Shown: positions 1 through 44,246 of the stretch, piece by piece | Layout of the letters: each line of letters begins with the position of its first letter | How positions within the stretch are numbered: the stretch's first letter is position 1 | Sequence record: KY435490 | Length of the DNA stretch: 44,246 nucleotides | Source: Escherichia phage K1E | Reading direction: 5' to 3' (one strand) | Program-made: the position numbers and the translations under genes | The notes under the pieces: model-generated | Databases searched by the model: none | The model's input: the letters and a program-made list of their open reading frames with translations, nothing else | Told to the model about the DNA's origin: nothing

Positions 1-1651
1 ATACACGATTGTCATTTGCAATCTGCATCTTATAGCAGTATATATCAGTAGGGTGTCCATGACCTTTAAATGGGTCTTTATCTTTGTTGTCACCATAAGT
101 CATTGGGTTGAAATGGTTTTCACCACCAAAGATATAGTAAATGTAGCTGTCTTTAACTACAACAGAACCTACACCTACACTAGAGTTCACAATGTCACCT
201 TGATAGATTTGGTCTGTGATGTTAACCCATTCAATATCATCTGCATTCCAATTGTTTACATTCAATCGTGCATAGAAGGTACGAGGATAAGCTGCCTTGT
301 AACGATCATCTGGTGCACCTGCTTCCCATTCATTTTCTGCACGTTCTGAACCAAACATAATAAGGTCATCTCCTACTTTAGCAAAAGGTAAGGTAGTATG
401 ATGCACATTATGTGGAAATCTTAGTGACTCCCAAGTCTGACCTATATCTCTACTACGATGCAGAGAGCTTCCTAGTCGGTCGCCACGAGTACCACGAGTG
501 ATAAGGTATAATACACCGTCATAGTACTTGATGCATGGCTCTGCCGCATCTGGTTCATACTCAGCTGGTATCTGACGACGAACATAATTAGATGGGCTAT
601 TGAAAGCATCAGGGAAGTAGAAAAGACCAACTTCTCGGGGAGCTACATCACCTTGATGATAGCCCATAACAAAGCCATTGTTATCAATAGTAGCAAAGCT
701 ATGAACTTCAGTAACACGAGGTATCAGGCCAAGATCTGTCTTACGCCATGGAGACTTATGGAAGGAAGTACCCATGTGCCAATTCTTTCCAGCATTGTTC
801 AAATCAGAGGTCTGCTGATTGGCTGTAAGAACCGTGAAGTTGTCCTTATCTATAACTGTTGCAACTTTCATATCACCAGTTACACCTGTTACCGCAGAAT
901 TAGAGAAGCTAACAAAATCGCCCACGAATAATCCGTGATCAGGTACATGGATTGTTGCATAACGCTGATTTGCAGCCTTAGTGATACCACCAGTAAGATG
1001 CAGACTACGAGACATAGGGCGATCCCACAATGCACAATTGGTTAGTGCGTTCTTGGCTAAAGTACGTGTTTCAATCATGGCAAACAGACGGTTGCGACAT
1101 ACACCCATACTCATACAATGATAGTTCACTGTAGGGTAATCTGGATGCAGATCAGTTAACCACTCTGGTGTAGACCATGTTTGACCATCGTCACCAGACT
1201 TAATCCATGATACATGCAGACGACTAACACCATGACGGTCACTACCCATGTAAGGTGCATATATCACGTTCTCATATACAAACGCTTTGTCTTGAGGCCA
1301 AGCATTGTAATAAGGGTTATCCGTGATTTTATAGAGTTCACCATTGATAAAACCTTTACTCACATAGTAAAGAGGTTGACCTGCTAAACGTTCCCATACG
1401 AAGCGGGTATTATAGAATCGCTCCATATCAGGTAAAGATGATACTTTGTAAGTAGCACCAGCACCGTCAATTCTCTTACCTGAAGCCATCGCTGCATTTA
1501 CTGCATCTTGGTCGTTTGTCTTACCATCACCTTTGGCTCCAAAGTCTTTAAGCGATACAACCTCGGTGAGCTTGTCATCCAAGTTACGCCAGATTGCACC
1601 TGCTATTTTACTCTTGAATTTAACTAATGAAGAACCTAGTCTTTGAATCAT
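1..1651 (-). CDS. Endosialidase (endo-N-acetylneuraminidase) tailspike, N-terminal part; the CDS runs off the window start and continues at 43230..44014
   Basis: ATG at 1649-1651 preceded by GGAGG; translation MIQRLGSSLVKFKSKIAGAIWRNLDDKLTEVVSLKDFGAKGDGKTND... recognised from memory as K1E/K1F-type endosialidase; frame is continuous across the duplicated ends with ORF 43230..44204 (811 codons in total). Confidence 0.88.
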   Translation of the reverse strand, partial: MIQRLGSSLVKFKSKIAGAIWRNLDDKLTEVVSLKDFGAKGDGKTNDQDAVNAAMASGKRIDGAGATYKVSSLPDMERFYNTRFVWERLAGQPLYYVSKGFINGELYKITDNPYYNAWPQDKAFVYENVIYAPYMGSDRHGVSRLHVSWIKSGDDGQTWSTPEWLTDLHPDYPTVNYHCMSMGVCRNRLFAMIETRTLAKNALTNCALWDRPMSRSLHLTGGITKAANQRYATIHVPDHGLFVGDFVSFSNSAVTGVTGDMKVATVIDKDNFTVLTANQQTSDLNNAGKNWHMGTSFHKSPWRKTDLGLIPRVTEVHSFATIDNNGFVMGYHQGDVAPREVGLFYFPDAFNSPSNYVRRQIPAEYEPDAAEPCIKYYDGVLYLITRGTRGDRLGSSLHRSRDIGQTWESLRFPHNVHHTTLPFAKVGDDLIMFGSERAENEWEAGAPDDRYKAAYPRTFYARLNVNNWNADDIEWVNITDQIYQGDIVNSSVGVGSVVVKDSYIYYIFGGENHFNPMTYGDNKDKDPFKGHGHPTDIYCYKMQIANDNRV

Positions 1652-1718
1652 GTAACCTCCTTTTCTGAAAGGCTACCATCATGATAACCTTTAAGAAAAG
1701 TTGCGCGAAAAGCAGTGC

Positions 1719-2054
1719 TTACGCACTGACAATGTGTTTACCTAGAATGTAAACATCTACATCTACGTCTATTTCAACTTGTGCTGTATGGAACACATGT
1801 ACTTCTAATCTAGTATCTGACACTTTAGTAATCCAAGCTGTACAAAGTGTAGGTGTACTTAATGATACAAGTGATGCCCACGAAGAATCTAAATCTCCTG
1901 TTGCAGGTACTTCTATCTCAATTTTAGTATCTTCACTTGGAACTACACCTTCAAATGTAACACGCCTTTTAGATAGTAAATTATCCAATAATGTAGCTAG
2001 TACAGTATCTCTATGTAGTAAGCCAGTTGTCTTGGGTTTAGTTAACTTAGCCAT
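1719..2054 (-). CDS. Small protein (111 aa) immediately upstream of the endosialidase; possibly a remnant or N-terminal fragment of a second tailspike
   Basis: Internal ATG at 2054 preceded by AGGAG (track ORF 1719..2114 starts further upstream without an RBS); phage promoter just upstream at 2139..2156. Confidence 0.5.
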   Translation of the reverse strand: MAKLTKPKTTGLLHRDTVLATLLDNLLSKRRVTFEGVVPSEDTKIEIEVPATGDLDSSWASLVSLSTPTLCTAWITKVSDTRLEVHVFHTAQVEIDVDVDVYILGKHIVSA

Positions 2055-2138
2055 ATACTCTCCTATTACTTCCCAATCCTCCCTATGAAGATTGGCTAGT
2101 AATAGGCCGCTCAAAAGAACGGCACTATCTTATCTCTT

Positions 2139-2156
2139 CTATAGTGTCCAGTAAAT
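2139..2156 (-). promoter_or_regulatory. Phage RNAP promoter (ATTTACTGGACACTATAG) ahead of the tailspike genes
   Basis: Exact match to the consensus repeated in this genome; SP6-type promoter family. Confidence 0.7.
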
Positions 2157-2185
2157 CGTAAGACACTGATACATAAAACTATGTA

Positions 2186-2383
2186 TTAATTATACCCGCG
2201 TTCTAGCGAGAGAATGTACAGACCTAATTTTGTAGCGTCAGGCTTACTGAAGCAGACTTTATCGTCCACCTCGTAGACTGCCGTAATCGTCGGCTTCAGA
2301 GGCTTCACCTTTGGATTCTCTGGTAACGCCGTCTGACACCCTGAAGTGATCAGCGAACCAATCAGCAGGATTGTCGCTAGCAT
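2186..2383 (-). CDS. Rz1-like o-spanin (outer-membrane lipoprotein), overlapping the Rz-like gene in another frame
   Basis: Internal ATG at 2383 with GAGG RBS; MLATILLIGSLITSGCQT... has a lipobox (LITSGC) and a Pro-rich mature part. Confidence 0.5.
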   Translation of the reverse strand: MLATILLIGSLITSGCQTALPENPKVKPLKPTITAVYEVDDKVCFSKPDATKLGLYILSLERGYN

Positions 2384-2480
2384 GATTCGCCTCACTTTGT
2401 GCCTCCTTCTCTTCCTTCTTCTTCTTAGCGGCAAGCAGCAGGCCAATAAGACCTGCTACCACCTCTAGCACCTTATTCAC
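2259..2480 (-). CDS. Rz-like i-spanin candidate (N-terminal transmembrane helix)
   Basis: GTG start; MNKVLEVVAGLIGLLLAAKKKKEEKE...; overlaps the lipoprotein ORF as in Rz/Rz1 pairs. Confidence 0.45.
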   Translation of the reverse strand: MNKVLEVVAGLIGLLLAAKKKKEEKEAQSEANHASDNPADWFADHFRVSDGVTRESKGEASEADDYGSLRGGR

Positions 2481-2622
2481 AGGTGATTACTTGGCACACC
2501 ACGTCAGTGACGGAACCTTCCGTACCTTCACCAAAATCTACGCCAAGTCCTACAGAAACAAGGGCAATCACCAGTGCAACCAGTGCACCTACCACCTTCT
2601 TAGACTTAAACAACTTTTTCAT
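2473..2622 (-). CDS. Small single-TM membrane protein (49 aa), holin/antiholin-like, between the endolysin and the spanins
   Basis: ATG at 2622 after AGGGGAG; MKKLFKSKKVVGALVALVIALVSVGLGVDFGEGTEGSVTDVVCQVITCE; below the ORF-track cutoff. Confidence 0.35.
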   Translation of the reverse strand: MKKLFKSKKVVGALVALVIALVSVGLGVDFGEGTEGSVTDVVCQVITCE

Positions 2623-2720
2623 TGCATCTCCCCTTCCATTGAGCTAGCAGGTCCGAGTAGTTCTTCCAGTCATCATAGTTGCCGCCCTCGGCAGCTTGAG
2701 CAACCATGCGCTCACACCAT

Positions 2721-3074
2721 TCAACACAACTTACCATCGCGCACACCCATCTCGTACATCAATGTGAGTGAAGTTTGGTAAGACCCAATGCCATATCTAT
2801 TAGGGTATCGTGCTGTTAGGTAAGACCATACACGATACGGTGTAATACCTTGTACCTTAATATCAGCAGCCTTACCTGTAAGATGCATGGAGTTCTTAGC
2901 TCCACCTACGTTGGCGTTGTGCTTAGCACAGCGATGACCAGAAGTGATAACTACAGGTACGCCAAAATGCTCACGTACATCTGTTACTACCTGTAATAAC
3001 TCAGCATCAACAGTGGATGTACAGCACCCACAACGGCAAGCAAACTCTTTACGCTTGAAGTACTTGTTAAGCAT
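2721..3074 (-). CDS. Endolysin, peptidase M15 family (zinc D-Ala-D-Ala carboxypeptidase / L-Ala-D-Glu peptidase fold)
   Basis: SMHLTGKAAD matches the SxHxxGxAxD signature; internal ATG at 3074 overlaps the upstream stop (TAATAATG). Confidence 0.75.
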   Translation of the reverse strand: MLNKYFKRKEFACRCGCCTSTVDAELLQVVTDVREHFGVPVVITSGHRCAKHNANVGGAKNSMHLTGKAADIKVQGITPYRVWSYLTARYPNRYGIGSYQTSLTLMYEMGVRDGKLC

Positions 3075-3076
3075 TA

Positions 3077-3367
3077 TTAGCCCCCTGCTGGAGTGACAGG
3101 TGCCACCTCCATAGTAGTTGCATCCCACTTGTCAGTTGGTTCACTACCACGTGCAATAGCGATGTACAAGGAGTTGACACCCTTCTCTACAGCAACCATG
3201 GCGCCTTTCTGTTTACCAGATAGGTGTTTAATGTTGATAGGGTGATCTTTCTTCTTAAGGTCTTCTTCAGCAACAATAGGCAGAGGGATTGCCGTTGCAG
3301 TGGTTTGTACAGTTTTTACTCGAAAAGCCTGACCAGTAACAGTACCTGTGTTTCCATATTTAGACAT
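3077..3367 (-). CDS. Hypothetical protein, paralogue B of a tandem pair
   Basis: 96 aa; shares ...SGKQKGAMV...AIA... with the adjacent ORF 3380..3658. Confidence 0.55.
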   Translation of the reverse strand: MSKYGNTGTVTGQAFRVKTVQTTATAIPLPIVAEEDLKKKDHPINIKHLSGKQKGAMVAVEKGVNSLYIAIARGSEPTDKWDATTMEVAPVTPAGG

Positions 3368-3379
3368 GTAACTCTCCTC

Positions 3380-3658
3380 TTAAGCTGGGGTAATAGTAGT
3401 GACCGCTTTATTAGCTGTCAACCAATTGGAATCTTCTTTGCCATCAACTGCGATAGCAATAACCAGGTTATCATGTGTATCAAGACACACCATGGCCCCT
3501 TTCTGCTTACCTGATTTGGTGGCATCATTAATAACATCACCTTTCTTCTCAACAGTATCCTCGTAAACTACAGGAAGCATAAGGGCTTCACTAACAGGTT
3601 GTATCTGCTTACGAGCAGACTTACCTGTAAGAGGTTGTGTACTATAACTATTAGACAT
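3380..3658 (-). CDS. Hypothetical protein, paralogue A of a tandem pair
   Basis: ATG at 3658 preceded by AGGAG(AG)n; 92 aa MSNSYSTQPLTGKSARKQ...; the 5' UTR carries the hairpin GGGTGTAC-tcct-GTACACCC. Confidence 0.55.
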   Translation of the reverse strand: MSNSYSTQPLTGKSARKQIQPVSEALMLPVVYEDTVEKKGDVINDATKSGKQKGAMVCLDTHDNLVIAIAVDGKEDSNWLTANKAVTTITPA

Positions 3659-3802
3659 TCTCTCTCTCTCTCCTATTATGTAAGTATAGTAAGGAAGTAA
3701 GGAATAGGGTGTACAGGAGTACACCCATACTAAGGAATACCTATATAACCTAGGTTAACCTATATTATCCTTGTTATTTCTCTTATTATCTGGGCCTTCC
3801 TT

Positions 3803-3820
3803 CTATAGTGTCCGGTAATT
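3803..3820 (-). promoter_or_regulatory. Phage RNAP promoter (AATTACCGGACACTATAG)
   Basis: Consensus match directly downstream of the terminase large subunit gene. Confidence 0.65.
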
Positions 3821-5717
3821 AATAAGTCCTTGAAATCCTTGCAGAAAGTGTATTTCTGCTTGCCGATTTACTCCTGTAATTCTGACCGTATACTCTTTGC
3901 TGCATAGCCACGGAAGTGTTGGTTACTCTTCGCTCAGTGCCATAATCTCCATAGAGCATTGCCCTACGGAGGTGAGGTGTGTTCATAGCATGGATGTAAT
4001 CGCGCATCTCCTGCGCTCTGAGGCGATTAATCCGTGTAACCTCGTCATAGTCTATCTGAGAAGTTAATTGCCGTATAGCGCCATACAGAGCGTCTAAGCG
4101 GTCATCGTGTCGTAGGCTGTTCTTCTCAATCGTGATGTTCGACATTTGATTGAAAAGGCTGTATGACATGCGTAGTTCAAGCGGATAGTGCTGTACCGAC
4201 TCAAAATCAGACTTGACCATCTCTGCGTTGAAGATGAGCCTGTGGGCCGCCATTAGTGGCTCTAGTGTTTCAATGATACGCAACTCTTTCTGTCCGGTGG
4301 CGTAATCTTCCTCCAGAACCACAGGCCACTCTCGTTCAAAGTATGGCTTTATAACGGCCTCAAACGCGCCATGACCAAAGTTCTTTTCAATGAATACCTC
4401 TTTAACACCTGCCTGCTTTGCGGCCTGCACAATGCGATTCAGGGACGATTCGCGGTATCCTCCCGGCACACCAAAGCACTGATACACATAAATGAATGTG
4501 CCGTGCAGGAAGACGATAGCCACACCCGTTTCATCCCCGTTCTTACCGCCACCCGCAGGGTCAATATACATAATCTTACGGGTAACAGCACCCCATTCAT
4601 AAGGACGGGCTACAGGTCTATACATAAAGTCTGTAGGCTTGTTACCATACTTAGGGGCATCGCCAATGATATTAATAGAATCATTACTCCACGTAGGCAT
4701 CACAGGGACTTCCTCTGTACCGAACGAAGTAAAGATTAGATTGTTTAGACGAAGTGGGTATCTGTCAGCATCCATCATGCGAGTGTTCAGCATAAACTGA
4801 AGCTGGAACTTAGCAGCACCTTGAGAGATTTCCTTCTCAATCAACACGTCATCATCGTACATTTCAGGTGCGCAAGGTGCACCACTGTTACCGTCTAACC
4901 CATAACCAGAGCGAAGTGCTGGGTTGTCTTTCATATCCTGCACAATCATAGGTGCAAGGAAGTCACCATAGCATTGCTCCTGCTCTACTGATGGATAACG
5001 TGCAGTCCAGATACGAACCGAGTAACCACGAGCAGGTAAGTTGTTGTAGATAGAGTTTACGTTCTGAGGAGTACCAAGGTAGATGATATCACCAAACTGG
5101 TTGATAGATTCAAACTCCTTGGTCAACTCCTCAAGCAAGGCACGGCCTGCTGCTGTACGAGCATTCTGCATCGATTCTACGTCATCTGCTAGAATAATAT
5201 CAGCACGAGCACCCTGCATACCTGCTTCGATAGAGTAACAGGATACAGAAGGTGACTTATCGCTGCCGCGTAACGTGTAGTGAATCTCAAATGCTTTGAC
5301 TGATGCACGGTCGCCAGCGTATATGTCCGGTAGCATAAACTCAAGGAAGTCTAGGCCACGGAAGATTTTCACTACCCAACCTGCGATTTCCTCTGCTCGC
5401 TTGGCGTTTTGGGATACTACCATGATACGCTTATGGGGTTCATGGATGATACGGAAAACAGTATAGATTGCTGATAGTGTAGTTTTAGCGATACCACGGG
5501 GCGCTTCGATGAGGCGATATTTATGTCCATAGAATAGAAACTTTAAAATATCGGCCTGCATACGAATCAGATGAGGGTTGCCTGCAATCAAGTTATGGAT
5601 AACTGTATCTGCAAAGAGAAGCAAACCTTCCGCCGTATACGGAAAAGTTTGCTGTAACTCCTGTAGCATCTCCCATCTGGCAAGAGCCTCCGCTTGTGAT
5701 TCTCTTGCCTTAGCCAT
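3819..5717 (-). CDS. Terminase large subunit (T7 gp19-like)
   Basis: 632 aa; ATG at 5717 after GGAGG, overlapping the upstream stop (TGATG); ATPase plus nuclease architecture. Confidence 0.93.
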   Translation of the reverse strand: MAKARESQAEALARWEMLQELQQTFPYTAEGLLLFADTVIHNLIAGNPHLIRMQADILKFLFYGHKYRLIEAPRGIAKTTLSAIYTVFRIIHEPHKRIMVVSQNAKRAEEIAGWVVKIFRGLDFLEFMLPDIYAGDRASVKAFEIHYTLRGSDKSPSVSCYSIEAGMQGARADIILADDVESMQNARTAAGRALLEELTKEFESINQFGDIIYLGTPQNVNSIYNNLPARGYSVRIWTARYPSVEQEQCYGDFLAPMIVQDMKDNPALRSGYGLDGNSGAPCAPEMYDDDVLIEKEISQGAAKFQLQFMLNTRMMDADRYPLRLNNLIFTSFGTEEVPVMPTWSNDSINIIGDAPKYGNKPTDFMYRPVARPYEWGAVTRKIMYIDPAGGGKNGDETGVAIVFLHGTFIYVYQCFGVPGGYRESSLNRIVQAAKQAGVKEVFIEKNFGHGAFEAVIKPYFEREWPVVLEEDYATGQKELRIIETLEPLMAAHRLIFNAEMVKSDFESVQHYPLELRMSYSLFNQMSNITIEKNSLRHDDRLDALYGAIRQLTSQIDYDEVTRINRLRAQEMRDYIHAMNTPHLRRAMLYGDYGTERRVTNTSVAMQQRVYGQNYRSKSASRNTLSARISRTY

Positions 5718-6016
5718 CAATCCTCCTTAGTAAATTGAATAATCTTACCACTGGATGCCTCTCGGATAGCCTTGAGGCGCTTAGATAACTTGGATTCTTC
5801 CTGCTGTGCAGCAGGTGTAGCAGTGATGCCATTATCCAGTACCCACTTACACATAGCACCAATGTCTTTACCAGAGACTAAATGCAGTGCTGCATCTGGG
5901 TCTTCTTCTATAGTGTCCAGTATTGCCTGTGCTTTCTTATTAAAGATTTTGGTAATAGCACCATGCAGGATGCCAACTTCATCCTCTGTAGCTGCATGTT
6001 TATTGTGTACGCTCAT
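5717..6016 (-). CDS. Terminase small subunit candidate (T7 gp18 position)
   Basis: 99 aa, immediately upstream of and overlapping the terminase large subunit; GGGAGG RBS. Confidence 0.6.
   Translation of the reverse strand: MSVHNKHAATEDEVGILHGAITKIFNKKAQAILDTIEEDPDAALHLVSGKDIGAMCKWVLDNGITATPAAQQEESKLSKRLKAIREASSGKIIQFTKED
5908..5925 (-). promoter_or_regulatory. Promoter-like sequence (CAATACTGGACACTATAG) inside the terminase small subunit gene
   Basis: Core -13..+1 identical to consensus; -17..-15 divergent. Confidence 0.35.
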
Positions 6017-6444
6017 GTACGCCTCCCGTTAATCCAGTACCATACGGTCTTGTGGTCTAGTCCGAAATGCCTACCAATTTTAGGGTAAGACCAACCTTCC
6101 TCCCTTAATCGTTTAGCTTCAGCAACCTTGTTGTCAATGTTTAAACAACCATAATGTGCATGTATTGTATTCTCCTGTTGAGTACACCACTCTAGGTTGT
6201 CTTTATGACAATTAGAAGGGTTGCGATCTTTATGGTTTACTATCTTATAATTGTGAGGATTAGGTACGTGCTTCCATGCTACTAATCTGTGTACTTTATA
6301 AGTTTTAGTCTTACCATCAATTCGCAGAGAAACAGTACGGTAGCCTCTTTCTCTGATAGCTCCTGCCAGCCTCTTACCCTTCTTACTTAATACAAAACCT
6401 TCTTCAGTTATGATGTATCCTGCTCTTTCAACTTCTGAATACAC
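6013..6444 (-). CDS. HNH endonuclease
   Basis: ...KIVNHKDRNPSNCHKDNLEW... HNH motif; GTG start with AGGAG RBS; overlaps the holin 3' end. Confidence 0.8.
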   Translation of the reverse strand: MYSEVERAGYIITEEGFVLSKKGKRLAGAIRERGYRTVSLRIDGKTKTYKVHRLVAWKHVPNPHNYKIVNHKDRNPSNCHKDNLEWCTQQENTIHAHYGCLNIDNKVAEAKRLREEGWSYPKIGRHFGLDHKTVWYWINGRRT

Positions 6445-6632
6445 TTCTCTTTTCTCCTCTGTTTTATAGTTCGGGCCTTCTCGTAGATAAACCAGCCCAT
6501 TTGCATAATAGTGTAAATGAGGGTCATAATTACAAGCCAGTTATCCCAACTGATACCGAGGAAGTACCCACCTGAGACTAATGCAGGTGGCGCAAGCTTC
6601 ACACCACTATCTACCAGTTCGGAGTTAATCAT
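6408..6632 (-). CDS. Holin, T7 gp17.5-like (class II)
   Basis: 74 aa; MINSELVDSGVKLAPPALVSGGYFLGISWDNWLVIMTLIYTIMQMGW resembles T7 holin; AGGAGG RBS. Confidence 0.7.
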   Translation of the reverse strand: MINSELVDSGVKLAPPALVSGGYFLGISWDNWLVIMTLIYTIMQMGWFIYEKARTIKQRRKEKCIQKLKEQDTS

Positions 6633-6641
6633 CTCACCTCC

Positions 6642-7604
6642 TTACACTAGTTGTAGCTTCATACTTACGACACACTCAGGTAATGGCTCACTGAAAGTGA
6701 TAGTAGACCCTACGATTTCATAAGCATTATTAGGTTGATACAGGCCATCCAAGTATACATCAAGACGTTGGAAAGCCGTTACAATGTCGATAGATTGTGT
6801 ACCTTCACTCACTGCTTGTGTAAAGAGGATAGTATCCGCACTTGTAGGTGGGGTTAAGCGACTACCGATAAGCACATAAACTTCATCCCCAGCCTGTAAT
6901 GGCTCGGACAGGGTTATAACATTATACCCCACTGATACTGCACCTGCTAGTTCATGCTGGAATACACCGTTTATAAACACCATAGCATCATCAAATGAGT
7001 AAGGTGGTCGAATGATTTGCTCTCCACCGGAGGCGACCATATACCAAGGAATAGTGCGATGAGATACACCAGACACCATTCCTCTCTTAATACCAGCAAT
7101 CTCTATATCTTGTGCAGAGTTCCAATCAGTATGCTTCTTGTCGATAGCATCTAGCTGTGATTTATTTACTGCATCTTTTGGATTCTCACCATCAGCTAGG
7201 TCAGTAATCTTATTGCCGCCCCAGCTTACATTCTGCTTAATGAAGTATCCTTCTGGATAAAACCCATCAAGTAACTCCTGTGTAATCTCCAGTATATGAA
7301 TGAAAGAGCCATTTAAAGACTTCATATCCAAGGTAACACCACGGTCAAACTCAGCGTATGGATATTCCTTTTGTACTTCCCTTCGAATACGGAACTTCAA
7401 ACCTGCAACAGGTGCTACATCAAAAGTGATTTGATGCGTACCAGTTAATTGCCAGCCAGATGTAACCTCAATCCAAGTGTTACCTTGAAGAGATTCCACT
7501 ATCACATCTGAGGCACGAAGATAGCCTTTATCCCTACCAGCAAAGCTAAAGGGATAGGTTACTTGCGTACCGTTGGCTATATGTTCTGTGAAAGTATAAC
7601 TCAT
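6642..7604 (-). CDS. Tail fiber-like adaptor protein (T7 gp17 N-terminal-like) that docks the tailspikes
   Basis: 320 aa at the gp17 position, too short for a full fibre. Confidence 0.75.
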   Translation of the reverse strand: MSYTFTEHIANGTQVTYPFSFAGRDKGYLRASDVIVESLQGNTWIEVTSGWQLTGTHQITFDVAPVAGLKFRIRREVQKEYPYAEFDRGVTLDMKSLNGSFIHILEITQELLDGFYPEGYFIKQNVSWGGNKITDLADGENPKDAVNKSQLDAIDKKHTDWNSAQDIEIAGIKRGMVSGVSHRTIPWYMVASGGEQIIRPPYSFDDAMVFINGVFQHELAGAVSVGYNVITLSEPLQAGDEVYVLIGSRLTPPTSADTILFTQAVSEGTQSIDIVTAFQRLDVYLDGLYQPNNAYEIVGSTITFSEPLPECVVSMKLQLV

Positions 7605-10600
7605 TAATCCTCCAGTTCATCTAAGCCATAACGCAATGCGTTCTGGATTCCTATTACATTAGCTAGAGGCACTAAGCGTAAAGCCCTACGTGCCACATCT
7701 ACACCTTCTGTATCACCCTCTGCGTATTTAGTTATAGAATCTGCTAAACGATATGCATCTTGACCAACACCTACTAGTGGTATTTGGTCTATCAAACCCT
7801 TAGTCTGAAAGCCAGCCTCATAACGGGATTGTACTAACTCAGAAGGTAGAACACCTAGGCCACCTAAGAAATCTCCACCTAGACTAAATACAGCAGTTGT
7901 ACTCATCATACCCATTGCACCAAAGGCCAACCCTTTAGGCGATAACTTCTCTTCCAAATATTCATCTTGGTCTTCTCGACCAATAGAGTTCACATAGGCT
8001 TTTGCCGCATACACTATTGAACCCAAAGCAAAACCGTAAGCTGTCTTCTTAGCAAGACCAATTTTATCGTGGCGAATCCCTCGACCAAATTGCTTCTCAC
8101 CAGATACAAGAGAGAATGACTTAAGCTGTGCAAATGTCTTACCTAGTGCTTTGTTCATCCAGATACCTTCATCACCAATAAAGTTACGTTGGATAATTAG
8201 ACCTGACTTACGACGAATAGCATTAGCTAAAGTTTCACCCATGGCATAAGGCATTGTATCAAAGCCAAGCAAGCCAGAACCTTTAGAGTTAGCATCATAG
8301 TGCTTCTGTAGGTTAGTCATGAACTCCTGAGTAAGACCAAGTTCCTCCAGTTTCTTCTGAGGAATAATCTTCTTGCCTTCAAGGTGGTCAATGAAAGACA
8401 AAGCTATTTGCCTATTGGTCATTCGCTCCAGAGAACCCTGTGCCATGCGGAAGAGGGATAGGTTTGTCTGAGCACGTCGTATAGAGTTCATGGACTGGTC
8501 AAAATGGGCCATCATACCTCGCACTGTGGTTACATCACCAAACTCATCTGGACGCGCACCCTTAGTTGTTAGCCAGTTGTCTTCACCAATGTAACCTACC
8601 ATTCGCTCAACCTCAGCTAAATTCTTATCTCGAAAGAAGCCATCGCCATTACGCAACGCCTTAGAGGTGAAGCGGAATTGCTTACCTAAAGCCATAGTGG
8701 TGGCAGCAATACCAAACTCACCCATGAAGTTAGCAAGTTCACCTAGCTGTGCGAAGCCCATCTGACCTAAGCGAAGTACGCCTGTAATGTCACGCCCACG
8801 ACGCAGCATTTTAGTAGACAAATCTTGTGGGTTTGAATCGATAGATTTACCCATAATCAAGCGAAGCCCCTCTCGCATCTGACGGATTTCTTCATCAATA
8901 GCCAGACCTGCTGCTTCATCTTTCTCTTTCAATTTAAGTCGCTTCTTTAACTCTTCAATCTTCTCTTGTGCCTTCTTGTAATCAGGCTCTGATTGACGGA
9001 TCTTAGCCGACTCCGCTTCAAATTGTGCGTGTGCTTTTGTATCTTTAGCTGCATTTCGTGCATTTCGCTCTACAAGATCAATTGCATTAAGTGCAGCCTG
9101 ATAGGTAGAGAAACCTTGACGAGCCAAGGCAGCACCACCTGCAGCTTCCTTCATGTAGTTATCTGTTAACTCTTCCACGTTAGTGTTCATAAAGTCACGC
9201 ATACGAATACCATTGTACTCTTGAGTAACATCTAAGCCTAAACTCATCTTAGCTCGGTTAGAGATATTATCTCTGGTTTCTTTATTATCCAGAGCTTCTA
9301 CCATCTTTTCAATCTCTTCATCACTAAAGCCTGCTTTGCGCATGAGTGCTTCATATTCTGCTTTGGTTTGACCAGACATAGCCTTTTCAAAGCTAAGCTG
9401 TCCGGTCAAGGTGGCATCAGCAACGCGGTTTACTTGTGCTCGTGCAATATCATCAGCCACTTCCTTTGGAACCTTACGAGAACCATTCTGGTATGCACGA
9501 GAGAATAACTCAATGATGTCCTCTTTATCGTGCATACTGAATTGACGACGAGCCTTCATACTGTCAAAAATATCAGGCATGTACTTATCATCTGCTTTAA
9601 CCTTTTCAAACCCAGCTTCACCAGAGCGTTGACGTAATGCTAATGCTTCACGATACATAGCTTGCTGCCCCTCTGCTGCCATACGGATAGACTTAGGCGT
9701 AGACTCGTCCATACCGATGCGTACAGCTTCCCATACCTTCTCATTATATTGCTGCACATAGTGAGAGTTAGTATGACCTGCAACCGGGTTGATATTATTC
9801 TCTTTGAGCCATAAATCGAACCCATCGTTGAAACGATTCATATCAGCAGATTTCAGACGGTTCAAGTTAGTATTCTGCATGAGACTAGCAGATGCCTTCT
9901 GCATACCTAAGCCTTGGGGGGACTCAAACAGGCGAGCACCAAGGCCGCGTACACTTGCATCCTGAGAGGAATGTACGACAGTACCAAGGGCAGACAGAGT
10001 TCCGGCCCAGCGGCGAGGGGTCATATCAATTGCATTACCTTCCCGCTGTAGGGTTTTCAGCAAATCTTCACCTTTGCTAGAGACATCAAATGCACCCTCC
10101 GTGAGTACCTCTTCACCCTTAACACGCATCGCACCGATACTATCATCAGCAACAGCACGCACATAGCGGTCCCCTGCGTCTGCACTGCGCACAATGCTCG
10201 CAGCCCTGTCATCCCCTTGCTCACTGAGCTTAGTGGCCCTACCACGCGCTACAGCGCCAATAACGCCACCCATCGCCATACCGGAACCTAGTGCTACCAT
10301 AATGTCATCTAAATCACGAGTCATGTCACCTTGGACCAATACGGATTCAATAGCGGCATTACTCACGCCAGCGGCGATAGCGCCACGCACAGCACGTCCT
10401 ACGAGTCCAACTTTAGCGGCACCACCGGTTGGAATAGAGGCAACCCATCCCACAGGGTCAAGCACAGCAGCGCCAATCGTCGCCACAGAGCCAACCCAGC
10501 CAGCCTGAGCAATGCGCTTATTGCGCTCAAGGTCTTCATCAGCATTCTGAATACGGAAGTTCAATTCATCCTCAGAACGAACACCCTCAGTGATTGTCTG

Positions 10601-10912
10601 CATCATATCCGTACCATATTTGAAACGTAGTGCTTCACGTTGCTCAGGTTGTATCTCAAAGTCTGGTTGAGGTGTGAAATCAGCAGTGGCACGGTCATAC
10701 CACCGCTTGCCTCCGAATGCCAACCACTCATTCTGGAAGGCAGCACCTACAGCACCTAAAATATCAGCGTCAGCTTTAGCTTCAAGAACTTGCTCTTGTA
10801 ACTCATTACGCTGGCGTATCGTAGGAGCCGATACCGGAGCCGCCTCAATAGAAAACGGCTCAGGAGTAGACTGGACATATCCAGCCCAATTAGTCTTAAT
10901 GTCTTGTTCCAT
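7604..10912 (-). CDS. Internal virion (core/ejection) protein, gp16-like
   Basis: 1102 aa; position and size. Confidence 0.8.
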   Translation of the reverse strand: MEQDIKTNWAGYVQSTPEPFSIEAAPVSAPTIRQRNELQEQVLEAKADADILGAVGAAFQNEWLAFGGKRWYDRATADFTPQPDFEIQPEQREALRFKYGTDMMQTITEGVRSEDELNFRIQNADEDLERNKRIAQAGWVGSVATIGAAVLDPVGWVASIPTGGAAKVGLVGRAVRGAIAAGVSNAAIESVLVQGDMTRDLDDIMVALGSGMAMGGVIGAVARGRATKLSEQGDDRAASIVRSADAGDRYVRAVADDSIGAMRVKGEEVLTEGAFDVSSKGEDLLKTLQREGNAIDMTPRRWAGTLSALGTVVHSSQDASVRGLGARLFESPQGLGMQKASASLMQNTNLNRLKSADMNRFNDGFDLWLKENNINPVAGHTNSHYVQQYNEKVWEAVRIGMDESTPKSIRMAAEGQQAMYREALALRQRSGEAGFEKVKADDKYMPDIFDSMKARRQFSMHDKEDIIELFSRAYQNGSRKVPKEVADDIARAQVNRVADATLTGQLSFEKAMSGQTKAEYEALMRKAGFSDEEIEKMVEALDNKETRDNISNRAKMSLGLDVTQEYNGIRMRDFMNTNVEELTDNYMKEAAGGAALARQGFSTYQAALNAIDLVERNARNAAKDTKAHAQFEAESAKIRQSEPDYKKAQEKIEELKKRLKLKEKDEAAGLAIDEEIRQMREGLRLIMGKSIDSNPQDLSTKMLRRGRDITGVLRLGQMGFAQLGELANFMGEFGIAATTMALGKQFRFTSKALRNGDGFFRDKNLAEVERMVGYIGEDNWLTTKGARPDEFGDVTTVRGMMAHFDQSMNSIRRAQTNLSLFRMAQGSLERMTNRQIALSFIDHLEGKKIIPQKKLEELGLTQEFMTNLQKHYDANSKGSGLLGFDTMPYAMGETLANAIRRKSGLIIQRNFIGDEGIWMNKALGKTFAQLKSFSLVSGEKQFGRGIRHDKIGLAKKTAYGFALGSIVYAAKAYVNSIGREDQDEYLEEKLSPKGLAFGAMGMMSTTAVFSLGGDFLGGLGVLPSELVQSRYEAGFQTKGLIDQIPLVGVGQDAYRLADSITKYAEGDTEGVDVARRALRLVPLANVIGIQNALRYGLDELED

Positions 10913-10942
10913 AATTCCTCCATAGTGCCTATCATAAAGACC

Positions 10943-10960
10943 TGTCTCACATGTGAGACA
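10943..10960. repeat. Palindrome TGTCTCACATGTGAGACA (copy 1)
   Basis: Perfect 18-bp inverted repeat, intergenic. Confidence 0.6.
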
Positions 10961-10976
10961 AGCCTTGAGTTAGGTA

Positions 10977-13925
10977 CTACAACTTAACTTTACCTACCTT
11001 AGAACCTTTAGCTAACTTGGTAGGTGCAGCCTCATAAACCTGATACCAACCATCCGCGCCAATACGTTTATGAGTCCATGCCGAGACAGAACCTGCTGGC
11101 ATAGGTCCACCAAACCTAACCCACATGGAGCCATCTTCACGAGTCTCCACTTCGGTAATCTTAGGCACACCACCAGCAGATGCCATATTGTATGCCTCAG
11201 CGCGTCGCTTCAGTAGGCCAGGAATACGCTTACCTTCACTTGATGCAGTGCCCAGCATTTCGATAAAGCCTTCCGTAAGCTTACCAGCTTTAAATGCAGC
11301 AAGAGCACGCGGTGAGTTCTGGATTCCACCTTTACCTAAATTGTAGGTTAAATCCATCAAGCCACGTTGCTGTGCAGGATGCATCTGGTCAAACGGAATC
11401 TTCCAGTCACGAGTAGGAGGCACATGCTTCTTAGCATCTTGCTCCATAAGAGCGCGAGCCTTGCTCTCTGTAAGCTGAGACATAGACCCTCGATAGGGAA
11501 CTAGTTCATCACCAATCTTAATATACCCGTTTCGCTTCTCTTCTTCCGTTAAGAAATGACCGTAACCGATAGACTCACCGCGAGCGTCTTTATATGGAGT
11601 AAAGGTTCCAGTTGCCTTATTAAAGCCAACTTTATCTTTATTCTCATCCATAGCTAGCTTGTCATAGAATTGTTGCATATTACCTCGATAGTTAATCTCG
11701 AAGTTAGAAGGCAGATTCTCACCAGAAGCAAAAGCAGAAGACATGAGGAAGTTAGCTAGTCCAAATTTACCAATATCTTTGGCAGTTGGTTTAGCTGGCA
11801 TAGGCTCTTGTGCACCAATATCTGTACGATACGGGTGAACATACTCGCCTTTATCTCGTTCCTCTACTTTCTTCTGATAGGCAGAATCTAGTAGTGAAGT
11901 GGTATCTAAAGAGGTTACAGGGATTACTCCAGAAAGAGGGCGACCTGCTGCACCAGCACGAATCACAAAAGTTCCTTTCTGTTCATTGTAATCAATGTAT
12001 ATATCATCTTTAGTTTCCCACTCTTGAAGCTCCTTCTTCAATTCTGGCATCTGTGTTTCTACATACCTACCAAGCGCCAGAGGTACATCGGTAGGGTTTA
12101 CGCCTTTCCCAACTGACATAAGCATATCAGATGCAGAAGTGTAATCACCTTTAATGAAATAGCCACCGGAAGTCTTTGCATCCTCTGATTGAGTGTAGCG
12201 TTTATTGCCCCAAGTAATTAAAGCCTTCTTGATAGAATCCATGTTACGCATACCGCTAGACCACAACATATTGGCCTTAGCTCGTAACTCTTCTTCCGCA
12301 ATAGCTTTACCTAAGTCTGACACTTCGGTTTTACCATCAAACCAGCCAGCACCAGATACCTCATCCAGTGCATCTCCAATAGCTGAGTTGAACTTCTTGG
12401 TTTCCTTCTCAGTACGAGAGAATTTCTGCTGTGCTTCACGCGCAAACCTTGCAGCCTGCAAAGGTGTCTCTCCCATTTGTAGTGCAGTGTTGTAGTTATC
12501 CATGTAGCCATTAACCGTGTCACCAAAGACACCTCGGCTCTCTTCTGGCAACTGTTCCCACAACTGGCGAATAGTCATCAACTCCTGTGGTTCGCCCTTG
12601 GCAAAGTGCTCAGGCGATAGCATAGATTCCATGGCTTTGATACGAGACTCAAAGGTGTCATCCACTAAGCCTTTGGAGTTCATGAATTGCAGACGCTGCA
12701 CTTCCACTGCACCACGAATAGCTTCAGCCTCTTGACTGTAAGGATCCAAGCCACGTTGTTTGATTTGCTGGTCTGCATAAAGTTGGCTATCCTGTTTGAT
12801 AACATCAATGTAAGCCTTCTTCTCTTTATCAGTCTTACCTTGGAAGCCAGTCAGGCGGTCGGAGTAAAGCTCACGTCGCATATCCTGCATTGCACCTAGC
12901 TCTGCATTTTGCTTAGCCCGTTGGCGCATCAGTGCCTCTAGCTCTGGATTAGAGAAGACATAGTTACCTGTCAGATTATTAATGTGCTGTGCTCGTTCCA
13001 ACAATTCTTCATCAGTTAAATCACCTGCAAGGTATGATTCTTTAACTTCGAAAGACATACGAGTTACATCAGCTACATTATTCCTAGCCCAAACTGCATT
13101 ACCACTAGTGATGGCTGTGATAAGCTGTGGATTCTTAGCATAAACAGAAACACCCTTATCGTCCTTCACATACTTCAGGGCTTCAGCCATGCTAACATCA
13201 CCGCCTTGTGCAAGTGAAATTGCTCGCTGGACTAACTTCTTGTGCATCTGTTCAGGTAGTAATCCTTGAGTAAGACCTTCGCGGATTCGTTCCTGTAAAG
13301 CATAGCCAGAAGCTTCAGGGTCAATATTAGAATCCCAAGTAGAAGCCACTCGCCCGTCAAAGGTATCCTCACGGTCTGCTTGTTCACGGTCAAGTTTATG
13401 CTGGGTCCGTGTAGCCCAAATCTGAGGCTGCTGTTCTTGGAAGACATTAGTGACCATACGCATAGTATCTTTGTCACCTTGCAACTCAGGGTATTGCTGG
13501 AACAGCTTATTCTGCATCTCATTACGAGAGTCAACCATAAGTTGTGTCCACTCGTCATCCGTCCCTTGGAAACGAGTAGCCATGTCTTTCATTCGTGCTG
13601 CTTCATCATTAGCTAGCAGTTGAGCTTTGACAAGCATGTTAGCACGAGCGCCACCACGAGTTGCATCCTCAGAAGGCATTAATCCGTTATATGCCCGTTC
13701 CATTTGAACAACCTTATCTTCCTCAATCTTCTGATTAAGGATACCAGTGGTAACATCAGCCACGCTGCTTGCTGCACGAATAAGATCTTCGATAAATCTA
13801 CTACCGGAGGTAGAAGCCACGCCAGCCTCCACACCTCCCACTTGTTGAGGTGCAAAGGTCATGACATTAGGAGAAGTGGCCTGCACTTGTGGCAGACCTT
13901 GTACTGCTTGTCGCTCAATTGCCAT
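10977..13925 (-). CDS. Internal virion protein, gp15-like, with a C-terminal lysozyme-like domain
   Basis: 982 aa; C-terminal ...FTPYKDARGESIGYGHFL... resembles the Y.D..G..TIG.GH signature of T4/P22 lysozymes (GH24). Confidence 0.8.
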   Translation of the reverse strand: MAIERQAVQGLPQVQATSPNVMTFAPQQVGGVEAGVASTSGSRFIEDLIRAASSVADVTTGILNQKIEEDKVVQMERAYNGLMPSEDATRGGARANMLVKAQLLANDEAARMKDMATRFQGTDDEWTQLMVDSRNEMQNKLFQQYPELQGDKDTMRMVTNVFQEQQPQIWATRTQHKLDREQADREDTFDGRVASTWDSNIDPEASGYALQERIREGLTQGLLPEQMHKKLVQRAISLAQGGDVSMAEALKYVKDDKGVSVYAKNPQLITAITSGNAVWARNNVADVTRMSFEVKESYLAGDLTDEELLERAQHINNLTGNYVFSNPELEALMRQRAKQNAELGAMQDMRRELYSDRLTGFQGKTDKEKKAYIDVIKQDSQLYADQQIKQRGLDPYSQEAEAIRGAVEVQRLQFMNSKGLVDDTFESRIKAMESMLSPEHFAKGEPQELMTIRQLWEQLPEESRGVFGDTVNGYMDNYNTALQMGETPLQAARFAREAQQKFSRTEKETKKFNSAIGDALDEVSGAGWFDGKTEVSDLGKAIAEEELRAKANMLWSSGMRNMDSIKKALITWGNKRYTQSEDAKTSGGYFIKGDYTSASDMLMSVGKGVNPTDVPLALGRYVETQMPELKKELQEWETKDDIYIDYNEQKGTFVIRAGAAGRPLSGVIPVTSLDTTSLLDSAYQKKVEERDKGEYVHPYRTDIGAQEPMPAKPTAKDIGKFGLANFLMSSAFASGENLPSNFEINYRGNMQQFYDKLAMDENKDKVGFNKATGTFTPYKDARGESIGYGHFLTEEEKRNGYIKIGDELVPYRGSMSQLTESKARALMEQDAKKHVPPTRDWKIPFDQMHPAQQRGLMDLTYNLGKGGIQNSPRALAAFKAGKLTEGFIEMLGTASSEGKRIPGLLKRRAEAYNMASAGGVPKITEVETREDGSMWVRFGGPMPAGSVSAWTHKRIGADGWYQVYEAAPTKLAKGSKVGKVKL

Positions 13926-14647
13926 TAAATACCTCTTGTTCCAGATGAATATGTGCGAGAATCAGTTAAGGCTTTACCCAATGCCTTGCCAGACTTACTA
14001 CCAGTTACATAGGCAGATGCCAGACTTGGAATACCTTTAACCAAGGTATTCATAGCAGAAGGCTTCTTAAACTCACGCATCTGCATCTGACCACCACGTT
14101 GGATAGACTTAAGCTGGTTGGTGAAATTAATCTTCTGATTCTCATAGTTATCAATGATAGTACTCTGGTTCCTGCCGCCATCTGCTGCTAAGTCATTAAG
14201 CATAGAGGACACAGAATTACCACCAGTACCAGTAGCCCCAGCAAGTAATGCAACCTGTGCTCGCTGCTGTAGCAGTGAAGCCTGATTACTGATTGCATCT
14301 GCATGATATTGTTTAGCAGCAGAACGTTCTGCGTCTGCCACTGTCTTGTACGCCTCTTGTGTAGCAATAAGCTGCTGCCGCCATTGCTCTTCTTGTGCTT
14401 TCTTCATCGCCTTGGCTTCATCACTTCCACCAAATAGATCACCAATCAAGCCTAACCCTTGAAGGCCAGCACCAAGAAGGCCAGCATTAGAGAAACCAGC
14501 AGTGGAACCACTTAGGAATCCGCCTAGTGAACCTAGCAAACCTCCGCCACCTGCGGCAGCACCTCCAGCAGCGGCTGCTGCACCACTGCCTGCAAACATG
14601 CTACCAATAGAAGACATACCAGCCATAACGGCTGAACCTATAGCCAT
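13925..14647 (-). CDS. Internal virion protein, gp14-like (Gly/Ala-rich)
   Basis: Internal ATG at 14647 overlaps the upstream stop (TAATG); Gly/Ala-rich N-terminus. Confidence 0.7.
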   Translation of the reverse strand: MAIGSAVMAGMSSIGSMFAGSGAAAAAGGAAAGGGGLLGSLGGFLSGSTAGFSNAGLLGAGLQGLGLIGDLFGGSDEAKAMKKAQEEQWRQQLIATQEAYKTVADAERSAAKQYHADAISNQASLLQQRAQVALLAGATGTGGNSVSSMLNDLAADGGRNQSTIIDNYENQKINFTNQLKSIQRGGQMQMREFKKPSAMNTLVKGIPSLASAYVTGSKSGKALGKALTDSRTYSSGTRGI

Positions 14648-17049
14648 TAGACCCTCCTTTTGGTTGGATTGTAACTCCCTTCCCACTCAATATCGCGAAG
14701 CTGGAATGTATGAGGTGATTCTACAATAATACGATAAACAGCATCCGTACTCTTAGCCCTCAGTGGGAATCTGAAGACACCCTCCCTTGGTTCAACATAA
14801 CCTACTGTGTTGTTGAGAGCACCACCTATACGGTTTGACGCTAGCACCCTGCGTACTTTACCACTCTTCACATTCTTAACTTCCACAGAGAAATCAGGAT
14901 ACATATCAAGATTAAGGTGAACCAACCCCACAACAGGTACATCAATATAGGATACACGATCTTGCCTATCTCTGATAACTACAGGTGTAGGTTCAAACTC
15001 TTGAGGGTAAATCTGACCAACAATAACCTTCGCTTTTACGTGGTTATCATCGTGCATGTCAAAGGTTGTAGACAAGGTGTTATCACTAGGGTTATATTTG
15101 AACAGGAAAGAACCTCCAATGTATGAATCCCACCCTTCTATTAAGATGCAATCCAAAAGTTCTGGGTTAGTAGGAGTCCAAGGAAGTGGTTCAGATATCC
15201 ATTCATCTTCTGCTTTAAAATGCTTGAAGATCAACTCTGCTTGCCTATCCATTCTGATGCGGTCATTCAAACCATAGGTTAGTGCATCACCCATGTCCAT
15301 CTTCTCCAGATAGACGCCATCGCCTCGCTCAAGGAGTAGATAAAGTAATTCACCAGAATAAAACATACCTCGCACCTTTGTACCCATAGGCCACTCCCAT
15401 ACATGCCATGCTGATTGTACACGGTCTGTACCTTGCCATAACCAATCATAGCAATAAATTATGTTACGATACTTATCAGTAGTGACAAGCAATCGGTTGA
15501 CATTGGTACTTGCTGCCATGTTGATAATGTTACCTTCGATAAGCTTATTCACATGACTTGTGATTGCTTGTGCCTTCTTAGTGTCACTATAAGAGTCTGT
15601 ATAGAACTCTCGGACACCAGAGTAAGCACCATCGTTAGTGGCAAACATTACCGATTCACCAGTTACTACTGGCTTCACTTTATTGTTCACTTCAAATGTT
15701 GTAACAGGCTTAAGCAGTGCATTTGACTTCTCTAAAGGCTTATCGCCTGGCAGTATGAATTGTGACTTATCAGAGAACAACACGGTAGCGCCATCTAAGG
15801 TCACTGCATGTTTTAGCTGGTAGACTTCACTAGCATCTGAGAAAATATCAAATGGGTCAGTTGCCAATGCAGAGATAACCGTATAACGAAAGAAATCGAA
15901 GAAGTATGATGTACGAGAAGCAATAACCGCTTCACCTGCTGTAAAGCATAGGCGGTTCTGTACCATGAACATCCCACCTATTGTCTGGGGCACTTCCTCA
16001 TCAATAAAAGAGGGCATAGGGTTAGTCAAGTCGTCCCCTACTTTACGATCTTCCCAATCACCTTGTCTTATCTTGAATTGAGCTATGCCGTCAATGATAC
16101 CTGTACGTTCAATGATGTAAGGCATTGTGCCTTTATCAAACCCGAGTAATACATCAGCAGCTATTGTTTCTTTCCAAGACACAAGGTTTCCCTCTTTAGG
16201 CTCAGCTTGCAGCCAGTAACGAGACTCAGGTTTGCTGCCAGTAGGCCACACTTGTACTTTATAACCAGCAGGCGCACGAGAAGGGAGTAGGTCAGTAGAG
16301 CTAACTTTATTCTTGATAGCCACTAAGTCCTTACCTTTTGCACCATCGGTGGTTGTTATTGTAAAGCTAGCACCATCCCGTCTCTCGATAAATATACTAG
16401 TACCGTCTCTTTGTATTTCATAGTCACTCACACCGCTCCATTGCTGCAACTTAGAGTACAATTCAGAAGTGATACGTTCAGTTCGAATTTGTTCAACATG
16501 GTCTGCACTTCCACCATCCGGTGTTTTAAAACTAGCAGCGTTGGTCCCATTAATTACAATGGAATAAGATGTACCATATTGACCATACGCACAAAACACA
16601 ATGGCTTTGTTTCCAACTTTAGGTGACTTCCTATTACTAACTTTAACCACTTTCCTACGGTTAAGCATAAAAGTAACATCAGCTATAGTCATGAATTGCA
16701 CATCTTCCCTAGGGTTAACAACTTCAGAAAGGTAGGTCATAGGTGCATCTTGAGAGATGACATTGCACTTGCGTCCATGCTTATCAAATATCTCTGGCAC
16801 TTGCCCTTTCTTTAAGGTGAAGAAATACTCTTCATCCCCCTCACCCCTGCGATAATGGTGCGTTGCCATATTATCTGTACCTTCATCCAAGAGCTTAGCA
16901 ATGTGAGTTGTACCCATGCGGGATTGAGTCCCATTCACTACATCAGGGACCATGTTCACCATAGTCGTACATTGACCATCAAGACGTACCGCTGGAGGTT
17001 GCTGGCTAATCCCTTGGATTTGCCTCCCTAATGAACCTTGTACTTCCAT
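14647..17049 (-). CDS. Tail tubular protein B (gp12-like)
   Basis: 800 aa; ATG at 17049 overlaps the tail tubular A stop (TAATG). Confidence 0.85.
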   Translation of the reverse strand: MEVQGSLGRQIQGISQQPPAVRLDGQCTTMVNMVPDVVNGTQSRMGTTHIAKLLDEGTDNMATHHYRRGEGDEEYFFTLKKGQVPEIFDKHGRKCNVISQDAPMTYLSEVVNPREDVQFMTIADVTFMLNRRKVVKVSNRKSPKVGNKAIVFCAYGQYGTSYSIVINGTNAASFKTPDGGSADHVEQIRTERITSELYSKLQQWSGVSDYEIQRDGTSIFIERRDGASFTITTTDGAKGKDLVAIKNKVSSTDLLPSRAPAGYKVQVWPTGSKPESRYWLQAEPKEGNLVSWKETIAADVLLGFDKGTMPYIIERTGIIDGIAQFKIRQGDWEDRKVGDDLTNPMPSFIDEEVPQTIGGMFMVQNRLCFTAGEAVIASRTSYFFDFFRYTVISALATDPFDIFSDASEVYQLKHAVTLDGATVLFSDKSQFILPGDKPLEKSNALLKPVTTFEVNNKVKPVVTGESVMFATNDGAYSGVREFYTDSYSDTKKAQAITSHVNKLIEGNIINMAASTNVNRLLVTTDKYRNIIYCYDWLWQGTDRVQSAWHVWEWPMGTKVRGMFYSGELLYLLLERGDGVYLEKMDMGDALTYGLNDRIRMDRQAELIFKHFKAEDEWISEPLPWTPTNPELLDCILIEGWDSYIGGSFLFKYNPSDNTLSTTFDMHDDNHVKAKVIVGQIYPQEFEPTPVVIRDRQDRVSYIDVPVVGLVHLNLDMYPDFSVEVKNVKSGKVRRVLASNRIGGALNNTVGYVEPREGVFRFPLRAKSTDAVYRIIVESPHTFQLRDIEWEGSYNPTKRRV

Positions 17050-17786
17050 TAACGATCCTCCCACGGACGAAGTGCCCAACTATCATATGGTGAATGAGAG
17101 TAAGCAGGTACATTCTGAGAACCACCCGCCATAATGCCGAACTGACGCTGCGTAGGGTTATGCACAAGCATATTCAGTCGCTTTTGTGACATTTGTTCGG
17201 ATTGCACATCCATAAGAAGTTGAGTGGCAATCTGCTGTGCAGTGGCTAGCTTAGTCTGATCTGCATCCTTAGACACAATAAACTCTACAGCAGCTTGATA
17301 GGCAATAGCCTGCATTACACTAGTAGGTAGATGCTCATATGGAAGTAAGGTGAGTAAGGTAAGACGAATCATACCATTAGCATTCACATGCTTACGCATA
17401 TCAAAGGTATGACTCCATGTAGAGTAGAGCTTACCTGCTCGCATAGTCATGGGTACTTTCTTCTCACCTAAAGCATAACACTGCAATACTGCTAGGCAGT
17501 TGTTAGGTAGATTGACTTCACCATTGGTATCAGGTGCAATCTGCCAGTTTGGTTCACGATTGAACCACCAGCCACCTCCTTTGTTGTACTGGAATCGCTG
17601 GGATACGATGTCGATCATCTTGCTTGCATCTTCTGCGTCCAAGTCACCTGAGTCGAGAGAATCCACACCCTCACGACCAATAGCTCGCATACACAAGTTT
17701 ACCGCTTCCAGCTTACTATCAATAATCTGGAAGGCCACATCTTCCATCATATGTCCTACTTTACTGGTTTGTCTAATTACAGGCAT
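17049..17786 (-). CDS. Tail tubular protein A (gp11-like)
   Basis: ATG at 17786 after AGGAGG; 245 aa. Confidence 0.8.
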   Translation of the reverse strand: MPVIRQTSKVGHMMEDVAFQIIDSKLEAVNLCMRAIGREGVDSLDSGDLDAEDASKMIDIVSQRFQYNKGGGWWFNREPNWQIAPDTNGEVNLPNNCLAVLQCYALGEKKVPMTMRAGKLYSTWSHTFDMRKHVNANGMIRLTLLTLLPYEHLPTSVMQAIAYQAAVEFIVSKDADQTKLATAQQIATQLLMDVQSEQMSQKRLNMLVHNPTQRQFGIMAGGSQNVPAYSHSPYDSWALRPWEDR

Positions 17787-17799
17787 GAATCCTCCTAAC

Positions 17800-17826
17800 A
17801 AAAAGAACCCTACCTACGCAAGGTAG
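17800..17826 (-). terminator. Stem-loop plus T-run after the capsid gene (T7 T-phi analogue)
   Basis: Coding-strand CTACCT-tgcgt-AGGTAG followed by GGTTCTTTTTG, between the capsid stop and the gp11 RBS. Confidence 0.45.
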
Positions 17827-17840
17827 ATAGGGCATAGGTA

Positions 17841-19043
17841 TTACTCAGTAGGTTTCATTGCAGTCGGCTTAATGTCATTAGCCATCACTGCACGTACAGC
17901 AGCAACCAAGTCTTCAGCAGGCAAGCTAGCAGCAGCGAAAGCACCTGCAGGGGCAGCATTCTTAACGTAGACAGCTTTGCGCTGTGCACGGTTCAGAACC
18001 TGAGTGTGCTGTGCAGCATTACCAGAGTCAACTGCTCCAGTGCTTTGACGCTTGGTAGTAACAACCGACACAGCCTCCCAACGGTCAGGGATTGCACCTT
18101 CTGACATGAAGGTGTCGATGTAGTAGGTCTTCTCTTTCTTCTCATAGAAGATATCACCAGTTACGTCGATAGAGCGACCAACCAGCAATGCATCAGCAGT
18201 GAACAGAACAGCGATAGCACCGTTCATTTCTGCAATCGGGTCATAACGATAGCCGTTATCTTCGTTAGACAGAAGGTGATGTTTCTGCCCCTGAGAATAT
18301 TTAGGGAAGCGGTTAGACGGGATCACCGGACAATTGTAGGAAGACAGTACGAAGCCCTGGATAGTAGCACCGGACTGGCTAATCGTGTAGCTCTTATCAA
18401 CAATACGGTCTGCGTCACGCAGTACGTTGAAGTAACGCCATGGCATCAGAATAGCTACATCAGAGATATCAACTTCCTGCTCAAGCTGCTGCTCCAGAGC
18501 AAACTCTACAGCTGCCATTACATACTGTGGGTTAACCAGTGCTTCTCCTTCATTGACCTCTACGTTTACAGAGAAGCCATGACCTTTCACACGAGGATTT
18601 GTGCGCTTGGCCTGAGTGTTGGCAATACCGCCCAGCAGCATCTGCTGAATAAGCATCTCGTCTTCCATCTTCTTAAGCTGCTTAGCTTGGTTGGTAGCCA
18701 GCTTCGGTTTCAGGCTGTCAATATCACCCTGTACATCATGCAGGTGTGCAACGGTGTTACGCGCGATAACAGTGGCATCAATTACCAGTTGGTTTTTATC
18801 GGCCTGAGTGGAGGTTGCAGCCGGAGACTGGCCCGGTGCTAGAACCTGCAACTCGGTTTCACCCAAGTACTTGTTGCTTACAGTGTTAGTACCAGTTACA
18901 GTATGAACATCGAAATAAGACATGATATTCTCACCTTTCAGGTACTGCTCATTTACCTTACCATTGAATTTCTCAATGAGAAGGCTGTCTACCTCACCGG
19001 AAGCGGAAACTGCAACGTTGGTCAGGTTATTCGGCGTAGACAT
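17841..19043 (-). CDS. Major capsid protein (gp10-like)
   Basis: 400 aa; GGAGG RBS; promoter and 5' hairpin upstream; terminator downstream. Confidence 0.9.
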   Translation of the reverse strand: MSTPNNLTNVAVSASGEVDSLLIEKFNGKVNEQYLKGENIMSYFDVHTVTGTNTVSNKYLGETELQVLAPGQSPAATSTQADKNQLVIDATVIARNTVAHLHDVQGDIDSLKPKLATNQAKQLKKMEDEMLIQQMLLGGIANTQAKRTNPRVKGHGFSVNVEVNEGEALVNPQYVMAAVEFALEQQLEQEVDISDVAILMPWRYFNVLRDADRIVDKSYTISQSGATIQGFVLSSYNCPVIPSNRFPKYSQGQKHHLLSNEDNGYRYDPIAEMNGAIAVLFTADALLVGRSIDVTGDIFYEKKEKTYYIDTFMSEGAIPDRWEAVSVVTTKRQSTGAVDSGNAAQHTQVLNRAQRKAVYVKNAAPAGAFAAASLPAEDLVAAVRAVMANDIKPTAMKPTE

Positions 19044-19096
19044 TAATAAACCTCCTTATAAATCAAATTGATAATTTAGGGAGACATTTCTCCCTT

Positions 19097-19114
19097 CTAT
19101 AGTGTCCAGTAAAT
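19097..19114 (-). promoter_or_regulatory. Phage RNAP promoter (ATTTACTGGACACTATAG) for the capsid gene
   Basis: Exact consensus; transcript starts GAAGGGAGAAATGTCTCCC (5' hairpin). Confidence 0.75.
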
Positions 19115-19119
19115 ACTGA

Positions 19120-20040
19120 TTAAAGTCCGCGAGCCATACCCGCACGGCGGCGAGCATCCAGCTTAGCCTGATACTCAGCAGCAGCTTTCTTGTCTGTACC
19201 GAAGCGGGAACCCAGCGTCATCATCTCACGGAGATACTGCTCGCGAGACAGGGGTCCATTATCCTCAGATGCGGCAGCAGGTGCAGATGGCTCAATCAAG
19301 TTTGGCTTGTCATCACCCTGTGCAGCTTTACGGCGGCTTTCTAGTTCACGCACAGCATATCGCTGGAGGTATTGGTTGCCAGACTCCATCACCGCATTGA
19401 ATGCCGTGAGTTCGTCATCGGACAGCGCTTCCAGCGCCCACGCCTCAAGACGGGACCAACCCTCTTCGCCACCAACTTCCTTAGAAACATCAGAGAAGCG
19501 CTGAGTGTTAGCTGCTTCAAGTTCCTTTGCAGCATTGGCTTCCTTCAGGAAGAAGGCTTCATTCTGCGCTTTCAGGCCAGACAAGTAGGCGTCTACTGCA
19601 AACTTGCCAAAGGCATCATACAGCTTCTGCTTGGTTGCATCGGACAATTCAAACTTGCCATCTTTGGCATAGAGTTCCTTGGCAACCTGCTTAGCATCAA
19701 TACCTTTCTCTTTAAGGCTATCAGTAACATCCTGTGGTATATCTACTGTTACTTCATATTCTCCGAAGAAGTACTGCACTTCCTCAGTGTCGGTCGCGGT
19801 ATCATCTGGCTTAGATTCACCATTCTCTCCGCCATTGTCTCCTTCTTCTGAAGGTTGTCCAGAAGCTTCTCCTCCGGAGCCTTCAGTAGATTGTGCACCA
19901 GCATTGTCATCTTGTACAGAAATGCCAGCATCAGCAGGAACATCAGTAGTAGCAGCATCAGTTGTTACCTCCTTGGTTTCTACCGGATTTTCTTCAGCAG
20001 TAGGATGAGTGGTTGACGGTTCAGTAAATGAGAAAGACAT
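19120..20040 (-). CDS. Scaffolding protein (gp9-like)
   Basis: 306 aa, acidic and low-complexity; between portal and capsid. Confidence 0.8.
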   Translation of the reverse strand: MSFSFTEPSTTHPTAEENPVETKEVTTDAATTDVPADAGISVQDDNAGAQSTEGSGGEASGQPSEEGDNGGENGESKPDDTATDTEEVQYFFGEYEVTVDIPQDVTDSLKEKGIDAKQVAKELYAKDGKFELSDATKQKLYDAFGKFAVDAYLSGLKAQNEAFFLKEANAAKELEAANTQRFSDVSKEVGGEEGWSRLEAWALEALSDDELTAFNAVMESGNQYLQRYAVRELESRRKAAQGDDKPNLIEPSAPAAASEDNGPLSREQYLREMMTLGSRFGTDKKAAAEYQAKLDARRRAGMARGL

Positions 20041-21589
20041 TACGCCTCCTTAAGTTCTTGTTGAATTACACCCGGCACGGCCTTAGCCACACCTTCTTCA
20101 AGCATCTGTGCTTGCTGTGCTTGCATCTGTGCTTCCTGTTCTTGTTCCATCTCTTCAGCCGATTTAAGGAACGGCAGTTCAGCAGAGATTTGACCACGCA
20201 CCCAATCCATATAGTCAGGCCATTTCACAGCAGCTAGGACAGGCTCAGGCCATTGTAATGGCAGTGACATATACTGAGCAAAGTTAGCCAGTTTATCCAA
20301 CTCAGCCATGCGTCCTAAAGCTTCAATACCTGTGATAATCACAGGGTCCACTAAGTCACTAGTGAAGGACTCCCCTGCCTCCAGCAGACCCCACATCGCT
20401 ACTGGCGATTGCATAGTAGTAGCAAAGAGGGAGTATACACCACCCATGTTCTGCTCAATCTCTAACGCATCTCGCTGGATTTCTACAGCAGTAACACGTT
20501 CGGCGTCACGGCGTGTCATTGTCTCCATCATGAAGACAACACCGATACGGCGAGTGTATACCTCTAGAACCGCGCTAATAGGTGTGAGGTCTGCGTACTT
20601 ACCTAACTGTACAATATGGATGTCTTCTTCTACACCAGTGACAACCTCACCAGTGCCAGAGTTAACAAAGTGGTCAACATCAGTTTGAGCACCCGGACGA
20701 ATCAGGTACTTGATATCTGCCATCAGCGCAGCACCACGGGCAACCGCTTCAGATAAGAATTGGATAACGAATAAATCACCGGAGTAATCCTCTGCTAAAG
20801 GACGACCCCAATCCTCACCATAGCTTCGCTTCCAAGTTAGCGGGATAAATGGTAGCTTTTCTGATTTGATTTTACTTACCTTACCAACAGGGATATCATC
20901 AGCAGATTGCTTGAGTTCCCAAAAACCCTCACCAAGATACTTAGCATGTGTGTACAGCTTAATGCTGTCATCTTCCTTGCATTTCTTACCTTTCAGGCCA
21001 ACCTCTACTACAGCACGTGTAGCTGGGTCAAAGGTGCGTAAGGCTTTCTCTTGCAGTAAGATAATGTCTAACAGGTCGCCATTGGTATCACGGTTAACTA
21101 CATAGTGATGCATTGGGATAGCACTGATTGCACCTTTGCTCGGCTTGTATAGCATACAGCTACCAGCAACAATAAGATGCTTGAATGCTTCCACTACAGC
21201 AGGCCGGAATTGACGTTGCTCTAACTCTTTCATTGCCCGTGTTTCCACTTGAGCGAAGATGGTAGCTAGCTCTGTCTTCTTCAGGCCACGCTGATTAAGA
21301 ACCTTCTCACCTTGTGCAGTTAAGTCTACACGGAAGAAGGAACGCTGTGCAGGGAATAGTACTTGCGCTAGCTTGTTGGCTAGATGATTAGTTGCCTGAG
21401 CACCTACACCTTGCCATCCATCTGCGAAGTCTCGTTATCACCTTTGTCATTCATCAGATAGGGCAAGGTTAATTTGGAGTAATGCTTCGCCCTATCAAGG
21501 AAAGAGCTACGTTTAGTGGAGAACTTCTCCCATAGCTTAGGTATCTTAGACCGCTTACCTCCATACTCCAAATCTGTGCTCTGTTTCAT
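20040..21589 (-). CDS. Portal protein (gp8-like), with an apparent 1-nt frameshift between about 21407 and 21434
   Basis: ORF 21404..21589 aligns to the T7 portal N-terminus; ORF 20040..21248 (frame open up to 21434) aligns to the rest (...DGWQGVGAQATNHLANKL...); total 1550 nt, not a multiple of 3. Confidence 0.85.
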
Positions 21590-21590
21590 A

Positions 21591-21800
21591 TTACACCTTC
21601 AAGCTAGAAGCTACCGGACGGACAAGGCCGCGCTTACCTTTTGCAGATGCAGTCGCATCATCACCACCTGCACCAATTTGAATATCTTCAGCTTCAGTCT
21701 CAGGCTTACGCTCAAGCTGCTGTGCTGGGACTTTGGCTTCAATACGTGGTGCATCTTGAGCAAGACCGATAGCCTTAAATGCTTTCTTTACAACACCCAT
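21591..21800 (-). CDS. Small protein upstream of the portal (T7 gp6.7/7.3 position)
   Basis: 69 aa; position only. Confidence 0.45.
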   Translation of the reverse strand: MGVVKKAFKAIGLAQDAPRIEAKVPAQQLERKPETEAEDIQIGAGGDDATASAKGKRGLVRPVASSLKV

Positions 21801-21809
21801 GTTATCTCC

Positions 21810-22271
21810 TTAGAACTTCAGGTTGTACACAGTGCCAAACGGTTCAAAGCCAAGTCGCTTATACATACGTCCGACACGTTCTTCATTAATACCAGAGGCG
21901 ATAGACAGGCGAACCTCAGAGCATTCATTATCACTAGCCCATTGCTTTAGGGCTTTGATGAGACGCATACCAAGTAGGGTTCCTCGCTTCTCTGGTATAA
22001 TATAAAAGAGAATGTCAGAGGCAACCATTACAGGTGTCCAAGGGGCCAACTCGTGATAGCCAGCCCACAGGAACCCTACAATCCGCCCTTCATCTACAGC
22101 AACCCATAGGAATAAATCTTCTCTACTAAGAGATGCACAAAGGTTATGTGCACTTTGTTCTGCATTCCATGAGGCTGAGTGATGGGCTACAACCTTGACT
22201 TCCTCTTCCACATACTTATTCCCAAGGTTTATAATCTCAGGAATATCTAGGAATGAAGCTGGACGTATCAT
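21810..22271 (-). CDS. GNAT-family N-acetyltransferase
   Basis: ...IIPEKRGTLLGMRLIKAL... acetyl-CoA-binding motif; ATG at 22271 overlaps the upstream stop (ATGA). Confidence 0.7.
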   Translation of the reverse strand: MIRPASFLDIPEIINLGNKYVEEEVKVVAHHSASWNAEQSAHNLCASLSREDLFLWVAVDEGRIVGFLWAGYHELAPWTPVMVASDILFYIIPEKRGTLLGMRLIKALKQWASDNECSEVRLSIASGINEERVGRMYKRLGFEPFGTVYNLKF

Positions 22272-22450
22272 TGGACCACCAGTTGTGCTCTGACACAATC
22301 CATTATGTAACGCTTAACTTCATCTACGATTAATTCTTCGTGAGTCTTAGTCACCTTCGGAGAAGAAGGCTTGAGAATCATCTCAAGCATCTCCATACCC
22401 TCAAATGAAATCGTCGGTTTCTTCTTCGTCTGTACCATAGAGTTCTTCAA
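22268..22450 (-). CDS. Hypothetical small protein (60 aa) translationally coupled to the GNAT gene
   Basis: ORF with 4-nt overlap to the GNAT start. Confidence 0.35.
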   Translation of the reverse strand: MKNSMVQTKKKPTISFEGMEMLEMILKPSSPKVTKTHEELIVDEVKRYIMDCVRAQLVVQ

Positions 22451-22616
22451 CCTTCTCTTGGATAGCTTCTACAGAAAGACCAAGCTCTTCTGCATCAGCC
22501 AGTAAAGTATACGGCAATTCCATGCCACAGGATAAAGTTTCAAAGATAGCTTCTGCTACCTCAACTGCACGAGTTGCCTTCATGCTATCAAAAGAAATCT
22601 GGTTCATCTTTGTCAT
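22401..22616 (-). CDS. Hypothetical acidic protein (71 aa)
   Basis: ORF following the ligase; acidic C-terminus. Confidence 0.4.
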   Translation of the reverse strand: MTKMNQISFDSMKATRAVEVAEAIFETLSCGMELPYTLLADAEELGLSVEAIQEKVEELYGTDEEETDDFI

Positions 22617-23535
22617 GTCTTAATTCTCCCGCTTTGGGCAGACGAATGTTGCCCTTGCTTGAATCCTGAAGACCTTTTACTTCAAAGATTTTACCAATGA
22701 CATTCAATCGTCCACCATGTTTAATATCGTGGAACATCTGTTCTGCATCTGCATGAGTCCACCCTTTACCTAACATAGCTTTGATTGTCTTGCCTCCTTT
22801 CCATTTGAAAATGAGGTTAGCTACCTTACCTTTGTACTTACCTTTGCCTTCTTCAAAGCCAATACAAGTAAGGTCATAAGTTACCTTACGGACTTCTTTA
22901 GTCTGACGATAACCTTTGTGGCCTGCTTCATAATCACAGTCCAGTTTAAACACAGCACCCTCTCGGCCTGCGTCTATTTGCTCTTGCGCAAACGCTTCAA
23001 CTTCTCGCTCATTATGGCAAGGAGTAATAGGAAGGATAGCGTTGTACCCGCTAAGATGAGCGCCGATGCGACGATGTAAAGCATAGTAACGTTTGAGATA
23101 AGAAACATCAGTGAATCCATCATGGAATGCCTTAATAGTTAACATATCGAAGAAGTCAATATACAGGTTGTCTTTAATCTGCTGGCCTATGAAATCCAGT
23201 GGCTCAGTGCGGTTAGGGTTAACTACTCCAGAAAGTGCTTCAAGGTAGACATCAATAGCCATAGATTGCAACTCACCGAGATAAATGCCAGTAGGGAAAG
23301 CTGAATAAGATTCTTCCAAGGTTTCCGTGTTAGCCAGTTTCTTTCCAGTGCGTCCAAAGATACCAACGACACCATCGTTGCGAACAACCACAGCACTAAA
23401 TATACCATCTCGTTTTACCTGTGCATAACATGGAAAAGTTAATTTCTTCTCAGGTACTTCACCGCGATGTTTCACCAGCATGAATGGGTGATTGCGGTGG
23501 TCTTCTGGAAGACCTAGGAATTGGAATATATTCAT
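22588..23535 (-). CDS. ATP-dependent DNA ligase
   Basis: KRDG (motif I), EGAVFK (motif IV), LIFKWKG (motif V). Confidence 0.85.
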   Translation of the reverse strand: MNIFQFLGLPEDHRNHPFMLVKHRGEVPEKKLTFPCYAQVKRDGIFSAVVVRNDGVVGIFGRTGKKLANTETLEESYSAFPTGIYLGELQSMAIDVYLEALSGVVNPNRTEPLDFIGQQIKDNLYIDFFDMLTIKAFHDGFTDVSYLKRYYALHRRIGAHLSGYNAILPITPCHNEREVEAFAQEQIDAGREGAVFKLDCDYEAGHKGYRQTKEVRKVTYDLTCIGFEEGKGKYKGKVANLIFKWKGGKTIKAMLGKGWTHADAEQMFHDIKHGGRLNVIGKIFEVKGLQDSSKGNIRLPKAGELRHDKDEPDFF

Positions 23536-23649
23536 ACAGCTTCTTCCTCTTCAATGGTGGTGTCGCAGCTATGACAGAAGTAGAAATGATAAGTATCTGA
23601 CATAACTACATGTTCTGTTTCTTCACTTCCACAATTAGGACAAGTCATA

Positions 23650-24120
23650 TTAAATATCCTCATCAATACATTCGTGACGATGCTTCTGGAATAGCTCTTT
23701 GTAGTAGTCTGCTTTCTTCAGATCTTCTTCCGTGTTGAATTTCTTCCCTGCACGCAGACGATACTTCAAAGCATTACCCATGCAATATCCAGCAAATTGC
23801 TTCTCGGTCATACTACGAGCAATGATAGTGATTGCCTCTACCCCATCGAAGAACTCATAGTGCTTAGGCTTAGTAACCATATTGTTGTCCAACGTGCTAG
23901 GATCTTCATCTTGCAATGAGTCAACAACCTTGAAGTAAGGTGCATACCATTCGCGCTTCTCAACACCTTCTAACATAATAGAGTTATAATTAGGTTCTGC
24001 ACGGGATACTTTGAATACCCCATCTGGTTTCTTGCCTAGGCTTTCACACAGTTTATTCCAGATGGCATCTCGGTAAGCTGCACGGCGTACGACGTATTCG
24101 CCAATATAAATCTTTGACAT
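23650..24120 (-). CDS. Hypothetical protein (156 aa)
   Basis: ATG at 24120 after GGAGG; promoter upstream at 24177..24194. Confidence 0.55.
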   Translation of the reverse strand: MSKIYIGEYVVRRAAYRDAIWNKLCESLGKKPDGVFKVSRAEPNYNSIMLEGVEKREWYAPYFKVVDSLQDEDPSTLDNNMVTKPKHYEFFDGVEAITIIARSMTEKQFAGYCMGNALKYRLRAGKKFNTEEDLKKADYYKELFQKHRHECIDEDI

Positions 24121-24176
24121 AATTAATTCCTCCATTCACTATACAATCAAGGGTAAGCTAATACCTACCCTTTGTT

Positions 24177-24194
24177 CTATAGTGTCAACTAAAT
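24177..24194 (-). promoter_or_regulatory. Phage RNAP promoter (ATTTAGTTGACACTATAG)
   Basis: Consensus variant, 57 nt upstream of the start at 24120. Confidence 0.6.
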
Positions 24195-25195
24195 CTTACC
24201 AATCCAGCGATTGTCACTATTGGTCTGCATCGGGACAATGTGCGGCACACCCTCCAGAATAACCACACAACCTAATGCTGGCTTGTATTTGGACTCACGA
24301 CCATAGGCAAATGCACGAGATGACTCATCAATCAAACAGCCGCCCTGCACAGCCCAATACTGTTCATGTGTATTACGTGCGTACTCCACAGACATCTTAC
24401 CATGCAAGTGACCACACACAAGGTTCATACGCTCATGCGCTGCATCTGCTAAGACAGAGCCAGCAGGTTGATGCTTGAATGCTACCTGTTCACCATTCGG
24501 CAACTCAAGTACGTGTGTATGTTGCCAATCCCACTGGTCGCCACCTCCATTTGGGAAGAAGACTTCACGGTATGTACGAAGATATTGCACTGGAATACCC
24601 TTGGCGCTTGCCTTACGGAAGTGCATAGAGCGTGATTAGAATGACACAGGCGCATCACAGGAAACATCTTGTGCAACTTGTGCATGAAGACACGAGCCTT
24701 CTCTAATTCCATGCCAGCACTGTCCAGATTTGGGTCCGAATCGTGGAACGATAAGGCATGTTTGTCTGCCTCATCTCCAAGATGAACCACCGTATCAGGA
24801 CGGTAACGTGCTGCCACTGCTGCAAGGAACTCTAAGGTATCTGGGTGCTCATACGGTGCATGGGTATCAGGGATTACCAGTACACTTCGATGAGGCGAGT
24901 CAGGCAATGGTACAATAGCCAAATCCTCGTAGCGGTCAGGAGTCCTGAGCTTACGCTCTTCCTTGATACGCTTATCCTCTTGCAGAAGGGTCTGGTAGTA
25001 ATCACCATTCTTCTTGGTCTTCTTGAATTGACCATGCCAGTATCGAGCCAACTGGCGGGTAATCTTCTTACCCACAGGGTGACACGATAATACCCGTGCC
25101 ATCTCGTTGTAGTTGACATTACCTTTCTCGTCGGTAGCTTGCTCGATTGCATCAAGTACCTCGGAGTCTTTGTACAAGCTGCGAAGCTTACCCAA
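24189..25195 (-). CDS. Calcineurin-like metallophosphoesterase (Ser/Thr phosphatase-like), with an apparent 1-nt frameshift near 24620..24650
   Basis: Upstream frame has DTH, GDEAD and SNH motifs; downstream frame (ORF 24189..24626) has GHLHG; probable TTG start at 25195 after AGGAGG. Confidence 0.6.
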
Positions 25196-25601
25196 CTTTA
25201 ACCTCCTTCTTCTTTCTTGCATAAGCAAGGCGTGCCTTACGGTTCTTAGCCTCGCGCTTCTCTGCCTCCGTTTGATGTTTATGATAAATCTTATCAGTCT
25301 GAGGCTTACTATGTAACTTCCAGTATTCATACAATCTCTCTAACCATTGAAGCTGGAAGTAACGGTTATTACCCGCCTTGCCATAACCAGAGATAACACC
25401 CTTAATCTTCCCTTCCGCACCATTGCAACCTCGGCATACAACAGCACGGCAGAATCCTGTCTCATGGTCATGGTCAAGTACACGGTTTACAGGTGTGACA
25501 GCTTTGAGACTGCCACCACACAGAGGGCATTTCCATCCTTGCTTATCTAGCAATTCCTTCTTATAAGCTGCCACCTCCGATGCTTTTAATTTGCTAACCA
25601 T
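25188..25601 (-). CDS. Endonuclease VII-like Holliday junction resolvase
   Basis: ...CPLCGGSL...VLDHDHETGFCRAVVCRGCNGAEG... resembles T4 endonuclease VII. Confidence 0.8.
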   Translation of the reverse strand: MVSKLKASEVAAYKKELLDKQGWKCPLCGGSLKAVTPVNRVLDHDHETGFCRAVVCRGCNGAEGKIKGVISGYGKAGNNRYFQLQWLERLYEYWKLHSKPQTDKIYHKHQTEAEKREAKNRKARLAYARKKKEVKVG

Positions 25602-26623
25602 TCCGCATCATCTCCCCACAAGATTGGGTTCTTATCGGCTCGCCATATATCACCTTTGAACCTAGCCATGTGAGCTAAGCGACCGCATTCAAGCATAAGG
25701 TCAAAGGCTTTGCCCACCCGATAACCACCTCGGTAATTCTTAATCTTAACCTGTCCATGACCGAACTTATCTTTGTAAGCACCAAGCACTGCCATGTACA
25801 ATTCTTTCTCTGTCTTACAACCTTTGAGAAGATCATAGGCATATTTAGCACCACGACCAGGTATGCCAGCATAGTTATCAATATCATCACCGATAATCAT
25901 CTGTGCATAATGGAACATAAGGCCAGCACCTTTTAGGTCTTTGACTTGACCATTAGCTTTGCGGCGTAACTCAAGCCAGCCCATAGGCTCTACCCACTTC
26001 TTCTCTTGACCCGGCTGTAGATGCCAACCGGGAACAATCATCAAATCCTTATCCAAGGAAACGATGCAAGTATCAGAGAATGCTTTATGCTCTGGACTGC
26101 CGATAGGGAACTCGTTACCTGTATCTTGCTGGAAGCGGCGGTGGCTGTCCCATTGTGCGATGCTCATGAGGTCATCAGCTTCCTCACCATCTGCCAAGAT
26201 TGCACCGTGAACCTCTAAGAGATGCTCTCGCAATTCATAGAAGAACGGAGGCTTCTCGGTCTTACGTTGACCCTTATAAGGCTTTGTGAATGCTAGGCGG
26301 ACACGGAAGTTAGCTTCTGATTTCGTCATGAATAGCTTAGCTGCATCACACTCTGCTGCATACACCCAAGAGTTAAGCAAGGAGTTCACACGGTCACATG
26401 CTTGCTTACACTCAGGTGTATCTTTGATTGATGGGACTTGTCCTGACTTAACACGAGTTGTGGCTCGTAAATAAGTCATGTCACTGATTGTATAACCTAC
26501 GATGTAGGGTAACATATCAGCATCTATTAAAGCGATTCGATTACCTTCAGTCGGCCACAGGATGAGATTATTGTCTTCCGATACTGTAGCTCCGAAGTCG
26601 AAGTTTGGTCGCATGTAGGCCAC
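25586..26623 (-). CDS. 5'-3' exonuclease (T7 gp6-like)
   Basis: 345 aa; IALIDADML and KPYKGQR motifs. Confidence 0.8.
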   Translation of the reverse strand: MAYMRPNFDFGATVSEDNNLILWPTEGNRIALIDADMLPYIVGYTISDMTYLRATTRVKSGQVPSIKDTPECKQACDRVNSLLNSWVYAAECDAAKLFMTKSEANFRVRLAFTKPYKGQRKTEKPPFFYELREHLLEVHGAILADGEEADDLMSIAQWDSHRRFQQDTGNEFPIGSPEHKAFSDTCIVSLDKDLMIVPGWHLQPGQEKKWVEPMGWLELRRKANGQVKDLKGAGLMFHYAQMIIGDDIDNYAGIPGRGAKYAYDLLKGCKTEKELYMAVLGAYKDKFGHGQVKIKNYRGGYRVGKAFDLMLECGRLAHMARFKGDIWRADKNPILWGDDAEWLAN

Positions 26624-26799
26624 TCCTTCAAGAAGGAGGACACCGCATCATGGAGGTTCTGTCTTAACCAATAGTCATCCCATTGTCTCACCTCCACTAG
26701 CTTCTCACCAGTTTTGTAATCATAGGCAACCCCAATATACTGTCTGGTGATTGCATTGTAGCTAATGTCCAGTTCAATTCGAGATTCAATAGTCGGCAT
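26527..26799 (-). CDS. Hypothetical protein (90 aa), 3' end overlaps the exonuclease start
   Basis: ORF only. Confidence 0.35.
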   Translation of the reverse strand: MPTIESRIELDISYNAITRQYIGVAYDYKTGEKLVEVRQWDDYWLRQNLHDAVSSFLKEWPTCDQTSTSELQYRKTIISSCGRLKVIESL

Positions 26800-26825
26800 A
26801 ATTCATTCTCCAATAACTATTACGC

Positions 26826-26857
26826 AAAAGACCCTGCCTACACTAAGGCAGACAGGG
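26826..26857 (-). terminator. Candidate hairpin plus short T-run after gene 26917..27288
   Basis: Imperfect stem-loop followed on the coding strand by TCTTTTG. Confidence 0.3.
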
Positions 26858-26916
26858 CATTAGATGAGGTGAGCGTGATAGTCAACTAGGACTAACAGAG
26901 GCTACACCTGCTATTA

Positions 26917-27288
26917 TCAAAAATCTTCCTCTTCGCTAACCGGAGCTTCCGGTGCAGACACTTCTACTGCAGGAGCTTCAGCTTCTTCAGCAGCTTTAAC
27001 TTCTTTCACTGGTTTACCAGCAGCAATCCAATCCAGATATTCAGCTACGATGTTAGCCTTCCCGATCTGGGCTTTGTCAGCCTGCTCAGGGAAGCAAGCA
27101 CGAGCGAACTCCAGACCAGCAGCGAAGTTACCCATGCTGTCAATCTTAGCCTGAGCTTCTTCACGGGTATCGTAAGCCTTAGTACCAGCTACCAGTTGAT
27201 CAGCTTCATCGACGATAATGAAAGACTCAACGGATACCAGAGCAGCACCTTTAACAACACGGTTTACGATAGTTTCAATCTTGAACAT
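26917..27288 (-). CDS. Hypothetical protein (123 aa) with acidic C-terminal tail ending in Phe
   Basis: C-terminus ...VSEEEDF; promoter upstream at 27344..27361. Confidence 0.55.
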   Translation of the reverse strand: MFKIETIVNRVVKGAALVSVESFIIVDEADQLVAGTKAYDTREEAQAKIDSMGNFAAGLEFARACFPEQADKAQIGKANIVAEYLDWIAAGKPVKEVKAAEEAEAPAVEVSAPEAPVSEEEDF

Positions 27289-27343
27289 ATTAAATTCTCC
27301 TTTTGTTGGTTATGGCATTATCGCCGATTAAAATTCTTCTCTT

Positions 27344-27361
27344 CTATAGTGTCCAGTAAAT
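27344..27361 (-). promoter_or_regulatory. Phage RNAP promoter (ATTTACTGGACACTATAG)
   Basis: Exact consensus. Confidence 0.7.
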
Positions 27362-27376
27362 ACCGGACACCGATTT

Positions 27377-27392
27377 GTCTCACACGTGAGAC
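27377..27392. repeat. Palindrome GTCTCACACGTGAGAC (copy 2, central variant)
   Basis: Intergenic, 15 bp upstream of promoter 27344..27361. Confidence 0.55.
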
Positions 27393-27393
27393 T

Positions 27394-27612
27394 TTATAAA
27401 ACTGTGTTCACCTGAGCAATGTCATGCGCCGGAAGCGATACGCCGTGGCGTTTCCCCGTAGCTGGGTCGCTGTAGTTCACCACGTGCTGTCCGTCGCGCC
27501 AGATGTAGTGCAGGTCGGCATATGTGTCCCCTTCAGAGAAGGAGTGAAAAGTGTTGCCGCCAAGAGTTGTAATTCCTTTCTTGCAGTGCAGGGTTACGAT
27601 TTGTACTTTCAT
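27394..27612 (-). CDS. Hypothetical protein (72 aa)
   Basis: ORF only. Confidence 0.4.
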   Translation of the reverse strand: MKVQIVTLHCKKGITTLGGNTFHSFSEGDTYADLHYIWRDGQHVVNYSDPATGKRHGVSLPAHDIAQVNTVL

Positions 27613-27621
27613 CCTTTCTCC

Positions 27622-28428
27622 TTAATATTCCGCGTCCTCATCCATCTCCGGTGCAGGAGTATCTTCTGCTTCAGGTACTTCCTGTGGAACAGACTCACCA
27701 GTATCCAGAGATTTACGATTAGCTGGGGTAGCATCTTCCTCGTCTTTCTTCTTAGCCTTCTTCCATTCAGGGTCTTCTTCACGAGCAGCTTTGATAATAG
27801 CTTCTACGTGAGAGCCAGCAACAGACAGGTTCTTACCACGAGGTGTCTCGTTCAGGAAGTATTGACGTACCAAGTTAGCTGGGATGTCATCAAGGATTTC
27901 TTTGGTCAGCTTGTCGAAGGTGATATGACCTGTCATAGACAGACCTTCCTCTTCTACCTGAGCCAGTACAAGCTTCTTCAACTTATCAGGCATACCGCCA
28001 AAGCCTTTCCAGTTAACATACTTGAAAGTACCATCATCATTCTTGTCGCCAGAGCCAACCATAGTTGCAGTCAGACATTCACCGATAAAATCATCGAAGC
28101 CACCCAGCAACTCTTTAGGGTCAACTGCATTCAGGAACTTAGTCAGTGTTGCCTTATCACCAGACTTCAGAGGCACAGCCATCCATTGTTCCATGCGAGA
28201 ATCATCTTCATTCTTATCGTCGTCGCCCATCAGGATAATCTTAACAAGAACAAAGTTTGCTGGCTTCTTAACTTCAGTGGTATTACCTTTCTTAAAGATA
28301 TCTTGGAAGGAACCAACATGAATGATGCCAGAGATTACTGCTTCATGATCACCAACTTCAGGGTTCTTAAATAATTTACCTTCAGCTTTAGTAACCTGAG
28401 CACCAAAATCAAAATCACCACGTGCCAT
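27622..28428 (-). CDS. Putative ssDNA-binding protein (T7 gp2.5-like role)
   Basis: 268 aa; acidic C-terminal tail ending in an aromatic residue (...DEDAEY); own promoter; assignment is by position and tail, not motif. Confidence 0.5.
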   Translation of the reverse strand: MARGDFDFGAQVTKAEGKLFKNPEVGDHEAVISGIIHVGSFQDIFKKGNTTEVKKPANFVLVKIILMGDDDKNEDDSRMEQWMAVPLKSGDKATLTKFLNAVDPKELLGGFDDFIGECLTATMVGSGDKNDDGTFKYVNWKGFGGMPDKLKKLVLAQVEEEGLSMTGHITFDKLTKEILDDIPANLVRQYFLNETPRGKNLSVAGSHVEAIIKAAREEDPEWKKAKKKDEEDATPANRKSLDTGESVPQEVPEAEDTPAPEMDEDAEY

Positions 28429-28489
28429 TTATTTAGTCTCCTATTGTTACACTACACAATCATAGGCCGAACTAAGCCGACCTATTGTT

Positions 28490-28507
28490 CTATAGTGTCC
28501 AGTAATT
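28490..28507 (-). promoter_or_regulatory. Phage RNAP promoter (AATTACTGGACACTATAG)
   Basis: Consensus match upstream of 27622..28428. Confidence 0.65.
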
Positions 28508-28805
28508 ACTTATGAACTACCTTAATACGTGCAATAGTATCGAGAGGGTAGACATAACTAACACATTCACCATCTTCAACCTCTTGTACATTTACACTAG
28601 CCATAGTGTCACAAAGTGAAAGGCTCAATTGATGACAAGTTTCACCTTGAGTAAACTCTGGACCACGATAGGCATCTGCTTGTTCCACAGTAGTGATTGC
28701 TGTATCGTCTTCTTTAGCCAGACGAGTGTGACCTGCAACTTTACGCTGCTCTAGATCACGAAAGATGATACCTACATGTTTAGCTTGAATCACTTCTTCC
28801 ATCAT
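28506..28805 (-). CDS. Hypothetical protein (99 aa)
   Basis: ORF only. Confidence 0.45.
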   Translation of the reverse strand: MMEEVIQAKHVGIIFRDLEQRKVAGHTRLAKEDDTAITTVEQADAYRGPEFTQGETCHQLSLSLCDTMASVNVQEVEDGECVSYVYPLDTIARIKVVHK

Positions 28806-28810
28806 AACCC

Positions 28811-29188
28811 TTATTTAGTCAAGTTGTCCAGTTCTATTTCCAGCATAACAATCTCTTTCTTCAGGCTGTCAGATGCAGCTTGATTTACAAGAGCAATTGA
28901 TGCCTTGTTCTCTTCAAATTCAGCTTTCAGGCTGTCACGCTCTTGCTGGTGACGTGCCAGCATATCTTCTACCTCTTTGACTTGACGTGCATTTAGTTCA
29001 TCACGAGATGCATAGTAGCGGTTATGGCAGTCAATCATTTGAGAACTACGATGTTCTTCAACTTTAACTTGCTCTGCCTGTACTGCTTCGATGCGAGCCT
29101 CAATAGCTTTGATAGCCTTGGACTTGAACTTATTAGCAAGACCACGAAAGTATTGAGCCACGAATACCAGAGTAGTTACCATAGACAT
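28811..29188 (-). CDS. Hypothetical coiled-coil protein (125 aa)
   Basis: RBS GGAGATATAAAT then ATG. Confidence 0.5.
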   Translation of the reverse strand: MSMVTTLVFVAQYFRGLANKFKSKAIKAIEARIEAVQAEQVKVEEHRSSQMIDCHNRYYASRDELNARQVKEVEDMLARHQQERDSLKAEFEENKASIALVNQAASDSLKKEIVMLEIELDNLTK

Positions 29189-29257
29189 ATTTATATCTCC
29201 TATATTTACTTAATTACCTATACTACCTTATAAACCTAGATTACCTAGGCTTTCCTT

Positions 29258-29275
29258 CTATAGTGTCCAGTAAAT
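29258..29275 (-). promoter_or_regulatory. Phage RNAP promoter (ATTTACTGGACACTATAG)
   Basis: Exact consensus. Confidence 0.7.
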
Positions 29276-29343
29276 CATGTTAGACAAAATAAGTAGGAAT
29301 AAGTTATTCATAAAGGCCACTCGTAAGTGACCTTGAGTATAAC

Positions 29344-29442
29344 TCAGTCGTAGTTACCATCACAATCTGGGTCAATGCCAGAGAAAGCCCAGAATACTAC
29401 CATAAATAATATGATCCCAAGAATGATAAAAGCAGTTTGCAT
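29344..29442 (-). CDS. Small hydrophobic peptide (32 aa)
   Basis: MQTAFIILGIILFMVVFWAFSGIDPDCDGNYD; GAGGAGGG RBS; start overlaps the upstream stop. Confidence 0.3.
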   Translation of the reverse strand: MQTAFIILGIILFMVVFWAFSGIDPDCDGNYD

Positions 29443-29558
29443 CAATCGTAACCCTCCTCTTCATCAGGTATATCTAATCGCATACTTCCATAGCAAGCAA
29501 GCATAAGGAATATAAGAAAGAAGATAGAGAATAGGCAAACAACATCAAACCTGTCCAT
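29442..29558 (-). CDS. Small hydrophobic peptide (38 aa) immediately after the DNA polymerase
   Basis: MDRFDVVCLFSIFFLIFLMLACYGSMRLDIPDEEEGYD; start overlaps the polymerase stop (TGATG). Confidence 0.3.
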   Translation of the reverse strand: MDRFDVVCLFSIFFLIFLMLACYGSMRLDIPDEEEGYD

Positions 29559-32104
29559 CAGTGTGTTTCCTTCCAGCTTGCACCAATCTTATACTCACCT
29601 GCCATCGGACAACGCATCTTCAAATAATGACCAGCCCAAGTCATTGCATCGGCAATGATATGCCCTGCACGGTGATAACGACGCTGGCAATGAAGTACAC
29701 CAGCATCAGCATCAACGCTAACGAGATTTGCAGCAGACCACATACGTCCTTCAGAATCCACATGAACACGTTTCTCCTCTGCATCGAACACTGCTTTCAC
29801 AGCAGCCTTCTCTGTTTCGAACCCTTCTAAGGTGAAAGGCAAGTCGTAGTTGAGATACAAGACCTCATCTTCAGGGACTTCCATCTGGATTTCATCGTGC
29901 ACGTTAGCTATACCGCAAGGGTTTCCCATGCTATCTAAGGCCACACCTTCCTTGCGCATCACTGCAAACGCTCTGACCAATGCGTATTTCATACACAGAG
30001 AACCAGTCATCTGGAGTAGTACGTTAAGCATAGTGTGCTCTTTAAGTTCACCACCAGACATACGGATGCGACCCCAATGACCATCAGGTGCTTGTAGGTA
30101 GCCAAACTTGTTACCTTGTGCGATAACATTCTCACGAAGGCGTGCAAGAGATGGTAGTTCAACCTCAAATCTTGCCACAACTTCCTCCATTTCTTCCTCA
30201 GTAACACCACATACTGCTGCAAGGTTAGCTATACCAGACCCATATAGGAAGGCATATATAAATGTCTTCGCCATGTCACGCTTAGGAAGACCAGCCTTCA
30301 TTTGATTATGGGTGTGAATGTCACCATGCAGTACAATATCTTGATATTCAGGGTCATTCATGAAGTGAGACAGTACACGTAGTTCAAGACCAGCACCATC
30401 ACAACCAAGGATTAGCTTACCTTTACCGGCTATGAATAAATCACGTAAAGGATACAAACCACGGGCAGGAATATTAACCACGTTACGATGACGCATACGG
30501 AACGTAGAAGTTCCAATACTAATAGCAATAGCTGGCACACGCCATTCTCCGTCATCCTTGTCTGACGTAGGCCAGCATCCGTACCTTTCGTAGTATTGCT
30601 GCGCATTGATTCCTAACTCCTTGTTAAATGCTACAGGTACAAGGCCGCGACACTTTCGTATACCAGCTTGCGAAGGCCACACCCCCTTCTGGTCGAAGGC
30701 TTCAACGTCACCACGGTTGAGGATCTGACCACGACGGGATACGAGTATGTACCATGCAGCGATACCCAAGCACCAATCAGGGACTGTTTTACCTTCACGT
30801 GCGGCTCTCTCTTGCCATAAAGTAAGGGACTTTTCATTTATCTTCCCACTCCAAGGCTTGGGTAATACGCCATGCTCATCGAGATGCGCTTGCTCGGTAT
30901 CGTTAAATTCAACACCTTTCCATCCATAATCATAGAGCACTTGCTTAACTGTATCCCTGTTACCCAAGGGAATCTCTTCGAAAGTAACAGGCGAGTAAGC
31001 GCCAATCCACTTGATGCTTGGCGTGTCATTACGGTTTCCTCTAAGGTGAGGAAAGTCTTTCTTGACGCTAGCCGACCAATCACCAGACTTAGTAGTGACA
31101 CTCCATACTGTCTTGCGATCTCCTCGTCTCTCTGCGTGAAGAAAGTGAGAGGGGTCAAGGACAGTAGGTATATTGTTGCTAGCTCCATACTCATTTGCGC
31201 GTTGGCATACTTCATTCTTTTCTTCCGGTTTAAAAGGTTTAGACTTGATACGCATAGGCATGTGCGGACGGAACGCTGCGACTGTCTCATCAATCTTAGC
31301 GTCCAATTCCTCGCATCGTGCTAATGCTTTATCTATATCCAGACGGAATCCACGCTCGGCCTGACGGCTCATCTCCAGCGCCACAATGGACTCCATGTGG
31401 AAGGCTGTCTCAATACCTAGGCCAGTGCGTTTATTCACGCCACGGCGTTTGTGCTCCGTCCATTCTCCGTTAAATAGCCAGAGGAATAGGTCACGGCCTA
31501 TCGCCACGTCCTCGCGTACACGATGTACCATGTGGTCAGTTAGTTTAGACCAATCCTCGTTCTCCGGCTTATAACGGCCTATACGAATGCCGTGCGCCTC
31601 AATTGAGTGAGGGGCTACGTTACCCATGCCTTTGGCGTATGCTTGCGGAGGGAGGCGTCTATCGGGGTTTAACAGGCGACTCATGACCAGCGTATCCATG
31701 ACGCGTACCGGACACAGGTCAGCGCGGAGTCTGCCCTTGCCGCGTCTCTCGGTATAGTTAAAGCCTTTCCAGATATCAGGGAATGCTTTCTCAAATAGAA
31801 GGCCGTCGTACCCTAGGAAGTTCTGCGACACAATAGCTTCACAGTGCTTCAGGAAGTTAACACCATCAACCAAGTCACCATCTTGATGACCTTCCCATTC
31901 CTTCAGGTGTTCTCTTGCTTCAGGGTCACGCATCTCATACGGGTCAAAGAAGAGAAACTCCTCGGTAGTAAGCAAGTCCATGCAGCAAATGATATGCACA
32001 TCTTCACGATGACCATAGCGGATAGCGTCAAGGAGTCCTTTAGCTTCCGCATCCATCACGAGGATACGGCCTTCTGCCTCCTTCTTCCAATCAACAGTCT
32101 TCAT
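29558..32104 (-). CDS. DNA polymerase (family A, T7 gp5-like)
   Basis: About 848 aa; ATG at 32104 after GGAGG. Confidence 0.93.
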   Translation of the reverse strand: MKTVDWKKEAEGRILVMDAEAKGLLDAIRYGHREDVHIICCMDLLTTEEFLFFDPYEMRDPEAREHLKEWEGHQDGDLVDGVNFLKHCEAIVSQNFLGYDGLLFEKAFPDIWKGFNYTERRGKGRLRADLCPVRVMDTLVMSRLLNPDRRLPPQAYAKGMGNVAPHSIEAHGIRIGRYKPENEDWSKLTDHMVHRVREDVAIGRDLFLWLFNGEWTEHKRRGVNKRTGLGIETAFHMESIVALEMSRQAERGFRLDIDKALARCEELDAKIDETVAAFRPHMPMRIKSKPFKPEEKNEVCQRANEYGASNNIPTVLDPSHFLHAERRGDRKTVWSVTTKSGDWSASVKKDFPHLRGNRNDTPSIKWIGAYSPVTFEEIPLGNRDTVKQVLYDYGWKGVEFNDTEQAHLDEHGVLPKPWSGKINEKSLTLWQERAAREGKTVPDWCLGIAAWYILVSRRGQILNRGDVEAFDQKGVWPSQAGIRKCRGLVPVAFNKELGINAQQYYERYGCWPTSDKDDGEWRVPAIAISIGTSTFRMRHRNVVNIPARGLYPLRDLFIAGKGKLILGCDGAGLELRVLSHFMNDPEYQDIVLHGDIHTHNQMKAGLPKRDMAKTFIYAFLYGSGIANLAAVCGVTEEEMEEVVARFEVELPSLARLRENVIAQGNKFGYLQAPDGHWGRIRMSGGELKEHTMLNVLLQMTGSLCMKYALVRAFAVMRKEGVALDSMGNPCGIANVHDEIQMEVPEDEVLYLNYDLPFTLEGFETEKAAVKAVFDAEEKRVHVDSEGRMWSAANLVSVDADAGVLHCQRRYHRAGHIIADAMTWAGHYLKMRCPMAGEYKIGASWKETH

Positions 32105-32198
32105 ACATTTCCTCCACCCAATAATAATCATCTGAATGTTCAGGTTTTGGATTCATTGAGTCATAGTGGTCCCAATCAGAATCATAATCACGTGACAT
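32091..32198 (-). CDS. Possible small acidic peptide (35 aa) overlapping the DNA polymerase start
   Basis: ATG after GGAGGTG; MSRDYDSDWDHYDSMNPKPEHSDDYYWVEEMYEDC. Confidence 0.25.
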   Translation of the reverse strand: MSRDYDSDWDHYDSMNPKPEHSDDYYWVEEMYEDC

Positions 32199-32228
32199 AA
32201 TGCACCTCCAATCAATATGATGAAAGGC

Positions 32229-32246
32229 TGTCTCACGTGTGAGACA
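32229..32246. repeat. Palindrome TGTCTCACGTGTGAGACA (copy 3)
   Basis: Intergenic, upstream of the DNA polymerase; flanked by AAAGG/CCTTT. Confidence 0.55.
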
Positions 32247-32275
32247 ACCCTTTACTTATCGACTGCGTGTTACAG

Positions 32276-32464
32276 TTAATCTCTGGCCCATGTATTTGCT
32301 TGGTGTGGCTCCCAAGTTGCCTCCTTGATAACCTGCTCACGTGTCAGACTATTCTTCTTTGCTTCAGCCATAGTTAACTGTGCAAACAGGAAGGCTTGGT
32401 TAGTGATGTGTGCTTGCAGGTCTTCGTGACCATCAAACATCTTAAGGCTGTGTTTATTCTGCAT
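32276..32464 (-). CDS. Hypothetical protein (62 aa)
   Basis: ORF only. Confidence 0.4.
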   Translation of the reverse strand: MQNKHSLKMFDGHEDLQAHITNQAFLFAQLTMAEAKKNSLTREQVIKEATWEPHQANTWARD

Positions 32465-32669
32465 GTTTCACCATAAAAGAACCAATAACTTCATGTTTAT
32501 TGCGGAATTGCGCTTCTGTGAAATTGCCAAAAAGTTGCAATTGGAAGTTAGCAGACATACCTGCACCTTTTATTGCAAGAGGCTTACAACTTACTTTTTT
32601 AACACCATTTGGTGCTACAATAGCATAAGCCTTAAGACCTCGTTGTTTATAAATTAGAACTTTAGTCAT
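32454..32669 (-). CDS. Hypothetical protein (71 aa)
   Basis: ORF only. Confidence 0.4.
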   Translation of the reverse strand: MTKVLIYKQRGLKAYAIVAPNGVKKVSCKPLAIKGAGMSANFQLQLFGNFTEAQFRNKHEVIGSFMVKHAE

Positions 32670-32679
32670 GATTAACTCC

Positions 32680-32889
32680 TTAAATATTCACGTAGGTTTC
32701 TTCAGTAACAATAGGGAGATACAGTAATTCTTCACCATTCAAGAGGTGAAGACCTTTCAACCCTTGCTTACGGATAATACCTTCTATAGTGTCGGCAAAA
32801 TGCTTATTAGCTACACGTCGTGGTGTACCGTGTTCTGTGATTGCATGGTCAACATCCATGATTCGCACAGGTACATTTGGGTGCATCAT
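32680..32889 (-). CDS. Hypothetical protein (69 aa)
   Basis: ORF only. Confidence 0.4.
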   Translation of the reverse strand: MMHPNVPVRIMDVDHAITEHGTPRRVANKHFADTIEGIIRKQGLKGLHLLNGEELLYLPIVTEETYVNI

Positions 32890-33368
32890 GCTTCACCAAT
32901 CTTCACCATAGCTTGTCCTGTGGATTTACCAAGAGCACGAGTGTTAAACTGCGTAACACCTAGTGCAGTGCCACATTGCTTAATCATTTCACTTTGAGTC
33001 TTACCAGTGATTACATTGCGGCGATCTTTATTAAGTGTAGTTTTACCTTTGCCATATGCCTCTGCTAAGGTTTGAATGCCAGCACCATAGCGAAGAGGGT
33101 ATAATAGCATTTTATGCATCTGGCGGGCACACTTATCGCAAATCTCATCGTGTACGCACTTACATTGATTGCTTACCTCTCCAATCTTCTCAAGGTAGTT
33201 ATGTGCTGATTCCTTTTGATAAGCCTGTCTAATACCATTACTGTACTCTACATAGTAGCTGTTTTCACTTACATTAGTCACAGTACCACGGCAACGATAT
33301 CTACGTGAGGTTGCATTGATGTTACGAACATAATCACCTGCATTCAATACTAATTTATACATAATCAA
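32886..33368 (-). CDS. Hypothetical Cys-rich (zinc-binding?) protein (160 aa)
   Basis: CKCVHDEICDKCARQMHK cluster. Confidence 0.55.
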   Translation of the reverse strand: MIMYKLVLNAGDYVRNINATSRRYRCRGTVTNVSENSYYVEYSNGIRQAYQKESAHNYLEKIGEVSNQCKCVHDEICDKCARQMHKMLLYPLRYGAGIQTLAEAYGKGKTTLNKDRRNVITGKTQSEMIKQCGTALGVTQFNTRALGKSTGQAMVKIGEA

Positions 33369-33400
33369 TCTCCAGTTATTTAATGTACTTAATAAGAGCC

Positions 33401-33418
33401 TGTCTCACATGTGAGACA
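33401..33418. repeat. Palindrome TGTCTCACATGTGAGACA (copy 4)
   Basis: Same 24-mer (CCTGTCTCACATGTGAGACAAGCC) as copy 1. Confidence 0.6.
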
Positions 33419-33434
33419 AGCCCTGATAAATACA

Positions 33435-33596
33435 CTAGATAAGGCGTGTTACAATAAAGAACATTGACATAAGAAAACCAGATGCAACGATAAGTTTCAC
33501 CGCTTTCTTGAATCCATATCGTGCAGCATAATCTGCGATCACAAGCATGAATAGGATCTCAATACCGATATTCAATACTGGTTTAATAATTTCCAT
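33435..33596 (-). CDS. Small membrane protein (53 aa) after the primase/helicase
   Basis: MEIIKPVLNIGIEILFMLVIADYAARYGFKKAVKLIVASGFLMSMFFIVTRLI; start overlaps the upstream stop (TAATG). Confidence 0.3.
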   Translation of the reverse strand: MEIIKPVLNIGIEILFMLVIADYAARYGFKKAVKLIVASGFLMSMFFIVTRLI

Positions 33597-35584
33597 TAAA
33601 ACTCCTGTTCATCTTCAAAGTTTGTCTCTTCTATAGTGTCCGGTAAATCAGGCACCTCTTGCTGCCTTGCTTCACCTGTATCAAATGACTTAGTACGGGC
33701 TTGTGGTTCCATCAAACGTCCGGTCTGAATGTCACCTTTAAGCATGACCTTGGTTCCAGTGTAGATACCTTGATCGCGGTCTTTGACACACGAGATGTAC
33801 GTGGTAGTCCTTTCATCAAGCGTTTCAGCTCTTGTATTACGCTCAATCCCCAAGGCGTAAGATGCCCAGAATCCGATAGCGCCTGAGCCTCGGAAGTCAG
33901 AAAGGATAACTTCGCCACCTTCTTCGTGTTGGGTACGGTTTGCCGGAGGACGTGTAAGGTGAGAGACAAGGAAAATCGTAACCGCATGTCGGTCTTTGAT
34001 AGTACCAATTCGTTTGACGCATTCATCAAGTGCACCAACCTTCCCACCAAAAGCACGCTCATCTAATTTAATCCCCGTTAAGTTATCAATGATGATATTA
34101 GAAATGCCCATAGCCTCAAACTCTAGGCAAGTTTGCTCTACCTTCTCCATAGAATAATCGCCTTCTAGGTCAGCCACAAATAGCTTTCCTGTATCAGCTA
34201 CATAATCAATGGCAGCGTTAGCTTCTTCCTCGGTGTAGTCGAACACCTCACGGTATCCGTCTTCTTTCGGGTCGTTGGTTGGCGGTAACTCAATACGCTT
34301 ATCAATCCACTTGCCGATAAAAGCACGGGACACCTTGACCATTGGGTCTTCTGTAGAAATGATGCCTACAGATTCACCGTGTTCTTCAATGAGATGTTTA
34401 ACCACTTCGCGGAGGAACTCAGTCTTACCTACACCAGAACCTGCACCTACAATGATAAGCTGGTTCTTACGAATACCTAGCGTTACCTTGTTCAGCTTAG
34501 GCCAAGGCCATGATAGTCCTTGCTCTGGACGTGCAGCCTTGAGCTTATCCCTTTGAGATGCGATAGATTTAATCTGGCTACCAAAGACTTCATCAGATGA
34601 CTTGGCATTAAACCAAGCATCAACAAACTCTTTAGCCTTGCCAGCCATCAATGCCTTGTTAGCATCTTTGCAACCAGAAGGGTATTCAAGGATATAGGAT
34701 TTGCCAGGAAACAGGCGAGCCGCTTGCTGATTCTGCTTCTGCCCCACCTCGTCGCCATCAAAACCCCATATAATCTTCTTAAATTGGGCGATGTGTTCAC
34801 GGTTCTGTACTATCTCTTCAAGGCAAGACTCACCTTTATTGACAGACCATACATGGTAAGGCTGGCCTTCCCACTTAGTACCCTTGGCAGAATCAAGGAG
34901 CATTTGCTGTGCTGCTAGTGCATCAAGTTCACCACCTACAATAAGCAAGCAATCCTTTCGTCTTCCCTTGTCTAACACGTGAGACAAAGTATTCATACCG
35001 AAAAGATCTTGCATACCAAAGAGTTTACCTAAATGACCAAACTTAAAGTCTTTAGGTAATGTGCGACACTTAGCGCCTACTAGCTCACCTTTCTCGAAGC
35101 GTGGATAGTAATGCCGTGAGACTCTACCATCTTCATCGTGTCCGACACGTACATCATACAATGCGCAAATGTCGCCGCGAATGTGTCGGGAAACAAGATT
35201 CTTACGCTTAAGCGTGAGGAACCATTCAACATCAAGTTTCCACTCTGTTTCTTGGTCTGCCCTTTCTTGCTCATTCATGACCTCCCAACGGTCTTTCATA
35301 CGCATACCACCAAGTGCGATGGCGCGTAGCTTAGGGTCGCTAATCTTCCCTTCCTTCTCCATCTCTTTAAACTGAGAAGGTGTATATTTGATATTGCCAG
35401 TAATAGGTAATTCGGTTATCTCGATGCCACCCTCTGGCTTATGGTAATAAGGCTTGCCGTTATCATGGAAGTGACCACGGTTACAGTAACCAGCGCCATC
35501 CTCAAATATCATAAGATGGTTGCCAGTAATATCATGTCCATTCTTTTGACAGGCAGGACACGGTACATTCTGAATAATAGCCAT
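33596..35584 (-). CDS. DNA primase/helicase (T7 gp4-like)
   Basis: N-terminal Cys/His zinc motif (CPACQ...CNRGH); Walker A GAGSGVGKTEF; acidic C-terminal tail ending ...EDEQEF. Confidence 0.9.
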   Translation of the reverse strand: MAIIQNVPCPACQKNGHDITGNHLMIFEDGAGYCNRGHFHDNGKPYYHKPEGGIEITELPITGNIKYTPSQFKEMEKEGKISDPKLRAIALGGMRMKDRWEVMNEQERADQETEWKLDVEWFLTLKRKNLVSRHIRGDICALYDVRVGHDEDGRVSRHYYPRFEKGELVGAKCRTLPKDFKFGHLGKLFGMQDLFGMNTLSHVLDKGRRKDCLLIVGGELDALAAQQMLLDSAKGTKWEGQPYHVWSVNKGESCLEEIVQNREHIAQFKKIIWGFDGDEVGQKQNQQAARLFPGKSYILEYPSGCKDANKALMAGKAKEFVDAWFNAKSSDEVFGSQIKSIASQRDKLKAARPEQGLSWPWPKLNKVTLGIRKNQLIIVGAGSGVGKTEFLREVVKHLIEEHGESVGIISTEDPMVKVSRAFIGKWIDKRIELPPTNDPKEDGYREVFDYTEEEANAAIDYVADTGKLFVADLEGDYSMEKVEQTCLEFEAMGISNIIIDNLTGIKLDERAFGGKVGALDECVKRIGTIKDRHAVTIFLVSHLTRPPANRTQHEEGGEVILSDFRGSGAIGFWASYALGIERNTRAETLDERTTTYISCVKDRDQGIYTGTKVMLKGDIQTGRLMEPQARTKSFDTGEARQQEVPDLPDTIEETNFEDEQEF
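33631..33648 (-). promoter_or_regulatory. Phage RNAP promoter (ATTTACCGGACACTATAG) inside the 3' end of the primase/helicase gene
   Basis: Exact consensus. Confidence 0.65.
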
Positions 35585-35587
35585 AAC

Positions 35588-35716
35588 TTAGAACTCCCAC
35601 GCAGCGCGTTTAGATGCACGGTCACGGACAGGTTTATTCAGCTTCTTGCCTTTCGTCTGCCCTTCTTCCATGTCAAAACGGTTAGCTTTACGGGTCATCT
35701 TCTCAAAGTTACGCAT
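35588..35716 (-). CDS. T7 gp1.1-like small basic protein (42 aa)
   Basis: MRNFEKMTRKANRFDMEEGQTKGKKLNKPVRDRASKRAAWEF resembles T7 gp1.1; GGAG RBS. Confidence 0.6.
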   Translation of the reverse strand: MRNFEKMTRKANRFDMEEGQTKGKKLNKPVRDRASKRAAWEF

Positions 35717-35747
35717 GGTTAAAATCTCCAAAGTGAGTTAGTCTTAT

Positions 35748-35765
35748 CTATACTGTCCGGTAAAT
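35748..35765 (-). promoter_or_regulatory. Phage RNAP promoter (ATTTACCGGACAGTATAG), one mismatch
   Basis: Second of two tandem promoters after the RNAP gene. Confidence 0.6.
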
Positions 35766-35770
35766 ACGAA

Positions 35771-35786
35771 GTCTCACATGTGAGAC
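35771..35786. repeat. Palindrome GTCTCACATGTGAGAC (copy 5)
   Basis: Abuts the upstream edge of promoter 35748..35765. Confidence 0.6.
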
Positions 35787-35941
35787 AACCTAGGTCTGCC
35801 CTTCCTCTAAGTGGTAATAAGAGGAAGGAAGAAGGTAATAGGTATTCCTAGGTATTCCTAGATAACCTATATAACCTTTAATACCTATTACTTCCTTTAT
35901 ATCCTTTATCTTCCCTTTCTTTCCCGTCTCCGACGGCTATC

Positions 35942-35959
35942 CTATAGTGTCCGGTAAAT
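35942..35959 (-). promoter_or_regulatory. Phage RNAP promoter (ATTTACCGGACACTATAG)
   Basis: Exact consensus; first promoter after the RNAP gene. Confidence 0.7.
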
Positions 35960-35961
35960 AA

Positions 35962-35977
35962 GTCTCACATGTGAGAC
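35962..35977. repeat. Palindrome GTCTCACATGTGAGAC (copy 6)
   Basis: Abuts the upstream edge of promoter 35942..35959. Confidence 0.6.
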
Positions 35978-36010
35978 ACTTTTATGTTAATTAAATGTTA
36001 CAGGTAGTAG

Positions 36011-36044
36011 GTAAAGAAAAAGGCCACTCCCTAAGGAATGGCCT
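36011..36044 (-). terminator. Intrinsic terminator after the RNAP gene
   Basis: Coding-strand AGGCCATTCC-ttag-GGAGTGGCCT followed by TTTTTCTTTAC. Confidence 0.6.
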
Positions 36045-36051
36045 ATTAATA

Positions 36052-38679
36052 TTATGCGAAACAATAGTCTGAAACTAAGATTTCGTTAAGGTCAAACTCT
36101 CCTTGCTCTGGTACTTGGATTCCGGTGTCTACTAACCAACGCTCTTCGTGCACATCTAGCAGGTTTTGCAGGGCATTATGGTTTTGATACATCTTAACCA
36201 TTTCTTCCCTTAAGCTATCCCGCAGGTCTGCGGTACGTCCTGCATGAGTACCGAAAGAATCATGGATGACTGCAATGGATGTAATACCTTTATCCACTAG
36301 GTCACATACAGTCAGAATCAGGTGGCTAGCATCGTGACCATGGACGAAGTTAGGAGCAGCCGCACCCATCATTGCCGTTTCATCAACTACATCTGTTTCA
36401 ATCTGGAGACTCATCTTGATTTCACCCATCAAGCAAGTGGATACGCGGAGCATATCGGTAGCCATTATCTTTTGTTGCAAGATGAAGCCAGTTGGTAAGG
36501 GATATTCTAAGCCTTCGTTTCTTTTAGCTGCGAAACGTGCAAGCTGACGAATCATTTTCATTGCCACTATAGGAGCTTTAACCACTTCCGAAATAGAAGG
36601 CCAGATTAAAGCTGTCATATAGTTATAAGCTGCGCTAGGTGTCAGGCTATCTTTGCGGTCATTATCAAAAGGATGTACAGGATTGGCGGTACGCCCTTCC
36701 GCAATAGCCCGTTGGGCCTCTTTTTCTTCCAAATCAACGATATAATCAATCACTGACTCACGGCAGGTTAGACGTGTGCTGCCGTAAGGTAGTGTCATTA
36801 CGGGCTTTTTGGTCAGGCCGCGAGTGATTCCTATCATATCCCACGCACTAGCCATGCTACGCAGTTCCGCACCTGTTAAAGTCACGCTGCCAGAAGTGAA
36901 GGTTTCCGCATCCTCTGCATTCATGTATGCATAATTCTTCTGAATTACTACCTGCGCAACGGCACCATAAATATCTTGAGGGGAGTCAGAGGGCTTAAGG
37001 TTTACCGCTTTCGCACCTACTGCATCGCGTAGCATAGCACTGTAGTGCTGGATACCAGAACAACTACCATCTTGATGGACTGGGAGGTGCGTCATGAATT
37101 GGTCTTGCGTGCCTTCATCCAGTGCATCCAGATAACGCGCATATTCAAAGCACCATGCAAGGAAGCCGTAAGGGGAGTCGGCATTTACCCATTGAGTGAA
37201 GGTCAGCGGATCCGCTGCAATGTCGCGGCACATGTCTTGAAATTCACTATCCAGCACGTTAGCGGTGCGCACGTCAAAAGTTTTCTTATCCCAACCCCAG
37301 TTATTAGCCCCGTTCACCAAAAACCACTTAAGCGCCTCAGCGCTATCAAGACGCTGCCCTTCGGTAAAACGGAGCAATGCCTTGCCTAAGTCGTTTGATT
37401 GCGGAGAGAGCGTGCTAGATTGCGCGTAGACGCGGCTGCGGCTGTCCAGAGCATACACGAAGTATATTGCGTCAAATTGGCTGTATTTACGGGCCTGCCC
37501 TACCATGCGGACGGTCGCCGCCGATTTGCTGCCGCGCTTAGTCTCAGCGGTATACAGCTTGGTGCATTCACCTTTCCAGTTGATGAAGGCTTGCCATTGT
37601 TCCGGTGTTAACATTTCTTTCAGTTCACGGCCTCGCAGGTGCTGGAACTCTAACGGCACCGGATTAGCTGGCTTGTTCTCGCGGTCGATGAGTGGTTTGA
37701 AGGAAGGTACGCCATAGCCTAAATCAAGCCGTATTACGTCCTCAACAACCTGTAAAACTTCCTTGTTAACCTGCCATTTAGTCGCCTGCAAAGCGTTAAC
37801 AGCCTTGTAAACCGCTGGCATTTGCTTTTTGGTCAGCTTGCGGACGTGTTCACGGCTGCCTTTAACAAGACGCACACGACTTGCTACCTTCTCAGTGTGA
37901 AAACCGCCATTAAAAGGAGAAACCCACGGACGCGGAGGTATAACGCAAGGTGCATAAGCCGGGCTAAGTTGCGCTACATGTTCTTTAAATGCTGTAATCC
38001 ATTCCCCTACGTGTTCACTGGTCTGTAAGTAGTAAACGCCATGCTTGCCACCATTAGTGCGCAAGGTGCGAAGAAAGACAGGCTGACCATTGAAGAATAC
38101 ACTATTTTCCAGTATTTCTAGCAAGGTCATACCGATTTGTAGCAAGGTATCTTTAGGCCATGCCTCCCAACGGGAGAAATCCGCGTCACGGTCAGCAACA
38201 GATTTCTCAGCTACTACCGCTACGTTGTGCGCATGACGATAAGATTTAGTCTTGCTAGCCTTAAGCGACTTCTTCACTTTCTCAAAGTACTTAGCTGCGT
38301 GACCTTCCAGCTTGCTAAAACGTACTTGGTCTTCGATGCGGTCCGCTACATTCATAGCGATTGCTTGTAAGGTAACGTCTGTATTCAGCATATCCATAAC
38401 GATTTTCATCGTGATATATGCTGCCACTTCGTTTTCTACGCAGTTAATGAAAGCTAATGCACGCGGTGCACGACCTCTTTTACCTTCATACTCTTCCTTG
38501 TATGCCTGAATACCTTCAGCCATTGGCGCGATTAACTCGGACAATAAGCGGCGATTCCATGCCGTGTCTGATTCATTACCGGATGCAATCTGGCGTTGTT
38601 GGTCCGCTTCAAAGCGACGGATACCGCCGTTAAACATTTCTTCTTCAAGTTGAAGTTGAATAGCGTGTAGGTCTTGCAT
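36052..38679 (-). CDS. DNA-directed RNA polymerase, single-subunit, SP6-type
   Basis: 875 aa; [32 protein letters not shown]... closely resembles SP6 RNAP; motifs [40 protein letters not shown]; C-terminus ...DYCFA. Confidence 0.97.
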
Positions 38680-38742
38680 CTTGTTTACTCCTAGTGAAAG
38701 AAACCTTAATAGGTGACACCTAAGAAGATGCCACCGATAAGG

Positions 38743-39627
38743 TTACTTAGTTAATTCTTCTACTGCCTCAGAGATTAAGGGCCATGCTTCATGGCCTTCG
38801 CCGTAGCCTAGCTTAACCAGTTCGCGGCGTGCCTTGTTAACTGCTGTTTTCTTCGTTGCCTCCTCAGCGCTTAAACCTAAGCGAGCATAGAAGCAGGAAG
38901 ATTTGAATTGCGGCAGCATAGGCGCGGCTGCCTTCTTGCTTTCGCGTGCGCTACTTAAGGAGGCGATGCGGTCATTGGCTGCCTGTAATTGCTCGGTCAG
39001 TGCCTTAATTTGTGCTAAGAGGCTAGCCATAGCGGTGTTTTCGGTATTAGCCGTGTTATCCAGCGGCGCTGCCTTTGGCGCTTCCGGTTTGCTTTCCTCT
39101 TCCCAAGGTGCTGATTCGTCGGCCTCCTGCTCGCTCGCGGGTGGCACTACCTGCGGCGCTTGCATTTCCTGTGATTCTGCGGACTCAGTCGCGTTCTCCT
39201 GCGGTTTTACTGTCTCAGCCTTAGATTGTACCGTTTCGGCCTTTGACTCTTTCTTAGGTTCAATCAGGGCGTTTACGGCATTAGTGTCCAGCTTGCCATC
39301 TGCGGCGAGTTCTGCGGCCTTCTCCATGATTATATTTTCATCAGCGAAAGGAACAAGCGCCAGCATTACACGCATCGCCACGCCTTTAAAGCGATCATCG
39401 CCTTCAAAGACACGGGCTACACTCATCAGCTTGTAACATTGTGCCTTCTTAATGGCAAACTCTGCTTCAACATAGGCTAAAAACTCTTTTTGACCTTCAA
39501 AGTCTCCGCGTAACTCATTCAGACAAGCCCCTACTTTGATGTAAGAAGTGCCAATATTGTCTAAATGTTGCTTGATTTCAGCGGTTGCAGCTTCACGGAC
39601 AGACACGAGGGTGTTTTCAGTAGTCAT
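38743..39627 (-). CDS. Hypothetical early protein (294 aa) with a central acidic low-complexity region
   Basis: ATG at 39627 after AAGGTGA; sits at the T7 gene 0.7 position but has no kinase motifs. Confidence 0.65.
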   Translation of the reverse strand: MTTENTLVSVREAATAEIKQHLDNIGTSYIKVGACLNELRGDFEGQKEFLAYVEAEFAIKKAQCYKLMSVARVFEGDDRFKGVAMRVMLALVPFADENIIMEKAAELAADGKLDTNAVNALIEPKKESKAETVQSKAETVKPQENATESAESQEMQAPQVVPPASEQEADESAPWEEESKPEAPKAAPLDNTANTENTAMASLLAQIKALTEQLQAANDRIASLSSARESKKAAAPMLPQFKSSCFYARLGLSAEEATKKTAVNKARRELVKLGYGEGHEAWPLISEAVEELTK

Positions 39628-39690
39628 AGTAATCACCTTATATAGTGTAAGTAAATATCACATAGCCCACTCAGGTAGGCTATAGGCTAG

Positions 39691-39876
39691 TTACTCTTTC
39701 CATAAGTGTCTTAGTGTTTTGTTGCAGTACTCGTAGGTGTTGCTCTTGCTGCACAAGTTGAACTTTTTGGCCCAGTCTTGCTGGGCTTGTTCTACTTTAT
39801 AAGCGTCATAACCAGCTTTAGCGGTAAATGCCAGAGCAAGAGAAGCCAACAAGAAGCATCCAATCAAGGTTTTCAT
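39691..39876 (-). CDS. Small secreted protein (61 aa, N-terminal signal peptide)
   Basis: MKTLIGCFLLASLALAFTAKA... signal peptide; AGGAG RBS. Confidence 0.5.
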   Translation of the reverse strand: MKTLIGCFLLASLALAFTAKAGYDAYKVEQAQQDWAKKFNLCSKSNTYEYCNKTLRHLWKE

Positions 39877-39944
39877 AATCTCAACTCCTAGTAAGTGAAA
39901 GTTTAATCAGGCGCTACCGTAGCAACGCCTTGTTAAGTCTTCTC

Positions 39945-39962
39945 TTATAGTGTCAGCTAAAT
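39945..39962 (-). promoter_or_regulatory. Promoter-like sequence (ATTTAGCTGACACTATAA) upstream of early genes and the RNAP
   Basis: Close to the SP6 consensus but with A at +1. Confidence 0.35.
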
Positions 39963-40068
39963 AGCTTGTATGTAGTTCCTAGTACTTCCTCACGAATCTG
40001 CGCAAATCGTAAGGAACATTTCAGGGTTACACCGTCTGAGAAGATAAAGTTATATTGCCTTTCCATCT

Positions 40069-40425
40069 TTATTCTTCCTCCTCTTCTTCTGAATCCTCAG
40101 CGGAATCGATGTACGCATCAATCATATCTTGAACACGTTCCCATAAATCAATGGTGAGTTGTTCATAAATACGGGCTTGTAGTACGACCGTCACATCCTT
40201 AGTGTCTGGCATTAAGCCAGAATCCTCGAAGAAGTGGTCGATGCCTTCACTGGCCATCACCGAGAAGATGTCAGCATAATAGATTGGTACAGCACTATCC
40301 GCCACCTCATGGATTGCATCATGTGCGTTATCGATACAATCAATAGCATCATCCCAGATACGTTCAACTAATGCAGCATGAGCGGTGTTGTAAACCTGAG
40401 AGTAAGTCATATTAGACATAGCCAT
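40069..40425 (-). CDS. ocr: Ocr-like DNA mimic (T7 gp0.3 homologue)
   Basis: MAMSNMTY...[44 protein letters not shown]...[15 protein letters not shown]... strongly resembles T7 Ocr; ATG at 40425 after GAGGA. Confidence 0.85.
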
Positions 40426-40846
40426 GTTATTAATCCTCATTTAGTTAGTTAGGTTACATTATAGGAGACTCAAGAGAATCTCCTAGGTTTAACCTATCCA
40501 GACTAAGAAGCGACTACCCATATTGTTAAAGAGCGTGGCTTGTGCTTGATAGGCTGGCTAGTGCCAGCCTTATCTTTCCTACTTAATTGCAGCCTTACAT
40601 GACTGTATCCAATGCTCCACGGCATCTGCCAAGTTGTCATACACCATAGCAGCTATTCCGTGATTCACTTCATACTCTTCGGAAGATACTTAGTTATGCT
40701 GATACTTACGCCGTTGATTGTAGTGGTAACGATTAAAGTTTCCATGATAATTTACCTTTCTGTTAGTAAGCCTATCAAGACACAAACCAGATTGTTAAAG
40801 GGCTAGGTTAGTGCCTTGATAGGCCAGCTATTAAGCTGGCTTATTG

Positions 40847-41059
40847 CTACAATTCTCCATCATTCAGTGCTTTAAGCCATCTGTAACCAGTGGCCTTACT
40901 CACATTAAGATACATGTTACAGAAGTCCACGAACTCATCATGTGTTGGCTGTTTGTCTGCCTTATAGTGTGCAAGCAGTACAGCCATCTTCTTGATAATC
41001 CGCTTCTCTTGTTTCTCACGTTCCATGCGTAATTCGTGAGCGATGTCGCAGTAGTTCAT
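40847..41059 (-). CDS. Hypothetical early protein (70 aa) with a C-terminal HTH-like segment
   Basis: ...VSKATGYRWLKALNDG. Confidence 0.45.
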   Translation of the reverse strand: MNYCDIAHELRMEREKQEKRIIKKMAVLLAHYKADKQPTHDEFVDFCNMYLNVSKATGYRWLKALNDGEL

Positions 41060-41342
41060 AGTTCACCTTAGTAAGTAGTTAGCCTACCAAGCACTAGCCC
41101 GATTGTTAAAGAGCTAGAGATTAGACTCGCGGGTGTGCTGCCATCCTTACGCTATTGCTATCCATAACTGGGCTATAAAGCTGGGCAATCCTTTTGCCAC
41201 CAGTTTAATTGTGGGAAAGCCTCCTTGTCCCTCACACCGATACTCCCGGCCTAATCTCTATTGTTAAAGAGCGTGATGTTTAAAGACGTCGCCGTCTTGA
41301 TGCTTAATGTAACCTTGTATGCCGTGGTTGTCAATAGTTAAT

Positions 41343-41567
41343 TTAGAGATTTGTCGTGATTACTTCATCGTAATCATAATCTTCACTACCTAGATACTCA
41401 GTAATGACTTGGTTGTCATACTCAGATACTAAGGTAACTCGGTGGTATTCAGTGTCGTAATCTAGTAGGAAGTGATGTACATCAACACCTACGCCAGCTT
41501 GTAGCATATCATCGTGGAAGCGAATAGCTTCGCTAGATGATTCAAAAAATACCTCATGTTGATACAT
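41343..41567 (-). CDS. Hypothetical early acidic protein (74 aa)
   Basis: Start overlaps the upstream stop (TAATG). Confidence 0.45.
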   Translation of the reverse strand: MYQHEVFFESSSEAIRFHDDMLQAGVGVDVHHFLLDYDTEYHRVTLVSEYDNQVITEYLGSEDYDYDEVITTNL

Positions 41568-41746
41568 TATTTACCCTCCCTCAATTCATCTATCATGTTA
41601 CGGTATTGATTAACTGTATCGGTCCAACCTTCGTTAAGGAATCGGTGATACAAGGCTAACTCATCCTCCGTAAGTAATTCGTTGTTACGAATCATGTAGC
41701 ACAACAGAGTGAAGAGAACGGACAGTTCACGGTTATTTAATGTCAT
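41567..41746 (-). CDS. Hypothetical early protein (59 aa)
   Basis: ATG at 41746 after AGAGGGTG. Confidence 0.4.
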   Translation of the reverse strand: MTLNNRELSVLFTLLCYMIRNNELLTEDELALYHRFLNEGWTDTVNQYRNMIDELREGK

Positions 41747-41960
41747 GATTAGCACCCTCTTTAAGAACTTTGATAATGCGGTTATATGCAGTACCTGTAA
41801 TAACTAACTTCTTACCCATCTTAAGATCAATATAGTGCAGATACTTAGGCGAATAATCATAGTTATCTGGTGTGCGCATCTTACATAAGTCATAACCTTT
41901 ATCGAGGAAGTGCTGAATCTCATCAACTGGCATGTTGTACGCTTTTACTTGTACTTTCAT
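41733..41960 (-). CDS. Hypothetical early protein (75 aa), first gene after the terminal region
   Basis: ATG at 41960 after GAGGGA. Confidence 0.45.
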   Translation of the reverse strand: MKVQVKAYNMPVDEIQHFLDKGYDLCKMRTPDNYDYSPKYLHYIDLKMGKKLVITGTAYNRIIKVLKEGANHDIK

Positions 41961-42183
41961 AGTTAATCCCTCATTCAATAAGTAATTAACCACGGCATAC
42001 ACAGGTTACACTAAGCAAATTGTTAAAGAGCATTGCGCTAACCTTGGTTTATCGTGGTAGGTTATGCTTGCGCCATCTTCCACTATCTAACATTGTTTAA
42101 CGGCTTCAGTAGCTAGGCCGGATAGTTAAGGACGCTCTCTATCATTCACCCTGAGTGTTTAATGTCGCTCCCGACTGATTGCT

Positions 42184-42212
42184 AATGTATACCTGTTAAC
42201 TGCCTATGTCAA
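42184..42212 (-). promoter_or_regulatory. Candidate host sigma70 early promoter (TTGACA-N17-TACATT)
   Basis: Perfect -35 hexamer and 17-nt spacer on the coding strand, about 220 nt upstream of the first early gene. Confidence 0.4.
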
Positions 42213-42259
42213 CACTAAATTTAACTAAGATAGATTATTTATGTGATACATGTCACAAC

Positions 42260-43095
42260 TACTAAGATAAACCTAGGTTGTCTAACATGTGAGACTAAGG
42301 AAAGCAATAGATACAGAGCTAGGATAGACTAGGTTGGCTAGGTTTCTGGTGTTCCTCCTACTGCATCTTATTACTATTACTTCTTATTAGCGGTCTACCG
42401 ACCGCGACCTAATTGCATCTTATAGCTTTAGCTATGCAATCACTAAGATCTGGCACTAAGACTAACTAAGGTACACTACTAAGTTGATACTAAGCTAAGC
42501 ACTAAGGCTTTAACTAAGGTAGCCCACTAAGGCTAACCTAAGCCATCCATCAAGGAATAACCTAAGGTACACAAGCGCGGTGAGTGTAGCGTAACGTAGT
42601 GGAGCGAAACGAACAGATAGCCCACCCACGCCCACCCTGTCAAACGCTCAGGAATGGCCCTAAAACGGCCTGTGTAAGCCCTAAGCGGTTGCACTAAGGC
42701 AATCACCTTGTCCAATACTAAGGCGTGCCCTAGCGCTTCCTAGGCGTTCTCCTTGTGCAGCCACTAAGAGCAGACCTCGGCAAGCCCTAGGCCACCCGTC
42801 GAAGACGGACCAGCCCAGCCCAATTCCCAAGCCAACCGCAGCGCGGCCCCATATGGGGGAAATCCGGCGAGGGCGAGGGCGAGACACCTCACACACGCCT
42901 ATATCAAAATTTTGACTTTGGTTACTTTGTGAGCGACCTCCGTATCTTCTCGTCCCTTATTTGGTCTTCACTAAGAATGTACCTCTTACGACCTAGGACA
43001 TCACTGAGTATACACAACAAAGATAACATACCTACACCCTCCTTTGATGGCACTAAGAGCAAACCTAGGTCTGCCCTTGTGTACACTAAGATATT
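42260..43095. repeat. Terminal-region repeat arrays of (C)ACTAAG(G)/CCTAAGG short motifs flanking a GC-rich island
   Basis: About 17 copies of ACTAAG in a noncoding stretch; analogous to T7 CCTAAAG arrays beside the terminal repeat. Confidence 0.5.
42280..42295. repeat. Palindrome-like GTCTAACATGTGAGAC (copy 7, one mismatch)
   Basis: In the terminal noncoding region; its flank is an inverted copy of the copy-5 flank. Confidence 0.45.
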
Positions 43096-43102
43096 AACCT
43101 GC

Positions 43103-43252
43103 TTAAGCAGAAGATGCAGAAGGTTTCTTCAAGGCACGACGTTGTACATCCTTGGCAATGGCGTATGCCTGCTTAGGGTCACGTCCTGATTGAATAAGTT
43201 CTTCTGCGTTCTGGCGTACAGCAGCTTGCTTAACTGATTTTATTAGTGGCAT
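43103..43252 (-). CDS. Possible small basic protein (49 aa) overlapping the last 23 nt of the endosialidase gene
   Basis: ATG 4 nt after GAGGAG; MPLIKSVKQAAVRQNAEELIQSGRDPKQAYAIAKDVQRRALKKPSASSA; below the ORF-track size cutoff. Confidence 0.2.
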   Translation of the reverse strand: MPLIKSVKQAAVRQNAEELIQSGRDPKQAYAIAKDVQRRALKKPSASSA

Positions 43253-44246
43253 ACATCTCCTCTAATTTATCAAGACGATGGCGAGTATAGGCAGCCTCTA
43301 GGATTAGAACTTCACTATATCTCACACCGTACCTACCTTCTTCGAAGGACACAATTCCATACTTAATGGCATCTAACCCTTCATCTTCAAAAGCAGCTAC
43401 AATATCCTGAGCCAAGACACCGAAGTGTATGCTATCAAGGTTCCTCTCTGCTTCACTATTCAAACCATACTGTTTAAAACCAACCCTGCTCCAAGCCTTT
43501 AACACCTTGGTATTAATACTAGAGATACCGTACTTGTGGTCAGCATCTGAAGTTGTAACAGGGTCACTGCCTAGGTAGATGGTAGTGAATCGGTTACTAG
43601 GCCCCCCAGCAGCAAACTGGTTATCTACAGCAGGCATGATTGGTGCACCTTGGAATAGGTGCTCATTTCCGTTATAAGTGATACGCTTAGCCTTACTTGA
43701 ATTAGAGCCGTGCAAAGTTATCTGTGCACCTGAAGAGGACGAAGTCTTTTCTCCACCACAAATAATCAAACGTTGACCAGTTGGGTTGTCCTTTGGAACA
43801 GACTTACCAATAAAGCCATATTCACCTTCCATCTGCACTTCAGATCGTATATTGGAACTTGTGCTTGCTTTAAGTGTTAAGTGTCCAACTTTAGTATCCT
43901 CTGTAACAATGTTATCTGAGAAATACAAAGGTGCAGAGATATTTCGTATTCCATCAGTACCCATGAAAGTAGGTATAGCTTGACCCGGAGTTGCACCATA
44001 TGTAAACTTACGAGATACACGATTGTCATTTGCAATCTGCATCTTATAGCAGTATATATCAGTAGGGTGTCCATGACCTTTAAATGGGTCTTTATCTTTG
44101 TTGTCACCATAAGTCATTGGGTTGAAATGGTTTTCACCACCAAAGATATAGTAAATGTAGCTGTCTTTAACTACAACAGAACCTACACCTACACTAGAGT
44201 TCACAATGTCACCTTGATAGATTTGGTCTGTGATGTTAACCCATTC
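43230..44246 (-). CDS. Endosialidase tailspike, C-terminal part (same gene as 1..1651; 44015..44246 duplicates 1..232)
   Basis: Track ORF 43230..44204 is open up to the window end; frame matches the N-terminal segment after removing the 232-bp duplication. Confidence 0.88.
   Translation of the reverse strand, partial: EWVNITDQIYQGDIVNSSVGVGSVVVKDSYIYYIFGGENHFNPMTYGDNKDKDPFKGHGHPTDIYCYKMQIANDNRVSRKFTYGATPGQAIPTFMGTDGIRNISAPLYFSDNIVTEDTKVGHLTLKASTSSNIRSEVQMEGEYGFIGKSVPKDNPTGQRLIICGGEKTSSSSGAQITLHGSNSSKAKRITYNGNEHLFQGAPIMPAVDNQFAAGGPSNRFTTIYLGSDPVTTSDADHKYGISSINTKVLKAWSRVGFKQYGLNSEAERNLDSIHFGVLAQDIVAAFEDEGLDAIKYGIVSFEEGRYGVRYSEVLILEAAYTRHRLDKLEEMYATNKIS

Follow-up and report, generated by a model that had tools for sequence, protein, structure and literature searches.

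An endosialidase gene and a short upstream gene form the likely receptor-binding cassette of a K1E-like Vectrevirus

The window, by which we mean the whole 44,246-nt stretch of DNA analyzed here, contains what is very probably (about 95%) the receptor-binding cassette of a K1E-like Vectrevirus, an SP6-like podovirus of the Autographiviridae. An SP6-type promoter is followed by a 111-codon ORF (gene 46), a conserved 67-nt spacer, and an 811-codon endosialidase gene (gene 47). Each element that an earlier note on this DNA had named was found where that note had placed it, all on the minus strand (Table 1). Over 2.3 kb, the cassette DNA is 97.7-98.0% identical to that of K1E, Phi100-A, and about 25 further K1-infecting phages. 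The region marks the window as belonging to a K1-capsule-specific, K1E-like phage, which helps in annotation and in selecting phages or depolymerases for use against neonatal-meningitis E. coli. The cassette is an ordinary, well-known module, 96-98% identical to published phages; its layout and promoter, the adaptor system, and the idea of module exchange were all published in 1995-2007. The mildly new points are restricted to the 111-aa gp46: its lack of a lyase relation past the docking peptide, its confinement to K1E-like phages, the purifying selection on it, and its dispensability in at least one laboratory lineage.

Table 1. Positions of the cassette features and related elements in the window
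Feature	Position	Strand	Remark
SP6/K1E-type phage RNA-polymerase promoter ATTTACTGGACACTATAGAAGAG, upstream of gene 46	2134..2156	-	Exact consensus match
Gene 46 ribosome-binding site AGGAGA	2059..2064	-	Corresponds to X78310 ribosome-binding site at -10..-5 from ATG
Gene 46, 111-aa "stub": heptapeptide MAKLTKP, predicted helix, small β-sandwich body	1719..2054	-	107/111 vs K1E gp46
Hairpin 1 (CAGTGC-GTAA-GCACTG), start of gene 46/47 spacer	1713..1728	-	Conserved; gp46 TAA stop (1721..1719) in loop
Hairpin 2 (7 + 11 bp stem), abuts gene 47 ribosome-binding site	1660..1700	-	MFE and centroid folds
Gene 47 ribosome-binding site AGGAGG	1661..1656	-	Adjoins hairpin 2
Gene 47 codons 1-550: docking undecapeptide, N-terminal extension, β-propeller with inserted β-barrel, E371/R386/R437	1..1651	-	
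Gene 47 codons 551-811 and stop: stalk (tail-spike) and C-terminal intramolecular chaperone domain	43230..44014	-	Pfam, PDB 3gw6
Gene 47 chaperone domain, from S706	43550..43233	-	
Gene 37, 320-aa adaptor with docking sites for gp46 and gp47	6642..7604	-	317/320 identical to K1E gp37
232-nt duplicate of window 1..232	44015..44246	.	Assembly overlap of circularised contig, not biology

Phage K1E (AM084415 / NC_007637; X78310) has the same order of promoter, 111-aa gp46, spacer, and 811-aa endosialidase, with the same docking peptides. Its DNA is 97.7% identical over the 2.3 kb, and its gp47, gp46, and gp37 proteins are 98.2%, 96.4%, and 99% identical, respectively. The partial K1E record X78310, from the 1990s, already annotates the same promoter, a "12 kDa ORF," and the endosialidase. 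Elsewhere the genomes differ. The large-terminase gene is uninterrupted here, whereas K1E has the homing-endonuclease gene 40.5, and the remaining genome forms a 94-98% mosaic, matched best by Phi100-A and SHAK7163/7704 and not by K1E.

Gene 47 had been described in the earlier note as an ORF of 811 codons spanning the junction of the window ends. When the ends are joined directly, a stop codon arises where they meet and leaves two partial ORFs that overlap, as if the endosialidase gene were truly split or cut short by a genome end and hence non-functional. However, the frame breaks on such naive joining because the window begins and ends with the same 232 nt: positions 1..232 are an exact copy of 44015..44246, and neighbouring lengths give only random identity. 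Removal of one copy yields a 44,014-bp circle with one intact gene (1651..1 plus 44014..43230), which starts at ATG 1651, runs to base 1, and continues past the collapsed junction, collinear with K1E gp47. With the overlap collapsed, the earlier note thus gave the right length. With the break explained by the exact terminal identity, and with the true K1E termini mapping elsewhere, to window 42,884 and 42,618, the split-gene explanation has next to no chance of being right and was rejected. The overlap itself was absent from the earlier note, and the junction is an assembly artefact within the gene, not a genome end.

A protein search of the 811-codon ORF bore out its identification as an endosialidase. 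Five Pfam domains were found in gp47 (End_beta_propel, E = 7e-222; End_tail_spike; End_beta_barrel; End_N_terminal; and Peptidase_S74), with PF12218, PF12217 (E = 7e-222, full-length, 1-367/367), PF12195, and PF12219 all scoring far over the gathering threshold. Residues 546-705 fall within End_tail_spike and residues 706-764 within Peptidase_S74. Residues 38-705 align with the K1F endosialidase structures 3gvl/1v0e at E = 0, and the C-terminal region also matches PDB 3gw6 and 3gud. The architecture, an N-terminal extension, a six-bladed β-propeller with an inserted β-barrel, and a stalk, is of the endosialidase type. Residues E371, R386, and R437 align at a constant offset with E581, R596, and R647 of the K1F endosialidase, in conserved contexts; the latter three are the catalytic residues of endoNF, numbered as in Stummeyer 2005. 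Relative to K1E gp47, 796 of the 811 residues are identical, and none of the 15 substitutions falls at the catalytic triad. Given its 98% identity with the characterised K1E enzyme, gp47 would be expected to cleave α-2,8-polysialic acid and to give plaques or haloes on K1 strains, with the β-propeller bearing E371, R386, and R437 cutting the polymer of the E. coli K1 capsule. The chaperone-release serine S706 is also present (context DPVTT|SDADHK). By extension from the literature, the C-terminal chaperone domain would aid trimer folding and then be cleaved off at S706.

The β-propeller, β-barrel, stalk, and chaperone domains of gp47 align position by position with those of endoNF of phage K1F (PDB 1v0e, 3gvl, 3gw6), and the E/R/R triad is common to both. 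The two differ in their mode of attachment. K1F endoNF attaches directly and carries an N-terminal capsid-binding domain that resembles T7 gp17 (PMC6872550), whereas gp47 lacks this domain and has an 11-residue peptide and a separate adaptor instead. K1E gp37, the counterpart of the adaptor encoded in the window, is annotated "endosialidase adaptor protein." Reviews describe gp37 as linking gp46 and gp47 to the virion (PMC6966330, PMC5380687), and cryo-EM of K1E, as summarized in one of them, has gp37 connecting both proteins (PMC6966330). The docking peptides MAKLTKP and MIQRLGSSLVK have been published, and the copies in the window are identical to them (PMC6872550). The undecapeptide at the N-terminus of gp47 is the same in the window, K1-5, and SP6. 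The heptapeptide at the N-terminus of gp46 is the same in the window and in the K5 lyase of K1-5, and reads MAKITKP in Mt1B1_P10 and M-SLTKP in SP6. All parts of the adaptor-mediated two-site system of SP6 and K1E are thus present: gp37, both peptides, the promoter before gene 46, and the conserved spacer. If docking proceeds as described in the literature, the undecapeptide would dock the gp47 trimer on gp37, and gp46 would keep its heptapeptide for the other docking site. Salmonella phage SP6 (genus Zindervirus) has the same architecture and spacer hairpins, along with the undecapeptide and an LTKP motif at the gp46 N-terminus, but both of its spike bodies differ and are aimed at Salmonella O-antigen.

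The slot occupied by gene 46 is filled differently in related phages. Phage K1-5 (AY370674) has the promoter, 5′ UTR, heptapeptide, spacer hairpins, undecapeptide, and endosialidase (97.4% amino acid identity) in common with the window, but in K1-5, as in AAPEc6 and ULINTec7, the slot holds a 632-aa K5 lyase. Mt1B1_P10 and Vectrevirus T145P2, with the same endosialidase (97.4% amino acid identity) and the same flanks, represent a third state of the slot, a 479-aa protein whose N-terminal motif is pectate-lyase-like. Here, the slot comprises only 336 nt, holds neither a K5 lyase nor another depolymerase, and encodes a protein with no enzyme homology past the docking peptide. Homology to K1-5 and Mt1B1_P10 breaks off sharply at window 2029 and 2023, respectively, and resumes at 1728 and 1748; for K1-5, the point of return is exactly hairpin 1. 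Many Vectreviruses retain only the flanks, with both spike bodies different. Since the homology of these relatives breaks exactly at the docking peptides, the earlier note was right to propose this slot as a natural site for the exchange of modules. Such exchange is a published model (Leiman 2007 and Stummeyer 2006, as summarized in PMC6966330, PMC6872550, and PMC5380687). The conserved segments, promoter to heptapeptide and spacer to undecapeptide, flank the variable bodies and would serve as homology arms for tailspike swaps.

Because gp46 has no depolymerase domain, the phage is predicted to be specific for K1 only, unlike K1-5, which infects both K1 and K5 strains (PMC6966330). Dual specificity of the K1-5 type was rejected, as there is no full-length second tailspike in the slot. 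The K1E-like, single-specificity arrangement proposed earlier is borne out by both the absence of the K5 lyase and the close match of gp46 to its K1E counterpart.

In the mechanical ORF list, the gene 46 frame extends to TTG 2114 (131 aa). We place the start at ATG 2054, as judged from the AGGAGA ribosome-binding site and the match to K1E gp46. Three of the four differences between the two gp46 proteins are specific to the K1E record (residues 51-53). Reviews describe K1E gp46 as small, truncated, and enzymatically inactive (PMC6966330, PMC5380687). Apart from its docking peptide, the protein has no relatives outside K1E-like phages in any of the searches. With residues 12-111, tblastn against 50,697 phage records (E ≤ 1) returned no lyase or other tailspike. 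An exhaustive phmmer search of 1.84 billion representative proteins found nothing outside K1E-like phages, as did a word-indexed search of 5.8 billion proteins, the docking peptide excepted. Pfam assigned no domain, with only a sub-threshold match to an ASH domain (E = 0.06). The body of gp46 is thus an orphan sequence confined to K1E-like phages. The small gene had been called "tailspike-like," a description that holds for the N-terminal docking heptapeptide but not for the remaining ~95 residues, which match nothing else.

These searches bear directly on the kflA-truncation hypothesis (Clarke et al. 2000), in which, as outlined in PMC5380687, a K5-type phage gained an endosialidase and its lyase gene was then truncated to give K1E. 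The first 14 residues of gp46 are nearly identical to those of the K5 lyase (MAKLTKPKTTGLLH versus MAKLTKPNTEGILH), and the sole PDB match of gp46 is the K5 lyase 2x3h (residues 1-45, E = 0.02), a match driven by those 14 residues. However, a simple truncation would leave lyase sequence behind, and none is left: DNA homology to K1-5 gene 46 stops 26 nt into the gene and returns only at the spacer, and the residues beyond the docking peptide match neither lyase nor tailspike in the phage records or the protein set searched with phmmer. We therefore consider it very improbable that gp46 is a truncated K5 lyase of the KflA family, and rejected this origin.

Gene 46 is nevertheless under purifying selection. 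The dN/dS of gp46 is 0.24-0.44, and of the 44 substitutions that separate the window from ACG-C91, 23 are synonymous, whereas neutrality would give 24% (binomial P = 5e-5). About 20 independent isolates retain all 111 codons in frame, at a synonymous divergence of up to 0.37. Together with the conserved docking heptapeptide and a good ribosome-binding site, these results argue against gp46 being a functionless remnant of a lost second tailspike, a pseudogene in the making kept through its place between the promoter and the endosialidase gene. That explanation is possible, if doubtful. It is consistent with phage mutPK1A2, in which a 1-nt deletion truncates the gp46 homologue to 46 aa (the record says "premature termination"), yet the phage grows on a K1 strain. 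The homologue in PK1A was likewise recovered by tblastn in two pieces. The position of the TAA stop in the loop of hairpin 1 is as expected had a deletion or recombination fused the ORF to the spacer, and the lack of relatives of the gp46 body anywhere searched is also compatible with decay.

Selection on gene 46 and the conserved docking peptide could instead point to a working miniature receptor-binding or plug protein. Here, gp46 would be a selectively maintained trimeric knob from an unrelated cassette, seated on the second gp37 site, where it would stabilise the complex of adaptor and spike or set its orientation, and might also bind a cell-surface glycan through a lectin-like β-sandwich. 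The AlphaFold 2 model has a disordered peptide at the N-terminus, followed by a helix and a six-strand β-sandwich, and the reviewed K1E cryo-EM, with gp37 joining both proteins, would also fit. The model is, however, of low confidence (mean pLDDT 58.7; four near-identical sequences), and mutPK1A2 is viable with its truncated gene 46. We regard such a plug as unlikely; if it exists, its role would lie in particle stability, spike geometry, or secondary-glycan binding.

Whatever the role of gp46, its gene probably shares a promoter with the endosialidase. The sequence ATTTACTGGACACTATAGAAGAG occurs in seven copies in the window (≤3 mismatches), all on the minus strand, compared with none expected from 100 shuffles, and the K1E counterpart of the copy at 2156..2134 is annotated "promoter, 12kDa ORF" in X78310. 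No second promoter was found before gene 47, so both genes are most likely transcribed from the one upstream of gene 46. The small gene's "own promoter" of the earlier note thus lies where it was reported, but it most likely does not serve that gene alone. Phage RNA polymerase would start at this promoter and transcribe genes 46 and 47 as one unit.

Within the spacer, hairpin 1 is kept in K1-5, Mt1B1_P10, ACG-C91, and SP6, with a compensatory change from a T-A to a C-G pair in SP6, and its counterpart in KAW1A4500 bears the annotation of a putative terminator. A generic scan of 1400..2600 for sigma-70 promoters and intrinsic terminators gave nothing meaningful and did not call hairpin 1. Followed by CTTTTC, this hairpin could end part of the transcripts between the two genes, and for this reason we only infer their co-transcription. 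An Rfam scan of the whole window matched no family, hairpin 2 included. The 121-nt region that contains hairpin 2 has a folding z-score of -3.4, and the stem columns of this hairpin are nearly invariant in the spacer alignment of five phages, including SP6.

Every gene in this region lies on the minus strand; reading from 2500 downward, the order is lysis-gene end, promoter, ribosome-binding site, 111-codon ORF (gene 46), spacer, second ribosome-binding site and long ORF (gene 47), as listed in the table. A scan of the window for the promoter, allowing ≤3 mismatches, returned seven matches, on the minus strand only, compared with none in 100 dinucleotide-preserving shuffles; the promoter is therefore not a chance match. 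Two copies are identical at 23/23 nt to the promoter preceding gene 46, that promoter itself and the copy at 27339. The seven copies delimit the genome's middle and late transcription units. Since the same scan found no copy between genes 46 and 47, both genes are most likely served by the promoter at 2156.

Features of the tailspike region, phage promoter copies and Pfam domains of the endosialidase (gp47)
Feature	Position	Strand	Basis
Phage promoter ATTTACTGGACACTATAGAAGAG, 23 nt	2156..2134	-	sequence read
Ribosome-binding site AGGAGA (gene 46)	2064..2059	-	sequence read
111-codon ORF (gene 46)	2054..1719	-	sequence read
Gene 46/47 spacer, 67 nt	between genes 46 and 47	-	sequence read
Ribosome-binding site AGGAGG (gene 47)	1661..1656	-	sequence read
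Long ORF (gene 47)	from ATG 1651, running off the window start	-	sequence read
Seven phage RNA-polymerase promoter copies (match starts)	2134, 19092, 27339, 28485, 29253, 33626, 35937	all -	promoter scan
End_N_terminal	gp47 residues 39-102		Pfam
End_beta_propel	gp47 residues 103-545		Pfam, E = 7e-222
End_beta_barrel	gp47 residues 214-296		Pfam
End_tail_spike	gp47 residues 546-705		Pfam
Peptidase_S74	gp47 residues 706-764		Pfam

Joining the window end directly to the window start does not yield a continuous endosialidase gene, because positions 1..232 are exactly identical to 44015..44246 (232 nt); adjacent overlap lengths gave random identity only. This terminal identity is the untrimmed overlap of a circularised assembly that was opened within the endosialidase gene. 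Collapsing the overlap leaves a non-redundant unit of 44,014 bp and an 811-codon ORF running from 1651 to 1 and then from 44014 to 43230. Its last 23 nt overlap a 49-aa ORF homologous to gp48 (43103..43252, minus strand), an arrangement common to K1-5, ACG-C91 and others. The joined window ends do not mark a genome end. The genome ends of K1E, which has a direct terminal repeat of 288 bp, map to window positions 42,884 and 42,618; a single collapsed repeat copy lies in this G+C-rich stretch (0.52-0.63, compared with ~0.40 in the flanking sequence). A length of ~44.3 kb is probable for the packaged genome.

The promoter, the 111-codon ORF and the endosialidase claimed in the earlier note are all confirmed, the last at 811 codons once the overlap is collapsed. 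Its identity as an endosialidase is supported by matches to all five Pfam endosialidase domains, by alignment of K1F endosialidase crystal structures to residues 38-705 (and of the stalk-plus-chaperone structure 3gw6 to residues 588-764), and by the close match to K1E gp47, from which it differs at 15/811 positions. The catalytic residues of the endosialidase endoNF, reportedly E581, R596 and R647 from the 2005 work of Stummeyer, correspond at a constant alignment offset to gp47 E371, R386 and R437, all three of which are present. The predicted chaperone-release serine, S706, is present as well. Residues 2-46 of gp47 match the N-terminus of 7y5s, a solved 668-aa phage tail fibre, a likeness that fits a portable docking module.

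The gp37 adaptor gene (6642..7604, minus strand) encodes a protein identical at 317/320 residues to K1E gp37, the "endosialidase adaptor protein". Reviews of Leiman et al. 2007 and Stummeyer et al. 2006 (PMC6872550, PMC6966330, PMC5380687) describe two docking sites on gp37, one binding the gene-46 protein through the heptapeptide MAKLTKP and the other binding the gene-47 protein through the undecapeptide MIQRLGSSLVK. In the same reviews, K1-5, with a K5 lyase and an endosialidase, is described as infecting both K1 and K5 strains; K1E, with an endosialidase and a small, truncated gp46 that lacks enzymatic activity, is restricted to K1 hosts. Both peptides have exact matches in the gp46 and gp47 of the window.

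The gene-46 position holds the second tailspike in K1-5-type phages, and the earlier note had proposed this slot as a natural site of host-range module exchange. We located its breakpoints by pairwise blastn of the window against K1-5 and Mt1B1_P10. High identity runs from the upstream region across the promoter into gene 46, where it stops after the first 26-32 nt, at 2029 (K1-5) or 2023 (Mt1B1_P10); the body of gene 46 showed no similarity to either phage in these alignments, and 98% identity resumes at 1728 (K1-5) or 1748 (Mt1B1_P10). Endosialidase-carrying relatives show three slot states: the 111-aa gene (K1E type), a 632-aa K5 lyase (K1-5, AAPEc6, ULINTec7) or a 479-aa protein (Mt1B1_P10, T145P2). 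In many further Vectreviruses, similarity to the query ends at the heptapeptide and returns only over the spacer and the first codons of gene 47, both spike bodies being replaced. The breakpoints, the slot states and these flank-only phages bear out module exchange at the slot, in agreement with the published model. Residues 27-67 of the 479-aa protein of Mt1B1_P10 (record positions 1741..3180) resemble endosialidase residues 21-61 at 51% identity, including a pectate-lyase-like 'DFGAKGDG' motif.

Two conserved hairpins, which may serve as a terminator, an RNase III site or an element of translational control, lie in the spacer between genes 46 and 47. Hairpin 1 (6 bp, CAGTGC-GTAA-GCACTG, 1728..1713, minus strand) opens the spacer and is conserved in 5/5 aligned phages, with a compensatory T-A to C-G change in SP6. 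Hairpin 2 (7 + 11 bp, 1700..1660, minus strand) adjoins the gene-47 ribosome-binding site. A 121-nt region here has a better fold than shuffled sequences (z = -3.4). The hairpins matched no Rfam family and neither was called by a generic terminator scan; one relative's annotation marks hairpin 1 as a putative terminator. In the K1E lineage, the gp46 frame extends into hairpin 1 and ends at the TAA of its loop, whereas the gene-46 stop of K1-5, Mt1B1_P10 and SP6 lies upstream of the hairpin. The gp46 stop resembles a scar left by recombination or deletion, with the right-hand junction at the conserved spacer.

Beyond its first ~14 residues, gp46 had no detectable relative in protein, HMMER or tblastn searches. 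Among 5.8 billion proteins it matched only three clusters (83-98% identity, all 111 aa), an exhaustive HMMER search of 1.84 billion representatives returned its own cluster only, and tblastn with residues 12-111 matched 27 records, all K1E-like phages, even at E ≤ 1. On sequence grounds, the proposal of Clarke 2000 (as cited in PMC5380687) that gp46 arose by truncation of a K5 lyase therefore does not hold. Exactly 111 codons are kept in five lineages. Pairwise dN/dS was 0.24-0.44 for gp46 compared with 0.06-0.17 for the endosialidase, and in the most divergent gp46 pair 23/44 substitutions were synonymous, compared with 24% expected under neutrality (P = 5e-5). Judged by its constant length and these substitution patterns, gene 46 is not drifting freely. 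An essential role is argued against by mutPK1A2, a phage grown on a K1 strain, in which a 1-nt deletion noted in the record (MG004687) cuts the gp46 homologue (268..408) to 46 aa. Growth on a K1 laboratory host thus seems not to require gene 46. In PK1A (EF507428), gp46 matched by tblastn in two pieces, possibly owing to the same lesion.

The earlier note's interpretation of the layout as K1E-like is supported. The region is a textbook K1E arrangement and therefore already known. Window 1..2300 is, at the DNA level, 97.2-98.0% identical to ~20 records of K1-infecting phages, among them K1E AM084415 and X78310, a partial K1E record whose existing annotation covers the promoter, the gp90 endosialidase and a "12 kDa ORF" together with its ribosome-binding site. 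The gp46 of K1E differs from that of the window at 4/111 positions. At residues 51-53 (window 1896..1904), K1E AM084415 has T-A-W, against A-T-G in the window and in each of the three database clusters; the K1E reading may stem from a local sequencing error in that old reference and not from true variation. The remaining window is a mosaic, 94-98% identical to known K1-specific Vectreviruses, with best matches to Phi100-A in the early and replication half and to SHAK7163, ULINTec4 and K1E in the structural half. The phage adds a new isolate to a known species group and does not represent a new phage type. Its large terminase (3819..5720, minus strand) is a single uninterrupted 633-aa ORF, like that of K1-5, whereas in K1E the putative homing-endonuclease gene 40.5 splits the terminase gene into 40A and 40B.

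Follow-up and report, generated by a model that had tools for sequence, protein, structure and literature searches.

A single set of lysis genes at two sites in the genome of a K1E-like phage, with a putative late lysis module downstream of the terminase

The holin gene and the endolysin region of this phage constitute a single lysis gene set that is split over two sites. The window analysed, a stretch of 44,246 nucleotides (Escherichia phage K1E, KY435490), is a complete Vectrevirus genome in reverse orientation and is similar to K1E and ACG-C91, with approximately 94% nucleotide identity. A holin of the T7 family lies 3.3 kb upstream of a late module consisting of the endolysin, a 43-residue protein (orf43), a small membrane protein (p49), a 73-residue protein (p73), and a lipoprotein (lipo) (Table 1). 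A preliminary description of the DNA had taken these late genes for a second lysis cassette. All of the lysis ORFs that it named were found, on the minus strand and at or within the intervals assigned to them, and its M15 endolysin and T7-type holin are supported by Pfam and PHROG matches, its small transmembrane protein by a hydrophobic run with a basic N-terminal flank. The word "second" did not hold, since the genome encodes a single T7-family holin, a single endolysin, and, according to a whole-genome lipobox scan, a single lipoprotein, and since every relative examined is split in the same manner. The gene list also missed orf43, which is conserved. The region appears rather probable to be a conserved late lysis module of the SP6/K1E type of podophage (Molineuxvirinae), forming one dispersed lysis system with the holin.

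Organization and conservation of the lysis genes

The identical division into two sites is found in K1E, ACG-C91, SP6, LL11, PP1, and K44PH129C1, and the split arrangement of lysis genes has been remarked on previously (PMC4640515; PMC9915841). The lysis genes of T7 are likewise scattered along the late region, and its homologous holin, gp17.5, occupies the matching position between the tail fibre and small terminase genes. The block orf43-p49-p73-lipo is kept from phages of E. coli to those of Aeromonas, whatever the type of endolysin. It persists with an endolysin that has an N-terminal transmembrane segment in L045 and L046, and with a transglycosylase in Aeromonas phage Aer_P220. Variability by codon position among 24 distinct relatives reveals coding constraint on orf43, p49, p73, and lipo.

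The arrangement is already known, having been annotated since 2004 for SP6, K1-5, and K1E. The phages K1E, K1-5, ACG-C91, and SP6 have the same genes in the same order and transcription units, with 89-100% protein identity, and because this genome repeats them the feature in itself matters little. The corresponding SP6 lysis genes are gp39, gp46, gp47, and gp48. RefSeq labels K1E gp38 and gp44 as holin, gp43 as endolysin, and gp45 as Rz-like spanin. Compared to this set, the endolysin here starts with ATG rather than GTG and has a deletion of one nucleotide that is probably an error. As in ACG-C91, and unlike in K1E, the holin and terS genes are separated by a gene for an HNH endonuclease. The public labels conflict for two of the small proteins: p49 is a holin in RefSeq and PHROG 4712 but an i-spanin according to the Center for Phage Technology, Texas A&M (CPT) and Kongari 2018, while p73 is either hypothetical or an i-spanin. 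Because these labels contradict each other, annotations propagated from them are not reliable.

The more distant SP6-like phage KBNP1315 also has its holin at the T7 position and its other lysis genes after the terminase, and its authors named the last two genes Rz and Rz1 (PMC4640515). Its relatives L045 and L046 retain the orf43-p49-p73-lipo block. The endolysin of KBNP1315 is an exported SAR (signal-anchor-release) protein that lyses cells without a holin (PMC4640515), in contrast to the cytoplasmic M15 peptidase of the present phage, which would need a hole-forming holin.

The late module is part of a longer transcription unit, gp41-gp42-endolysin-orf43-p49-p73-lipo, headed by the SP6-type promoter that follows the large terminase gene. 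There are 15 sites of this promoter type in the window, compared to 0.19 expected. The hairpin at the end of the unit is kept in alignments with ACG-C91, K1E, Koku, and K44PH129C1. In scans for sigma-70 promoters and intrinsic terminators, hits were no more numerous than in shuffled sequence. Within the unit, the start codon of orf43, ATG, and the true stop of the endolysin overlap (ATGGTAA), the 3' end of orf43 overlaps the start of p49 by 17 nt, and the GTG start of p73 overlaps the p49 stop (GTGAATAA). Homologues of orf43 reach as far as an Aeromonas phage, and its variability at the three codon positions is 21/15/31. Premature stops are present in orf43 of LL11 and L016.

Table 1. Lysis genes and associated elements in the window
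Feature	Position	Strand	Remarks
SP6-type phage promoter	2134..2156	-	Next promoter, ATTTACTGGACACTATAGAAGAG; drives gp46 and tailspike
AT-rich hairpin	2169..2186	-	ATACATA-GTTT-TATGTAT; begins within lipo stop codon; 3' boundary of lysis unit
lipo, Rz1-like o-spanin, predicted outer-membrane lipoprotein, 69 aa	2186..2395	-	PHROG 8971, lipobox
p73, candidate i-spanin, 73 aa	2259..2480	-	SP6 gp48; PHROG 9219 (2e-35), a family with no assigned function
p49, single-pass inner-membrane protein, N-in/C-out, 49 aa	2473..2622	-	K1E gp44, SP6 gp47
orf43, conserved soluble protein, 43 aa	2606..2737	-	CxxWC motif; PHROG 1312 (9e-19)
Endolysin, M15 zinc peptidase (Peptidase_M15_3)	2731..3074	-	PF08291, PHROG 894; ATG at 3074
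Endolysin frameshift site	2774..2776	-	Coding-strand A3 run (T-run in window); A4 in ACG-C91
SP6-type phage promoter	3800..3819	-	Just after large-terminase stop; TTTANNNGACACTATAGAAG with one mismatch
T7-family holin (gp17.5-type, class II), 74 aa	6408..6632	-	PF10746, PHROG 920, BLASTP match to T7 gp17.5

The proteins would act in sequence. Late in infection the gp17.5-type holin would build up in the inner membrane and trigger, and the cytoplasmic zinc peptidase would then cross the holin lesion and cut peptidoglycan cross-links. The outer-membrane lipoprotein and a partner in the inner membrane may finally breach or fuse the outer membrane.

The lipoprotein and its candidate partners

The assignment of lipo as an Rz1-like o-spanin, with a gene that overlaps another gene in a different frame, is well supported by its predicted features. 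The interval originally given for it, 2186..2446, is the maximal ORF with a TTG start. The likely start is a GTG at 2395, which is preceded at a distance of 6 nt by a Shine-Dalgarno sequence, AAGGAGG, at 2402-2408. The signal peptide, MRRIMLATILLIGSLITSG/C, has two Arg in the n-region, an h-region of 13-16 aa, the lipobox ITSG/C, and Gln at +2, which is not an inner-membrane retention residue. The lipoprotein signal proposed for this ORF is thus present, and the supplement of Kongari et al. gives the same site for K1E. The mature protein of about 50 aa contains five Pro and one further Cys, and its C-terminal end, LGLYILSLERGYN, is conserved. It matches PHROG 8971, Rz-like spanin, at 1e-38, it is found in 158 phage records, and in the whole-genome scan it was the only credible lipobox ORF. 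It was curated as an o-spanin in Kongari 2018 (PMC6139136) and is annotated as such in LL11 and Premi. The gene begins 77 nt after p49 and shares 137 nt with p73, read in a different frame, an arrangement kept as far as an Aeromonas phage. The overlap, the lipobox, and the PHROG match together bear out the early proposal of an Rz1-type lipoprotein ORF that overlaps another ORF in a different frame.

As in lambda Rz/Rz1, there is an outer-membrane lipoprotein whose periplasmic part contains Pro and a Cys, and its gene starts, beside the endolysin gene, inside a second small gene that is read in another frame. Unlike lambda Rz, neither candidate partner has a long coiled coil: p49 has 21 periplasmic residues, and p73 has about 55, with a single short helix ahead of a disordered tail. 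No sequence similarity of p49 or p73 to lambda Rz or T7 gp18.5 was detected with PHROG profiles or hhalign. T7 has the spanins 18.5 and 18.7, whereas in this genome there is no homologue of them, and the spanin genes, which are much shorter, follow the terminase.

The partner of the lipoprotein is tentatively taken to be p73, which is translationally coupled to p49 and overlaps lipo, so that the two would form a minimal overlapped spanin pair. At its N-terminus p73 has a hydrophobic helix that is short; its other parts are a juxtamembrane helix rich in Lys, a motif that is conserved (NPADWFADHFRV), and a tail that is both variable and disordered. Coding constraint is evident in the part of the gene that is not shared (15/6/20). 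The uncharged run is 12 aa long here and 6-13 aa in nine diverse homologues, preceded by 0-2 K/R and directly followed by 3-5. Charge by itself is a weak guide, as T7 gp18.5 has a run of 15 aa with two K/R on either side. An AF2 model has helices at residues 3-31 and 38-45 with the remainder disordered (mean pLDDT 61). There is no coiled coil in this model, and none is listed by Kongari for the homologue in UAB_Phi78. The protein lacks Cys, and several relatives have a truncated tail. Comparison to known i-spanins by PHROG profiles, and to T7 gp18.5 by hhalign (probability 0.2%), detected no homology. A word-indexed search of 5.8 billion proteins for longer, canonical i-spanin relatives returned only proteins of 56-73 aa from the same phage group. 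The ORF and its overlap with lipo are present, but the earlier naming of it as Rz is not secured, given the short hydrophobic run and the lack of a coiled coil or of detected i-spanin homology. Membrane topology differs between the two small proteins, being cleanly N-in/C-out in p49 and resting on a weak hydrophobic segment in p73. Two other roles for p73, as a protein with a cleaved signal peptide and as a cationic disruptin, were rejected: the -1/-3 positions are not conserved, Lys directly follows the hydrophobic run, and the net charge is about -3.

In the Klebsiella phages K44PH129C1, pKP-M186-2.1, and HY, a segment of about 245 nt with p73 and lipo is cleanly missing, and no lipobox ORF is present anywhere in these genomes. 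They retain the holin, the endolysin, orf43, and p49, the last diverged but intact. Joint loss of p73 and lipo is weakened as proof of a partnership, in part because the two genes physically overlap: lipo cannot be deleted with p49 left in place unless most of p73 goes too. Natural variants without spanins such as K44PH129C1 are available for comparison.

An i-spanin generally has a helical periplasmic domain of 50 or more residues. It is possible, though doubtful, that p49 is the i-spanin instead, in a separated two-component spanin with lipo and with a periplasmic arm of only about 21 residues; p73 would then be unrelated, and the T7-family holin would be the sole holin. The topology of p49 is that expected from textbooks, with an uncharged run, K/R on the N-terminal side, and none on the C-terminal side across the family. 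Its two periplasmic Cys match the one in lipo, and the PP1 clade has lost Cys in both its p49-like protein and its lipoprotein. This clade keeps a p49-like gene together with a 38-aa mini-lipoprotein and has neither p73 nor lipo. A remote p49-like gene is located directly after terS, which is the position of 18.5 in T7. Kongari et al. curated p49 as the i-spanin of K1-5, K1E, and SP6 (PMC6139136 supplements), and the CPT annotates LL11 and Premi in the same way (PMC6687929). However, the curators themselves flagged the pair of p49 and lipo as "Too small?/Too short" (PMC6139136), and in UAB_Phi78 the same paper picked the p73 homologue, an overlapped protein of 69 aa. The 21 periplasmic residues form no helical or coiled-coil domain, p49 persists in the Klebsiella phages that have no lipoprotein, and in T7 its apparent counterpart, gp19.5, occurs alongside 18.5 and 18.7, the canonical spanins. 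If p49 were nevertheless the i-spanin, p73 might be a regulator at the cytoplasmic face, overprinted on the spanin locus.

p49 and T7 gp19.5

A role for p49 as an accessory membrane protein that, like T7 gp19.5, modulates holin triggering or the timing of lysis is a tentative proposal. The protein is 100% identical to that of ACG-C91. It has an uncharged run of 19 residues, five Lys in the N-terminal flank, and a C-terminal flank with no K/R and four D/E. The acidic periplasmic tail of 21 residues ends in VVCQVITCE, with two Cys. The same pattern was found in 12 of 12 family members tested (uncharged run of 15-19 aa, 3-5 K/R on the N-terminal side, none on the C-terminal side). The run is 19 aa outside the PP1 clade and 15 aa within it, where the N-terminal flank has 3-4 K/R. 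The searchable literature contains no experiment on p49, p73, or orf43 in any SP6-like phage, and no experimental papers on SP6 gp47/gp48 or K1E gp44/gp45.

Like p49, T7 gp19.5 is 49 aa long, is basic at its N-terminus, has one TMD, and carries VVCxxxTC, or C-x4-C, at the C-terminal end of an acidic tail. In the alignment, D40 of p49 is equivalent to the site of T7 E38G. The gene for gp19.5 also follows the large terminase and is near the right end of the genome. In T7, gene 19.5 gains compensatory mutations when 17.5 is deleted, and genetic evidence points to gp19.5 as a secondary holin-like factor (PMC2680503; PMC8365609). T7 has a canonical holin and canonical spanins alongside gp19.5. The preliminary description counted two holin-like candidates in the genome. 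One of them is confirmed as a member of the T7 holin family by its match to PF10746. A second holin-like role for p49 is plausible by analogy with gp19.5, but the protein has also been curated as an i-spanin.

Homology between p49 and gp19.5 is statistically marginal, as judged from profile comparisons. Alignment with hhalign gave E=1.6e-4 to 6e-4 and a probability of 28-50%, and this score was reached by one of 300 segment-shuffled and none of 300 tail-shuffled controls. With a local HMM of p49, gp19.5 ranks first among 817 T7 ORFs, yet at E=0.59, and its cross-hit to PHROG 4712 has E=0.032. Pfam DUF5465, the gp19.5 family (PHROG 2193), has no match in p49 of the window and matches two of 36 members of the p49 family at E of 0.026 or higher. 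An exhaustive profile search with p49 (1.84 billion representatives, E<=1e-3) returned 27 clusters of 44-67 aa in which gp19.5 was absent. A search seeded with gp19.5 returned only six near-identical proteins and no sequences that bridge to p49. The contigs that carry remote p49-like proteins are too short for informative genomic context.

It is a speculative and somewhat unlikely possibility that p49 and gp19.5 belong to one ancient family of the Autographiviridae, comprising N-in/C-out proteins of 45-50 aa with the "second holin-like activity" long suspected in T7-type phages, combined with a non-canonical, very short spanin. In such a family the lysis-timing factor might act through the conserved periplasmic tail, T-[DE]-hh-C-x4-C. 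The ultra-short spanin of the SP6 type might then consist of p73 and lipo or be a three-part device of p49, p73, and lipo. If the link between p49 and gp19.5 is true, the SP6/K1E-type phages would be another, independent system in which to study what provides holin-like activity in T7 upon deletion of 17.5.

It is improbable that the late genes are a true second holin-endolysin cassette, with p49 as the dedicated holin or pinholin of the M15 endolysin and the holin at 6408-6632 redundant, vestigial, or an antiholin. The gene for p49 does come immediately after the endolysin and orf43 in every relative, whatever other genes are present, and both PHROG 4712 and RefSeq call the product a holin. 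However, no experimental basis for this label was found. The protein has one TMD, its cytoplasmic N-terminus is basic, and its periplasmic tail is acidic and very small; the charged C-terminal domain that holins usually have in the cytoplasm is missing. The T7-family holin is kept in all relatives checked, and in KBNP1315 the holin at the T7 position (ORF46) enhanced lysis when it was co-expressed with the endolysin of that phage (PMC4640515).

The holin and the endolysin

The T7-family holin matches Pfam PF10746 at 5.5e-18 (64.9 bits; cutoff 25.4) and the holin family PHROG 920 at 2.6e-24. It has 32% identity to T7 gp17.5 by BLASTP (E=3e-8). Hydrophobic segments at residues 17-29 and 32-50 are followed by a basic C-terminal tail, EKARTIKQRRKEK. 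The gene is flanked by the tail-fibre adaptor gene (6642..7604) and by the HNH and small-terminase genes, so that its position is that of T7 gene 17.5.

Judged from its sequence, the endolysin is of the canonical cytoplasmic type. Residues 4-101 match Pfam PF08291 (Peptidase_M15_3) at 8.7e-29 (100.3 bits; cutoff 23.2). The protein matches the endolysin family PHROG 894 at 3e-40, and over the motif region it matches PDB 1LBU, a zinc D-Ala-D-Ala carboxypeptidase, at E=2.7e-4. Its N-terminus, MLNKYFKRKEFACRCGCC, has no hydrophobic stretch, and neither a signal peptide nor a SAR sequence was found. The T7 endolysin gp3.5 differs in being a class II amidase that doubles as an inhibitor of RNA polymerase, while the enzyme here is an M15 peptidase encoded in the late region.

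As sequenced, the endolysin ORF runs from 3074 to 2721 and encodes 117 aa with an aberrant C-terminus. Adding one A to the run at 2774-2776 restores a protein of 114 aa with the true stop at 2731-2733. The zinc ligands H-x6-D (SMHLTGKAAD) are within the ORF, but the C-terminal His that is the third ligand (FTHIDVR) is found only in the shifted frame. The frameshift is almost certainly a sequencing artefact, because deletions of the same kind split at least six other conserved genes. In total, at least seven one-nucleotide homopolymer deletions relative to ACG-C91 split conserved genes, the others including those for the portal, the metallophosphoesterase, and the homologues of ACG-C91 gp40, gp38, gp49, and gp50. 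The site in the portal gene is at about 21422, and further suspect runs are at about 24629, 32298, 32890, 40546, and 40686. Programmed frameshifting and a pseudogene were rejected for the endolysin, since the portal and at least five other conserved genes are equally broken.

It is very improbable that the frameshift is real and that the phage, with a peptidase altered at its C-terminus and deficient in a zinc ligand, lyses by other muralytic means, for example the lysozyme domain of one of its internal virion proteins: the sequence as given does have A3 at 2774-2776, and T7 without its lysozyme is able to evolve lysis by way of the gp16 muralytic domain (PMC2680503), but the essential portal gene has a like deletion, the C-terminus (FTHIDVR..ARW and stop) is retained in 27 of 27 relatives, the frameshift is seen in this window only, and the conserved end NFTHIDVRDGCARW with its stop codon is encoded intact in the adjacent frame without further decay. 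Because of the homopolymer errors, automatic annotation will give wrong calls for the endolysin and the portal, among other genes, and for the endolysin this matters if the gene is cloned as an enzybiotic.

Lysis gene layout and transcription

The lysis genes have an arrangement that is typical of the family and was previously annotated, and the genome is a new, very close member of Vectrevirus. Megablast of positions 1700-7000 and 2100-3400 against GenBank phages gave full-length matches to Vectrevirus genomes and no identical record. Nucleotide identity is 93.8% to ACG-C91, 92-95% to K1E, 85% to K1-5, and about 80% to SP6-type Salmonella phages. Whole-genome comparison shows that the genome is complete and circularly permuted relative to the ACG-C91 record. 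All genes are on the minus strand. The gene inventory in the preliminary description is correct, and its main assignments are backed by Pfam and PHROGs. The genes are not the second lysis cassette that it proposed, since the genome has one credible lipoprotein, one endolysin, and one T7-family holin. The same split layout is annotated in ACG-C91, K1E, LL11, PP1, and K44PH129C1, and the T7 lysis genes (3.5, 17.5, 18.5/18.7, and 19.5) are likewise scattered.

Features of the lysis region and other sites discussed in the text (variable columns are counts at codon positions 1/2/3 in 24 distinct aligned relatives)
Feature	Position	Strand	Assignment	Variable columns
Tail-fibre adaptor	6642-7604	-		
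Holin, 74 aa	6408-6632	-	Pfam PF10746; PHROG 'holin'	
HNH endonuclease	6013-6444	-		
Small terminase	5717-6016	-		
Large terminase	3819-5720	-		
SP6-type promoter	3800-3819			
GC-rich hairpin	3707-3726	-		
Small paralogue, first in transcription order	3380-3658	-	PHROG 2725	
Small paralogue, second in transcription order	3077-3367	-	PHROG 2725	
Endolysin, true product 114 aa	3074..2731	-	Peptidase_M15_3	
orf43, 43 aa	2606-2737	-	PHROG unknown function	21/15/31
p49, 49 aa	2473-2622	-	phrog_4712 'holin'	22/11/39
p73, 73 aa	2259-2480	-	PHROG unknown function	15/6/20 (non-overlapping part only)
lipo, lipoprotein ORF	2186-2395	-	phrog_8971 'Rz-like spanin'	7/0/14 (exclusive part)
Conserved hairpin	2169-2186			
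SP6-type promoter	2134-2156			
Hydrophobic ORF, 38 aa	29442-29558	-		
One-nt homopolymer deletions	2774-2776 (endolysin), ~21422 (portal), ~24629 (metallophosphoesterase), ~32890, ~32298, ~40686, ~40546			
Lipoprotein ORF of PP1 clade, 38 aa (mature ~22 aa)	PP1 (Pectobacterium phage) 11334-11450; L062 (related locus) 2029-2145			

The 74-aa holin matches its Pfam family at 5.5e-18, is 32% identical to T7 gp17.5 (E=3e-8), and occupies the position of T7 gene 17.5, in agreement with the T7-like holin first described. The endolysin matches its Pfam family at 8.7e-29 and is labeled 'endolysin' in PHROGs. Its H-x6-D motif aligns with the 1LBU carboxypeptidase, and it has no export signal. When the whole genome was scanned for lipoboxes, lipo was the only credible lipoprotein, which bears out the earlier assignment. 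From family membership, the gp17.5-type holin would trigger lysis, and the signal-less M15 peptidase would then get to the cell wall through the holin lesion. The lipoprotein has o-spanin features, and once anchored in the outer membrane it would breach that membrane together with an inner-membrane partner. The sole proposal for orf43 is that it may be co-translated with p49.

The genome contains 15 SP6-type promoter sites, against 0.19 expected. One is directly 3' of the terminase, and the next, preceded by a conserved hairpin, is directly 3' of lipo; these boundaries show that gp41-gp42-endolysin-orf43-p49-p73-lipo is one late unit. The holin is upstream of this unit, within the structural-gene transcript. 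Scans for sigma-70 promoters and intrinsic terminators did no better than background. An 8-bp hairpin, GGGTGTAC-TCCT-GTACACCC, is found downstream of the first of these promoters, ahead of the unit's first gene, and may form a 5' RNA stem or serve as an RNase III-type site.

Several neighboring genes have features of their own. The HNH homing-endonuclease gene sits between the holin and the small terminase, with its 5' end overlapping the holin 3' end. It has the same location in ACG-C91, while in K1E a homing endonuclease instead splits the large terminase (40A/40.5/40B). The C-terminal half of the holin differs between the ACG-C91-type and K1E-type arrangements (69% identity over 61 aa to K1E). 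The tandem paralogues (~92-96 aa) have the common motif SGKQKGAMV and are present in three copies in PP1. Their label in PHROG 2725 and RefSeq, 'acetyl-CoA acetyltransferase', looks like an annotation artefact, since neither has a Pfam match and their size is well below that of such an enzyme. The lipobox scan also picked up a hydrophobic ORF, MDRFDVVCLFSIFFLIFLMLACYGSMRLDIPDEEEGYD, just 3' of the DNA polymerase gene. It corresponds to a small K1E PK1Ep23-like gene and probably encodes a small membrane protein, not a lipoprotein.

Probable homopolymer errors and the endolysin frame

The endolysin frame shifts after 100 codons, so that the product ends in GIGSYQTSLTLMYEMGVRDGKLC where relatives end in GIGSYQNFTHIDVRDGCARW. 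The conserved C-terminal peptide is present whole in the adjacent frame, and alignment to relatives shows that one A is absent from an A4 run. The C-terminus, which contains the His that acts as third zinc ligand in M15 enzymes, is intact in all 27 related loci compared. Compared with ACG-C91, at least seven conserved genes are split into two frames by one-nt deletions in short homopolymer runs, including the portal, the metallophosphoesterase, and the homologues of ACG-C91 gp40, gp38, gp49, and gp50. The portal is indispensable to the phage, and therefore the frameshifts, including that in the endolysin, are almost certainly sequencing or assembly errors; the assembly appears to carry systematic homopolymer errors. 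The stop codon of the repaired endolysin overlaps the orf43 start (ATGGTAA).

Conservation and loss of the small genes

The variability at the three codon positions indicates that orf43, p49, p73, and lipo are all coding. The block of four genes is kept in distant relatives with different endolysin types, and it is also found in Proteus and Klebsiella phages. In two KBNP1315-type loci it is beside an endolysin of 185-217 aa that has a hydrophobic segment at its N-terminus, and in Aeromonas phage Aer_P220 the endolysin is a lytic transglycosylase. The p73 family has a constant NPxxWFxxHF motif, and its last ~13 residues are variable or lost to stops in several relatives. Premature in-frame stops are found in orf43 homologues of LL11 and one metagenomic relative (contexts MVRCVE*CER... 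and ...EEGN*EDW...), showing either that the gene is dispensable or that those records contain errors.

A segment of ~245 nt containing p73 and lipo, from the p49 stop to the hairpin, is cleanly missing in the Klebsiella phages K44PH129C1, pKP-M186-2.1, and HY, and is retained in their close relative Koku. K44PH129C1 retains the T7-type holin, the M15 endolysin, orf43, and a diverged yet intact p49; no lipobox ORF was found anywhere in its genome. The lineage with this deletion is viable and widely sampled although neither a spanin nor a lipoprotein gene can be identified in it, and such natural spanin-less relatives are possible comparators. In the PP1 clade, orf43, p73, and lipo are absent, and the endolysin is followed by a p49-like gene of 45 aa. 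Immediately upstream of the M15 endolysin of this clade is a conserved, unannotated 38-aa lipoprotein ORF with the pattern C(I/V)V(I/V)xDSENV...YK(I/V)GL, which may be related, in shortened form, to the C-terminal domain of lipo. Since variants keep p49 when p73 and lipo are lost, p49 is the gene that accompanies the endolysin most constantly.

Roles of p49 and p73

The published labels for p49 and p73 contradict each other. Kongari et al. (2018) assign K1-5, K1E, and SP6 a 'separated' pair in which p49 is the i-spanin, and SP6-like UAB_Phi78 an 'overlapped' pair whose i-spanin has 69 aa (PMC6139136). The latter fits a p73 homologue in length and overlap. CPT annotations of LL11 and Premi also call p49 the i-spanin (PMC6687929), RefSeq calls it 'holin', and in KBNP1315 the last two genes are named Rz and Rz1 (PMC4640515).

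By its sequence p49 is an unambiguous N-in/C-out anchor. The family has an uncharged run of 15-19 aa (19 outside the PP1 clade) with three to five K/R before it and none after, and a tail of only ~21 periplasmic residues, usually with two Cys. The p73 family has an uncharged run of 6-13 residues, three to five K/R directly after it, and no Cys. AlphaFold2 predicts helices at 3-31 and 38-45 and a disordered tail (mean pLDDT 61). No similarity to T7 gp18.5 was detected, and a protein search found no longer p73 homologues. However, the uncharged run of gp18.5 is itself just 15 aa, with balanced flanking charge, and charge is therefore no decisive argument against p73. The p73 gene overlaps lipo and is translationally coupled to p49 via the stop/start junction GTGAATAA. 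The role of inner-membrane partner of lipo is tentatively assigned to p73, though short of probable.

The last T7 gene product, gp19.5 (MFRLLLNLLRHRVTYRFLVVLCAALGYASLTGDLSSLESVVCSILTCSD), resembles p49 (MKKLFKSKKVVGALVALVIALVSVGLGVDFGEGTEGSVTDVVCQVITCE). Both are 49 aa, with a basic N-terminus, one TMD, and an acidic VVCxxxTC tail, and both genes follow the large terminase. Besides its own PHROG 2193, gp19.5 matches only that of p49 among 38,880 families (E=0.032). Alignments with hhalign gave E-values of 1.6e-4 and 6e-4, with probabilities of 50% and 28%, respectively, the second over 43 aligned columns. When gp19.5 was shuffled, the observed score was attained by only 1 of 300 segment-wise shuffles and by 0 of 300 that were confined to the tail, and five other small membrane proteins and the reversed sequence scored much lower. 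In a search of 817 six-frame T7 ORFs with the p49 HMM, gp19.5 ranked first, yet with E=0.59. It was not recovered at E<=1e-3 in an exhaustive p49 profile search, and DUF5465, the Pfam family of its tail, was touched by 2 of 36 p49-family members (E>=0.026). Homology is plausible, with the comparisons leaning slightly toward it.

This link matters because T7 already has a canonical holin and canonical spanins besides gp19.5. In an evolved T7 delta-17.5 line the strongly compensatory change was 19.5 A24D, in the TMD, and E38G appeared in an endolysin-defective line (PMC2680503). Xu et al. (2021) found the same two changes in passaged T7 delta-holin, with 19.5 mRNA up 1.7-4.5-fold (PMC8365609). 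In the hhalign alignment E38 corresponds to p49 D40, in a conserved T-[DE] just before VVC. A role for p49 as a gp19.5-like accessory or timing protein, though short of probable, is favored over that of i-spanin. The i-spanin role, given to p49 by Kongari et al. and CPT, is rather unlikely; Kongari et al. themselves noted of the p49 pair 'Too small? ... only 20 pp residues' and 'Too short' (PMC6139136). What p49 and p73 are, and whether they bear on the 'second holin' question in T7, is of mild interest. A remote p49-family gene, MWYKKKRFITAIVTAALVALGALTGVDLSGLEAGLTEAACGIVECVQ, is found at 467-610 of metagenomic contig L072, at the end of the contig and directly after a T7-type small-terminase gene, where T7 has gene 18.5.

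Follow-up and report, generated by a model that had tools for sequence, protein, structure and literature searches.

Paralogous genes between terminase and endolysin in a K1E-like podophage encode putative minor capsid proteins

The closest described counterparts of the gene pair analysed here are the proteins gp45, gp46 and gp47 of Kp7, a Klebsiella phage of the Molineuxvirinae. One preprint (bioRxiv 10.1101/2024.05.19.594906) detected them by SDS-PAGE and mass spectrometry of purified virions, and its authors call them minor capsid proteins, where "capsid" is a matter of naming without a published structure. The Kp7 gene order is terL, gp45, gp46, gp47, endolysin, and the GenBank name of gp47 is "minor capsid protein with Ig-domain". 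Two adjacent paralogous genes for small capsid-decoration proteins are also present in other Autographiviridae (T7-supergroup podophages), namely gp44/gp43 of PhiM1, gp55/gp54 of the phiKMV-like phage Ar-KM, and the pairs of HRP29/Buco. These alpha-claw/alpha-paw pairs consist of one bare and one extended protein, have a helix-turn-helix fold, and dimerise into four-helix bundles at 2-fold axes. More distant phages offer further solutions: lambda gpD and T4 Soc are bare trimers added outside an HK97-fold shell, the phi29 gp8.5 head fibre and the collagen-like SPP1 gp12 are trimers that sit outside such a shell and bear a fibre, and T5 pb10 is a monomer at hexamer centres.

The window, by which we mean the whole 44,246-nucleotide stretch that was analysed (sequence record KY435490, Escherichia phage K1E), is 83–95% identical at the nucleotide level to Vectrevirus genomes (ACG-C91, K1E, K1-5 and others), and its phage is a Vectrevirus, a K1E/K1-5/SP6-like podophage of the Autographiviridae, Molineuxvirinae. 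All genes lie on the minus strand. They include an endosialidase tailspike gene, and the phage is thus K1-capsule-specific and K1E-like. The pair follows terL directly and is followed directly by an M15 endolysin gene; the features of this region, in order of transcription, are:

6642-7604: T7-tail-fibre-like adaptor
5717-6016, minus strand: terS
3819..5720, minus strand: terL, large terminase subunit, 633 aa, intact (Pfam PF22530 Terminase-T7_RNaseH-like, E 6e-35; K1E annotation)
3803..3817, minus strand: SP6/K1E-type phage-RNA-polymerase promoter core TACCGGACACTATAG, overlapping the terL end, upstream of the pair
3707..3726, minus strand: 8-bp G+C-rich hairpin GGGTGTAC-TCCT-GTACACCC in the 5' leader, between promoter and copy 1
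3659..3674, minus strand: purine-rich ribosome-binding tract AGGAGAGAGAGAGAGA before the copy 1 ATG, read from the sequence
3380..3658, minus strand: copy 1, orthologue of K1E gp41, 92 aa, ATG start; putative minor capsid/virion-anchor protein
3488..3514, minus strand: SGKQKGAMV core of copy 1, near-invariant in alignments, a low-entropy block
3368..3379, minus strand: 12-nt spacer between the copies with a GAGGAG ribosome-binding site, read from the sequence
3077..3367, minus strand: copy 2, orthologue of K1E gp42, 96 aa; putative minor capsid/virion-anchor protein
3194..3220, minus strand: SGKQKGAMV core of copy 2, conserved in alignments, a low-entropy block
2721..3074, minus strand: M15 endolysin (Pfam Peptidase_M15_3, E 1.3e-28)
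2473-2622, minus strand: holin
2186-2446, minus strand: Rz-like spanin
1719-2114, minus strand: gene 46-like ORF

The two small open reading frames lie exactly where the first-pass annotation had placed them, on the minus strand after the terminase gene, and they are true paralogues. BLASTP aligns copy 1 with copy 2 at 37/94 identities (39%, E 7e-16), and the alignment includes the SGKQKGAMV core and the IAIA strand, the shared residues from which their kinship had been proposed. The Smith-Waterman score of the two proteins is 137 versus 26.4 ± 4.8 for 2000 shuffles (z 23), and z is still 14.6 when the 9-residue core is deleted; the similarity therefore goes beyond low complexity. Both proteins carry the motifs TG...P.V...IN...SGK..G...A.G...W...TP within a full-length profile match, and each matches phrog_2725 (copy 1, E 5e-41; copy 2, E 5.5e-46) as well as our own family profile (E 3e-32 and E 2e-34). 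Copy 1 is identical in protein sequence to K1E gp41 (100%), and copy 2 is 91% identical to K1E gp42. A profile scan of all six frames found no further family copy in the window. The ATG at 3658 is the real start of copy 1, since the purine-rich ribosome-binding tract precedes it and the K1E gp41 annotation agrees; a GTG-started version (3380-3724) was set aside as an artefact of the ORF listing.

No function had been recognised for the pair in the first-pass annotation, and database annotation indeed holds no established one. Instead, the name "acetyl-CoA acetyltransferase" has spread via phrog_2725 to ~150–180 phage records (e.g. NC_007637 PK1Ep55 and PK1Ep56). The name itself, carried by phrog_2725 and copied into RefSeq/GenBank, is the one argument for a thiolase, and there is next to no chance that it is correct. 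Thiolases are ~390 aa proteins with N- and C-terminal domains and need catalytic Cys/His/Cys residues; the copies are 92 and 96 aa, and copy 2 is cysteine-free. Neither copy has a Pfam match of any kind at E≤1, searches of Pfam and NCBIfam yield no thiolase at E≤1, the only NCBIfam match is to GroES and falls below threshold (13.8 bits versus a cut-off of 122), and no PDB sequence matches. The enzyme identity was rejected on length, fold, catalytic residues and Pfam membership alike.

A different identity is suggested by the comparison with Kp7. The K1E gp41/gp42–Kp7 gp45-47 family corresponds to phrog_2725 and is without a Pfam entry; Kp7 gp45, gp46 and gp47 match its profile at E 1.5e-23, 2.2e-28 and 1.7e-19, respectively, and align with the window proteins across the whole module. 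The Kp7 and window proteins share the TG, PxV, IN, SGKQxGA, A.G, W and TP motifs, are tandem paralogues in both phages, and occupy the same slot between terL and endolysin. They differ in that both copies of the window are bare and Kp7 adds a third with an Ig domain; the proteins are only ~43–47% identical, and presence in the virion has been shown for Kp7 only. That presence, together with the outward display domains (Ig, knob and collagen) found on other members, points to a surface anchor on the particle. Our preferred reading, to which we assign a probability of about 0.55, is that the pair encodes small, late-expressed virion accessory proteins that form trimers and dock on the capsid as cement or decoration. 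The pair would then belong to an ordinary structural-gene family, most likely of minor capsid proteins, with its location on the particle inferred from these relatives.

The family is widespread. A profile search of 1.84 billion representative proteins identified 209 members at E≤0.001, and tblastn places the family in 147–184 phage records, with hosts that include Escherichia, Klebsiella, Salmonella, Proteus, Vibrio, Erwinia, Pectobacterium and others. One further candidate, the 794 aa protein P0266 with eight "stretches", proved to consist of consecutive Ig-like repeats and was discarded as a false positive. Genes of the family lie immediately downstream of terL, and usually upstream of an endolysin gene, at all 20 of the 20 phage and metagenome loci examined. 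Copy number in related phages, a comparison suggested by the first reading of the pair, ranges from one to three in a six-frame profile scan of 20 loci:

One copy: Vp670, phi-A318, ECBP5 and vB_Kp_Z1
Two copies: all Vectrevirus examined except CrRp3 and Sem2; also phD2B, Era103 and 15E36.1
Three copies: SP6 (the third truncated), POP72, CrRp3, Kp7 and K44PH129C1

The module itself is found in four architectures:

Architecture 1: a single module of 80–100 aa, as in the window
Architecture 2: a chain of ~260–300 aa with three tandem modules, the form (~270 aa) seen in many relatives
Architecture 3: an N-terminal module followed by a display domain
Architecture 4: a knob protein encoded separately beside a single family gene, in ECBP5

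Triple-repeat genes of the second type (P0185 and P0186) directly follow terL. Among members of the third type, P0278 and Kp7 gp47 carry an immunoglobulin I-set domain similar to the C-terminal Ig domain found in decoration proteins (5lxk and 8zvi; E 1e-16 to 1e-17), P0263 (E 1.7e-30) and P0318 (E 5e-43) carry an Sf6-type tail-needle knob (PF16532), and in L024 the module is followed by ~14 collagen-like G-X-Y triplets and then another domain. Other members are fused to uncharacterised domains of 150–350 aa (P0255, P0259, P0296, P0325, CrRp3 cds16, Era103 gp48 and K44PH129C1 LOCUS5). The ECBP5 knob protein (L015, 1347-1958) is 203 aa long, matches PF16532 at E 1.4e-44, and is encoded between terL and the family gene.

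These fusions invite comparison with known head decorations. Like T5 pb10, the extended family members consist of a small N-terminal anchor and an exposed Ig domain, and the Ig domain of Kp7 gp47 matches that of the decoration protein in PDB 5lxk at E 2.8e-16, a structure we take to be the pb10 C-terminal domain. The pb10 anchor is unrelated to the family module both by sequence (no PDB match) and by fold search, and pb10 is monomeric whereas the family is apparently trimeric. The collagen-like helix of L024 recalls SPP1 gp12. In its proposed working the module resembles gp8.5, gp12, gpD and Soc as they are generally known, with no sequence or fold similarity detected to any of them. The alpha-claw/alpha-paw pairs, which parallel the window pair in gene arrangement, appear to be an independent solution with a different fold, since the window family is beta-rich and apparently trimeric.

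The same fusions can also be read as parts of a tail. Knobs, collagen-like segments and fibre-like repeats characterise tail fibres no less than head fibres, and the main rival to a capsid location, which we consider unlikely, is that the proteins are structural but reside on the tail or neck, where the module would attach whiskers or accessory fibres and the bare copies would occupy their docking sites or regulate them. Consistent with this, the partners include the Sf6 tail-needle knob, collagen-like segments and tail-fibre-like repeats, the P0318 gene directly follows a tailspike gene, and a "neck whiskers" protein and tail proteins (9occ and 9c2d) are among the matches to the Ig domain of Kp7 gp47. 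In addition, PDB 7y3t, the one capsid solved for a close relative, has a major capsid protein that matches that of the window at E 2.6e-175; the entry lists major capsid protein chains only, with no family chain among its chains with sequence. On the other side, the authors who call the Kp7 homologues minor capsid proteins have cryo-EM data on Kp7, bare 90-aa modules would be of no obvious use on a tail, and the fibre sites of the window phage are taken by the T7-tail-fibre-like adaptor. A literature search found no cryo-EM paper on a Molineuxvirinae capsid, and the PP99 and Nifs112 papers are without virion proteomics.

The AF2 model of copy 2 (gp42), built with 89 homologues, is of moderate confidence (pLDDT 73) and predicts an unstructured N-terminal arm (residues 1-25, pLDDT 52–61); the small, beta-rich domain after it comprises a beta-hairpin, one more strand and two short helices. 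The triple-repeat protein P0183 is modelled with higher scores (pLDDT 90.2, pTM 0.86), which suggests that its three modules are packed in one defined arrangement rather than as beads on a string. Searched against all PDB chains, the family profile returned nothing at E≤10, and a fold search gave no relation to known decoration proteins (gpD, Soc, Dec, pb10-N and alpha-claw); the predicted fold is without a close solved counterpart and is apparently new. Within orthologue groups there is hardly any variation in the arm (residues 10-30) or the IN..SGKQKGAMV block (41-60), and variation is highest in the hairpin loop (61-67) and C-terminus (82-92), as would suit a protein with one face conserved for docking and another exposed.

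A trimeric state is suggested by the relatives, in which the module is joined to obligatorily trimeric elements or repeated three times in one chain. TNF-like knobs and collagen helices are obligate trimers, and disordered arms of this kind commonly become ordered on assembly. The knob and collagen fusions, the compact triple repeats, the occurrence of up to three paralogues per genome and the disordered arm all point in this direction. Under the preferred capsid reading, each protein would comprise a conserved, intrinsically extended N-terminal arm (residues ~10-30) and a compact, beta-rich domain, ~55 residues long, that is centred on the motif IN..SGKQKGAMV...A.G....W..TP. The module would oligomerise, most likely as a homo- or heterotrimer, and the trimer would dock on the outside of the T=7 capsid via the conserved arm and core, with the hairpin loop (61-67) and C-terminus (82-92) pointing outward. 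Once docked, it would act as a cement or decoration protein, the "minor capsid protein" of the Kp7 authors, and may serve in stabilisation or adhesion. In other phages this module would anchor an outward Ig domain, TNF-like knob or collagen-like fibre; in the window phage both copies would be bare anchors.

The pair has a phage-type promoter of its own, which would suit late expression. The promoter pattern TA(C/G)NNGACACTATAG has 12 minus-strand matches in the window versus 1.45 expected by chance (at 2139, 3803, 5908, 19097, 24177, 27344, 28490, 29258, 32784, 33631, 35942 and 39945). One match lies just 5' of the major capsid gene and one just 5' of the pair; the latter, at 3803..3817, is conserved in the metagenomic relative L021. 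Promoters of this SP6/K1E type precede many late genes, and here the promoter is accompanied by strong ribosome-binding sites and a hairpin in the leader. The hairpin at 3707..3726 is a terminator-like match, forms part of the minimum-free-energy fold of the leader, and is conserved in L021; the fold of the leader as a whole is not unusually stable (z -1.6). In Vibrio phage phi-A318 a terminator, "Tphi-2", is annotated at the equivalent place. The hairpin may be a leaky terminator, an RNase III-type processing site or a 5' stabiliser.

At the other end of the pair, the endolysin ATG (3074) begins 2 nt past the copy 2 stop (TAATAATG), an arrangement that probably reflects co-transcription and translational coupling and that has the same form in L021. 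This ATG is almost certainly the real endolysin start, as in K1E and L021; the ORF list gives a GTG-extended form (2721-3128, minus strand) that would overlap copy 2 by 52 nt. The position of the pair, wedged between the terminase gene and the endolysin-holin-spanin cassette, and the coupling of the endolysin start to the copy 2 stop would also suit non-structural late proteins that aid packaging, head maturation or lysis and are not retained in the virion, and virion data for Vectrevirus itself were not found. We regard such a role as quite improbable. Homologues were detected in purified Kp7 virions, Ig, knob and collagen-like fusions would make no sense on a cytoplasmic assembly or lysis factor, and the proteins have neither a transmembrane segment nor similarity to any lysis or packaging family.

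The first-pass annotation had taken the pair for a recent tandem duplication, and this dating does not survive comparison of the copies. First, DNA identity between copies is only 47–57% (~57% for the window pair). Second, dS between copies (Nei-Gojobori) is 1.1–2.5 in ten phages and is thus saturated. Third, in a neighbour-joining tree of the family module from 14 phages, the gp41-type copies of the window, K1E, K1-5, CrRp3, K44PH129C1 and SP6 form one clade (84% bootstrap) and the gp42-type copies of the same phages a second (92%); Era103 shows an independent duplication (92%). Since copies group by position across genera, the duplication predates the split between Vectrevirus and Zindervirus, and on these distances and groupings it is both real and ancient. 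The dN/dS comparison that had been proposed for the pair gives an orthologue omega of 0.15–0.44 for both genes, which indicates purifying selection.

The suggestion that the pair marks a rapidly evolving accessory locus holds in part. Both genes show purifying selection, and practically every Vectrevirus genome has retained the pair. Between genera, copy number (one to three) and architecture differ, with C-terminal extensions, a chimeric gene and a frameshifted copy, and relative to K1E the C-terminal half of gp42 lies in a recombinant mosaic patch; the locus is thus plastic. A recently duplicated, fast-evolving locus with, for example, a host-interaction or anti-defence role could draw on the one to three copies, the chimera, a frameshifted copy, the mosaic patch and the variable loops. 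It is nonetheless very improbable in view of the saturated dS, the orthologous clades across genera, the low omega and the conservation of the pair across 147–184 phage records, and the PADLOC defence models gave no match.

Recombination has nevertheless left traces within the pair. Two metagenome contigs from independent samples (L021, 1632-1919; L022, 1023-1310) carry, between terL and endolysin, a single chimeric gene with the N-terminal half of gp41 and the C-terminal half of gp42, joined exactly at the conserved core. The chimera is an apparent unequal-recombination deletion that turned the pair into one gene; identical runs between the paralogues at the joint are only 8 nt, which makes collapse by the assembler unlikely, though coverage is low. 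The window is 99–100% identical to K1E through gp41 and the first half of gp42, and a mosaic patch (window 2500-3300) then follows, from the gp42 core through the endolysin and holin genes, in which identity is 71–93%. The patch is flanked by sequence of 99–100% identity, and its left breakpoint lies near the gp42 SGKQKGAMV core. Recombination joints, between paralogues as well as between alleles, thus fall at the conserved core. In vB_Eco_Sem2 (L019, 1627-1979) the gp41 orthologue is split over two frames, which may reflect a frameshift or a sequencing error, and the gp42 orthologue is intact.

It is conceivable, as a tentative extension of the capsid reading that we would hold with considerable doubt, that the ~90-aa module has an undescribed fold and serves as a universal socket, trimeric and arm-exchanging, for head add-ons in SP6-like, Colwellvirinae and Gajwadongvirus podophages. 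The bare paralogues would then heterotrimerise to cement the shell, and the core would double as a recombination joint at which arm and head halves are swapped between alleles or paralogues.

Sequencing of K1E, K1-5 and SP6 brought the genes into GenBank, where they are still listed without a function or under a wrong enzyme name. Many of the affected phages are therapeutic candidates against K1 E. coli, Klebsiella, Salmonella and Proteus, and reassignment of the proteins to the virion surface would correct an error that could raise needless "metabolic gene" flags in phage-therapy safety assessment. A small, surface-exposed and fusion-tolerant module could also serve phage display or capsid engineering in T7-supergroup phages, and its apparently new fold would join the polyphyletic set of capsid accessory proteins. 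The finding does not open a long-standing question.

Several further observations concern the window as a whole. It is circularly permuted inside the endosialidase tailspike gene, which occupies 43230-44204 and 1 to ~1650 (both minus strand). The C-terminal part of the tailspike (End_tail_spike and the S74 chaperone domain) lies at the right end of the window; the N-terminal part must continue past the left end, and this accounts for the absence of a long ORF at 1 to ~1650 from the ORF list. Between the T7-type holin-like gene (6408-6632) and terS (5717-6016), and overlapping both, lies a 143-aa homing-endonuclease-like ORF with HNH_3 and HTH domains (6013-6444, minus strand). In K1E, genes 38 and 39 overlap directly with no gene at this site, and the window ORF thus looks like a mobile insertion. 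Conversely, terL of K1E (L001) is split by a ~746-bp insert with the homing endonuclease gene 40.5 (L001 4864-5397), and at the counterpart of this site in the window (~4500-4600) terL is uninterrupted. Towards 4600-5800, identity to K1E drops from 99–100% to 86–95%, the pattern that co-conversion around such a homing site should produce.

Follow-up and report, generated by a model that had tools for sequence, protein, structure and literature searches.

A dispersed palindrome family in phage K1E and its candidate reader, the early gp6 homologue

A 16-bp palindrome that occurs eight times in the genome of Escherichia phage K1E is probably the double-stranded DNA recognition site of the phage's own early gp6 homologue, as suggested by sequence comparison and a predicted protein structure. 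The stretch of DNA analyzed (hereafter the window; 44,246 nucleotides, record KY435490) is the genome of an SP6-like phage of the K1E/K1-5 type (Vectrevirus); the genes lie on the minus strand, and the left end of the genome falls at window position 42884. A preliminary description of this DNA had named an operator for a dimeric protein among several candidate roles, with a 70-residue early protein as a possible reader; the operator is still the best fit for the whole family, but the gp6 homologue takes the place of the 70-residue protein. The operator reading rests on alleles that change in concert, on symmetric degeneracy, and on substitutions in coding copies that disrupt the hairpin yet bring the site closer to its consensus.

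Form and Placement of the Palindromes

The consensus GTCTCAC-RY-GTGAGAC, in which half-sites TGTCTCAC are separated by a 2-bp R-Y spacer, has eight matches in the window with up to two mismatches allowed, against 0.03 expected from shuffled sequence. The positions of the seven copies listed previously are confirmed, and the family is larger by one copy, at 34970-34985. This copy sits within the primase/helicase CDS (33596..35584, minus strand) and is kept in relatives, contrary to the statement that the element never falls inside a CDS; seven of the eight copies are nevertheless intergenic, although 89% of the genome is coding (P about 1e-6). The description of the copies as perfect palindromes holds for four of them, whereas copies 27377 and 32230 (named here by their first positions) have an asymmetric AC/GT center and copy 42280 has one arm mismatch.

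Copy 10944 (10944..10959) is part of a perfect 18-mer (10943-10960) between two large internal-virion-protein genes. It shares a 24-mer, as had been reported, with copy 33402 (33402..33417, perfect 18-mer 33401-33418), which is found downstream of the primase/helicase gene. Copy 32230 (32230..32245) lies upstream of a small gene, itself followed by the DNA polymerase gene. Three copies are located directly upstream of minus-strand phage promoters, in agreement with the earlier account: copy 27377 (27377..27392, with GT in the center on the coding strand) 15 nt from the promoter at 27342-27361, copy 35771 (35771..35786) 5 nt from that at 35746-35765, and copy 35962 (35962..35977) 2 nt from that at 35940-35959. 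Copy 35771 is situated on the right-hand side of an AT-rich, origin-like spacer, and copy 35962 lies just past the early terminator downstream of the RNA polymerase gene. The left-end copy (42280..42295), about 600 bp from the left end, precedes the first early sigma-70-type promoter. The intragenic copy (34970..34985) reads GTCTCACGTGTTAGAC on the coding strand and encodes S-H-V-L-D; in this frame, full symmetry of the palindrome would introduce a TGA stop codon. The spacing between site center and promoter varies (about -27, -30, and -40), which makes a simple operator geometry unlikely. A search of the whole window against Rfam, with E up to 1, gave zero matches. The resemblance of the half-site to the T7 genome end proved coincidental, as SP6-like genome ends begin with TCTCGCC/TCTCTCGG.

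A further candidate role is intrinsic termination or hairpin-induced pausing, whether of the phage or of the host RNA polymerase. Several copies are indeed positioned at the ends of transcription units, and a consensus scan flags 35977-35962 and 35786-35771, each with a 6-bp stem and a T-rich tail. However, the stems are very short, no other copy passes even this lax scan, five copies form a 6-bp hairpin without significant folding, and several have no U tract, copy 27377 being followed by AAATCGG. The stable G+C-rich hairpin with a U run that characterizes intrinsic terminators was not found at the copies. If the copy that separates the gp35 and gp36 genes were a terminator, it would stop all downstream late-gene expression, since about 7 kb lie between it and the next promoter; in relatives, moreover, copies are present within the primase/helicase and RNA polymerase genes, which are essential. 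Together with a concerted switching of stem sequence that it leaves unexplained, this makes termination or pausing a very improbable role for the family.

RNase III-Type Hairpins

A role in RNase III processing, also suggested previously, is retained for copies 10944, 32230, and 33402, but not for the other five copies, which are devoid of extended RNA structure. Each of the three constitutes the apical stem of a bipartite hairpin on the transcribed (minus) strand, with a lower stem, an internal loop, and an upper stem: 10909-10984 (RNA fold z = -3.6), 32195-32270 (z = -4.4), and 33367-33442 (z = -6.4), respectively. A covariance model built solely from seven T7 RNase III sites, including the ACUCAAGG / CCUUUAUGA boxes, recovers the first hairpin with 29.4 bits (E 0.0012) and matches its slot in seven of seven relatives (29-43 bits), but gives weak matches to 33367-33442 (18.2 bits, E 0.25) and to 32195-32270 (16.7 bits, E 0.53). 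All three hairpins are collinear with T7 RNase III sites, that of copy 10944 with R0.5/R1.1/R18.5, and the consensus structure common to the hairpins and the T7 sites comprises 20 pairs, of which 14 show compensatory changes. The prediction that the three hairpin copies are T7-type RNase III processing signals is thus supported by sequence.

Comparison with the T7 signals (R0.3, R0.5, R1.1, R4.7, R18.5, and others) reveals the same lower stem and internal loop, what appear to be the same boxes on the coding strand, and the same intergenic location within long polycistronic transcripts. The upper stems of T7 vary from site to site, whereas here the upper stem is always one palindrome, about 4 bp longer, which additionally stands alone at five places. 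In RNA folding, copies 27377, 35771, 35962, and 42280 lack the RNase III layout and form a 6-bp stem or none (copy 27377 only a 6-bp hairpin); the fold z values of these four intergenic copies are +0.3, +0.3, -2.3, and -1.4, the first two belonging to copies 35771 and 35962. The layout was likewise not found at the intragenic copy 34970, which folds differently. In turn, a T7-type signal at 29285..29352 (minus strand; T7-trained model 50.8 bits, E 4e-8; fold z = -3.8) contains no palindrome, so that the palindrome and RNase III modules are separable.

These observations bear on the possibility that all copies are purely RNA hairpins, serving as RNase III sites or in the protection of mRNA 3' ends, with their identity due to descent or homogenization. 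Such a reading accounts for the three copies within T7-type signals, for the G.U pairs on the coding strand and the compensatory changes between genera, and for the location of the promoter-proximal copies at the 3' ends of transcription units. It does not account for the five copies without structure beyond a 6-bp stem, nor for the left-end copy upstream of early promoters. RNase III-type sites without the palindrome, at 29285-29352 and at the equivalent slot of Era103, indicate that the palindrome is unnecessary for RNase III function. With the allele and coding-copy patterns described below also standing against it, a purely RNA role for all copies is unlikely.

Conservation and Lineage-Specific Alleles

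A check of related genomes, as had been called for, places the element at orthologous slots throughout the SP6-like subfamily, in phages of Escherichia, Salmonella, Klebsiella, Proteus, Pectobacterium, Erwinia, and Vibrio. Lineage-specific alleles (GTCTCAC, GTCCAAC, GTCTACA, and others) change jointly at every slot, which argues for a sequence-specific reader acting in trans and against a purely RNA role. The alleles are independent of the host: K1E-type E. coli phages and Erwinia phage Era103 have one allele, and Salmonella, Klebsiella, and Pectobacterium phages have another in common. The arms are conserved and the spacer sequence is free, with the R-Y center representing symmetric degeneracy; positions 7/10 remain complementary, which is of no use to a 2-nt RNA loop. 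This symmetry pattern of arms and spacer is of the DNA type. Phages of Proteus and Vibrio have a 3-bp spacer, and Proteus phage Pm5460 carries both spacings. The orientation of G.U versus C.A was rejected as a general test of an RNA role, as both orientations are found outside the three RNase III slots; C.A-type mismatches at slots that are not RNase III sites speak against a purely RNA role.

In the primase/helicase genes of K1E-type phages and the RNA polymerase gene of Era103, an N-to-H change improves the half-site while breaking the hairpin, and it is explained by the TGA stop codon that a perfect site would create. Vibrio phages have a site at the position corresponding to that in the Era103 RNA polymerase gene, encoding a different peptide. 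By this comparison of coding sequences, the coding copies are shaped by the site and not by pairing, in conflict with a purely RNA role.

A functionless repeat, selfish or kept by gene conversion, is conceivable in that T7-like phages are highly recombinogenic and short dispersed repeats can be homogenized by recombination. Yet efficient conversion needs more than 16 bp, both slots and sequence persist in relatives with as little as about 45% RNA polymerase identity, the site is accommodated by amino-acid changes, and coding sequence is strongly avoided; we regard absence of function as highly improbable.

The gp6 Homologue as Candidate Reader

The gp6 homologue (38743..39636, minus strand; K1E gp6 / SP6 gp7 homologue, PHROG 4571) is a conserved early protein encoded upstream of the RNA polymerase gene. 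The open reading frame comprises 297 residues from a GTG codon, with a likely start at the ATG at 39627 giving 294 residues. The predicted structure begins with a helix-turn-helix DNA-binding domain (residues 3-122), in which the recognition helix (61-74) carries K66, and continues with a disordered linker (126-192), a long helix (192-234), and a J-like domain (239-293). The helix-turn-helix domain has, in the predicted structure, the fold of ParB/KorB/SopB. The protein is present in all lineages with the element, and T7 has neither. Among 103 family representatives, Pfam matches DUF3102 in 30 and the DnaJ domain in 10, so that the family partly resembles both DUF3102 and J-domain proteins, although the protein in the window is below threshold for either and its predicted J fold has the HPD motif replaced by G-H-E-A. 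A sequence-profile search of gp6 against PDB chains gave no informative match.

In an unbiased scan of the shared proteins, K66 of gp6 was the only class-separating column out of 2,263; no such column was found in RNA polymerase, primase/helicase, or DNA polymerase. A first covariation screen, which required invariant C-allele genomes, had missed this residue because SP6 has H there, and a class-based rerun then found it. Over about 100 loci, K accompanies GTCTCAC (in three separate clades), N or H accompanies GTCYAAC, and R accompanies GTCTA.., although, since the lineages are related, the independent co-transitions are few (about 5-7). In prospective look-ups, four of five newly fetched site-yielding lineages fitted the helix-based prediction; among them are a 2.5-kb contig whose N-type helix is paired with a perfect GTCCAAC-AC-GTTGGAC site, and the D-type allele GTCCGAC, which is new. 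As misfits, a Q/Y/R helix came with GTCTCAC where GTCTAAC had been predicted, and ..TT/CT was seen with a W-type helix in place of the expected ..GT; on these grounds, a residue-to-base code that is strictly modular was rejected. The gp6 homologue is the best candidate reader of the palindromes, with putative binding suggested by covariation and by the modeled fold.

A trans-acting factor other than gp6, encoded by the phage or by its Enterobacterales host, would also satisfy the concerted alleles, which call for some reader and not for gp6 in particular, and the phages encode further conserved proteins of unknown function, for example, homologues of gp16 and gp18. Such a reader is nonetheless improbable, given that the alleles do not track the host and that only K66 of gp6 separates the classes. 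The 70-residue protein (40847..41059), which has a weak HTH_23 match (E 0.011), has a homologue in K1E only among 11 relatives, too narrow a distribution for an element found across the subfamily. The internal virion proteins gp35/gp36 of the K1E group diverge from the others (37-43% identity), but the versions in Era103, which has the same allele, are not similar to those of K1E, and these proteins were rejected as readers. Sites of the CRP, IHF, or LexA type were also rejected, with alleles that do not follow the host. The primase of SP6 is reported to use GCA, and the T7 primase site is GTC; recognition by primase was dismissed on account of this different SP6 site and, again, of alleles not tracking the host.

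Proposed Mechanism and Comparison with Known Systems

In the proposed mechanism, gp6 would dimerize via its long helix and present two helix-turn-helix domains of ParB/KorB fold on long flexible linkers, each binding one half-site; the occurrence of both 2- and 3-bp spacers requires domains tethered in such a flexible manner. K66 of the recognition helix would read the variable half-site positions 4-5, and gp6 would favor GTCTCACATGTGAGAC over GTCCAACATGTTGGAC or scrambled DNA. The sites appear to be placed where a 16-bp palindrome costs least. Three would be housed in the sequence-free apical stem of T7-type RNase III hairpins, a placement by which these copies would act as RNA too, and three in short spacers upstream of phage promoters, two of them on either side of the origin-like region that comes after the RNA polymerase gene; of the remaining sites, one would be tolerated in a benign reading frame of the primase/helicase gene and one lies near the left end. 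A partner, for example Hsp70, might be recruited through the J-like domain. By analogy with KorB and ParB, the likeliest role of gp6 would be site-specific loading on the incoming chromosome, with insulation or regulation of the middle (DNA-metabolism) units and the origin.

The closest parallels are found among ParB-family proteins. The ParB-parS, Noc-NBS, and SopB-sopC systems likewise act at palindromes, of 14-16 bp, many of which lie within genes and group around the origin. The half-site of parS is TGTTTCAC, which the palindrome half-site resembles, and one lineage of the gp6 family uses GTTTCAC. The specificity of ParB and Noc switches via few residues of the recognition helix, as described in PMC7383237, and that of gp6 apparently switches in a similar way. 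Unlike these systems, gp6 has no CTP-binding domain, partition ATPase, or plasmid/prophage lifestyle, and its half-sites are 2-3 bp apart, so spreading or clamp formation should not be assumed. KorB, the ParB-family global regulator acting at O_B of plasmid RK2, differs in possessing the N-terminal ParB/Srx CTPase domain; this domain has no Pfam match in the 103 gp6 family members, and the DNA-binding domain of gp6 begins already at residue 3. Sequence similarity between gp6 and KorB is not detectable, a coiled coil and a J-like domain being present instead, and the 62 annotated genes of K1E, a strictly lytic phage, include no ParA-type ATPase (ParA/IncC) partner. In favor of the gp6 reading, an unrelated high-GC contig contains four copies of TGTCTCACGCGTGAGACA adjacent to a ParA-like gene and to one whose protein has a comparable helix; a ParB-like link to contig L082 was weakly supported by hhalign.

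Implications

A literature search covering the sequences, SP6/K1-5 palindromes, RNase III sites, and ParB-like phage proteins returned nothing on the element or gp6, although an earlier mention in the 2004 SP6/K1-5 genome papers (Dobbins; Scholl) is possible, and a search on DUF3102 found no functional study. Palindromes of T7-type RNase III sites are known triggers of the Lamassu/DdmABC defense system (PMC11707656), and the elements described here may for this reason affect host range.

If gp6 reads the palindromes, a conserved early gene of unknown function would gain a testable role together with eight binding sites, and the DUF3102 domain family its first function. The allele pairs of protein and site (K/TC, N/CA, D/CG, and others) would form a natural series for studying the evolution of DNA-binding specificity, and the placement of the copies would exemplify how compact genomes lodge a DNA site in RNA hairpins and coding frames. 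The phages concerned (SP6, K1E, K1-5, and their Klebsiella, Erwinia, and Vibrio relatives) belong to a group widely used in therapy and biotechnology, and their engineering or recoding would have to keep the palindromes or alter them jointly with gp6. We can speculate, tentatively, that in SP6-like and related RNA polymerase-encoding phages a hitherto undescribed, CTPase-less analogue of ParB/KorB, built from a DUF3102-type DNA-binding domain, a coiled coil, and a J-like domain, marks 8-12 palindromes on the incoming chromosome by a readable protein-DNA recognition code, anchors a chaperone-recruiting or regulatory module there, and might thereby globally organize middle transcription and replication in a strictly lytic phage.

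Occurrence and Placement of the Palindrome

With up to two mismatches allowed, the palindrome GTCTCACATGTGAGAC occurs eight times in the window, compared to 0.03 occurrences expected from shuffles, with copies starting at positions 10944, 27377, 32230, 33402, 34970, 35771, 35962, and 42280. Seven of these had been listed in the preliminary description as perfect and uniformly intergenic. All seven are real, although only four of them are perfect, and the eighth copy (34970–34985) lies within the primase/helicase gene. Intergenic placement of seven out of eight copies, despite the genome being 89% coding, has a probability of ~1e-6. The same description correctly placed three copies directly upstream of phage promoters (gaps of 2, 5, and 15 nt) and recognized an identical 24-mer common to copies 10944 and 33402, whereas the likeness that it saw to the end of the T7 genome is a coincidence.

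The window is 97–98% identical to K1E/K1-5-type Escherichia phages (genus Vectrevirus, SP6-like subfamily Molineuxvirinae). All of its genes are carried by the minus strand, as are ten SP6-type phage promoters with the consensus ATTTACCGGACACTATAG. The record is circularly permuted, and the left end of the physical genome corresponds to window position 42884.

Two of the promoter-upstream copies bracket an AT-rich, origin-like region that follows the RNA polymerase gene. This spacer (35787–35939, minus strand), located directly after that gene and its terminator (36021–36044) and between two tandem phage promoters, contains repeated AAGG/TAGG motifs and has a palindrome copy on either side, a layout resembling the primary replication origin of T7 at phi1.1A/B. 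A perfect CRP-type core (TGTGA-N6-TCACA; TGTGACATGTATCACA) at 42242–42257 on the minus strand follows the left-end palindrome by 24 nt. Its center falls at about −72 relative to the first early sigma-70-type promoter, whose −35 hexamer is at 42212. SP6 shares the conserved core, and the Klebsiella relatives share it in part.

Lineage-Specific Versions of the Palindrome

Comparison with related phages, proposed in the preliminary description, found the element conserved across genera in the form of lineage-specific versions (alleles). K1E has all eight copies in the same places as the window, while SP6 carries GTCYAAC-RY-GTTGGAC at the orthologous genome positions (slots) and no copy of the window's sequence. 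The half-site GTCTCAC is present with a 2-bp spacer in the K1E group and in the group of Erwinia phage Era103, and with a 3-bp spacer in the group of Vibrio phage Vp670. GTCCAAC is found with a 2-bp spacer in Salmonella, Klebsiella, and Pectobacterium phages, and with a 3-bp spacer at most slots in Proteus phages. A distant metagenomic lineage has GTCTACA, and the Pectobacterium PP99/Escherichia ECBP5 group has GTCTAGT. Phages of the latter group also contain a second repeated palindrome, GTACTAG-N4-CTAGTAC, beside their GTCTAGT/GTCTCGT sites (contigs L183 at 161, 7939, and 8017; L213 at 14768 and 14844; and L216).

Within any one genome, a single version occupies all slots. Since the alleles switch in concert across the slots, a trans-acting reader of the sequence is required. 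The arms of the palindrome are conserved and the spacer is variable. Positions 7 and 10 remain complementary although a 2-nt loop is impossible in RNA, and in enterobacterial lineages the center is R-Y, a symmetric degeneracy that is the pattern expected from a symmetric dimer on duplex DNA.

Copies inside genes (primase/helicase, RNA polymerase in several genera, and ligase or kinase) always lie in one benign reading frame, encoding S-N/H-V/T-L-D. Where the allele is GTCTCAC, the intragenic copies have the sequence GTCTCAC..GTTAGAC, and are imperfect because perfect symmetry would introduce a TGA stop. Their N-to-H change, which improves one half-site and breaks the hairpin, has two separate origins, one in the primase/helicase of the K1E group and one in the RNA polymerase of Era103. 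In Vibrio phages, the RNA polymerase gene has kept a site at this position, in a different frame and with a different peptide. Selection on the intragenic copies is at the level of the nucleotide sequence and concerns neither RNA pairing nor the protein.

Relationship to RNase III-Type Signals

A role in RNase III processing, one of those suggested in the preliminary description, is predicted for three copies by a T7-type hairpin architecture and does not extend to the other five, which form only a 6-bp hairpin and for which significant folding was not found in the RNA fold test. In copies 10944, 32230, and 33402, pairing continues into the flanks and gives a 13-bp stem. It includes G.U pairs on the coding strand, and the genera differ by compensatory changes. 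The fold comprising a lower stem, an internal loop, and an upper stem has z = −3.6, −4.4, and −6.4, respectively. The boxes ACTCAAGG..upper stem..GGCCTTTAT^GAT are common to these hairpins and to the T7 sequence (NC_001604) at its RNase III cleavage positions.

A covariance model trained on seven T7 RNase III sites only, with all reported window matches on the coding strand, found copy 10944 with 29.4 bits (E 0.0012), copies 33402 and 32230 more weakly, and a palindrome-free site (29285–29352, minus strand) with 50.8 bits. In each of the seven relatives, Era103 included, this model matched the gp35/gp36 slot; Era103 has no palindrome there. The joint alignment with the T7 sites is collinear, with compensatory changes in 14 of 20 pairs. 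Such architecture and collinearity suggest that the three copies cap RNase III-style signals of the T7 type, and the palindrome and the signal are separable modules. Further palindrome-free RNase III-like signals were found with this model on the minus strand at 40436–40501 (22.4 bits), 38684–38753 (18.0 bits), and 1641–1706 (21.1 bits). Among the palindrome-free signals, one precedes the ocr gene and another the RNA polymerase gene, mirroring R0.3 and R1 of T7.

The Candidate Reader gp6

The 70-aa protein (40847..41059) initially considered as a possible reader has, among 11 relatives, a homologue in K1E only, and was abandoned for that reason. Of the proteins that are conserved throughout the lineages, the homologue of the early protein gp6 (38743..39636, minus strand; PHROG 4571, no assigned function) stands out. 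In its helix ...EF-x-IKKAQCY-K-LM-S-V..., exactly one position changes in step with the half-site, a covariation supported by a small number of independent evolutionary transitions: K accompanies GTCTCAC (in three separate clades), N or H accompanies GTCYAAC, and R accompanies half-sites starting with GTCTA. The proteins common to 12 genomes provide 2,263 gap-free columns, all of which were scanned; the only one that separates the allele classes is gp6 K66, with no such column in RNA polymerase, primase/helicase, or DNA polymerase.

In the AlphaFold2 model, predicted from a 12-sequence alignment, the N-terminal domain of gp6 (residues 3–122) is all-helical, with pLDDT above 90, and includes a helix-turn-helix formed by helices 46–57 and 61–74. 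This domain is followed by a disordered linker, then a helix of 43 residues, and finally a small domain at the C-terminus. Following the general convention for such motifs, K66 and S69 would sit at positions 6 and 9 of the recognition helix, where bases are canonically contacted. The best Foldseek matches to the model are DNA complexes of Noc, VirB, KorB, and ParB, with moderate scores, none statistically significant; gp6 differs from ParB systems in lacking the N-terminal CTPase domain, and the 62 annotated K1E genes include no ParA partner. With 111 representative clusters out of 1.84 billion proteins, the gp6 family is a small one, and a Pfam scan of 103 members found DUF3102 in 30 and DnaJ in 10. 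T7 lacks both a gp6-type protein and the palindrome.

Contigs were also fetched for family members with other variants of helix residues 63/65/66, and palindromes were searched for in them without a presupposed sequence. The W/Y/K variant is accompanied by GTCTC[T/C]T (three sites), as K-to-TC predicted, while W-to-GT held only partly. A 2.5-kb contig with Q/F/N has one perfect GTCCAAC-AC-GTTGGAC, as predicted; S/Y/N is found with GTCTAAC (3–4 sites), within the N class, and Q/Y/D with a new allele, GTCCGAC (three sites), where Q-to-AC held. The prediction failed for Q/Y/R, which was expected to accompany GTCTAAC and is found with GTCTCAC. No site was found in the short contigs L220 (Q/Y/R, 2.6 kb) and L222 (Q/F/N, 2.0 kb). 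The association of helix and palindrome therefore holds at the family level. The residue-to-base code is context-dependent rather than strictly modular, as seen in the Q/Y/R failure and the partial result for W.

In several lineages, the gp6-family gene carries one palindrome within its own linker-encoding stretch (L183 at 3875, L182 at 10465, L221 at 2186, and L180 at 10363). The spo0J gene of B. subtilis contains a parS site, which this arrangement recalls. On an unrelated high-GC (actinobacterial-type) viral contig, L082, four tandem copies of TGTCTCACGCGTGAGACA (2061–2161) sit between a ParA-like gene and a gene for a 334-aa protein with a gp6-similar helix. The profile match of this protein to gp6 is weak, and no Pfam match was found for it; the array is probably centromere-like.

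Other Features of the Genome

In the window, the K1E gp10-type gene (PHROG 6703, 229 aa) is divided between an ORF of 160 aa and one of 69 aa (32886–33368 and 32680–32889, minus strand). A frameshift or an error in sequencing could account for this, or the gene could be genuinely split. The two large internal virion proteins (10977–13925 and 7604–10912, minus strand) of the K1E group are only 37–43% identical to those of the SP6, Klebsiella, Proteus, and Pectobacterium relatives, whereas those of these relatives share 53–81% identity with each other and the genes adjoining the pair are 64–90% identical; in the K1E group the pair looks like a replaced module. Two conserved proteins (26917–27288 and 27622–28428, minus strand) end with acidic tails, ..SEEEEF and ..MDEDAEY. 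These resemble the C-terminal tails with which T7 gp2.5 and gp4 bind DNA polymerase; the two proteins may be single-strand-binding or replisome proteins.

Putative Role of the Palindrome

The best-supported reading, based on sequence comparison and the predicted model, is that the palindrome would be the duplex-DNA site of gp6. The sites would be lodged wherever the compact genome tolerates a 16-bp palindrome, namely at the tips of RNase III hairpins, where the sequence is free, in spacers upstream of promoters, in a single coding frame, and close to the left end. The tolerance of both 2-bp and 3-bp spacers would be explained if gp6 holds its two DNA-binding domains on flexible tethers. Bound gp6, we infer, may serve in KorB-like insulation or regulation of the middle transcription units, in helping the origin, in chromosome organization, or in J-like-domain partner recruitment.

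Follow-up and report, generated by a model that had tools for sequence, protein, structure and literature searches.

In the K1-5/K1E-like phages the ejection protein is stored in the core of the capsid and leaves through the tail when a cell is infected. Phage phiKMV has a thermostable lysozyme, gp36C, whose activity is known from experiments. In a table of virion-associated lysins the K1-5 protein YP_654136.1 was given as a virion-associated lysozyme of 109 kDa, and SP6 gp36 as an internal head protein that has lysozyme activity, with Moak & Molineux 2004 as the reference for each; neither entry bore the asterisk that marks "experimentally confirmed" chemistry, and muralytic activity was reported for phiKMV gp36C (PMC5380687). 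Gp35 of K1E and K1-5 was described as a gp15-like ejection protein carrying lysozyme activity (PMC8954989). Cryo-EM of the phiKMV-like phage Ar-KM located a lysozyme domain within the gp15-like tunnel protein gp42, at aa 740-881. Of the 205 Autographivirales genomes analysed in that study, 127 had a lysozyme or transglycosylase domain that could be identified, and 31 of these showed the C-terminal arrangement (bioRxiv 10.64898/2026.05.18.726046). PhiKMV gp36 and Ar-KM gp42 thus resemble gp35 in that the protein in the gp15 position bears its lysozyme in the C-terminal part. In T7 the same proposed role, that of an ejectosome muralytic module which opens the peptidoglycan at genome entry, belongs to the N-terminal SLT domain of gp16 (PMC2680503). 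This module differs from that of gp35 in its lytic transglycosylase fold, in the subunit which carries it and in its N-terminal placement.

Gp35, its lysozyme domain and its virion-borne muralytic role in SP6/K1-5-type phages are therefore already known, from the literature since 2004 and from RefSeq annotation. In the present study the corresponding gene was analysed in a window of 44,246 nucleotides from Escherichia phage K1E (record KY435490). The presence of gp35 in the virion and its muralytic activity were taken entirely from the literature, by way of reviews.

Materials and Methods

Homologues of the 982-aa protein were collected with the full-length protein as query and by an exhaustive HMMER search; a word-indexed search with the C-terminal 262 aa returned only three matches. 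The family set consisted of 31 full-length relatives with 38-98% identity. Distant homologues were aligned with an HMM, and this alignment comprised 182 aligned rows from 180 proteins. The C-terminal part of the protein (aa 716-982) was modelled from an alignment of 18 C-terminal fragments, and a full-length AF2 model was used in addition.

Results

Identity of the gene and its relatives

The genome proved to be that of a Vectrevirus of the K1-5/K1E type (Autographiviridae, Molineuxvirinae); it is nearly complete and stands in reverse orientation. Compared with the K1-5 genome it has an HNH insertion and a tailspike region resembling that of K1E. The 982-aa open reading frame was 99.0% identical at the nucleotide level, over its full length, to positions 28049..30997 of K1-5. 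The counterpart there is gene 35 (YP_654136.1), which RefSeq labels "lysozyme domain-containing protein"; it is the same gene, with 982 aa and the same neighbours, and differs by strain-level substitutions only. The DNA of the reading frame showed 99.0-99.5% identity to 64 phage records, and phrog_4290 matched the protein from end to end. The features of the locus are compiled in Table 1.

The C-terminal 242 aa were found by tblastn in 167 phage records, which included phages of Klebsiella, Proteus, Erwinia and Pectobacterium, and many of the matching proteins were already labelled as lysozyme-domain proteins. SP6 gp36 (NP_853596.1) was among them with 61.7% identity; it has the same architecture and position as gp35, but is more diverged and comes from another genus and host. 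A plus-strand open reading frame of 73 aa (11125..11346) was regarded as spurious, as it is antisense to strongly conserved coding sequence.

Table 1. Features of the ejection protein locus and of the lysis genes in the 44,246-nucleotide window
Feature	Position	Strand	Basis or remark
982-aa internal virion (ejection) protein gene	10977..13925	minus	Open reading frame call; equals K1-5/K1E gp35, SP6 gp36
GH24 (T4/P22-type) lysozyme domain, aa ~746-918	11172..11690	minus	Predicted fold
Codon of Glu761, proposed catalytic general acid	11643..11645	minus	Conservation and predicted helix position
Linker with extra beta-hairpin, aa 762-776 (NKDKVGFNKATGTFT)	11598..11642	minus	Between Glu and Tyr-x-Asp strand; 10 residues longer
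Motif PYKDARGESIGYGH, aa 777-790	11556..11597	minus	Includes D780 (11586..11588) and S785 (11571..11573)
Beta domain of ~64 aa, aa 919-982	10980..11171	minus	Predicted strands and conserved signature; follows the lysozyme
gp14-like internal virion protein, 253 aa, upstream	13925..14686	minus	Pfam PF24072 T7_gp14, E=2.9e-32
gp16-position internal virion protein, 1102 aa, downstream	7604..10912	minus	Without transglycosylase domain
Peptidase_M15_3 endolysin	2721..3128		E=1.3e-28
T7-type holin	6408..6632		Part of separate lysis cassette

Lysozyme domain

In the full-length model aa 1-91 were disordered and aa ~92-700 mainly helical, followed by the lysozyme and a beta domain. The lysozyme-like signature that had been noticed in this reading frame was borne out by the searches. 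It corresponds to PYKDARGESIGYGH, and Pfam PF00959 (Phage_lysozyme) matched aa 776-910 with E=2.2e-10 and 41.4 bits against a cut-off of 22.3 bits, covering profile positions 9-124 of 125. Of 29 full-length homologues, 25 had a precomputed PF00959 match. In the PDB, sequence relatives were limited to chains of T4 lysozyme, with E=5e-4 for the single sequence and 4e-7 for the family profile. HMMER paired YKD..G-SIGYGH with Y18-K19-D20..T26-I-G-I-G-H31 of T4 lysozyme, so that D780 stands opposite D20, S785 opposite T26, and G787-Y-G-H790 opposite G28-I-G-H31. D780 was retained in 29 of the 31 family members. The column of S785 was covered by 169 of the 182 rows, and 130 of them had S or T there.

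The model of aa 716-982 reached a mean pLDDT of 87.3 and a pTM of 0.82. The predicted domain had the two-lobed alpha+beta fold of the T4-lysozyme type, and the leading Foldseek matches, over 170-185 alignment columns, were all T4 lysozyme or other GH24 structures; the structure prediction that had been proposed as a check thus came out in favour of a GH24 fold. The domain was also found where it had been expected, at 11130..11660 (aa 756-932), except that the predicted fold begins slightly outside this span, at aa ~746.

Hydrolase rather than transglycosylase chemistry is presumed for the domain. It would be unlikely that it acts as a lytic transglycosylase which forms 1,6-anhydro-MurNAc from the same bond, as lambda R does despite its lysozyme-like fold.

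Gene neighbourhood and separate lysis genes

The gene for the 982-aa protein lies downstream of the tail tube genes and between the gp14-like and gp16-like genes, an order which is shared with K1-5 and T7. As the upstream neighbour is recognized by PF24072, the order gp14-like gene, 982-aa protein gene and gp16-like gene is fixed. The designation as a gp15-like core protein therefore agreed with the gene order, but it was not matched by sequence similarity to T7 gp15: when the family profile of 31 sequences was compared with T7 gp15 by hhalign, the probability was 0.13% and E was 0.45, and sequence homology was not detected by this comparison. A phmmer search of the protein against the PDB returned T4 lysozyme only. 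SP6-type gp15 homologues have also been grouped apart from that of T7 (PMC8954989). A Pfam search of the 1102-aa protein in the gp16 position gave no significant domain, while T7 gp16 gave SLT with E=1.7e-31. The muralytic module of this phage is therefore carried by the protein in the gp15 position.

A muralytic domain of this kind might also, or even mainly, serve as the endolysin for host lysis, so that one gene would do two jobs. This was once proposed for SP6, for which an older paper described a single muralytic gene serving both functions (PMC2680503), and the in-frame ATG of M750, located where the lysozyme domain starts and preceded by GAGG and a short spacer, could in principle give a free enzyme of 26 kDa. 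However, the genome has its own Peptidase_M15_3 endolysin and T7-type holin (Table 1), and K1-5 is annotated with an endolysin, holins and an Rz-like spanin. M750 was not conserved beyond the closest relatives, for which reason the internal start was rejected, and the 4-base GAGG is a weak signal. Since endolysin and holin are encoded separately and M750 is not conserved, a role in entry only is favoured for the lysozyme domain of gp35, and a part in host lysis appears quite unlikely.

Assignment of the catalytic Glu

The canonical GH24 signature E-G is replaced in gp35 by E-N...G-F-[DN]; the two kinds of sequence are referred to below as EG-type and EN-type. The catalytic general acid, equivalent to Glu11 of T4 lysozyme, is most probably Glu761, judging from the conservation of this residue and from the models. 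E761-N762 was invariant in all 31 family members, and among the distant homologues the column of E761 held E in 99 of the 102 rows covering it, with N as the next residue in 98. In both models E761 was located in the last turn of the predicted helix 746-762, which is the first helix of the fold; E11 of T4 lysozyme is likewise placed after helix A. Upstream of the hairpin, E761 was the sole acidic residue conserved throughout the EN-type clade.

The Glu was not reached by any sequence or profile alignment, as the Pfam match started at profile position 9, the HMMER alignment at residue 16-17 of T4 lysozyme and the hhalign alignment at residue 15. The profile alignment to GH24 lysozymes which had been suggested for locating the catalytic residues consequently placed D780 and S785, but never the Glu. 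The profile alignments stop short of E761 because a 10-residue insertion separates it from Tyr-x-Asp780. The original prediction had left the Glu unplaced, and this reflected a real difficulty, since all sequence alignments begin only at the beta-hairpin (residues 15-17 of T4 lysozyme) and the best candidate lies 19 residues upstream of D780. With permissive hhalign settings (EN-type against EG-type profile, mact 0.05; residues 2-162 of T4 lysozyme) E11-G12 fell on V766-G767, which was judged to be a glycine-driven artefact; this forced alignment had a 5-residue gap after D760 and did not pair E11 with E761. When the PDB was searched with a 43-aa EN-type consensus segment, chance matches alone came up, and none of them was a solved structure bearing the N-terminal signature. 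As no alignment pairs E761 with E11 of T4 lysozyme, the assignment is based on how well E761 is conserved and on the secondary structure predicted around it.

The missing pairing in the profile alignments could also mean that the catalytic Glu is another residue, such as E743, which is likewise invariant in the close family, or E784, or that the domain has degenerated into a module without catalysis, serving in structure or binding. This is very unlikely, as E743 was covered in only 42 of the 182 homologue rows and precedes the first helix in a segment of lower confidence, E784 varied among the relatives (Q, H, Y, F, D), E761 is the one acidic residue ahead of the hairpin with clade-wide conservation, and muralytic activity has been reported in reviews for both gp35 and phiKMV gp36C.

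Linker between Glu and Asp

The spacing between Glu and Asp was 19 residues in gp35 (E761-D780) compared with 9 in canonical GH24 enzymes. From the Glu to the first Gly of G-x-G-H there were 26 residues, compared with 17 in the canonical EG-type GH24 endolysins among the matches and 26-33 in EN-type homologues. Across the family G767 did not vary and G773 hardly did, and DSSP of the models assigned bridge residues at 768-769 and 774-775. The models thus predict that N762-T776 forms a small hairpin which extends the first strand. The canonical GH24 endolysins T4 gpe, P22 gp19 and DLP12 RrrD are free proteins of ~150-165 aa with E-G and a 9-residue spacing between Glu and Asp, whereas the domain of gp35 is fused to an N-terminal region of ~745 aa and has E-N, the 19-residue spacing, the hairpin and an added beta domain.

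Homologues of ~900 aa, which are taken to be phiKMV-like, had the same E-N...G-F-D...GxGH signature as gp35. Their spacing between Glu and GxGH was 28 residues (26 in gp35), and their second acid was a Glu in S-L-E-G-G. PhiKMV gp36C probably belongs to the EN-type clade as well. Overall, D or E was present 7 residues ahead of the GxGH glycine, the position equivalent to D780, in 70 of 87 EN-type sequences.

C-terminal beta domain

The original prediction had the protein end with the lysozyme. The domain indeed lies near the end, but it is not the true C-terminus, because a separate, conserved beta domain of about 60 residues (aa ~919-982), predicted with confidence, comes after it. Strands were predicted at 923-928, 934-938, 960-964 and 978-981, together with a short helix, and pLDDT was mostly above 85. 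The conserved signature of this domain consists of I923, D931-G-S-M934, F938, I955, G959-W960 and V963.

The beta domain was present in 59 of the 182 homologue rows, all of them EN-type where that column was covered. Besides the SP6/K1-5 branch it also occurred in some short proteins of 330-440 aa, whereas the ~900-aa homologues were without a C-terminal beta domain of the gp35 type. Pfam and NCBIfam searches with the domain gave no match.

Discussion

The locus is best read as encoding the muralytic module of a K1-5/K1E-like ejection protein, in which a GH24 domain with Glu761, Asp780 and Ser785 opens the peptidoglycan at entry; we assign this reading a probability of about 0.8. A virion-borne hydrolase used during DNA ejection had been expected from the sequence, and this expectation is supported by the literature on gp35 of K1-5 and K1E (PMC5380687, PMC8954989), the K1-5 gene being 99% identical in nucleotide sequence.

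According to the proposed mechanism, the helical N-terminal ~700 aa would build a tunnel spanning the periplasm, and the GH24 domain would cut the peptidoglycan at its MurNAc-beta-1,4-GlcNAc bond by local hydrolysis. Once the peptidoglycan is cut, the channel would be able to reach the inner membrane. Glu761, in the last turn of the first helix, would act as the general acid and Asp780 would be the second carboxylate, while Ser785 would take the place of Thr26 of T4 lysozyme.

In the literature searched, no description of the E-N subclade signature or of the C-terminal beta domain was found. We tentatively suggest that the lysozyme modules of gp35 and of many related ejection proteins may form a distinct E-N subclade of GH24 with a hairpin of 10-16 residues between Glu and Asp, and that the beta domain of the SP6/K1-5 branch and of some short proteins may be an undescribed module for peptidoglycan binding or ejectosome docking, which would position the enzyme at the height of the cell wall.

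As a discovery the present result carries little weight, and its practical value is modest. What it adds in this respect is a specific assignment of the catalytic Glu, E761, which standard profiles miss because of the insertion. In addition, the E-N signature and the recognition of the beta domain may possibly be of help in the engineering of virion-associated lysins and in the interpretation of cryo-EM maps of Molineuxvirinae ejectosomes.

Terminal segments of gp35

Roughly the first 91 residues of gp35, the 982-aa internal virion protein (window 13653..13925, minus strand), were predicted to be disordered, with pLDDT values of 25-42. Despite this prediction, the motif M1-A-I-x-R-Q-x-V-Q-G-L at the start of the protein was almost invariant across the family, and this N-terminal stretch may have a conserved role in interaction or in packaging.

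At the other end of the protein the lysozyme domain is followed by a conserved beta domain of about 60 residues, for which no family assignment was obtained (aa 919-982). This domain was present in 59 homologues. The column of the proposed catalytic Glu was covered in 50 of them, and all 50 carried a lysozyme of the E-N-type, i.e., with Glu-Asn at that position. The beta domain could serve in cell-wall binding or in docking to the ejectosome.

The codon of M750 (11674..11676, minus strand), where the lysozyme domain starts, is an ATG in the gp35 reading frame. The sequence upstream of it, GAGGTAAT, resembles the start context of the gp35 gene itself, GAGGTATTTA-ATG. As the methionine was kept in close relatives only, the start-like sequence context probably arose by chance.

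Features of the window
Feature	Position	Strand	Evidence
Endosialidase tailspike, N-terminal part	1..~1728, off window edge		96.8% identical to K1-5 gp47
131-aa ORF at K5-lyase tailspike position	1719..2114	-	phrog_15083 match
Endolysin, Peptidase_M15_3 family	2721..3128	-	E=1.3e-28; phrog_894 endolysin
143-aa HNH endonuclease, C-terminal HTH	6013..6444	-	Pfam HNH_3 7e-9, HTH_23 1.3e-5; phrog_59
Conserved ~60-aa beta domain after lysozyme, gp35 aa 919-982	10980..11171	-	
Endosialidase tailspike, C-terminal part	43230..44204	-	Pfam End_tail_spike, End_beta_propel, Peptidase_S74

Tailspike genes and HNH endonuclease

Both ends of the window share an exact repeat of 232 bp (1..232 and 44015..44246). 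The assembly is circularly permuted, and the contig breaks inside the endosialidase tailspike gene. No counterpart of the K5-lyase tailspike gene of phage K1-5 (about 39386..41274) was found in the window, and its place is occupied by about 300 bp (1728..2035). The tailspike arrangement is unlike that of K1-5, in which the K5-lyase gene is present, and similar to that of K1E, in which the second tailspike is truncated.

The HNH endonuclease gene is located between the holin and small terminase genes. Comparison of window 6015..6537 with K1-5 gave no match, and the stretch is probably a mobile homing-endonuclease insertion.

Endolysin and virion lysozyme

The Peptidase_M15_3 endolysin corresponds to the gene annotated as "endolysin" in K1-5 (38346..38690). 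With this gene and the gp35 lysozyme, the phage has two unrelated peptidoglycan-cleaving activities: the peptidase serves lysis, and the gp35 lysozyme is part of the virion.

Follow-up and report, generated by a model that had tools for sequence, protein, structure and literature searches.

A portal gene split by a single missing base in a contig of a K1E/K1-5-like Vectrevirus: very probably a sequence error

Closest described systems

The closest described counterparts of the gene treated here are the gp29 genes of the Escherichia phages K1E (NC_007637) and K1-5 (NC_008152), which encode a portal (head-to-tail connector) protein homologous to T7 gp8. The portal is indispensable to head assembly in T7-like phages, and vectreviruses are strictly lytic and thus never pass through a prophage stage that would let pseudogenes accumulate. 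A -1 relation between two reading frames is known in the Autographiviridae from the capsid gene 10A/10B of T7-like phages, which is expressed by -1 frameshifting; in T7, gene 10 contains a slippery site followed by an extension that is conserved. Routine artefacts of T7-like podovirus assemblies include short indels within coding sequence, a reversed orientation and an arbitrary start point (Elek et al. 2023, PMC10438801).

The sequence analysed here (hereafter the window) is a stretch of DNA of 44,246 nt. Searches by megablast with the portal region and with both halves of the window retrieved dozens of Escherichia phages belonging to Vectrevirus, with identities of 92-99%, including K1E, K1-5, VEc3 and vB_EcoP_C. 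The phage is a lytic Vectrevirus (Autographiviridae, Molineuxvirinae), that is, a K1E/K1-5-like, endosialidase-bearing podovirus of E. coli K1. The minus strand carries all genes of the window, and the features discussed below are collected in Table 1.

Table 1. Position of the portal gene, of the terminal overlaps and of the confident one-base deletions in the window
Feature	Position	Strand	Remarks
Whole portal (head-to-tail connector) gene	20040..21589	-	homolog of K1E/K1-5 gp29 and T7 gp8
N-terminal portal fragment ORF, 61 codons	21404..21589	-	ATG 21589, TAG 21406..21404
C-terminal portal frame	20040..21434	-	closed on the upstream side by TAA 21437..21435; stop 20042..20040
Portal lesion, AA to A	21421..21421	-	alignment with relatives; CAGAATGG to CAGATGG
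gp22 metallophosphoesterase homolog, deletion	24629..24631	-	CACGGCTC to CACGCTC; 237 aa vs 335 aa repaired
Shine-Dalgarno/spacer deletion, gp15/gp15.5 homologs	28808..28808	-	TAAGGAGTTATG to TAAGGGTTATG; 5/6 references
gp11 homolog, C-terminus deletion	32294..32297	-	62 aa vs 69 aa repaired
gp10 homolog, deletion	32889..32892	-	GAAGC[T/C]ATG to GAAGCATG; 158 aa vs 227 aa repaired
Terminal overlap, copy 1	1..232	.	identity to 44015-44246
Terminal overlap, copy 2	44015..44246	.	identity to 1-232

The portal gene as written

The portal gene is flanked by a gp28 homolog and the scaffolding gene, and the major capsid gene follows further downstream, in the order found in K1E, K1-5, VEc3 and G9 (gp28 homolog, portal, scaffold, capsid in K1E and K1-5); the records of relatives annotate it as a head-tail adaptor or connector. 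A T7-type portal is encoded by a single continuous ORF of about 510-540 codons, which is absent from the window as written. A sequence-only reading had instead described two ORFs, both aligning to the T7 portal, with a combined length of 1550 nt that is not a multiple of 3, and had placed the frame switch between the TAG at 21404 and the TAA at 21435. The start and stop codons of both pieces were verified at these coordinates, the span from 21589 to 20040 indeed leaves a remainder of 2 when divided by 3, and the alignment to relatives puts the switch at 21421.

Both pieces are recognisable as parts of one protein. Indeed (i) the N-terminal ORF is composed of 56 native codons, five out-of-frame codons (MDGKV) and the TAG, and residues 1-56 of the K1E portal match 21589..21422 with 100% identity (tblastn), (ii) residues 57-516 match 21422..20043 in another frame with 99.3% identity (tblastn), (iii) positions 1-39 of the Pfam profile PF12236 (Head-tail_con) match the N-terminal fragment with E=0.0026 and 16.7 bits, which is below the cut-off when taken alone (curated gathering score of 27 bits), and positions 51-486 match the C-terminal frame with E=4e-79 and 266.7 bits. 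Scanning the C-terminal frame for ATG, GTG or TTG gives the GTG at 21248, 186 nt into the frame, as the first possible start; it opens a 402-codon ORF, and a protein beginning there would lack about 114 N-terminal residues.

The lesion and the repaired portal

Alignment with G9, K1-5, UTI89UKE2 and VEc3 directly reveals a single gap, with identical bases around it. The minus strand has GAGACTTCGCAGAATGGATGGCAAGG in the relatives and GAGACTTCGCAG-ATGGATGGCAAGG in the window, an AA dinucleotide being reduced to a single A at the cost of one base of the Asn57 codon. The deletion is supported by all six of the whole-genome relatives used in an indel census, where it is placed at position 21420. 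Restoring the A gives a 1551-nt gene encoding a portal of 516 aa without internal stop, and only with this one base re-inserted does the window contain an uninterrupted portal ORF. The gene shares 98-99% nucleotide identity with gp29 of K1E and K1-5, and after repair the two identities to K1E gp29 given above (100% over residues 1-56, 99.3% over residues 57-516) apply to a single protein. The repaired product scores 294.6 bits against PF12236, continuously over profile positions 1-486 of 489, and aligns over its full length with solved T7-type portals (PDB 7y22, 6r21). With AA intact, the peptide across residues 50-65 reads ...GDNETSQNGWQGVGAQ..., and the SQNGWQG junction is kept in 7y22, the closest solved connector. 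Unlike in K1E and K1-5 gp29, the Asn57 codon of the window is short of one A, which leaves a 61-aa fragment and a frame without a usable start.

The deleted form is confined to this record. At least 80% of the portal gene is covered by 80 phage records and, among the matches listed (40 of 80), every hit spans 1551 nt with an identity of 97.6-99.0%. A 76-nt query around the site matched 60 GenBank phage records, of which 60 carry the intact variant and none the deleted one. A 28-mer of the deleted form was not found in IMG/VR, metagenome contigs or genome contigs, and an intact 29-mer used as control matched six IMG/VR contigs. All relatives examined have AA at the site and one portal gene that stays in frame. 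No record in the collections searched is identical to the window, and look-ups of the exact 61-aa portal fragment and of the exact scaffolding protein returned no entry. A lesion private to one record, in flanks identical to those of its relatives, is what a sequence artefact would produce.

Under the portal match in vB_EcoP_B (KY295891.1, positions 1-1128), no feature is annotated, and a portal frameshift was suspected there; this permuted record begins inside the portal gene, and no frameshift is present.

Nature of the contig and other private deletions

Bases 1-232 of the window are identical to bases 44015-44246 (232/232), which leaves a unique length of 44,014 nt. Both copies fall within the tail-spike (endosialidase) gene, whose residues 474-550 are consequently encoded twice, once at each end (tblastn). 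This end identity is an overlap of circular assembly and not a true direct terminal repeat of the phage. With identical ends inside the tail-spike gene and all genes on the minus strand, the window is thus an assembler contig, untrimmed, in reverse orientation and circularly permuted, and not a curated linear genome.

The comparison of all annotated K1E and vB_EcoP_C proteins with the window (tblastn) revealed frame changes beyond the portal in the homologs of gp10 (~32890), of the gp22 metallophosphoesterase (~24629) and of the gp43 endolysin (~2778). The indel census against the six whole relatives retained only isolated, uncompensated indels with well-conserved flanks, because divergent stretches yield paired compensating gaps in a raw census. 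It returned one-base deletions private to the window at 21420 (6/6 references), 24631 (5/6), 28808 (5/6), 32297 (5/5) and 32889 (6/6), and no private insertion with majority support. At least four private one-base deletions are thus present besides that of the portal, three of which truncate or alter the conserved genes gp22, gp10 and gp11. Lesions of one kind that run in a single direction are, again, the bias expected of an artefact.

In brief, these deletions include: that of gp22, shared by none of 64 matching records (best identity 98.8%, none identical); that of gp10, shared by none of 41 (none identical); that of gp11, shared by none of 15 (none identical), where tblastn aligned only residues 1-56 of the 69 of the query; and that at 28808, with flanks 94-100% identical, in the ribosome-binding region of the gp15.5 homolog. 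In the short-query searches, the best matches to gp22, gp10 and gp11 differ from the window solely by the one-base gap, and when one base is put back per site the three products return to exactly 335, 227 and 69 aa. Weaker candidates for private one-base deletions occur at 2778, 39647, 40545, 40686 and 41091, where fewer references align. The candidate at 2778 would alter the final ~14 endolysin residues (117 aa vs 114), and near 40686 the window lacks a 55-aa ORF which Phi100-A and PhiNW-E1 have in intact form.

The window resembles the erroneous T7-like assemblies described in PMC10438801, in which single-base indels split conserved genes, the orientation is reversed, the start is arbitrary, and the errors are visible only through annotation or comparison with relatives. 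That study stresses homopolymer sites, whereas the sites in the window are dinucleotides or non-repeated bases and are all deletions. These sites lack the homopolymer signature classically left by 454, Ion Torrent or Nanopore and point to no particular sequencing platform. No shared motif, for instance a site of Dam or Dcm methylation, was seen when the contexts of the deletions were read by eye.

In another public record, MK373773.1 (vB_EcoP_KAW1A4500), many private deletions of 1-7 nt were observed in the helicase and RNA polymerase genes, which align with the window at ~33600-34640 and ~37848. Its RNA polymerase is annotated 'frameshift' and its helicase gene is fragmented, which indicates that indel artefacts are present in other public Vectrevirus records.

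Two further differences from K1E concern homing-endonuclease genes. A 143-aa ORF (6013-6444, minus strand) with HNH_3 and HTH_23 Pfam domains, homing-endonuclease-like, separates the holin gene from the small-terminase gene; this insert is absent from K1E, where the two genes overlap. The large-terminase gene (3822-5717, minus strand) appears to be uninterrupted in the window, its two halves being in the same frame and abutting at 4550/4551, whereas its counterpart in K1E and vB_EcoP_C is divided into 40A and 40B by the homing-endonuclease gene gp40.5, for which tblastn of the K1E and vB_EcoP_C proteins gave no match in the window.

Selection

A substitution was considered private when all of at least five references agree and the window differs. 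There are 146 such substitutions in the window; those within mapped genes comprise 100 synonymous and 27 non-synonymous changes, with 97 of the 127 at third codon positions. In the restored frame, the differences between the portal and those of eight relatives are overwhelmingly synonymous (38:2 against K1E, 63:6 against vB_EcoP_C) and nearly all lie downstream of the break. Purifying selection thus persists in the restored frame, as it would if the break were an artefact. The lineage is clearly under strong purifying selection, the distal 460 codons of the portal included, and four to five real, fixed frameshifts are not reconcilable with this. Either the deletions are artefacts, or they date from just before the DNA was sequenced.

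Origin of the split

The split of the portal gene is, with high probability, a deletion error of the consensus, of base calling or of assembly and not a biological feature, a verdict that rests on the similar one-base deletions carried by other conserved genes of the contig. The consensus would have lost one A of the AA dinucleotide at 21421, so that the portal appears split, and this loss would be one among several deletion errors in the contig. The phage itself almost certainly encodes one normal portal of 516 aa (...NETSQNGWQGVGAQ...), which would be translated conventionally; we infer that the base absent from the record is present in the phage DNA. The sequence-only reading had likewise preferred an indel in a homopolymer or in the assembly to programmed frameshifting. 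The preference for an indel is upheld by the privacy of the deletion, the lack of recoding signals and the other private deletions of the contig; the homopolymer is not, since the lesion falls in a dinucleotide and no run of one base exceeds 3 within 45 nt on either side.

A genuine deletion in the sequenced DNA, that is, a defective or very recently mutated genome, is unlikely. Such DNA could, for example, be a dead-end variant from a lysate or from the environment, carried by a co-infecting wild-type helper or recovered from non-replicating DNA. The base is truly missing from the sequence as given, and the undamaged selection pattern downstream is as compatible with a very recent mutation as with an error. 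An artefact is also made somewhat less probable by the sites themselves, which are an AA dinucleotide and not a long homopolymer in the portal and non-repeated bases in several other cases, and by their distribution, all confident deletions clustering at 21.4-33 kb and none lying in the 18-kb structural block at 3.8-21.4 kb. However, the portal is essential in T7-like phages, and a genome with frameshifts in the portal, gp22, gp10 and gp11 together would be too unfit to dominate a consensus; a strictly lytic phage has no prophage state in which to accumulate pseudogenes. Furthermore, all majority-supported private single-base indels are deletions, which resembles a technical bias, and the variant occurs in no other assembly searched (GenBank, IMG/VR, metagenome and genome contigs).

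Programmed recoding, by -1 ribosomal frameshifting or transcriptional slippage within 21434..21404, has a negligible probability. The geometry of the two frames requires a -1 shift, which is the commonest programmed type and has a precedent in the capsid gene 10A/10B of T7-like phages; recoding of the single-A sequence would give a junction peptide such as ...NETSQMGWQGVGAQ... or SQMGWQG. In contrast to T7 gene 10A/10B, the portal site lacks a slippery heptamer and an RNA structure, and its split is not conserved. Indeed (i) no X XXY YYZ heptamer is present in the overlap or in the whole N-terminal ORF, in any frame, in agreement with what had been read from the sequence beforehand, (ii) the longest runs in 21380..21470 are CCC and AAA, both outside the overlap, (iii) the 111 nt that begin at the overlap fold no more stably than shuffled sequence (minimum free energy of -25.4 kcal/mol vs a shuffle mean of -27.0, z=+0.42), giving no stimulatory RNA structure, and (iv) none of the 60-80 relatives shares the two-frame arrangement, and save for the extra A their flanks do not differ from those of the window. 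Nothing relevant was found in the literature on portal frameshifting in Vectrevirus. Programmed -1 frameshifting was rejected for want of a heptamer, of structure and of conservation, and transcriptional slippage because no long A/T homopolymer occurs at the shift site; that one deletion should give birth to a recoding site without any supporting signal is implausible. It is scarcely credible, in particular, that the single A is real and that a full-length portal is made by unconventional -1 recoding at ...CAG AUG GAU GG...; if true, an essential phage gene would contain a frameshift site of a new type, with neither slippery heptamer nor stimulatory structure.

A portal made of two polypeptides (the 61-aa N-peptide and a C-terminal protein), or truncated from an internal start, is just as improbable and was rejected: the 402-codon ORF at GTG 21248 exists, but a start 186 nt downstream drops about 114 conserved residues that are covered by the Pfam profile and by all solved T7-type portals, no Shine-Dalgarno sequence was seen by eye upstream of this GTG, and no relative has such an arrangement.

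Significance

If the deletion is an error, as is very probable, its main importance lies in data quality, and new biology would follow only if resequencing upheld the base count. Automatic annotation of the contig would miss or fragment the portal gene and at least three other genes, and polishing or correction of the sequence, together with trimming of the 232-nt duplicate, is needed before this phage is used in comparative genomics, taxonomy or safety screening for phage therapy.

Follow-up and report, generated by a model that had tools for sequence, protein, structure and literature searches.

In members of the metallophosphoesterase superfamily, residues from motifs I–III and residues from motifs IV–V together bind two metal ions. 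In the SP6-like Autographiviridae, the conserved family PHROG 221 is exemplified by the "metallo-phosphoesterase" encoded by K1E gp22 and K1-5 gene 22, which lies between the genes for endonuclease VII and a DUF3310 protein. Isolated one-base deletions that recur in a particular sequence context, have no matching insertions, and hit essential genes among others are a pattern often produced by long-read sequencing or by other methods whose consensus is prone to indels, and classic homopolymer errors favor long runs.

Here, we analyze the whole sequence of record KY435490 (44,246 nt, herein referred to as the window; coordinates follow plus-strand numbering), which is of the K1E/K1-5-like coliphage type (Vectrevirus, SP6-like Autographiviridae) and carries its genes on the minus strand. 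A phosphoesterase gene orthologous to K1E gp22 occupies the same position between endonuclease VII and DUF3310 in this sequence; whereas K1E gp22 is a single ORF of 335 codons, the window instead presents two ORFs of 237 and 145 codons. The pattern of one-base deletions across the genome leads us to regard this split as very probably an error of consensus sequencing or assembly, a technical origin that we infer from that pattern.

Genome Context and Gene Neighborhood

A megablast search with positions 24100–25300 of the window returned 95 phage records, and the K1E/K1-5 group of Escherichia phages supplies the best of these (91–99.8% identity). Over a 1.2-kb query comprising the gene and its flanks, DNA identity is 96.7% to K1E and reaches 99.8% to SHAK7163. 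The order of genes on the minus strand is exonuclease, endonuclease VII, phosphoesterase, DUF3310 "nucleotide kinase", a small ORF, and DNA ligase (table 1), which places the phosphoesterase gene in a block devoted to DNA metabolism (exonuclease, endonuclease VII, DUF3310 "nucleotide kinase", and ligase).

Positions 1..232 of the window are exactly repeated at 44015..44246, and both copies of this 232-nt repeat fall within the tailspike gene, indicating that the window is an untrimmed circular assembly whose ends are not the physical ends of the genome. The physical terminal repeat of the phage, which is found at the genome ends in Mt1B1_P10, differs from this 232-nt overlap. A 10-nt tandem duplication (GGTATTCCTA ×2) is also present at approximately 35842..35861, in the intergenic spacer that separates the primase/helicase gene from the RNA polymerase gene, and is not found in SHAK7163, Mt1B1_P10, Phi100-A, or Logan contig L024.

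Table 1. Coordinates of the phosphoesterase locus, its neighbors, and the private one-base deletions of the window.
Feature	Position	Strand	Extent or base	Remarks
Exonuclease gene	26623..25586	minus		
Endonuclease VII gene	25601..25188	minus		
Shine–Dalgarno AAGGAGG	25208..25202	minus		6 nt upstream of TTG start; read from sequence
Metallophosphoesterase gene	25195..24189	minus	1007 nt (1008 in relatives)	ortholog of K1E gp22 (PHROG 221)
N-terminal ORF as written	25195..24482	minus	237 codons	188 native residues + 49-residue out-of-frame tail
Motif I, D110-T-H112	24868..24860	minus		D110 and H112 invariant in 18 and 27 homologs
Motif II, G140-D-E-A-D144	24778..24764	minus		G140, D141, E142, and D144 invariant
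Motif III, S186-N187-H188	24640..24632	minus		frame breaks right after H188
Missing-base site	24631/24632	minus-strand gene		plus strand GAGC^GTG vs. GAGCCGTG in relatives
C-terminal ORF as written	24626..24189	minus	145 aa, M191..I335	motif IV H242 and motif V GHLHG
Motif V, G262-H-L-H-G266	24413..24399	minus		shifted frame; G262 and H265 invariant
DUF3310 "nucleotide kinase" gene	24135..23650	minus		
DNA ligase gene	23535..22588	minus		
ORFs of split hypothetical protein	33368..32886 and 32889..32680	minus	160 and 69 aa	joined by ATGA overlap
Deletion	21421		T	9/9 relatives disagree; portal gene
Deletion	24631		C	10/10 relatives disagree; phosphoesterase gene
Deletion	32299		C	2/2 relatives disagree; alters tail of 68-aa ORF; TGCCTTG/CAAGGCA
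Deletion	32890		G (GG to G)	3/6 under strict filter, 6/6 in looser comparisons; hypothetical protein gene
Deletion	40545		C	6/6 relatives disagree; intergenic; TGCCTTG/CAAGGCA
Deletion	40686		A	3/3 relatives disagree; splits 58-aa early ORF
Deletion	41091		G	3/3 under strict filter, a fourth (L013) in looser comparison; intergenic; TGCCTTG/CAAGGCA

A Single Missing Base Divides the Phosphoesterase Gene

The phosphoesterase gene begins at a TTG codon (25195..25193) that is preceded by a Shine–Dalgarno sequence (table 1), and its start region includes the stop codon of the endonuclease VII gene. The same TTG start is annotated in K1E, KAW1A4500, and LL11, the last of which also has a ribosome-binding site annotated there. 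In relatives, the coding strand reads CAC GGC TCT (H188–G189–S190), which becomes CAC GCT CT in the window; the missing base is a C after plus-strand position 24631, equivalent to the second G of the coding-strand CAC-GGC. An alignment of 162 columns with SHAK7163, Mt1B1_P10, and K1E contains a single gap column and no further indel, in agreement with a preliminary description of this DNA in which one missing base was held to split the gene. That description placed the break within 24600–24660, which holds, and more closely at about 24645, which is some 14 nt from the actual site. Its assignment of the DTH, GDEAD, and SNH motifs to one frame and of GHLHG to the −1 frame is borne out by translation of both frames.

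The native residues of the N-terminal ORF comprise the N-terminal helical region and motifs I–III, after which translation in the wrong frame continues to a stop at 24482. The C-terminal ORF lies in the −1 frame, which is open from a TAA onward, and ends at 24189; its ATG (M191) sits 5 nt past the frame break, and a reading of the sequence upstream of this codon found no Shine–Dalgarno sequence. By tblastn, the C-terminal part is identical to relatives at 146/146 positions. Restoration of the missing base yields a product of 335 aa whose gene differs from that of Logan contig L016 by one synonymous change only, such that there is no sign of gene decay, although the lack of decay discriminates little at such low divergence.

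The Intact Gene Is Conserved among Relatives

The extra base at 24631, together with an intact ORF of 335 aa, is present in all 10 relatives that align across the site (five GenBank genomes and five independent Logan assemblies from different runs), and a further, shorter Logan contig over the site (L020, L021) also has the extra base. Wherever genes of a relative were annotated or called, the encoded protein is intact at 335–344 aa. The gene is annotated at 1008 nt in K1E, LL11, and KAW1A4500. Among Logan contigs chosen for an identical endonuclease VII, which derive from eight independent assemblies, the 335-aa gene is called and the extra base is present in every contig that covers the whole gene (6/6). 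L016 shares 99.76% identity with the window over 8414 nt; 18 substitutions, nine of them synonymous, separate the two sequences, and the sole two indels are the gaps in the portal and phosphoesterase genes.

A 70-nt query centered on the site is identical to none of 129 GenBank phage records, and in the best five of these the gap is the only difference from the window. Exact-pattern scans did not find the gapped variant in IMG/VR or in JGI metagenome contigs; the intact variant is present in IMG/VR. When searched against a large protein collection, the restored protein has 2804 matches at E ≤ 1e-10, and 119 of the best 120 are contiguous proteins of 329–348 aa with 99–100% query coverage. Two separate proteins conserved in relatives, the outcome that the preliminary description set against its own reading of the gene, are thus not what the best homologs reveal. 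Exact-protein look-ups with the 237-aa N-terminal product and with the ligase gave no match. Full-length homologs with 47–87% identity occur in phages of Escherichia, Klebsiella, Proteus, Aeromonas, Vibrio, Marinomonas, and Pseudomonas, a breadth of conservation that is understated by the earlier term "accessory gene".

One contig (L015) was considered as a second carrier of the lesion and rejected. It matches the 145-aa ORF exactly; however, the contig merely starts at the ATG, where its end lies, and it represents a different phage, with 94.6% DNA identity over its part of the gene and lower identity elsewhere.

Several of the related records have irregularities of their own. Phi100-A (L012, PQ476009.1, flagged UNVERIFIED) carries the extra base at 24631 and, besides this, its own net one-base length difference in the same gene, opposite window positions 24549..24582, which suggests that indel problems are common in recently deposited genomes of the group. 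SHAK7163 (L001/L004, OR594179.1) and SHAK7704 (L010, OR594181.1) are labeled as Kayfunavirus (Studiervirinae) and "vB_EcoM" despite being ~97–99% identical to the Vectrevirus-type genome of the window. The annotation of SHAK7704 is offset, such that "tail protein" features cover the phosphoesterase region, and the SHAK7163 record has no endonuclease VII CDS and a phosphoesterase CDS lengthened to 380 aa.

Motifs, Predicted Fold, and Function

The five residues S186–N187–H188–G189–S190 are invariant in both homolog alignments (18 and 27 sequences), and the frame break therefore coincides with the block of strongest conservation in the protein. The preliminary description anticipated correctly that one added base restores a contiguous protein; the restored motif is nevertheless SNHG, with Gly, and not SNHD, with Asp. 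Motif III is accordingly a variant SNHG rather than GNH(D/E), in which neither the metal-binding Asn nor the catalytic His varies. Motif IV H242 and G262–H263–L–H265 are conserved among homologs and are encoded only in the shifted frame of the window; H263 is invariant in one homolog alignment (A2) and conserved at 90% or more in the other (A3). All five motifs lie in one uninterrupted frame in every relative examined, but not in the window.

Against Pfam PF00149, the restored protein scores 21.6 bits, a marginal pass of the 21.5-bit cut-off, whereas its match to phrog_221 is full length (E 3.4e-105). A PDB sequence search with the restored protein returned no match. Structure prediction, which was performed on a homolog with 87% identity (P0001) and the 27-sequence alignment, supports a calcineurin-like fold. 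The intact protein would comprise an N-terminal helical region (~residues 1–80) and, C-terminal to it, a domain of calcineurin fold whose two-metal center would draw its ligands jointly from motifs I–III (D110/H112, GDEAD, and SNH) and motifs IV–V (H242 and GHLH). The predicted activity is most likely phosphoester hydrolysis in a presumed nucleotide or nucleic-acid substrate.

Private One-Base Deletions across the Genome

The whole window was compared with five complete GenBank relatives and with long Logan loci. We retained one-base indels only where they stood alone amid clean alignment, and an indel was considered private when every covering relative disagrees with the window; many first-pass indels relative to SHAK7163 and Mt1B1_P10 were dropped because they resolved into pairs of compensating gaps where the sequences are diverged. 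Seven private one-base deletions remain (table 1), three of which (32299, 40686, and 41091) are at sites covered by just 2–4 relatives, and the whole-window comparison found no private insertions with equal support.

All seven deletions reduce a two-base run to a single base (P ~3e-4 for random deletions). TGCCTTG, on one strand or the other, accounts for three of the seven sites; the simulated chance that three of seven share any such 7-mer is ~1e-4, with the motif having been noticed post hoc. Twelve copies of TGCCTTG/CAAGGCA are still intact in the window, indicating that this 7-mer is not miscalled at every occurrence and is error-prone at most. Five of the seven deletions break ORFs that relatives have whole, the other two being intergenic, and the halves that flank each break retain 90–100% protein identity to relatives. 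The share of deletions that fall in coding sequence is close to the chance expectation for a densely coding genome; coding sequence is thus not spared, and the deletions have not been filtered by selection. A search for nonsense substitutions found none in real genes, as all matches are on antisense or upstream pseudo-ORFs.

The portal gene (~20043..21598, minus strand) was described earlier as having the same problem, and this is indeed the case: one T is absent after 21421 (CCAT^CTGCG vs. CCATTCTGCG in relatives), which switches the frame at residue 59/60 of the 516-aa head–tail connector protein, and the parts on either side of the break are 99–100% identical to relatives. Such a deletion would abolish an essential virion protein. 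The deletion at 32890 splits a hypothetical protein of 227–240 aa in relatives into fragments of 160 and 69 aa.

Origin of the Split

Of the two origins that the preliminary description left side by side, systematic sequencing error and real pseudogenization, the former is favored because there are seven private deletions and zero insertions, because the deletions are confined to two-base runs, because coding sequence is hit, the portal gene included, and because a 7-mer is shared among several sites. We propose that the base is absent from the record rather than from the phage: the consensus would carry context-dependent one-base deletion errors, one of which removed a C from the CC pair at 24631/24632 and so split the 335-aa gene on paper, and the phage itself would have a contiguous gene. 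The frameshift most likely has no biological basis.

It is improbable that the deletion is instead real, in the form of a recent loss-of-function frameshift that left a mutant or defective phage, or the majority genotype of a stock or metagenome population, with a young pseudogene. The gap is present in the sequence as given, replication slippage does yield single-base deletions in short runs, and the gene may be dispensable in the laboratory, our literature search having found no functional study of K1E gp22 or its SP6 homolog. However, the same genome would then also carry the portal frameshift at residue 59 and three more broken ORFs, a combination that a propagating phage could not carry. 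The excess of deletions over insertions and their shared sequence context also argue against a real lesion, as do the confinement of the allele to this record when set beside the 129 phage records, IMG/VR, JGI, and the Logan relatives, and the lack of secondary decay or other degenerative change in the gene. The narrower proposition that the single-C allele belongs to a viable K1E-like phage that has lost a deeply conserved phosphoesterase is more doubtful still, as it requires either that the portal and other lesions are errors while this one is real, or that they are tolerated; if true, the gene would be dispensable under the sampled conditions. All that a real lesion would show is that loss of a conserved gene of the early or middle class is possible.

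We attach hardly any probability to a functional split, whether it were to operate through programmed −1 ribosomal frameshifting, transcriptional slippage, or a two-subunit enzyme. There is neither a slippery X XXY YYZ heptamer nor a homopolymer at the break (CAT TCT AAT CAC GCT CTA TGC), and the arrangement in two frames is found in no relative. A −1 shift leads from the first frame to the second, whose ORF starts with ATG (M191), as such a mechanism might lead one to expect; that ATG is nonetheless devoid of a Shine–Dalgarno sequence. Moreover, the break parts the metal ligands of motifs I–III from those of motifs IV–V within a single fold, and since the metals are held jointly by both sets, each fragment would have only one half of the active site. 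Both programmed recoding and a split enzyme are effectively excluded.

An error in the record, our preferred reading, has practical consequences for quality control. The record has at least seven one-base gaps that break five ORFs, and an automated pipeline would annotate the phosphoesterase as split and the portal as truncated, along with further small proteins that are spurious; fixing the seven sites would return an ordinary K1E-like gene set. The closest GenBank relatives themselves include records flagged UNVERIFIED.

Comparison with Known Systems

The deletions of the window resemble the indel-type consensus errors of phage assemblies in being isolated, in recurring in a particular context, in lacking matching insertions, and in striking essential genes, and the untrimmed circular-assembly ends are a further point of likeness. 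They differ from the classic form of such errors in that the affected runs are only two bases, not long homopolymers. The phosphoesterase itself is unremarkable within the known phage family to which it belongs. Relative to the PF00149 superfamily (the MJ0936/YfcE/PolD DP1 branch), its sequence similarity is marginal and SNHG replaces GNH(D/E); unlike that branch, the family to which the window gene belongs has an extra helical N-terminal region of ~100 residues.

Follow-up and report, generated by a model that had tools for sequence, protein, structure and literature searches.

The window, by which we mean the whole 44,246-nt stretch of DNA analysed here, represents a circularly permuted Vectrevirus genome of the K1E-like type, given as its reverse complement. 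Its first 25 kb share 92-96% nucleotide identity with K1E, ULINTec4, vB_EcoP_C and other Vectrevirus genomes, and an endosialidase tailspike is annotated within the region matched to K1E-like genomes. The 875-aa RNA polymerase (RNAP; 36052-38679) is 98.9% identical to that of K1-5 and 85.0% to that of SP6, compared to 35.5% for T7, and the SP6 promoter core ATTTAGSTGACACTATA occurs 13 times with up to three mismatches, against 0.44 occurrences expected, 12 of the matches being on the minus strand. A first-pass annotation of this DNA had called the polymerase and the promoters SP6-type, and both comparisons agree with it. The polymerase, the promoters and the collinearity with K1E and K1-5 place the phage in the SP6 group, in the genus Vectrevirus of the subfamily Molineuxvirinae.

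The ocr gene is found on the minus strand near the leading end of this genome (Table 1). Nucleotide 1 of K1E aligns at about 42884, which is probably the physical left end, and the ocr start is about 2.46 kb away from it. The approximately 450 nt next to the left end (42440-42884, minus strand) do not code for protein and are crowded with short CTTAGT(G) repeats, and this stretch ends in the first strong sigma-70-like promoter (42212-42184); the region considered here as the permuted end also takes in 42885-43100.

The genes that flank ocr are small. Gene 4 is syntenic with gene 4 of K1E and K1-5 and with 'SP6 protein 4', and it is probably translationally coupled to ocr. Gene 5 (39691-39876, minus strand; 61 aa, with a signal-peptide-like N-terminus) is a second variable cassette near ocr; it is 100% conserved in K1-5 and ACG-C91, gives way to an unlike sequence in K1E, where nucleotide identity is 38-68%, and is absent from vB_Ec-G9. 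Directly upstream of ocr there is a 55-aa gene (40579-40745, minus strand), a homologue of ACG-C91 gp50 (METLIV...CKAAIK), which is split into ORFs of 26 and 29 aa by one missing T at about 40686. The missing T is the sole difference from ACG-C91 across 181 nt, and the split gene is either a true frameshift pseudogene or an artefact of sequencing or assembly within a run that contains T.

Table 1. Features of the ocr locus, with their positions in the window
Feature	Position	Strand	Remarks
First SP6-type phage promoter, ATTTAGCTGACACTATA	39946..39962	-	0 mismatches; downstream of ocr and gene 4
Gene 4	39953..40066	-	37 aa, PHROG 11746; starts 2 nt after the ocr stop
ocr coding sequence	40069..40425	-	118 aa plus stop TAA (40071-40069), read from the second ATG
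Shine-Dalgarno GAGGA (40438-40434) with overlapping, non-initiating upstream ATG (40440-40438)	40434..40440	-	GAGG-N9-ATG spacing
10-bp RNA hairpin in the ocr leader, UAGGAGAUUC-UCUU-GAGUCUCCUA	40462..40485	-	Conserved; candidate processing or stability element
BoxA-consensus motif in the ocr leader, GCTCTTTAACA	40524..40534	-	Exact match to GYTCTTTAANA
8-bp GC-rich hairpin just upstream of BoxA, AGGCUGGC-ACUA-GCCAGCCU	40551..40570	-	No T-run on the coding strand
Nearest strong sigma-70-like promoter, TTGACA-17-TACATT	41306..41334	-	10 of 12 consensus positions

The Ocr protein

The 118-aa product read from position 40425 matches the Pfam family PF08684 ('DNA mimic ocr') with 142.6 bits, compared to a cut-off of 25 (E = 6.3e-42), and covers positions 1-100 of the 101 in the profile. 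Its residues 1-117 fall on positions 1-117 of PHROG 2568 ('ocr-like anti-restriction'; E = 1.2e-49). A search that included T7 gp0.3, the check proposed in the first-pass annotation, gave a full-length alignment without gaps between the same residues and T7 Ocr (PDB 1S7Z and nine other entries; E = 1.1e-41), in which 76 of 117 amino acids (65%) are identical.

The AlphaFold2 model of the protein, built with 40 homologues, had a pLDDT of 89.1 and a pTM of 0.81, with helices predicted at residues 8-25, 35-45, 50-58 and 78-117. When this model was compared with the PDB by Foldseek, Ocr chains alone were retrieved at E < 1e-3 (TM 0.80-0.92; rmsd 0.8-1.9 Å); no non-Ocr structure in the PDB matched significantly, and the next match had an E value above 1. 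The predicted structure is thus the all-helical Ocr fold with its long C-terminal helix. Together with the profile and sequence matches, this confirms that the ORF belongs to the Ocr family, with a similarity far beyond chance, and the clear homology to T7 Ocr that had been claimed for it is real.

The extreme negative charge typical of DNA mimicry by Ocr is present as well. There are 29 aspartate and glutamate residues against 4 lysine and arginine residues, giving a net charge of -25 and a computed pI of about 4.05; the corresponding counts for T7 Ocr are 34 and 6, with a net charge of -28. The window protein keeps 24 of the 34 acidic positions of T7 Ocr and has gained four new ones, while the other ten have been replaced (D13N, E17A, D27A, D30C, D33N, E65F, D97R, E99Q, E104A and E108S).

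The residues at the dimer interface are unchanged. F54 and the interface segment ADIFSVMAS are the same in the window protein and in T7 Ocr, and the interface residues of the homodimer helix that carries F54 and A58 are likewise those of T7; the window protein would presumably form a dimer. F54 is nearly invariant in our alignment of the Ocr family. It has been reported to be conserved in 93% of the family, and its mutation affects both dimerisation and sensing by the PARIS system (PMC9122126). The differences from T7 Ocr are centred on residues 9-34, where 8 of 26 residues are identical, and on residues 96-117, where 8 of 22 are, whereas residues 1-8, 35-63 and 67-95 are 86-100% identical. 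With tips that are only about 31-36% identical and 10 of 34 acidic residues replaced, the target spectrum of the protein could differ from that of T7 Ocr.

The minus-strand ORF has two in-frame ATG codons, at 40440 and 40425, before its stop codon, and the first-pass annotation had preferred the second because of its ribosome-binding site and a T7-like N-terminus. Both of these points were borne out. The N-terminus read from 40425, MAMSNMTY, is the same as in T7 Ocr and SP6 gp5, and a GAGG stands 9 nt before this ATG, with the same spacing as in T7 gene 0.3. The first ATG overlaps this Shine-Dalgarno sequence and lacks a separate ribosome-binding site; the matching ATG in the leaders of K1-5 and K1E is out of frame with gp3, and it is missing from SP6 and T7. 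In addition, the PHROG 2568 profile begins at the second Met, and ACG-C91 is annotated with the 118-aa form, although vB_Ec-G9 is annotated with a 123-aa form from the first ATG. For all these reasons we place the start at 40425. Fixing the start, and with it the length of 118 aa, is a gain for annotation, since some GenBank records give 123 aa from the first ATG.

Predicted early expression and the ocr leader

Because the first phage promoter is downstream of ocr, and no match was found upstream of the gene on the coding strand in our phage-promoter scan, ocr is probably a class I gene, read by the host RNAP. It is near the leading end and precedes both the RNAP gene and the first phage promoter. 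The early transcript of ocr probably comes from the sigma-70-like promoter at 41306-41334, the sequence of which is conserved in K1E, K1-5, ACG-C91 and G9, and the coding strand from 41306 to ocr showed no terminator-like site. The number of sigma-70-like matches (8, compared to 8.3 expected by shuffling) is not above chance, and we kept as putative promoters only the two that agree with the consensus at 10 of 12 positions and are also conserved in relatives.

The leader of ocr is strongly structured, its minimum free energy fold having a z score of -5.2. In the alignment of seven SP6-like leaders, 91% of the cells of the 10-bp hairpin pair, and the unpaired cells are mostly from the misaligned SP6 row; compensatory changes were found at two pairs (GC/AU/GU and GC/CG/UA/UG). 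There is a structured RNA at the equivalent place in T7, where its RNase III site R0.3 is located, and the ocr leader may be processed by RNase III at this hairpin. The second, GC-rich hairpin is conserved in the leaders of K1-5, G9 and ACG-C91. An Rfam search of 38600-43300 found no curated family, and its one match, to a microRNA, was below threshold (22.9 bits, with a gathering score of 97).

The motif GYTCTTTAANA in the leader is the consensus of bacterial BoxA (PMC5725501). Four exact matches to it occur in the window, all on the minus strand, compared to 0.26 expected, and none of 100 shuffled sequences reached four. They are located at 40524-40534, 41104-41114, 41262-41272 and 42021-42031, with a degenerate fifth copy at about 40793-40803; all four are within the 2-kb early region presumably transcribed by the host polymerase, and each of them precedes a small early ORF. 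K1E, K1-5, ACG-C91 and G9 have conserved the motif, and in T7 a single copy stands ahead of gene 0.3. The T7 15-mer ACGCTCTTTAACAAT, which is located between promoter A3 and gene 0.3, is the same as in the window leader. This set of motifs suggests Nus-factor antitermination of the early operon, or the motifs may be parts of RNase III sites. We also looked for a common secondary structure in the five intergenic elements with BoxA, and rejected it, as the shared part is the motif GC(T/C)CTTTAACAAT alone and the flanks cannot be aligned.

Comparison with known Ocr proteins

The claim that an Ocr in an SP6-like phage is noteworthy did not hold. Proteins annotated as 'ocr-like anti-restriction' are present in RefSeq at the same locus in SP6 (gp5, 119 aa), K1-5 (gp3, 110 aa), K1E (gp3, 108 aa) and ACG-C91 (gp48, 118 aa; 'similar to T7 protein 0.3'), and an annotated homologue stands at this place in dozens of Vectrevirus records. 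In a tblastn search, 571 phage records had an Ocr homologue, and for 45 of these the protein is at least 90% identical to that of the window. In the literature, an anti-restriction role for SP6 gp5 was proposed by Scholl et al. 2004, as cited in PMC4837284, and the Vectrevirus phages SHAK7163 and SHAK7704 have been reported to possess an Ocr-like product with high similarity to T7 gp0.3 (bioRxiv 10.1101/2024.01.12.575291). In view of the annotation in four reference genomes and of this prior literature, the ocr of this genome is an already known gene and an ordinary feature at its usual place. The homologues of SP6, K1-5 and K1E have carried such an annotation from the publication of their genomes onward, and finding one here opens no new question.

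The closest relatives are G9, ACG-C91, UTI89UKE2, UTI89UKE3 and SHAK7704, which have the same allele at the same locus in the same backbone. The protein of vB_Ec-G9 (EcG9_047) is 100% identical over residues 1-111, and that of ACG-C91 is 98% identical, as is the one listed for UTI89UKE3. UTI89UKE2, UTI89UKE3 and SHAK7704 show 98-99.5% nucleotide identity across the region, with 99.5% for SHAK7704. The records of G9, ACG-C91, UTI89UKE2 and UTI89UKE3 annotate the product as 'ocr-like anti-restriction' or 'protein Ocr'.

SP6 gp5 and gp3 of K1-5 and K1E share locus, family and presumed role with the window protein, and the leaders of K1-5 and K1E are nearly identical to that of the window up to the start codon, but the alleles are different ones. 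SP6 gp5 is 60% identical to the window protein. For gp3 of K1-5 and K1E the identity is 50-54%, and these shorter proteins (108-110 aa) lack about nine residues of the C-terminal helix. The K1-5/K1E allele is more similar to gp0.3 of T7-like phages, with 80-85% identity to K1F, which is K1-specific, EcoDS1 and related phages, and 83-85% for K1F and the Kayfunavirus phages.

In comparison with T7 Ocr, the likeness extends to length (117 aa in T7 and 118 aa in the window), the N-terminus, the interface segment, the identical LMPDTKDV... core, the acidic C-terminal tail, a pI of about 4 and the predicted fold. The genetic setting is also alike, in that ocr is an early gene upstream of the RNAP gene, with a leader containing BoxA, a hairpin and GAGG-N9-ATG. 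However, the backbone of the window is of the SP6 type, residues 9-34 and 96-117 are only about one-third identical, and the acidic positions have partly been exchanged. Moreover, 0.3 is the first gene in T7, whereas several small early genes precede ocr in the window. A further comparison can be made with ArdA of conjugative elements, an acidic DNA-mimic dimer that inhibits type I restriction-modification (R-M) enzymes in the same manner as Ocr (PMC2731889). ArdA is of an unrelated family and fold, and searches with the window protein gave no sequence or structural match to it.

Proposed function

T7 Ocr inhibits type I R-M enzymes (EcoKI and EcoBI) and BREX, in the latter case through BrxX/PglX, and it triggers PARIS (PMC11842806; PMC9122126; PMC12455610; bioRxiv 10.1101/2023.04.06.535777). 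Our literature search found no experiment on any Vectrevirus Ocr allele, and these activities are known for T7 Ocr only. By analogy, we suggest that the window gene would work as follows. The host RNAP would read ocr from early sigma-70 promoters before the phage RNAP gene is reached, and the early transcript, with a leader carrying BoxA and a conserved hairpin, would be translated from ATG 40425. The small, very acidic and presumably all-helical product would dimerise and mimic bent B-form DNA, and the dimer would fill the groove in which type I R-M enzymes, and likewise the BREX methyltransferase BrxX/PglX, bind DNA. In this way, the unmodified phage genome would be protected from both defences. 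Like T7 Ocr, the window protein would probably also be sensed by abortive systems that are triggered by Ocr, such as PARIS, and it is likely a PARIS trigger.

The genome contains 3 EcoKI, 8 EcoBI and 3 EcoAI sites, all downstream of ocr. We considered whether type I sites are avoided upstream of the gene, but 0 sites in the leading 2.5 kb, compared to 14 elsewhere, is not significant because only about one was expected there.

As a standard anti-defence gene, ocr is relevant to the choice of K1-specific therapeutic phages. If the analogy with T7 is correct, a phage that carries it should withstand type I R-M and BREX but be sensitive to hosts with PARIS-type systems.

Probable allele exchange at a fixed locus

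Taking the evidence together, we put at roughly 0.9 the probability that the ORF is ocr, of the T7 gene 0.3 family, in a Vectrevirus of the K1E-like type, and that it encodes an early, host-transcribed DNA mimic at a fixed locus where alleles have been exchanged with T7-like phages. The first-pass annotation had suggested modular acquisition of early anti-defence genes. That suggestion stands in so far as it concerns the exchange of Ocr alleles at a fixed locus, since the drop in identity to K1-5 is limited to the ORF, and it fails as a recent capture from T7, to which the gene is only 64% identical in nucleotide sequence. In bins along the alignment with K1-5, the 120 nt that precede the start codon show 86-100% nucleotide identity. 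This falls to 33-66% over the ocr ORF and is about 90-100% again from the ocr stop to the RNAP gene, with one bin at 81%. The difference between the window and K1-5 thus appears to be an allele replacement that is precise to the ORF. Several other alleles are found in the same kind of genome. Two that are about 70% identical to the window protein (P0014 and P0016) are also on SP6-like contigs, and in a neighbor-joining tree the alleles from backbones of about 40 kb and about 44 kb are interleaved, with at least five Ocr lineages in SP6-like genomes, although the deep branching of this tree, built on about 100 residues and without bootstrap, is uncertain. No allele with 80-90% protein identity to that of the window was found in the phage collection, and a large protein database adds one allele in this gap (87%, on a 44-kb contig). 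The window allele is the commoner of the two Vectrevirus types that we counted, with copies of at least 90% identity in 45 phage records, compared to 24 for the K1-5/K1E type. These observations are fairly summed up by an Ocr locus that stays in place while old and divergent alleles are shuffled among the Autographiviridae.

Two other histories have to be weighed against this reading. If Ocr had been inherited only vertically from the common ancestor of T7-like and SP6-like phages, evolving slowly under strong constraint and never exchanged, we would understand why the locus is syntenic in both subfamilies, where it belongs to the first gene cluster and precedes the RNAP gene, and why the core is under purifying selection, with 85% amino acid identity to T7 in residues 35-95 while 62% of the conserved codons differ. 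However, the RNAP of the window and K1-5 is 98.9% identical while their Ocr is 50% identical, and the nucleotide divergence is confined to the ORF. K1-5 gp3 is 83-85% identical to gp0.3 of K1F and EcoDS1, SP6 gp5 is 77% identical to T7 Ocr, compared to 60% to the window allele, and the Ocr tree is incongruent with the backbone size class. The precise mosaic boundary largely refutes purely vertical descent, which we regard as improbable. The opposite history, in which this phage recently captured ocr from T7 or a close relative, is more improbable still. It would fit the finding that, when the 116 minus-strand ORFs were compared with T7 by tblastn, Ocr came out closest to T7, with 68% identity in its local alignment and the terminase, portal, DNA polymerase, RNAP, tail and helicase proteins at 25-35%, and the first eight codons are 96% identical to T7 in nucleotide sequence. 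But over the whole gene 53% of the codons for the same amino acid differ from T7 (62% in the conserved core), and with 64% nucleotide identity this argues against a recent import from T7; the divergence of the window allele from T7 appears to be old. The listed copies with at least 90% identity (45 records) are all in Vectrevirus-type genomes of about 44-45 kb, with T7 next best at 65-70%, and the leader and flanks are Vectrevirus sequence common to K1-5. No T7-like phage (about 40 kb) with a gene 0.3 more than 90% identical in nucleotide sequence was found in 50,697 phage records, nor was such a donor present among the matches listed from a search of 5.8 billion proteins. We also considered the movement of leader and gene as one block from T7 and rejected it; the blastn matches are limited to codons 35-96 (70%) and the initial 27 nt, and there is no evidence for such a transfer because the leader cannot be aligned to that of T7 apart from the BoxA 15-mer.

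A further alternative is that the allele has a shifted function, in which the Ocr fold is kept while the diverged tips change binding or sensing, for example by evading PARIS, EcoR22I or Ronin, or by making host RNA polymerase or some other DNA-binding protein, instead of type I R-M enzymes, the main target. The concentration of the differences in the two tips, next to a core that is 86-90% identical, points in this direction, as do the loss of ten acidic residues of T7 and the many distinct alleles at one locus, as would be found under diversifying pressure. Systems that sense Ocr, and an escape mutant with the single-residue change F54V, are documented (bioRxiv 10.1101/2023.04.06.535777; PMC9122126). 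Nevertheless, F54 and the entire dimer-interface segment are unchanged and the net charge is still -25. Stephanou and colleagues reportedly found in 2009 that T7 Ocr tolerates the loss of many acidic residues, which also counts against a shift. On balance, we consider a shifted function unlikely, though clearly less so than either of the two histories discussed above. As a speculation of about the same standing, the ocr locus could be a hot spot for swaps of whole ORFs with T7-like phages, in which recombination is anchored by gene 4 and by the BoxA, hairpin and Shine-Dalgarno sequence of the conserved leader. The window-type allele, with its dimer core kept and its tips (residues 9-34 and 96-117) remade, may have been selected because it alters which defences are blocked or which sensors (PARIS, EcoR22I or Ronin) respond. 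With at least five divergent alleles, exchanged with ORF precision, at a single locus of genomes that otherwise hardly differ, these phages offer a natural panel for testing defence inhibition and sensor evasion against sequence.

Other observations

Two more small proteins of the window resemble accessory proteins of T7. A 161-aa protein (23650-24135, minus strand) shares 61% identity across 84 aa with the C-terminal portion of T7 gp1.7, a nucleotide kinase, and a 47-aa protein (35588-35731, minus strand) is 57% identical to T7 gp1.1, compared to 25-35% for the core proteins. These T7-like small proteins suggest an accessory-gene pool common to both subfamilies.

Some Ocr ORFs in GenBank and RefSeq are labelled 'protein kinase' or 'serine-threonine kinase' (OR424384, KMB14; OL964749, T7; NC_047939, YpP-Y; KP791807, E-4). 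This label is probably a mis-annotation propagated from the neighbouring T7 gene 0.7. In phiA1122 (P0061), a 140-aa Ocr is fused to a different C-terminus. Within the early region of the window, an 89-aa ORF (41733-42002, minus strand) read from GTG 42002 aligns to its PHROG family from residue 15 onward, and its real start is therefore probably ATG 41960 (MKVQVK...), which is preceded by GAGGGA.
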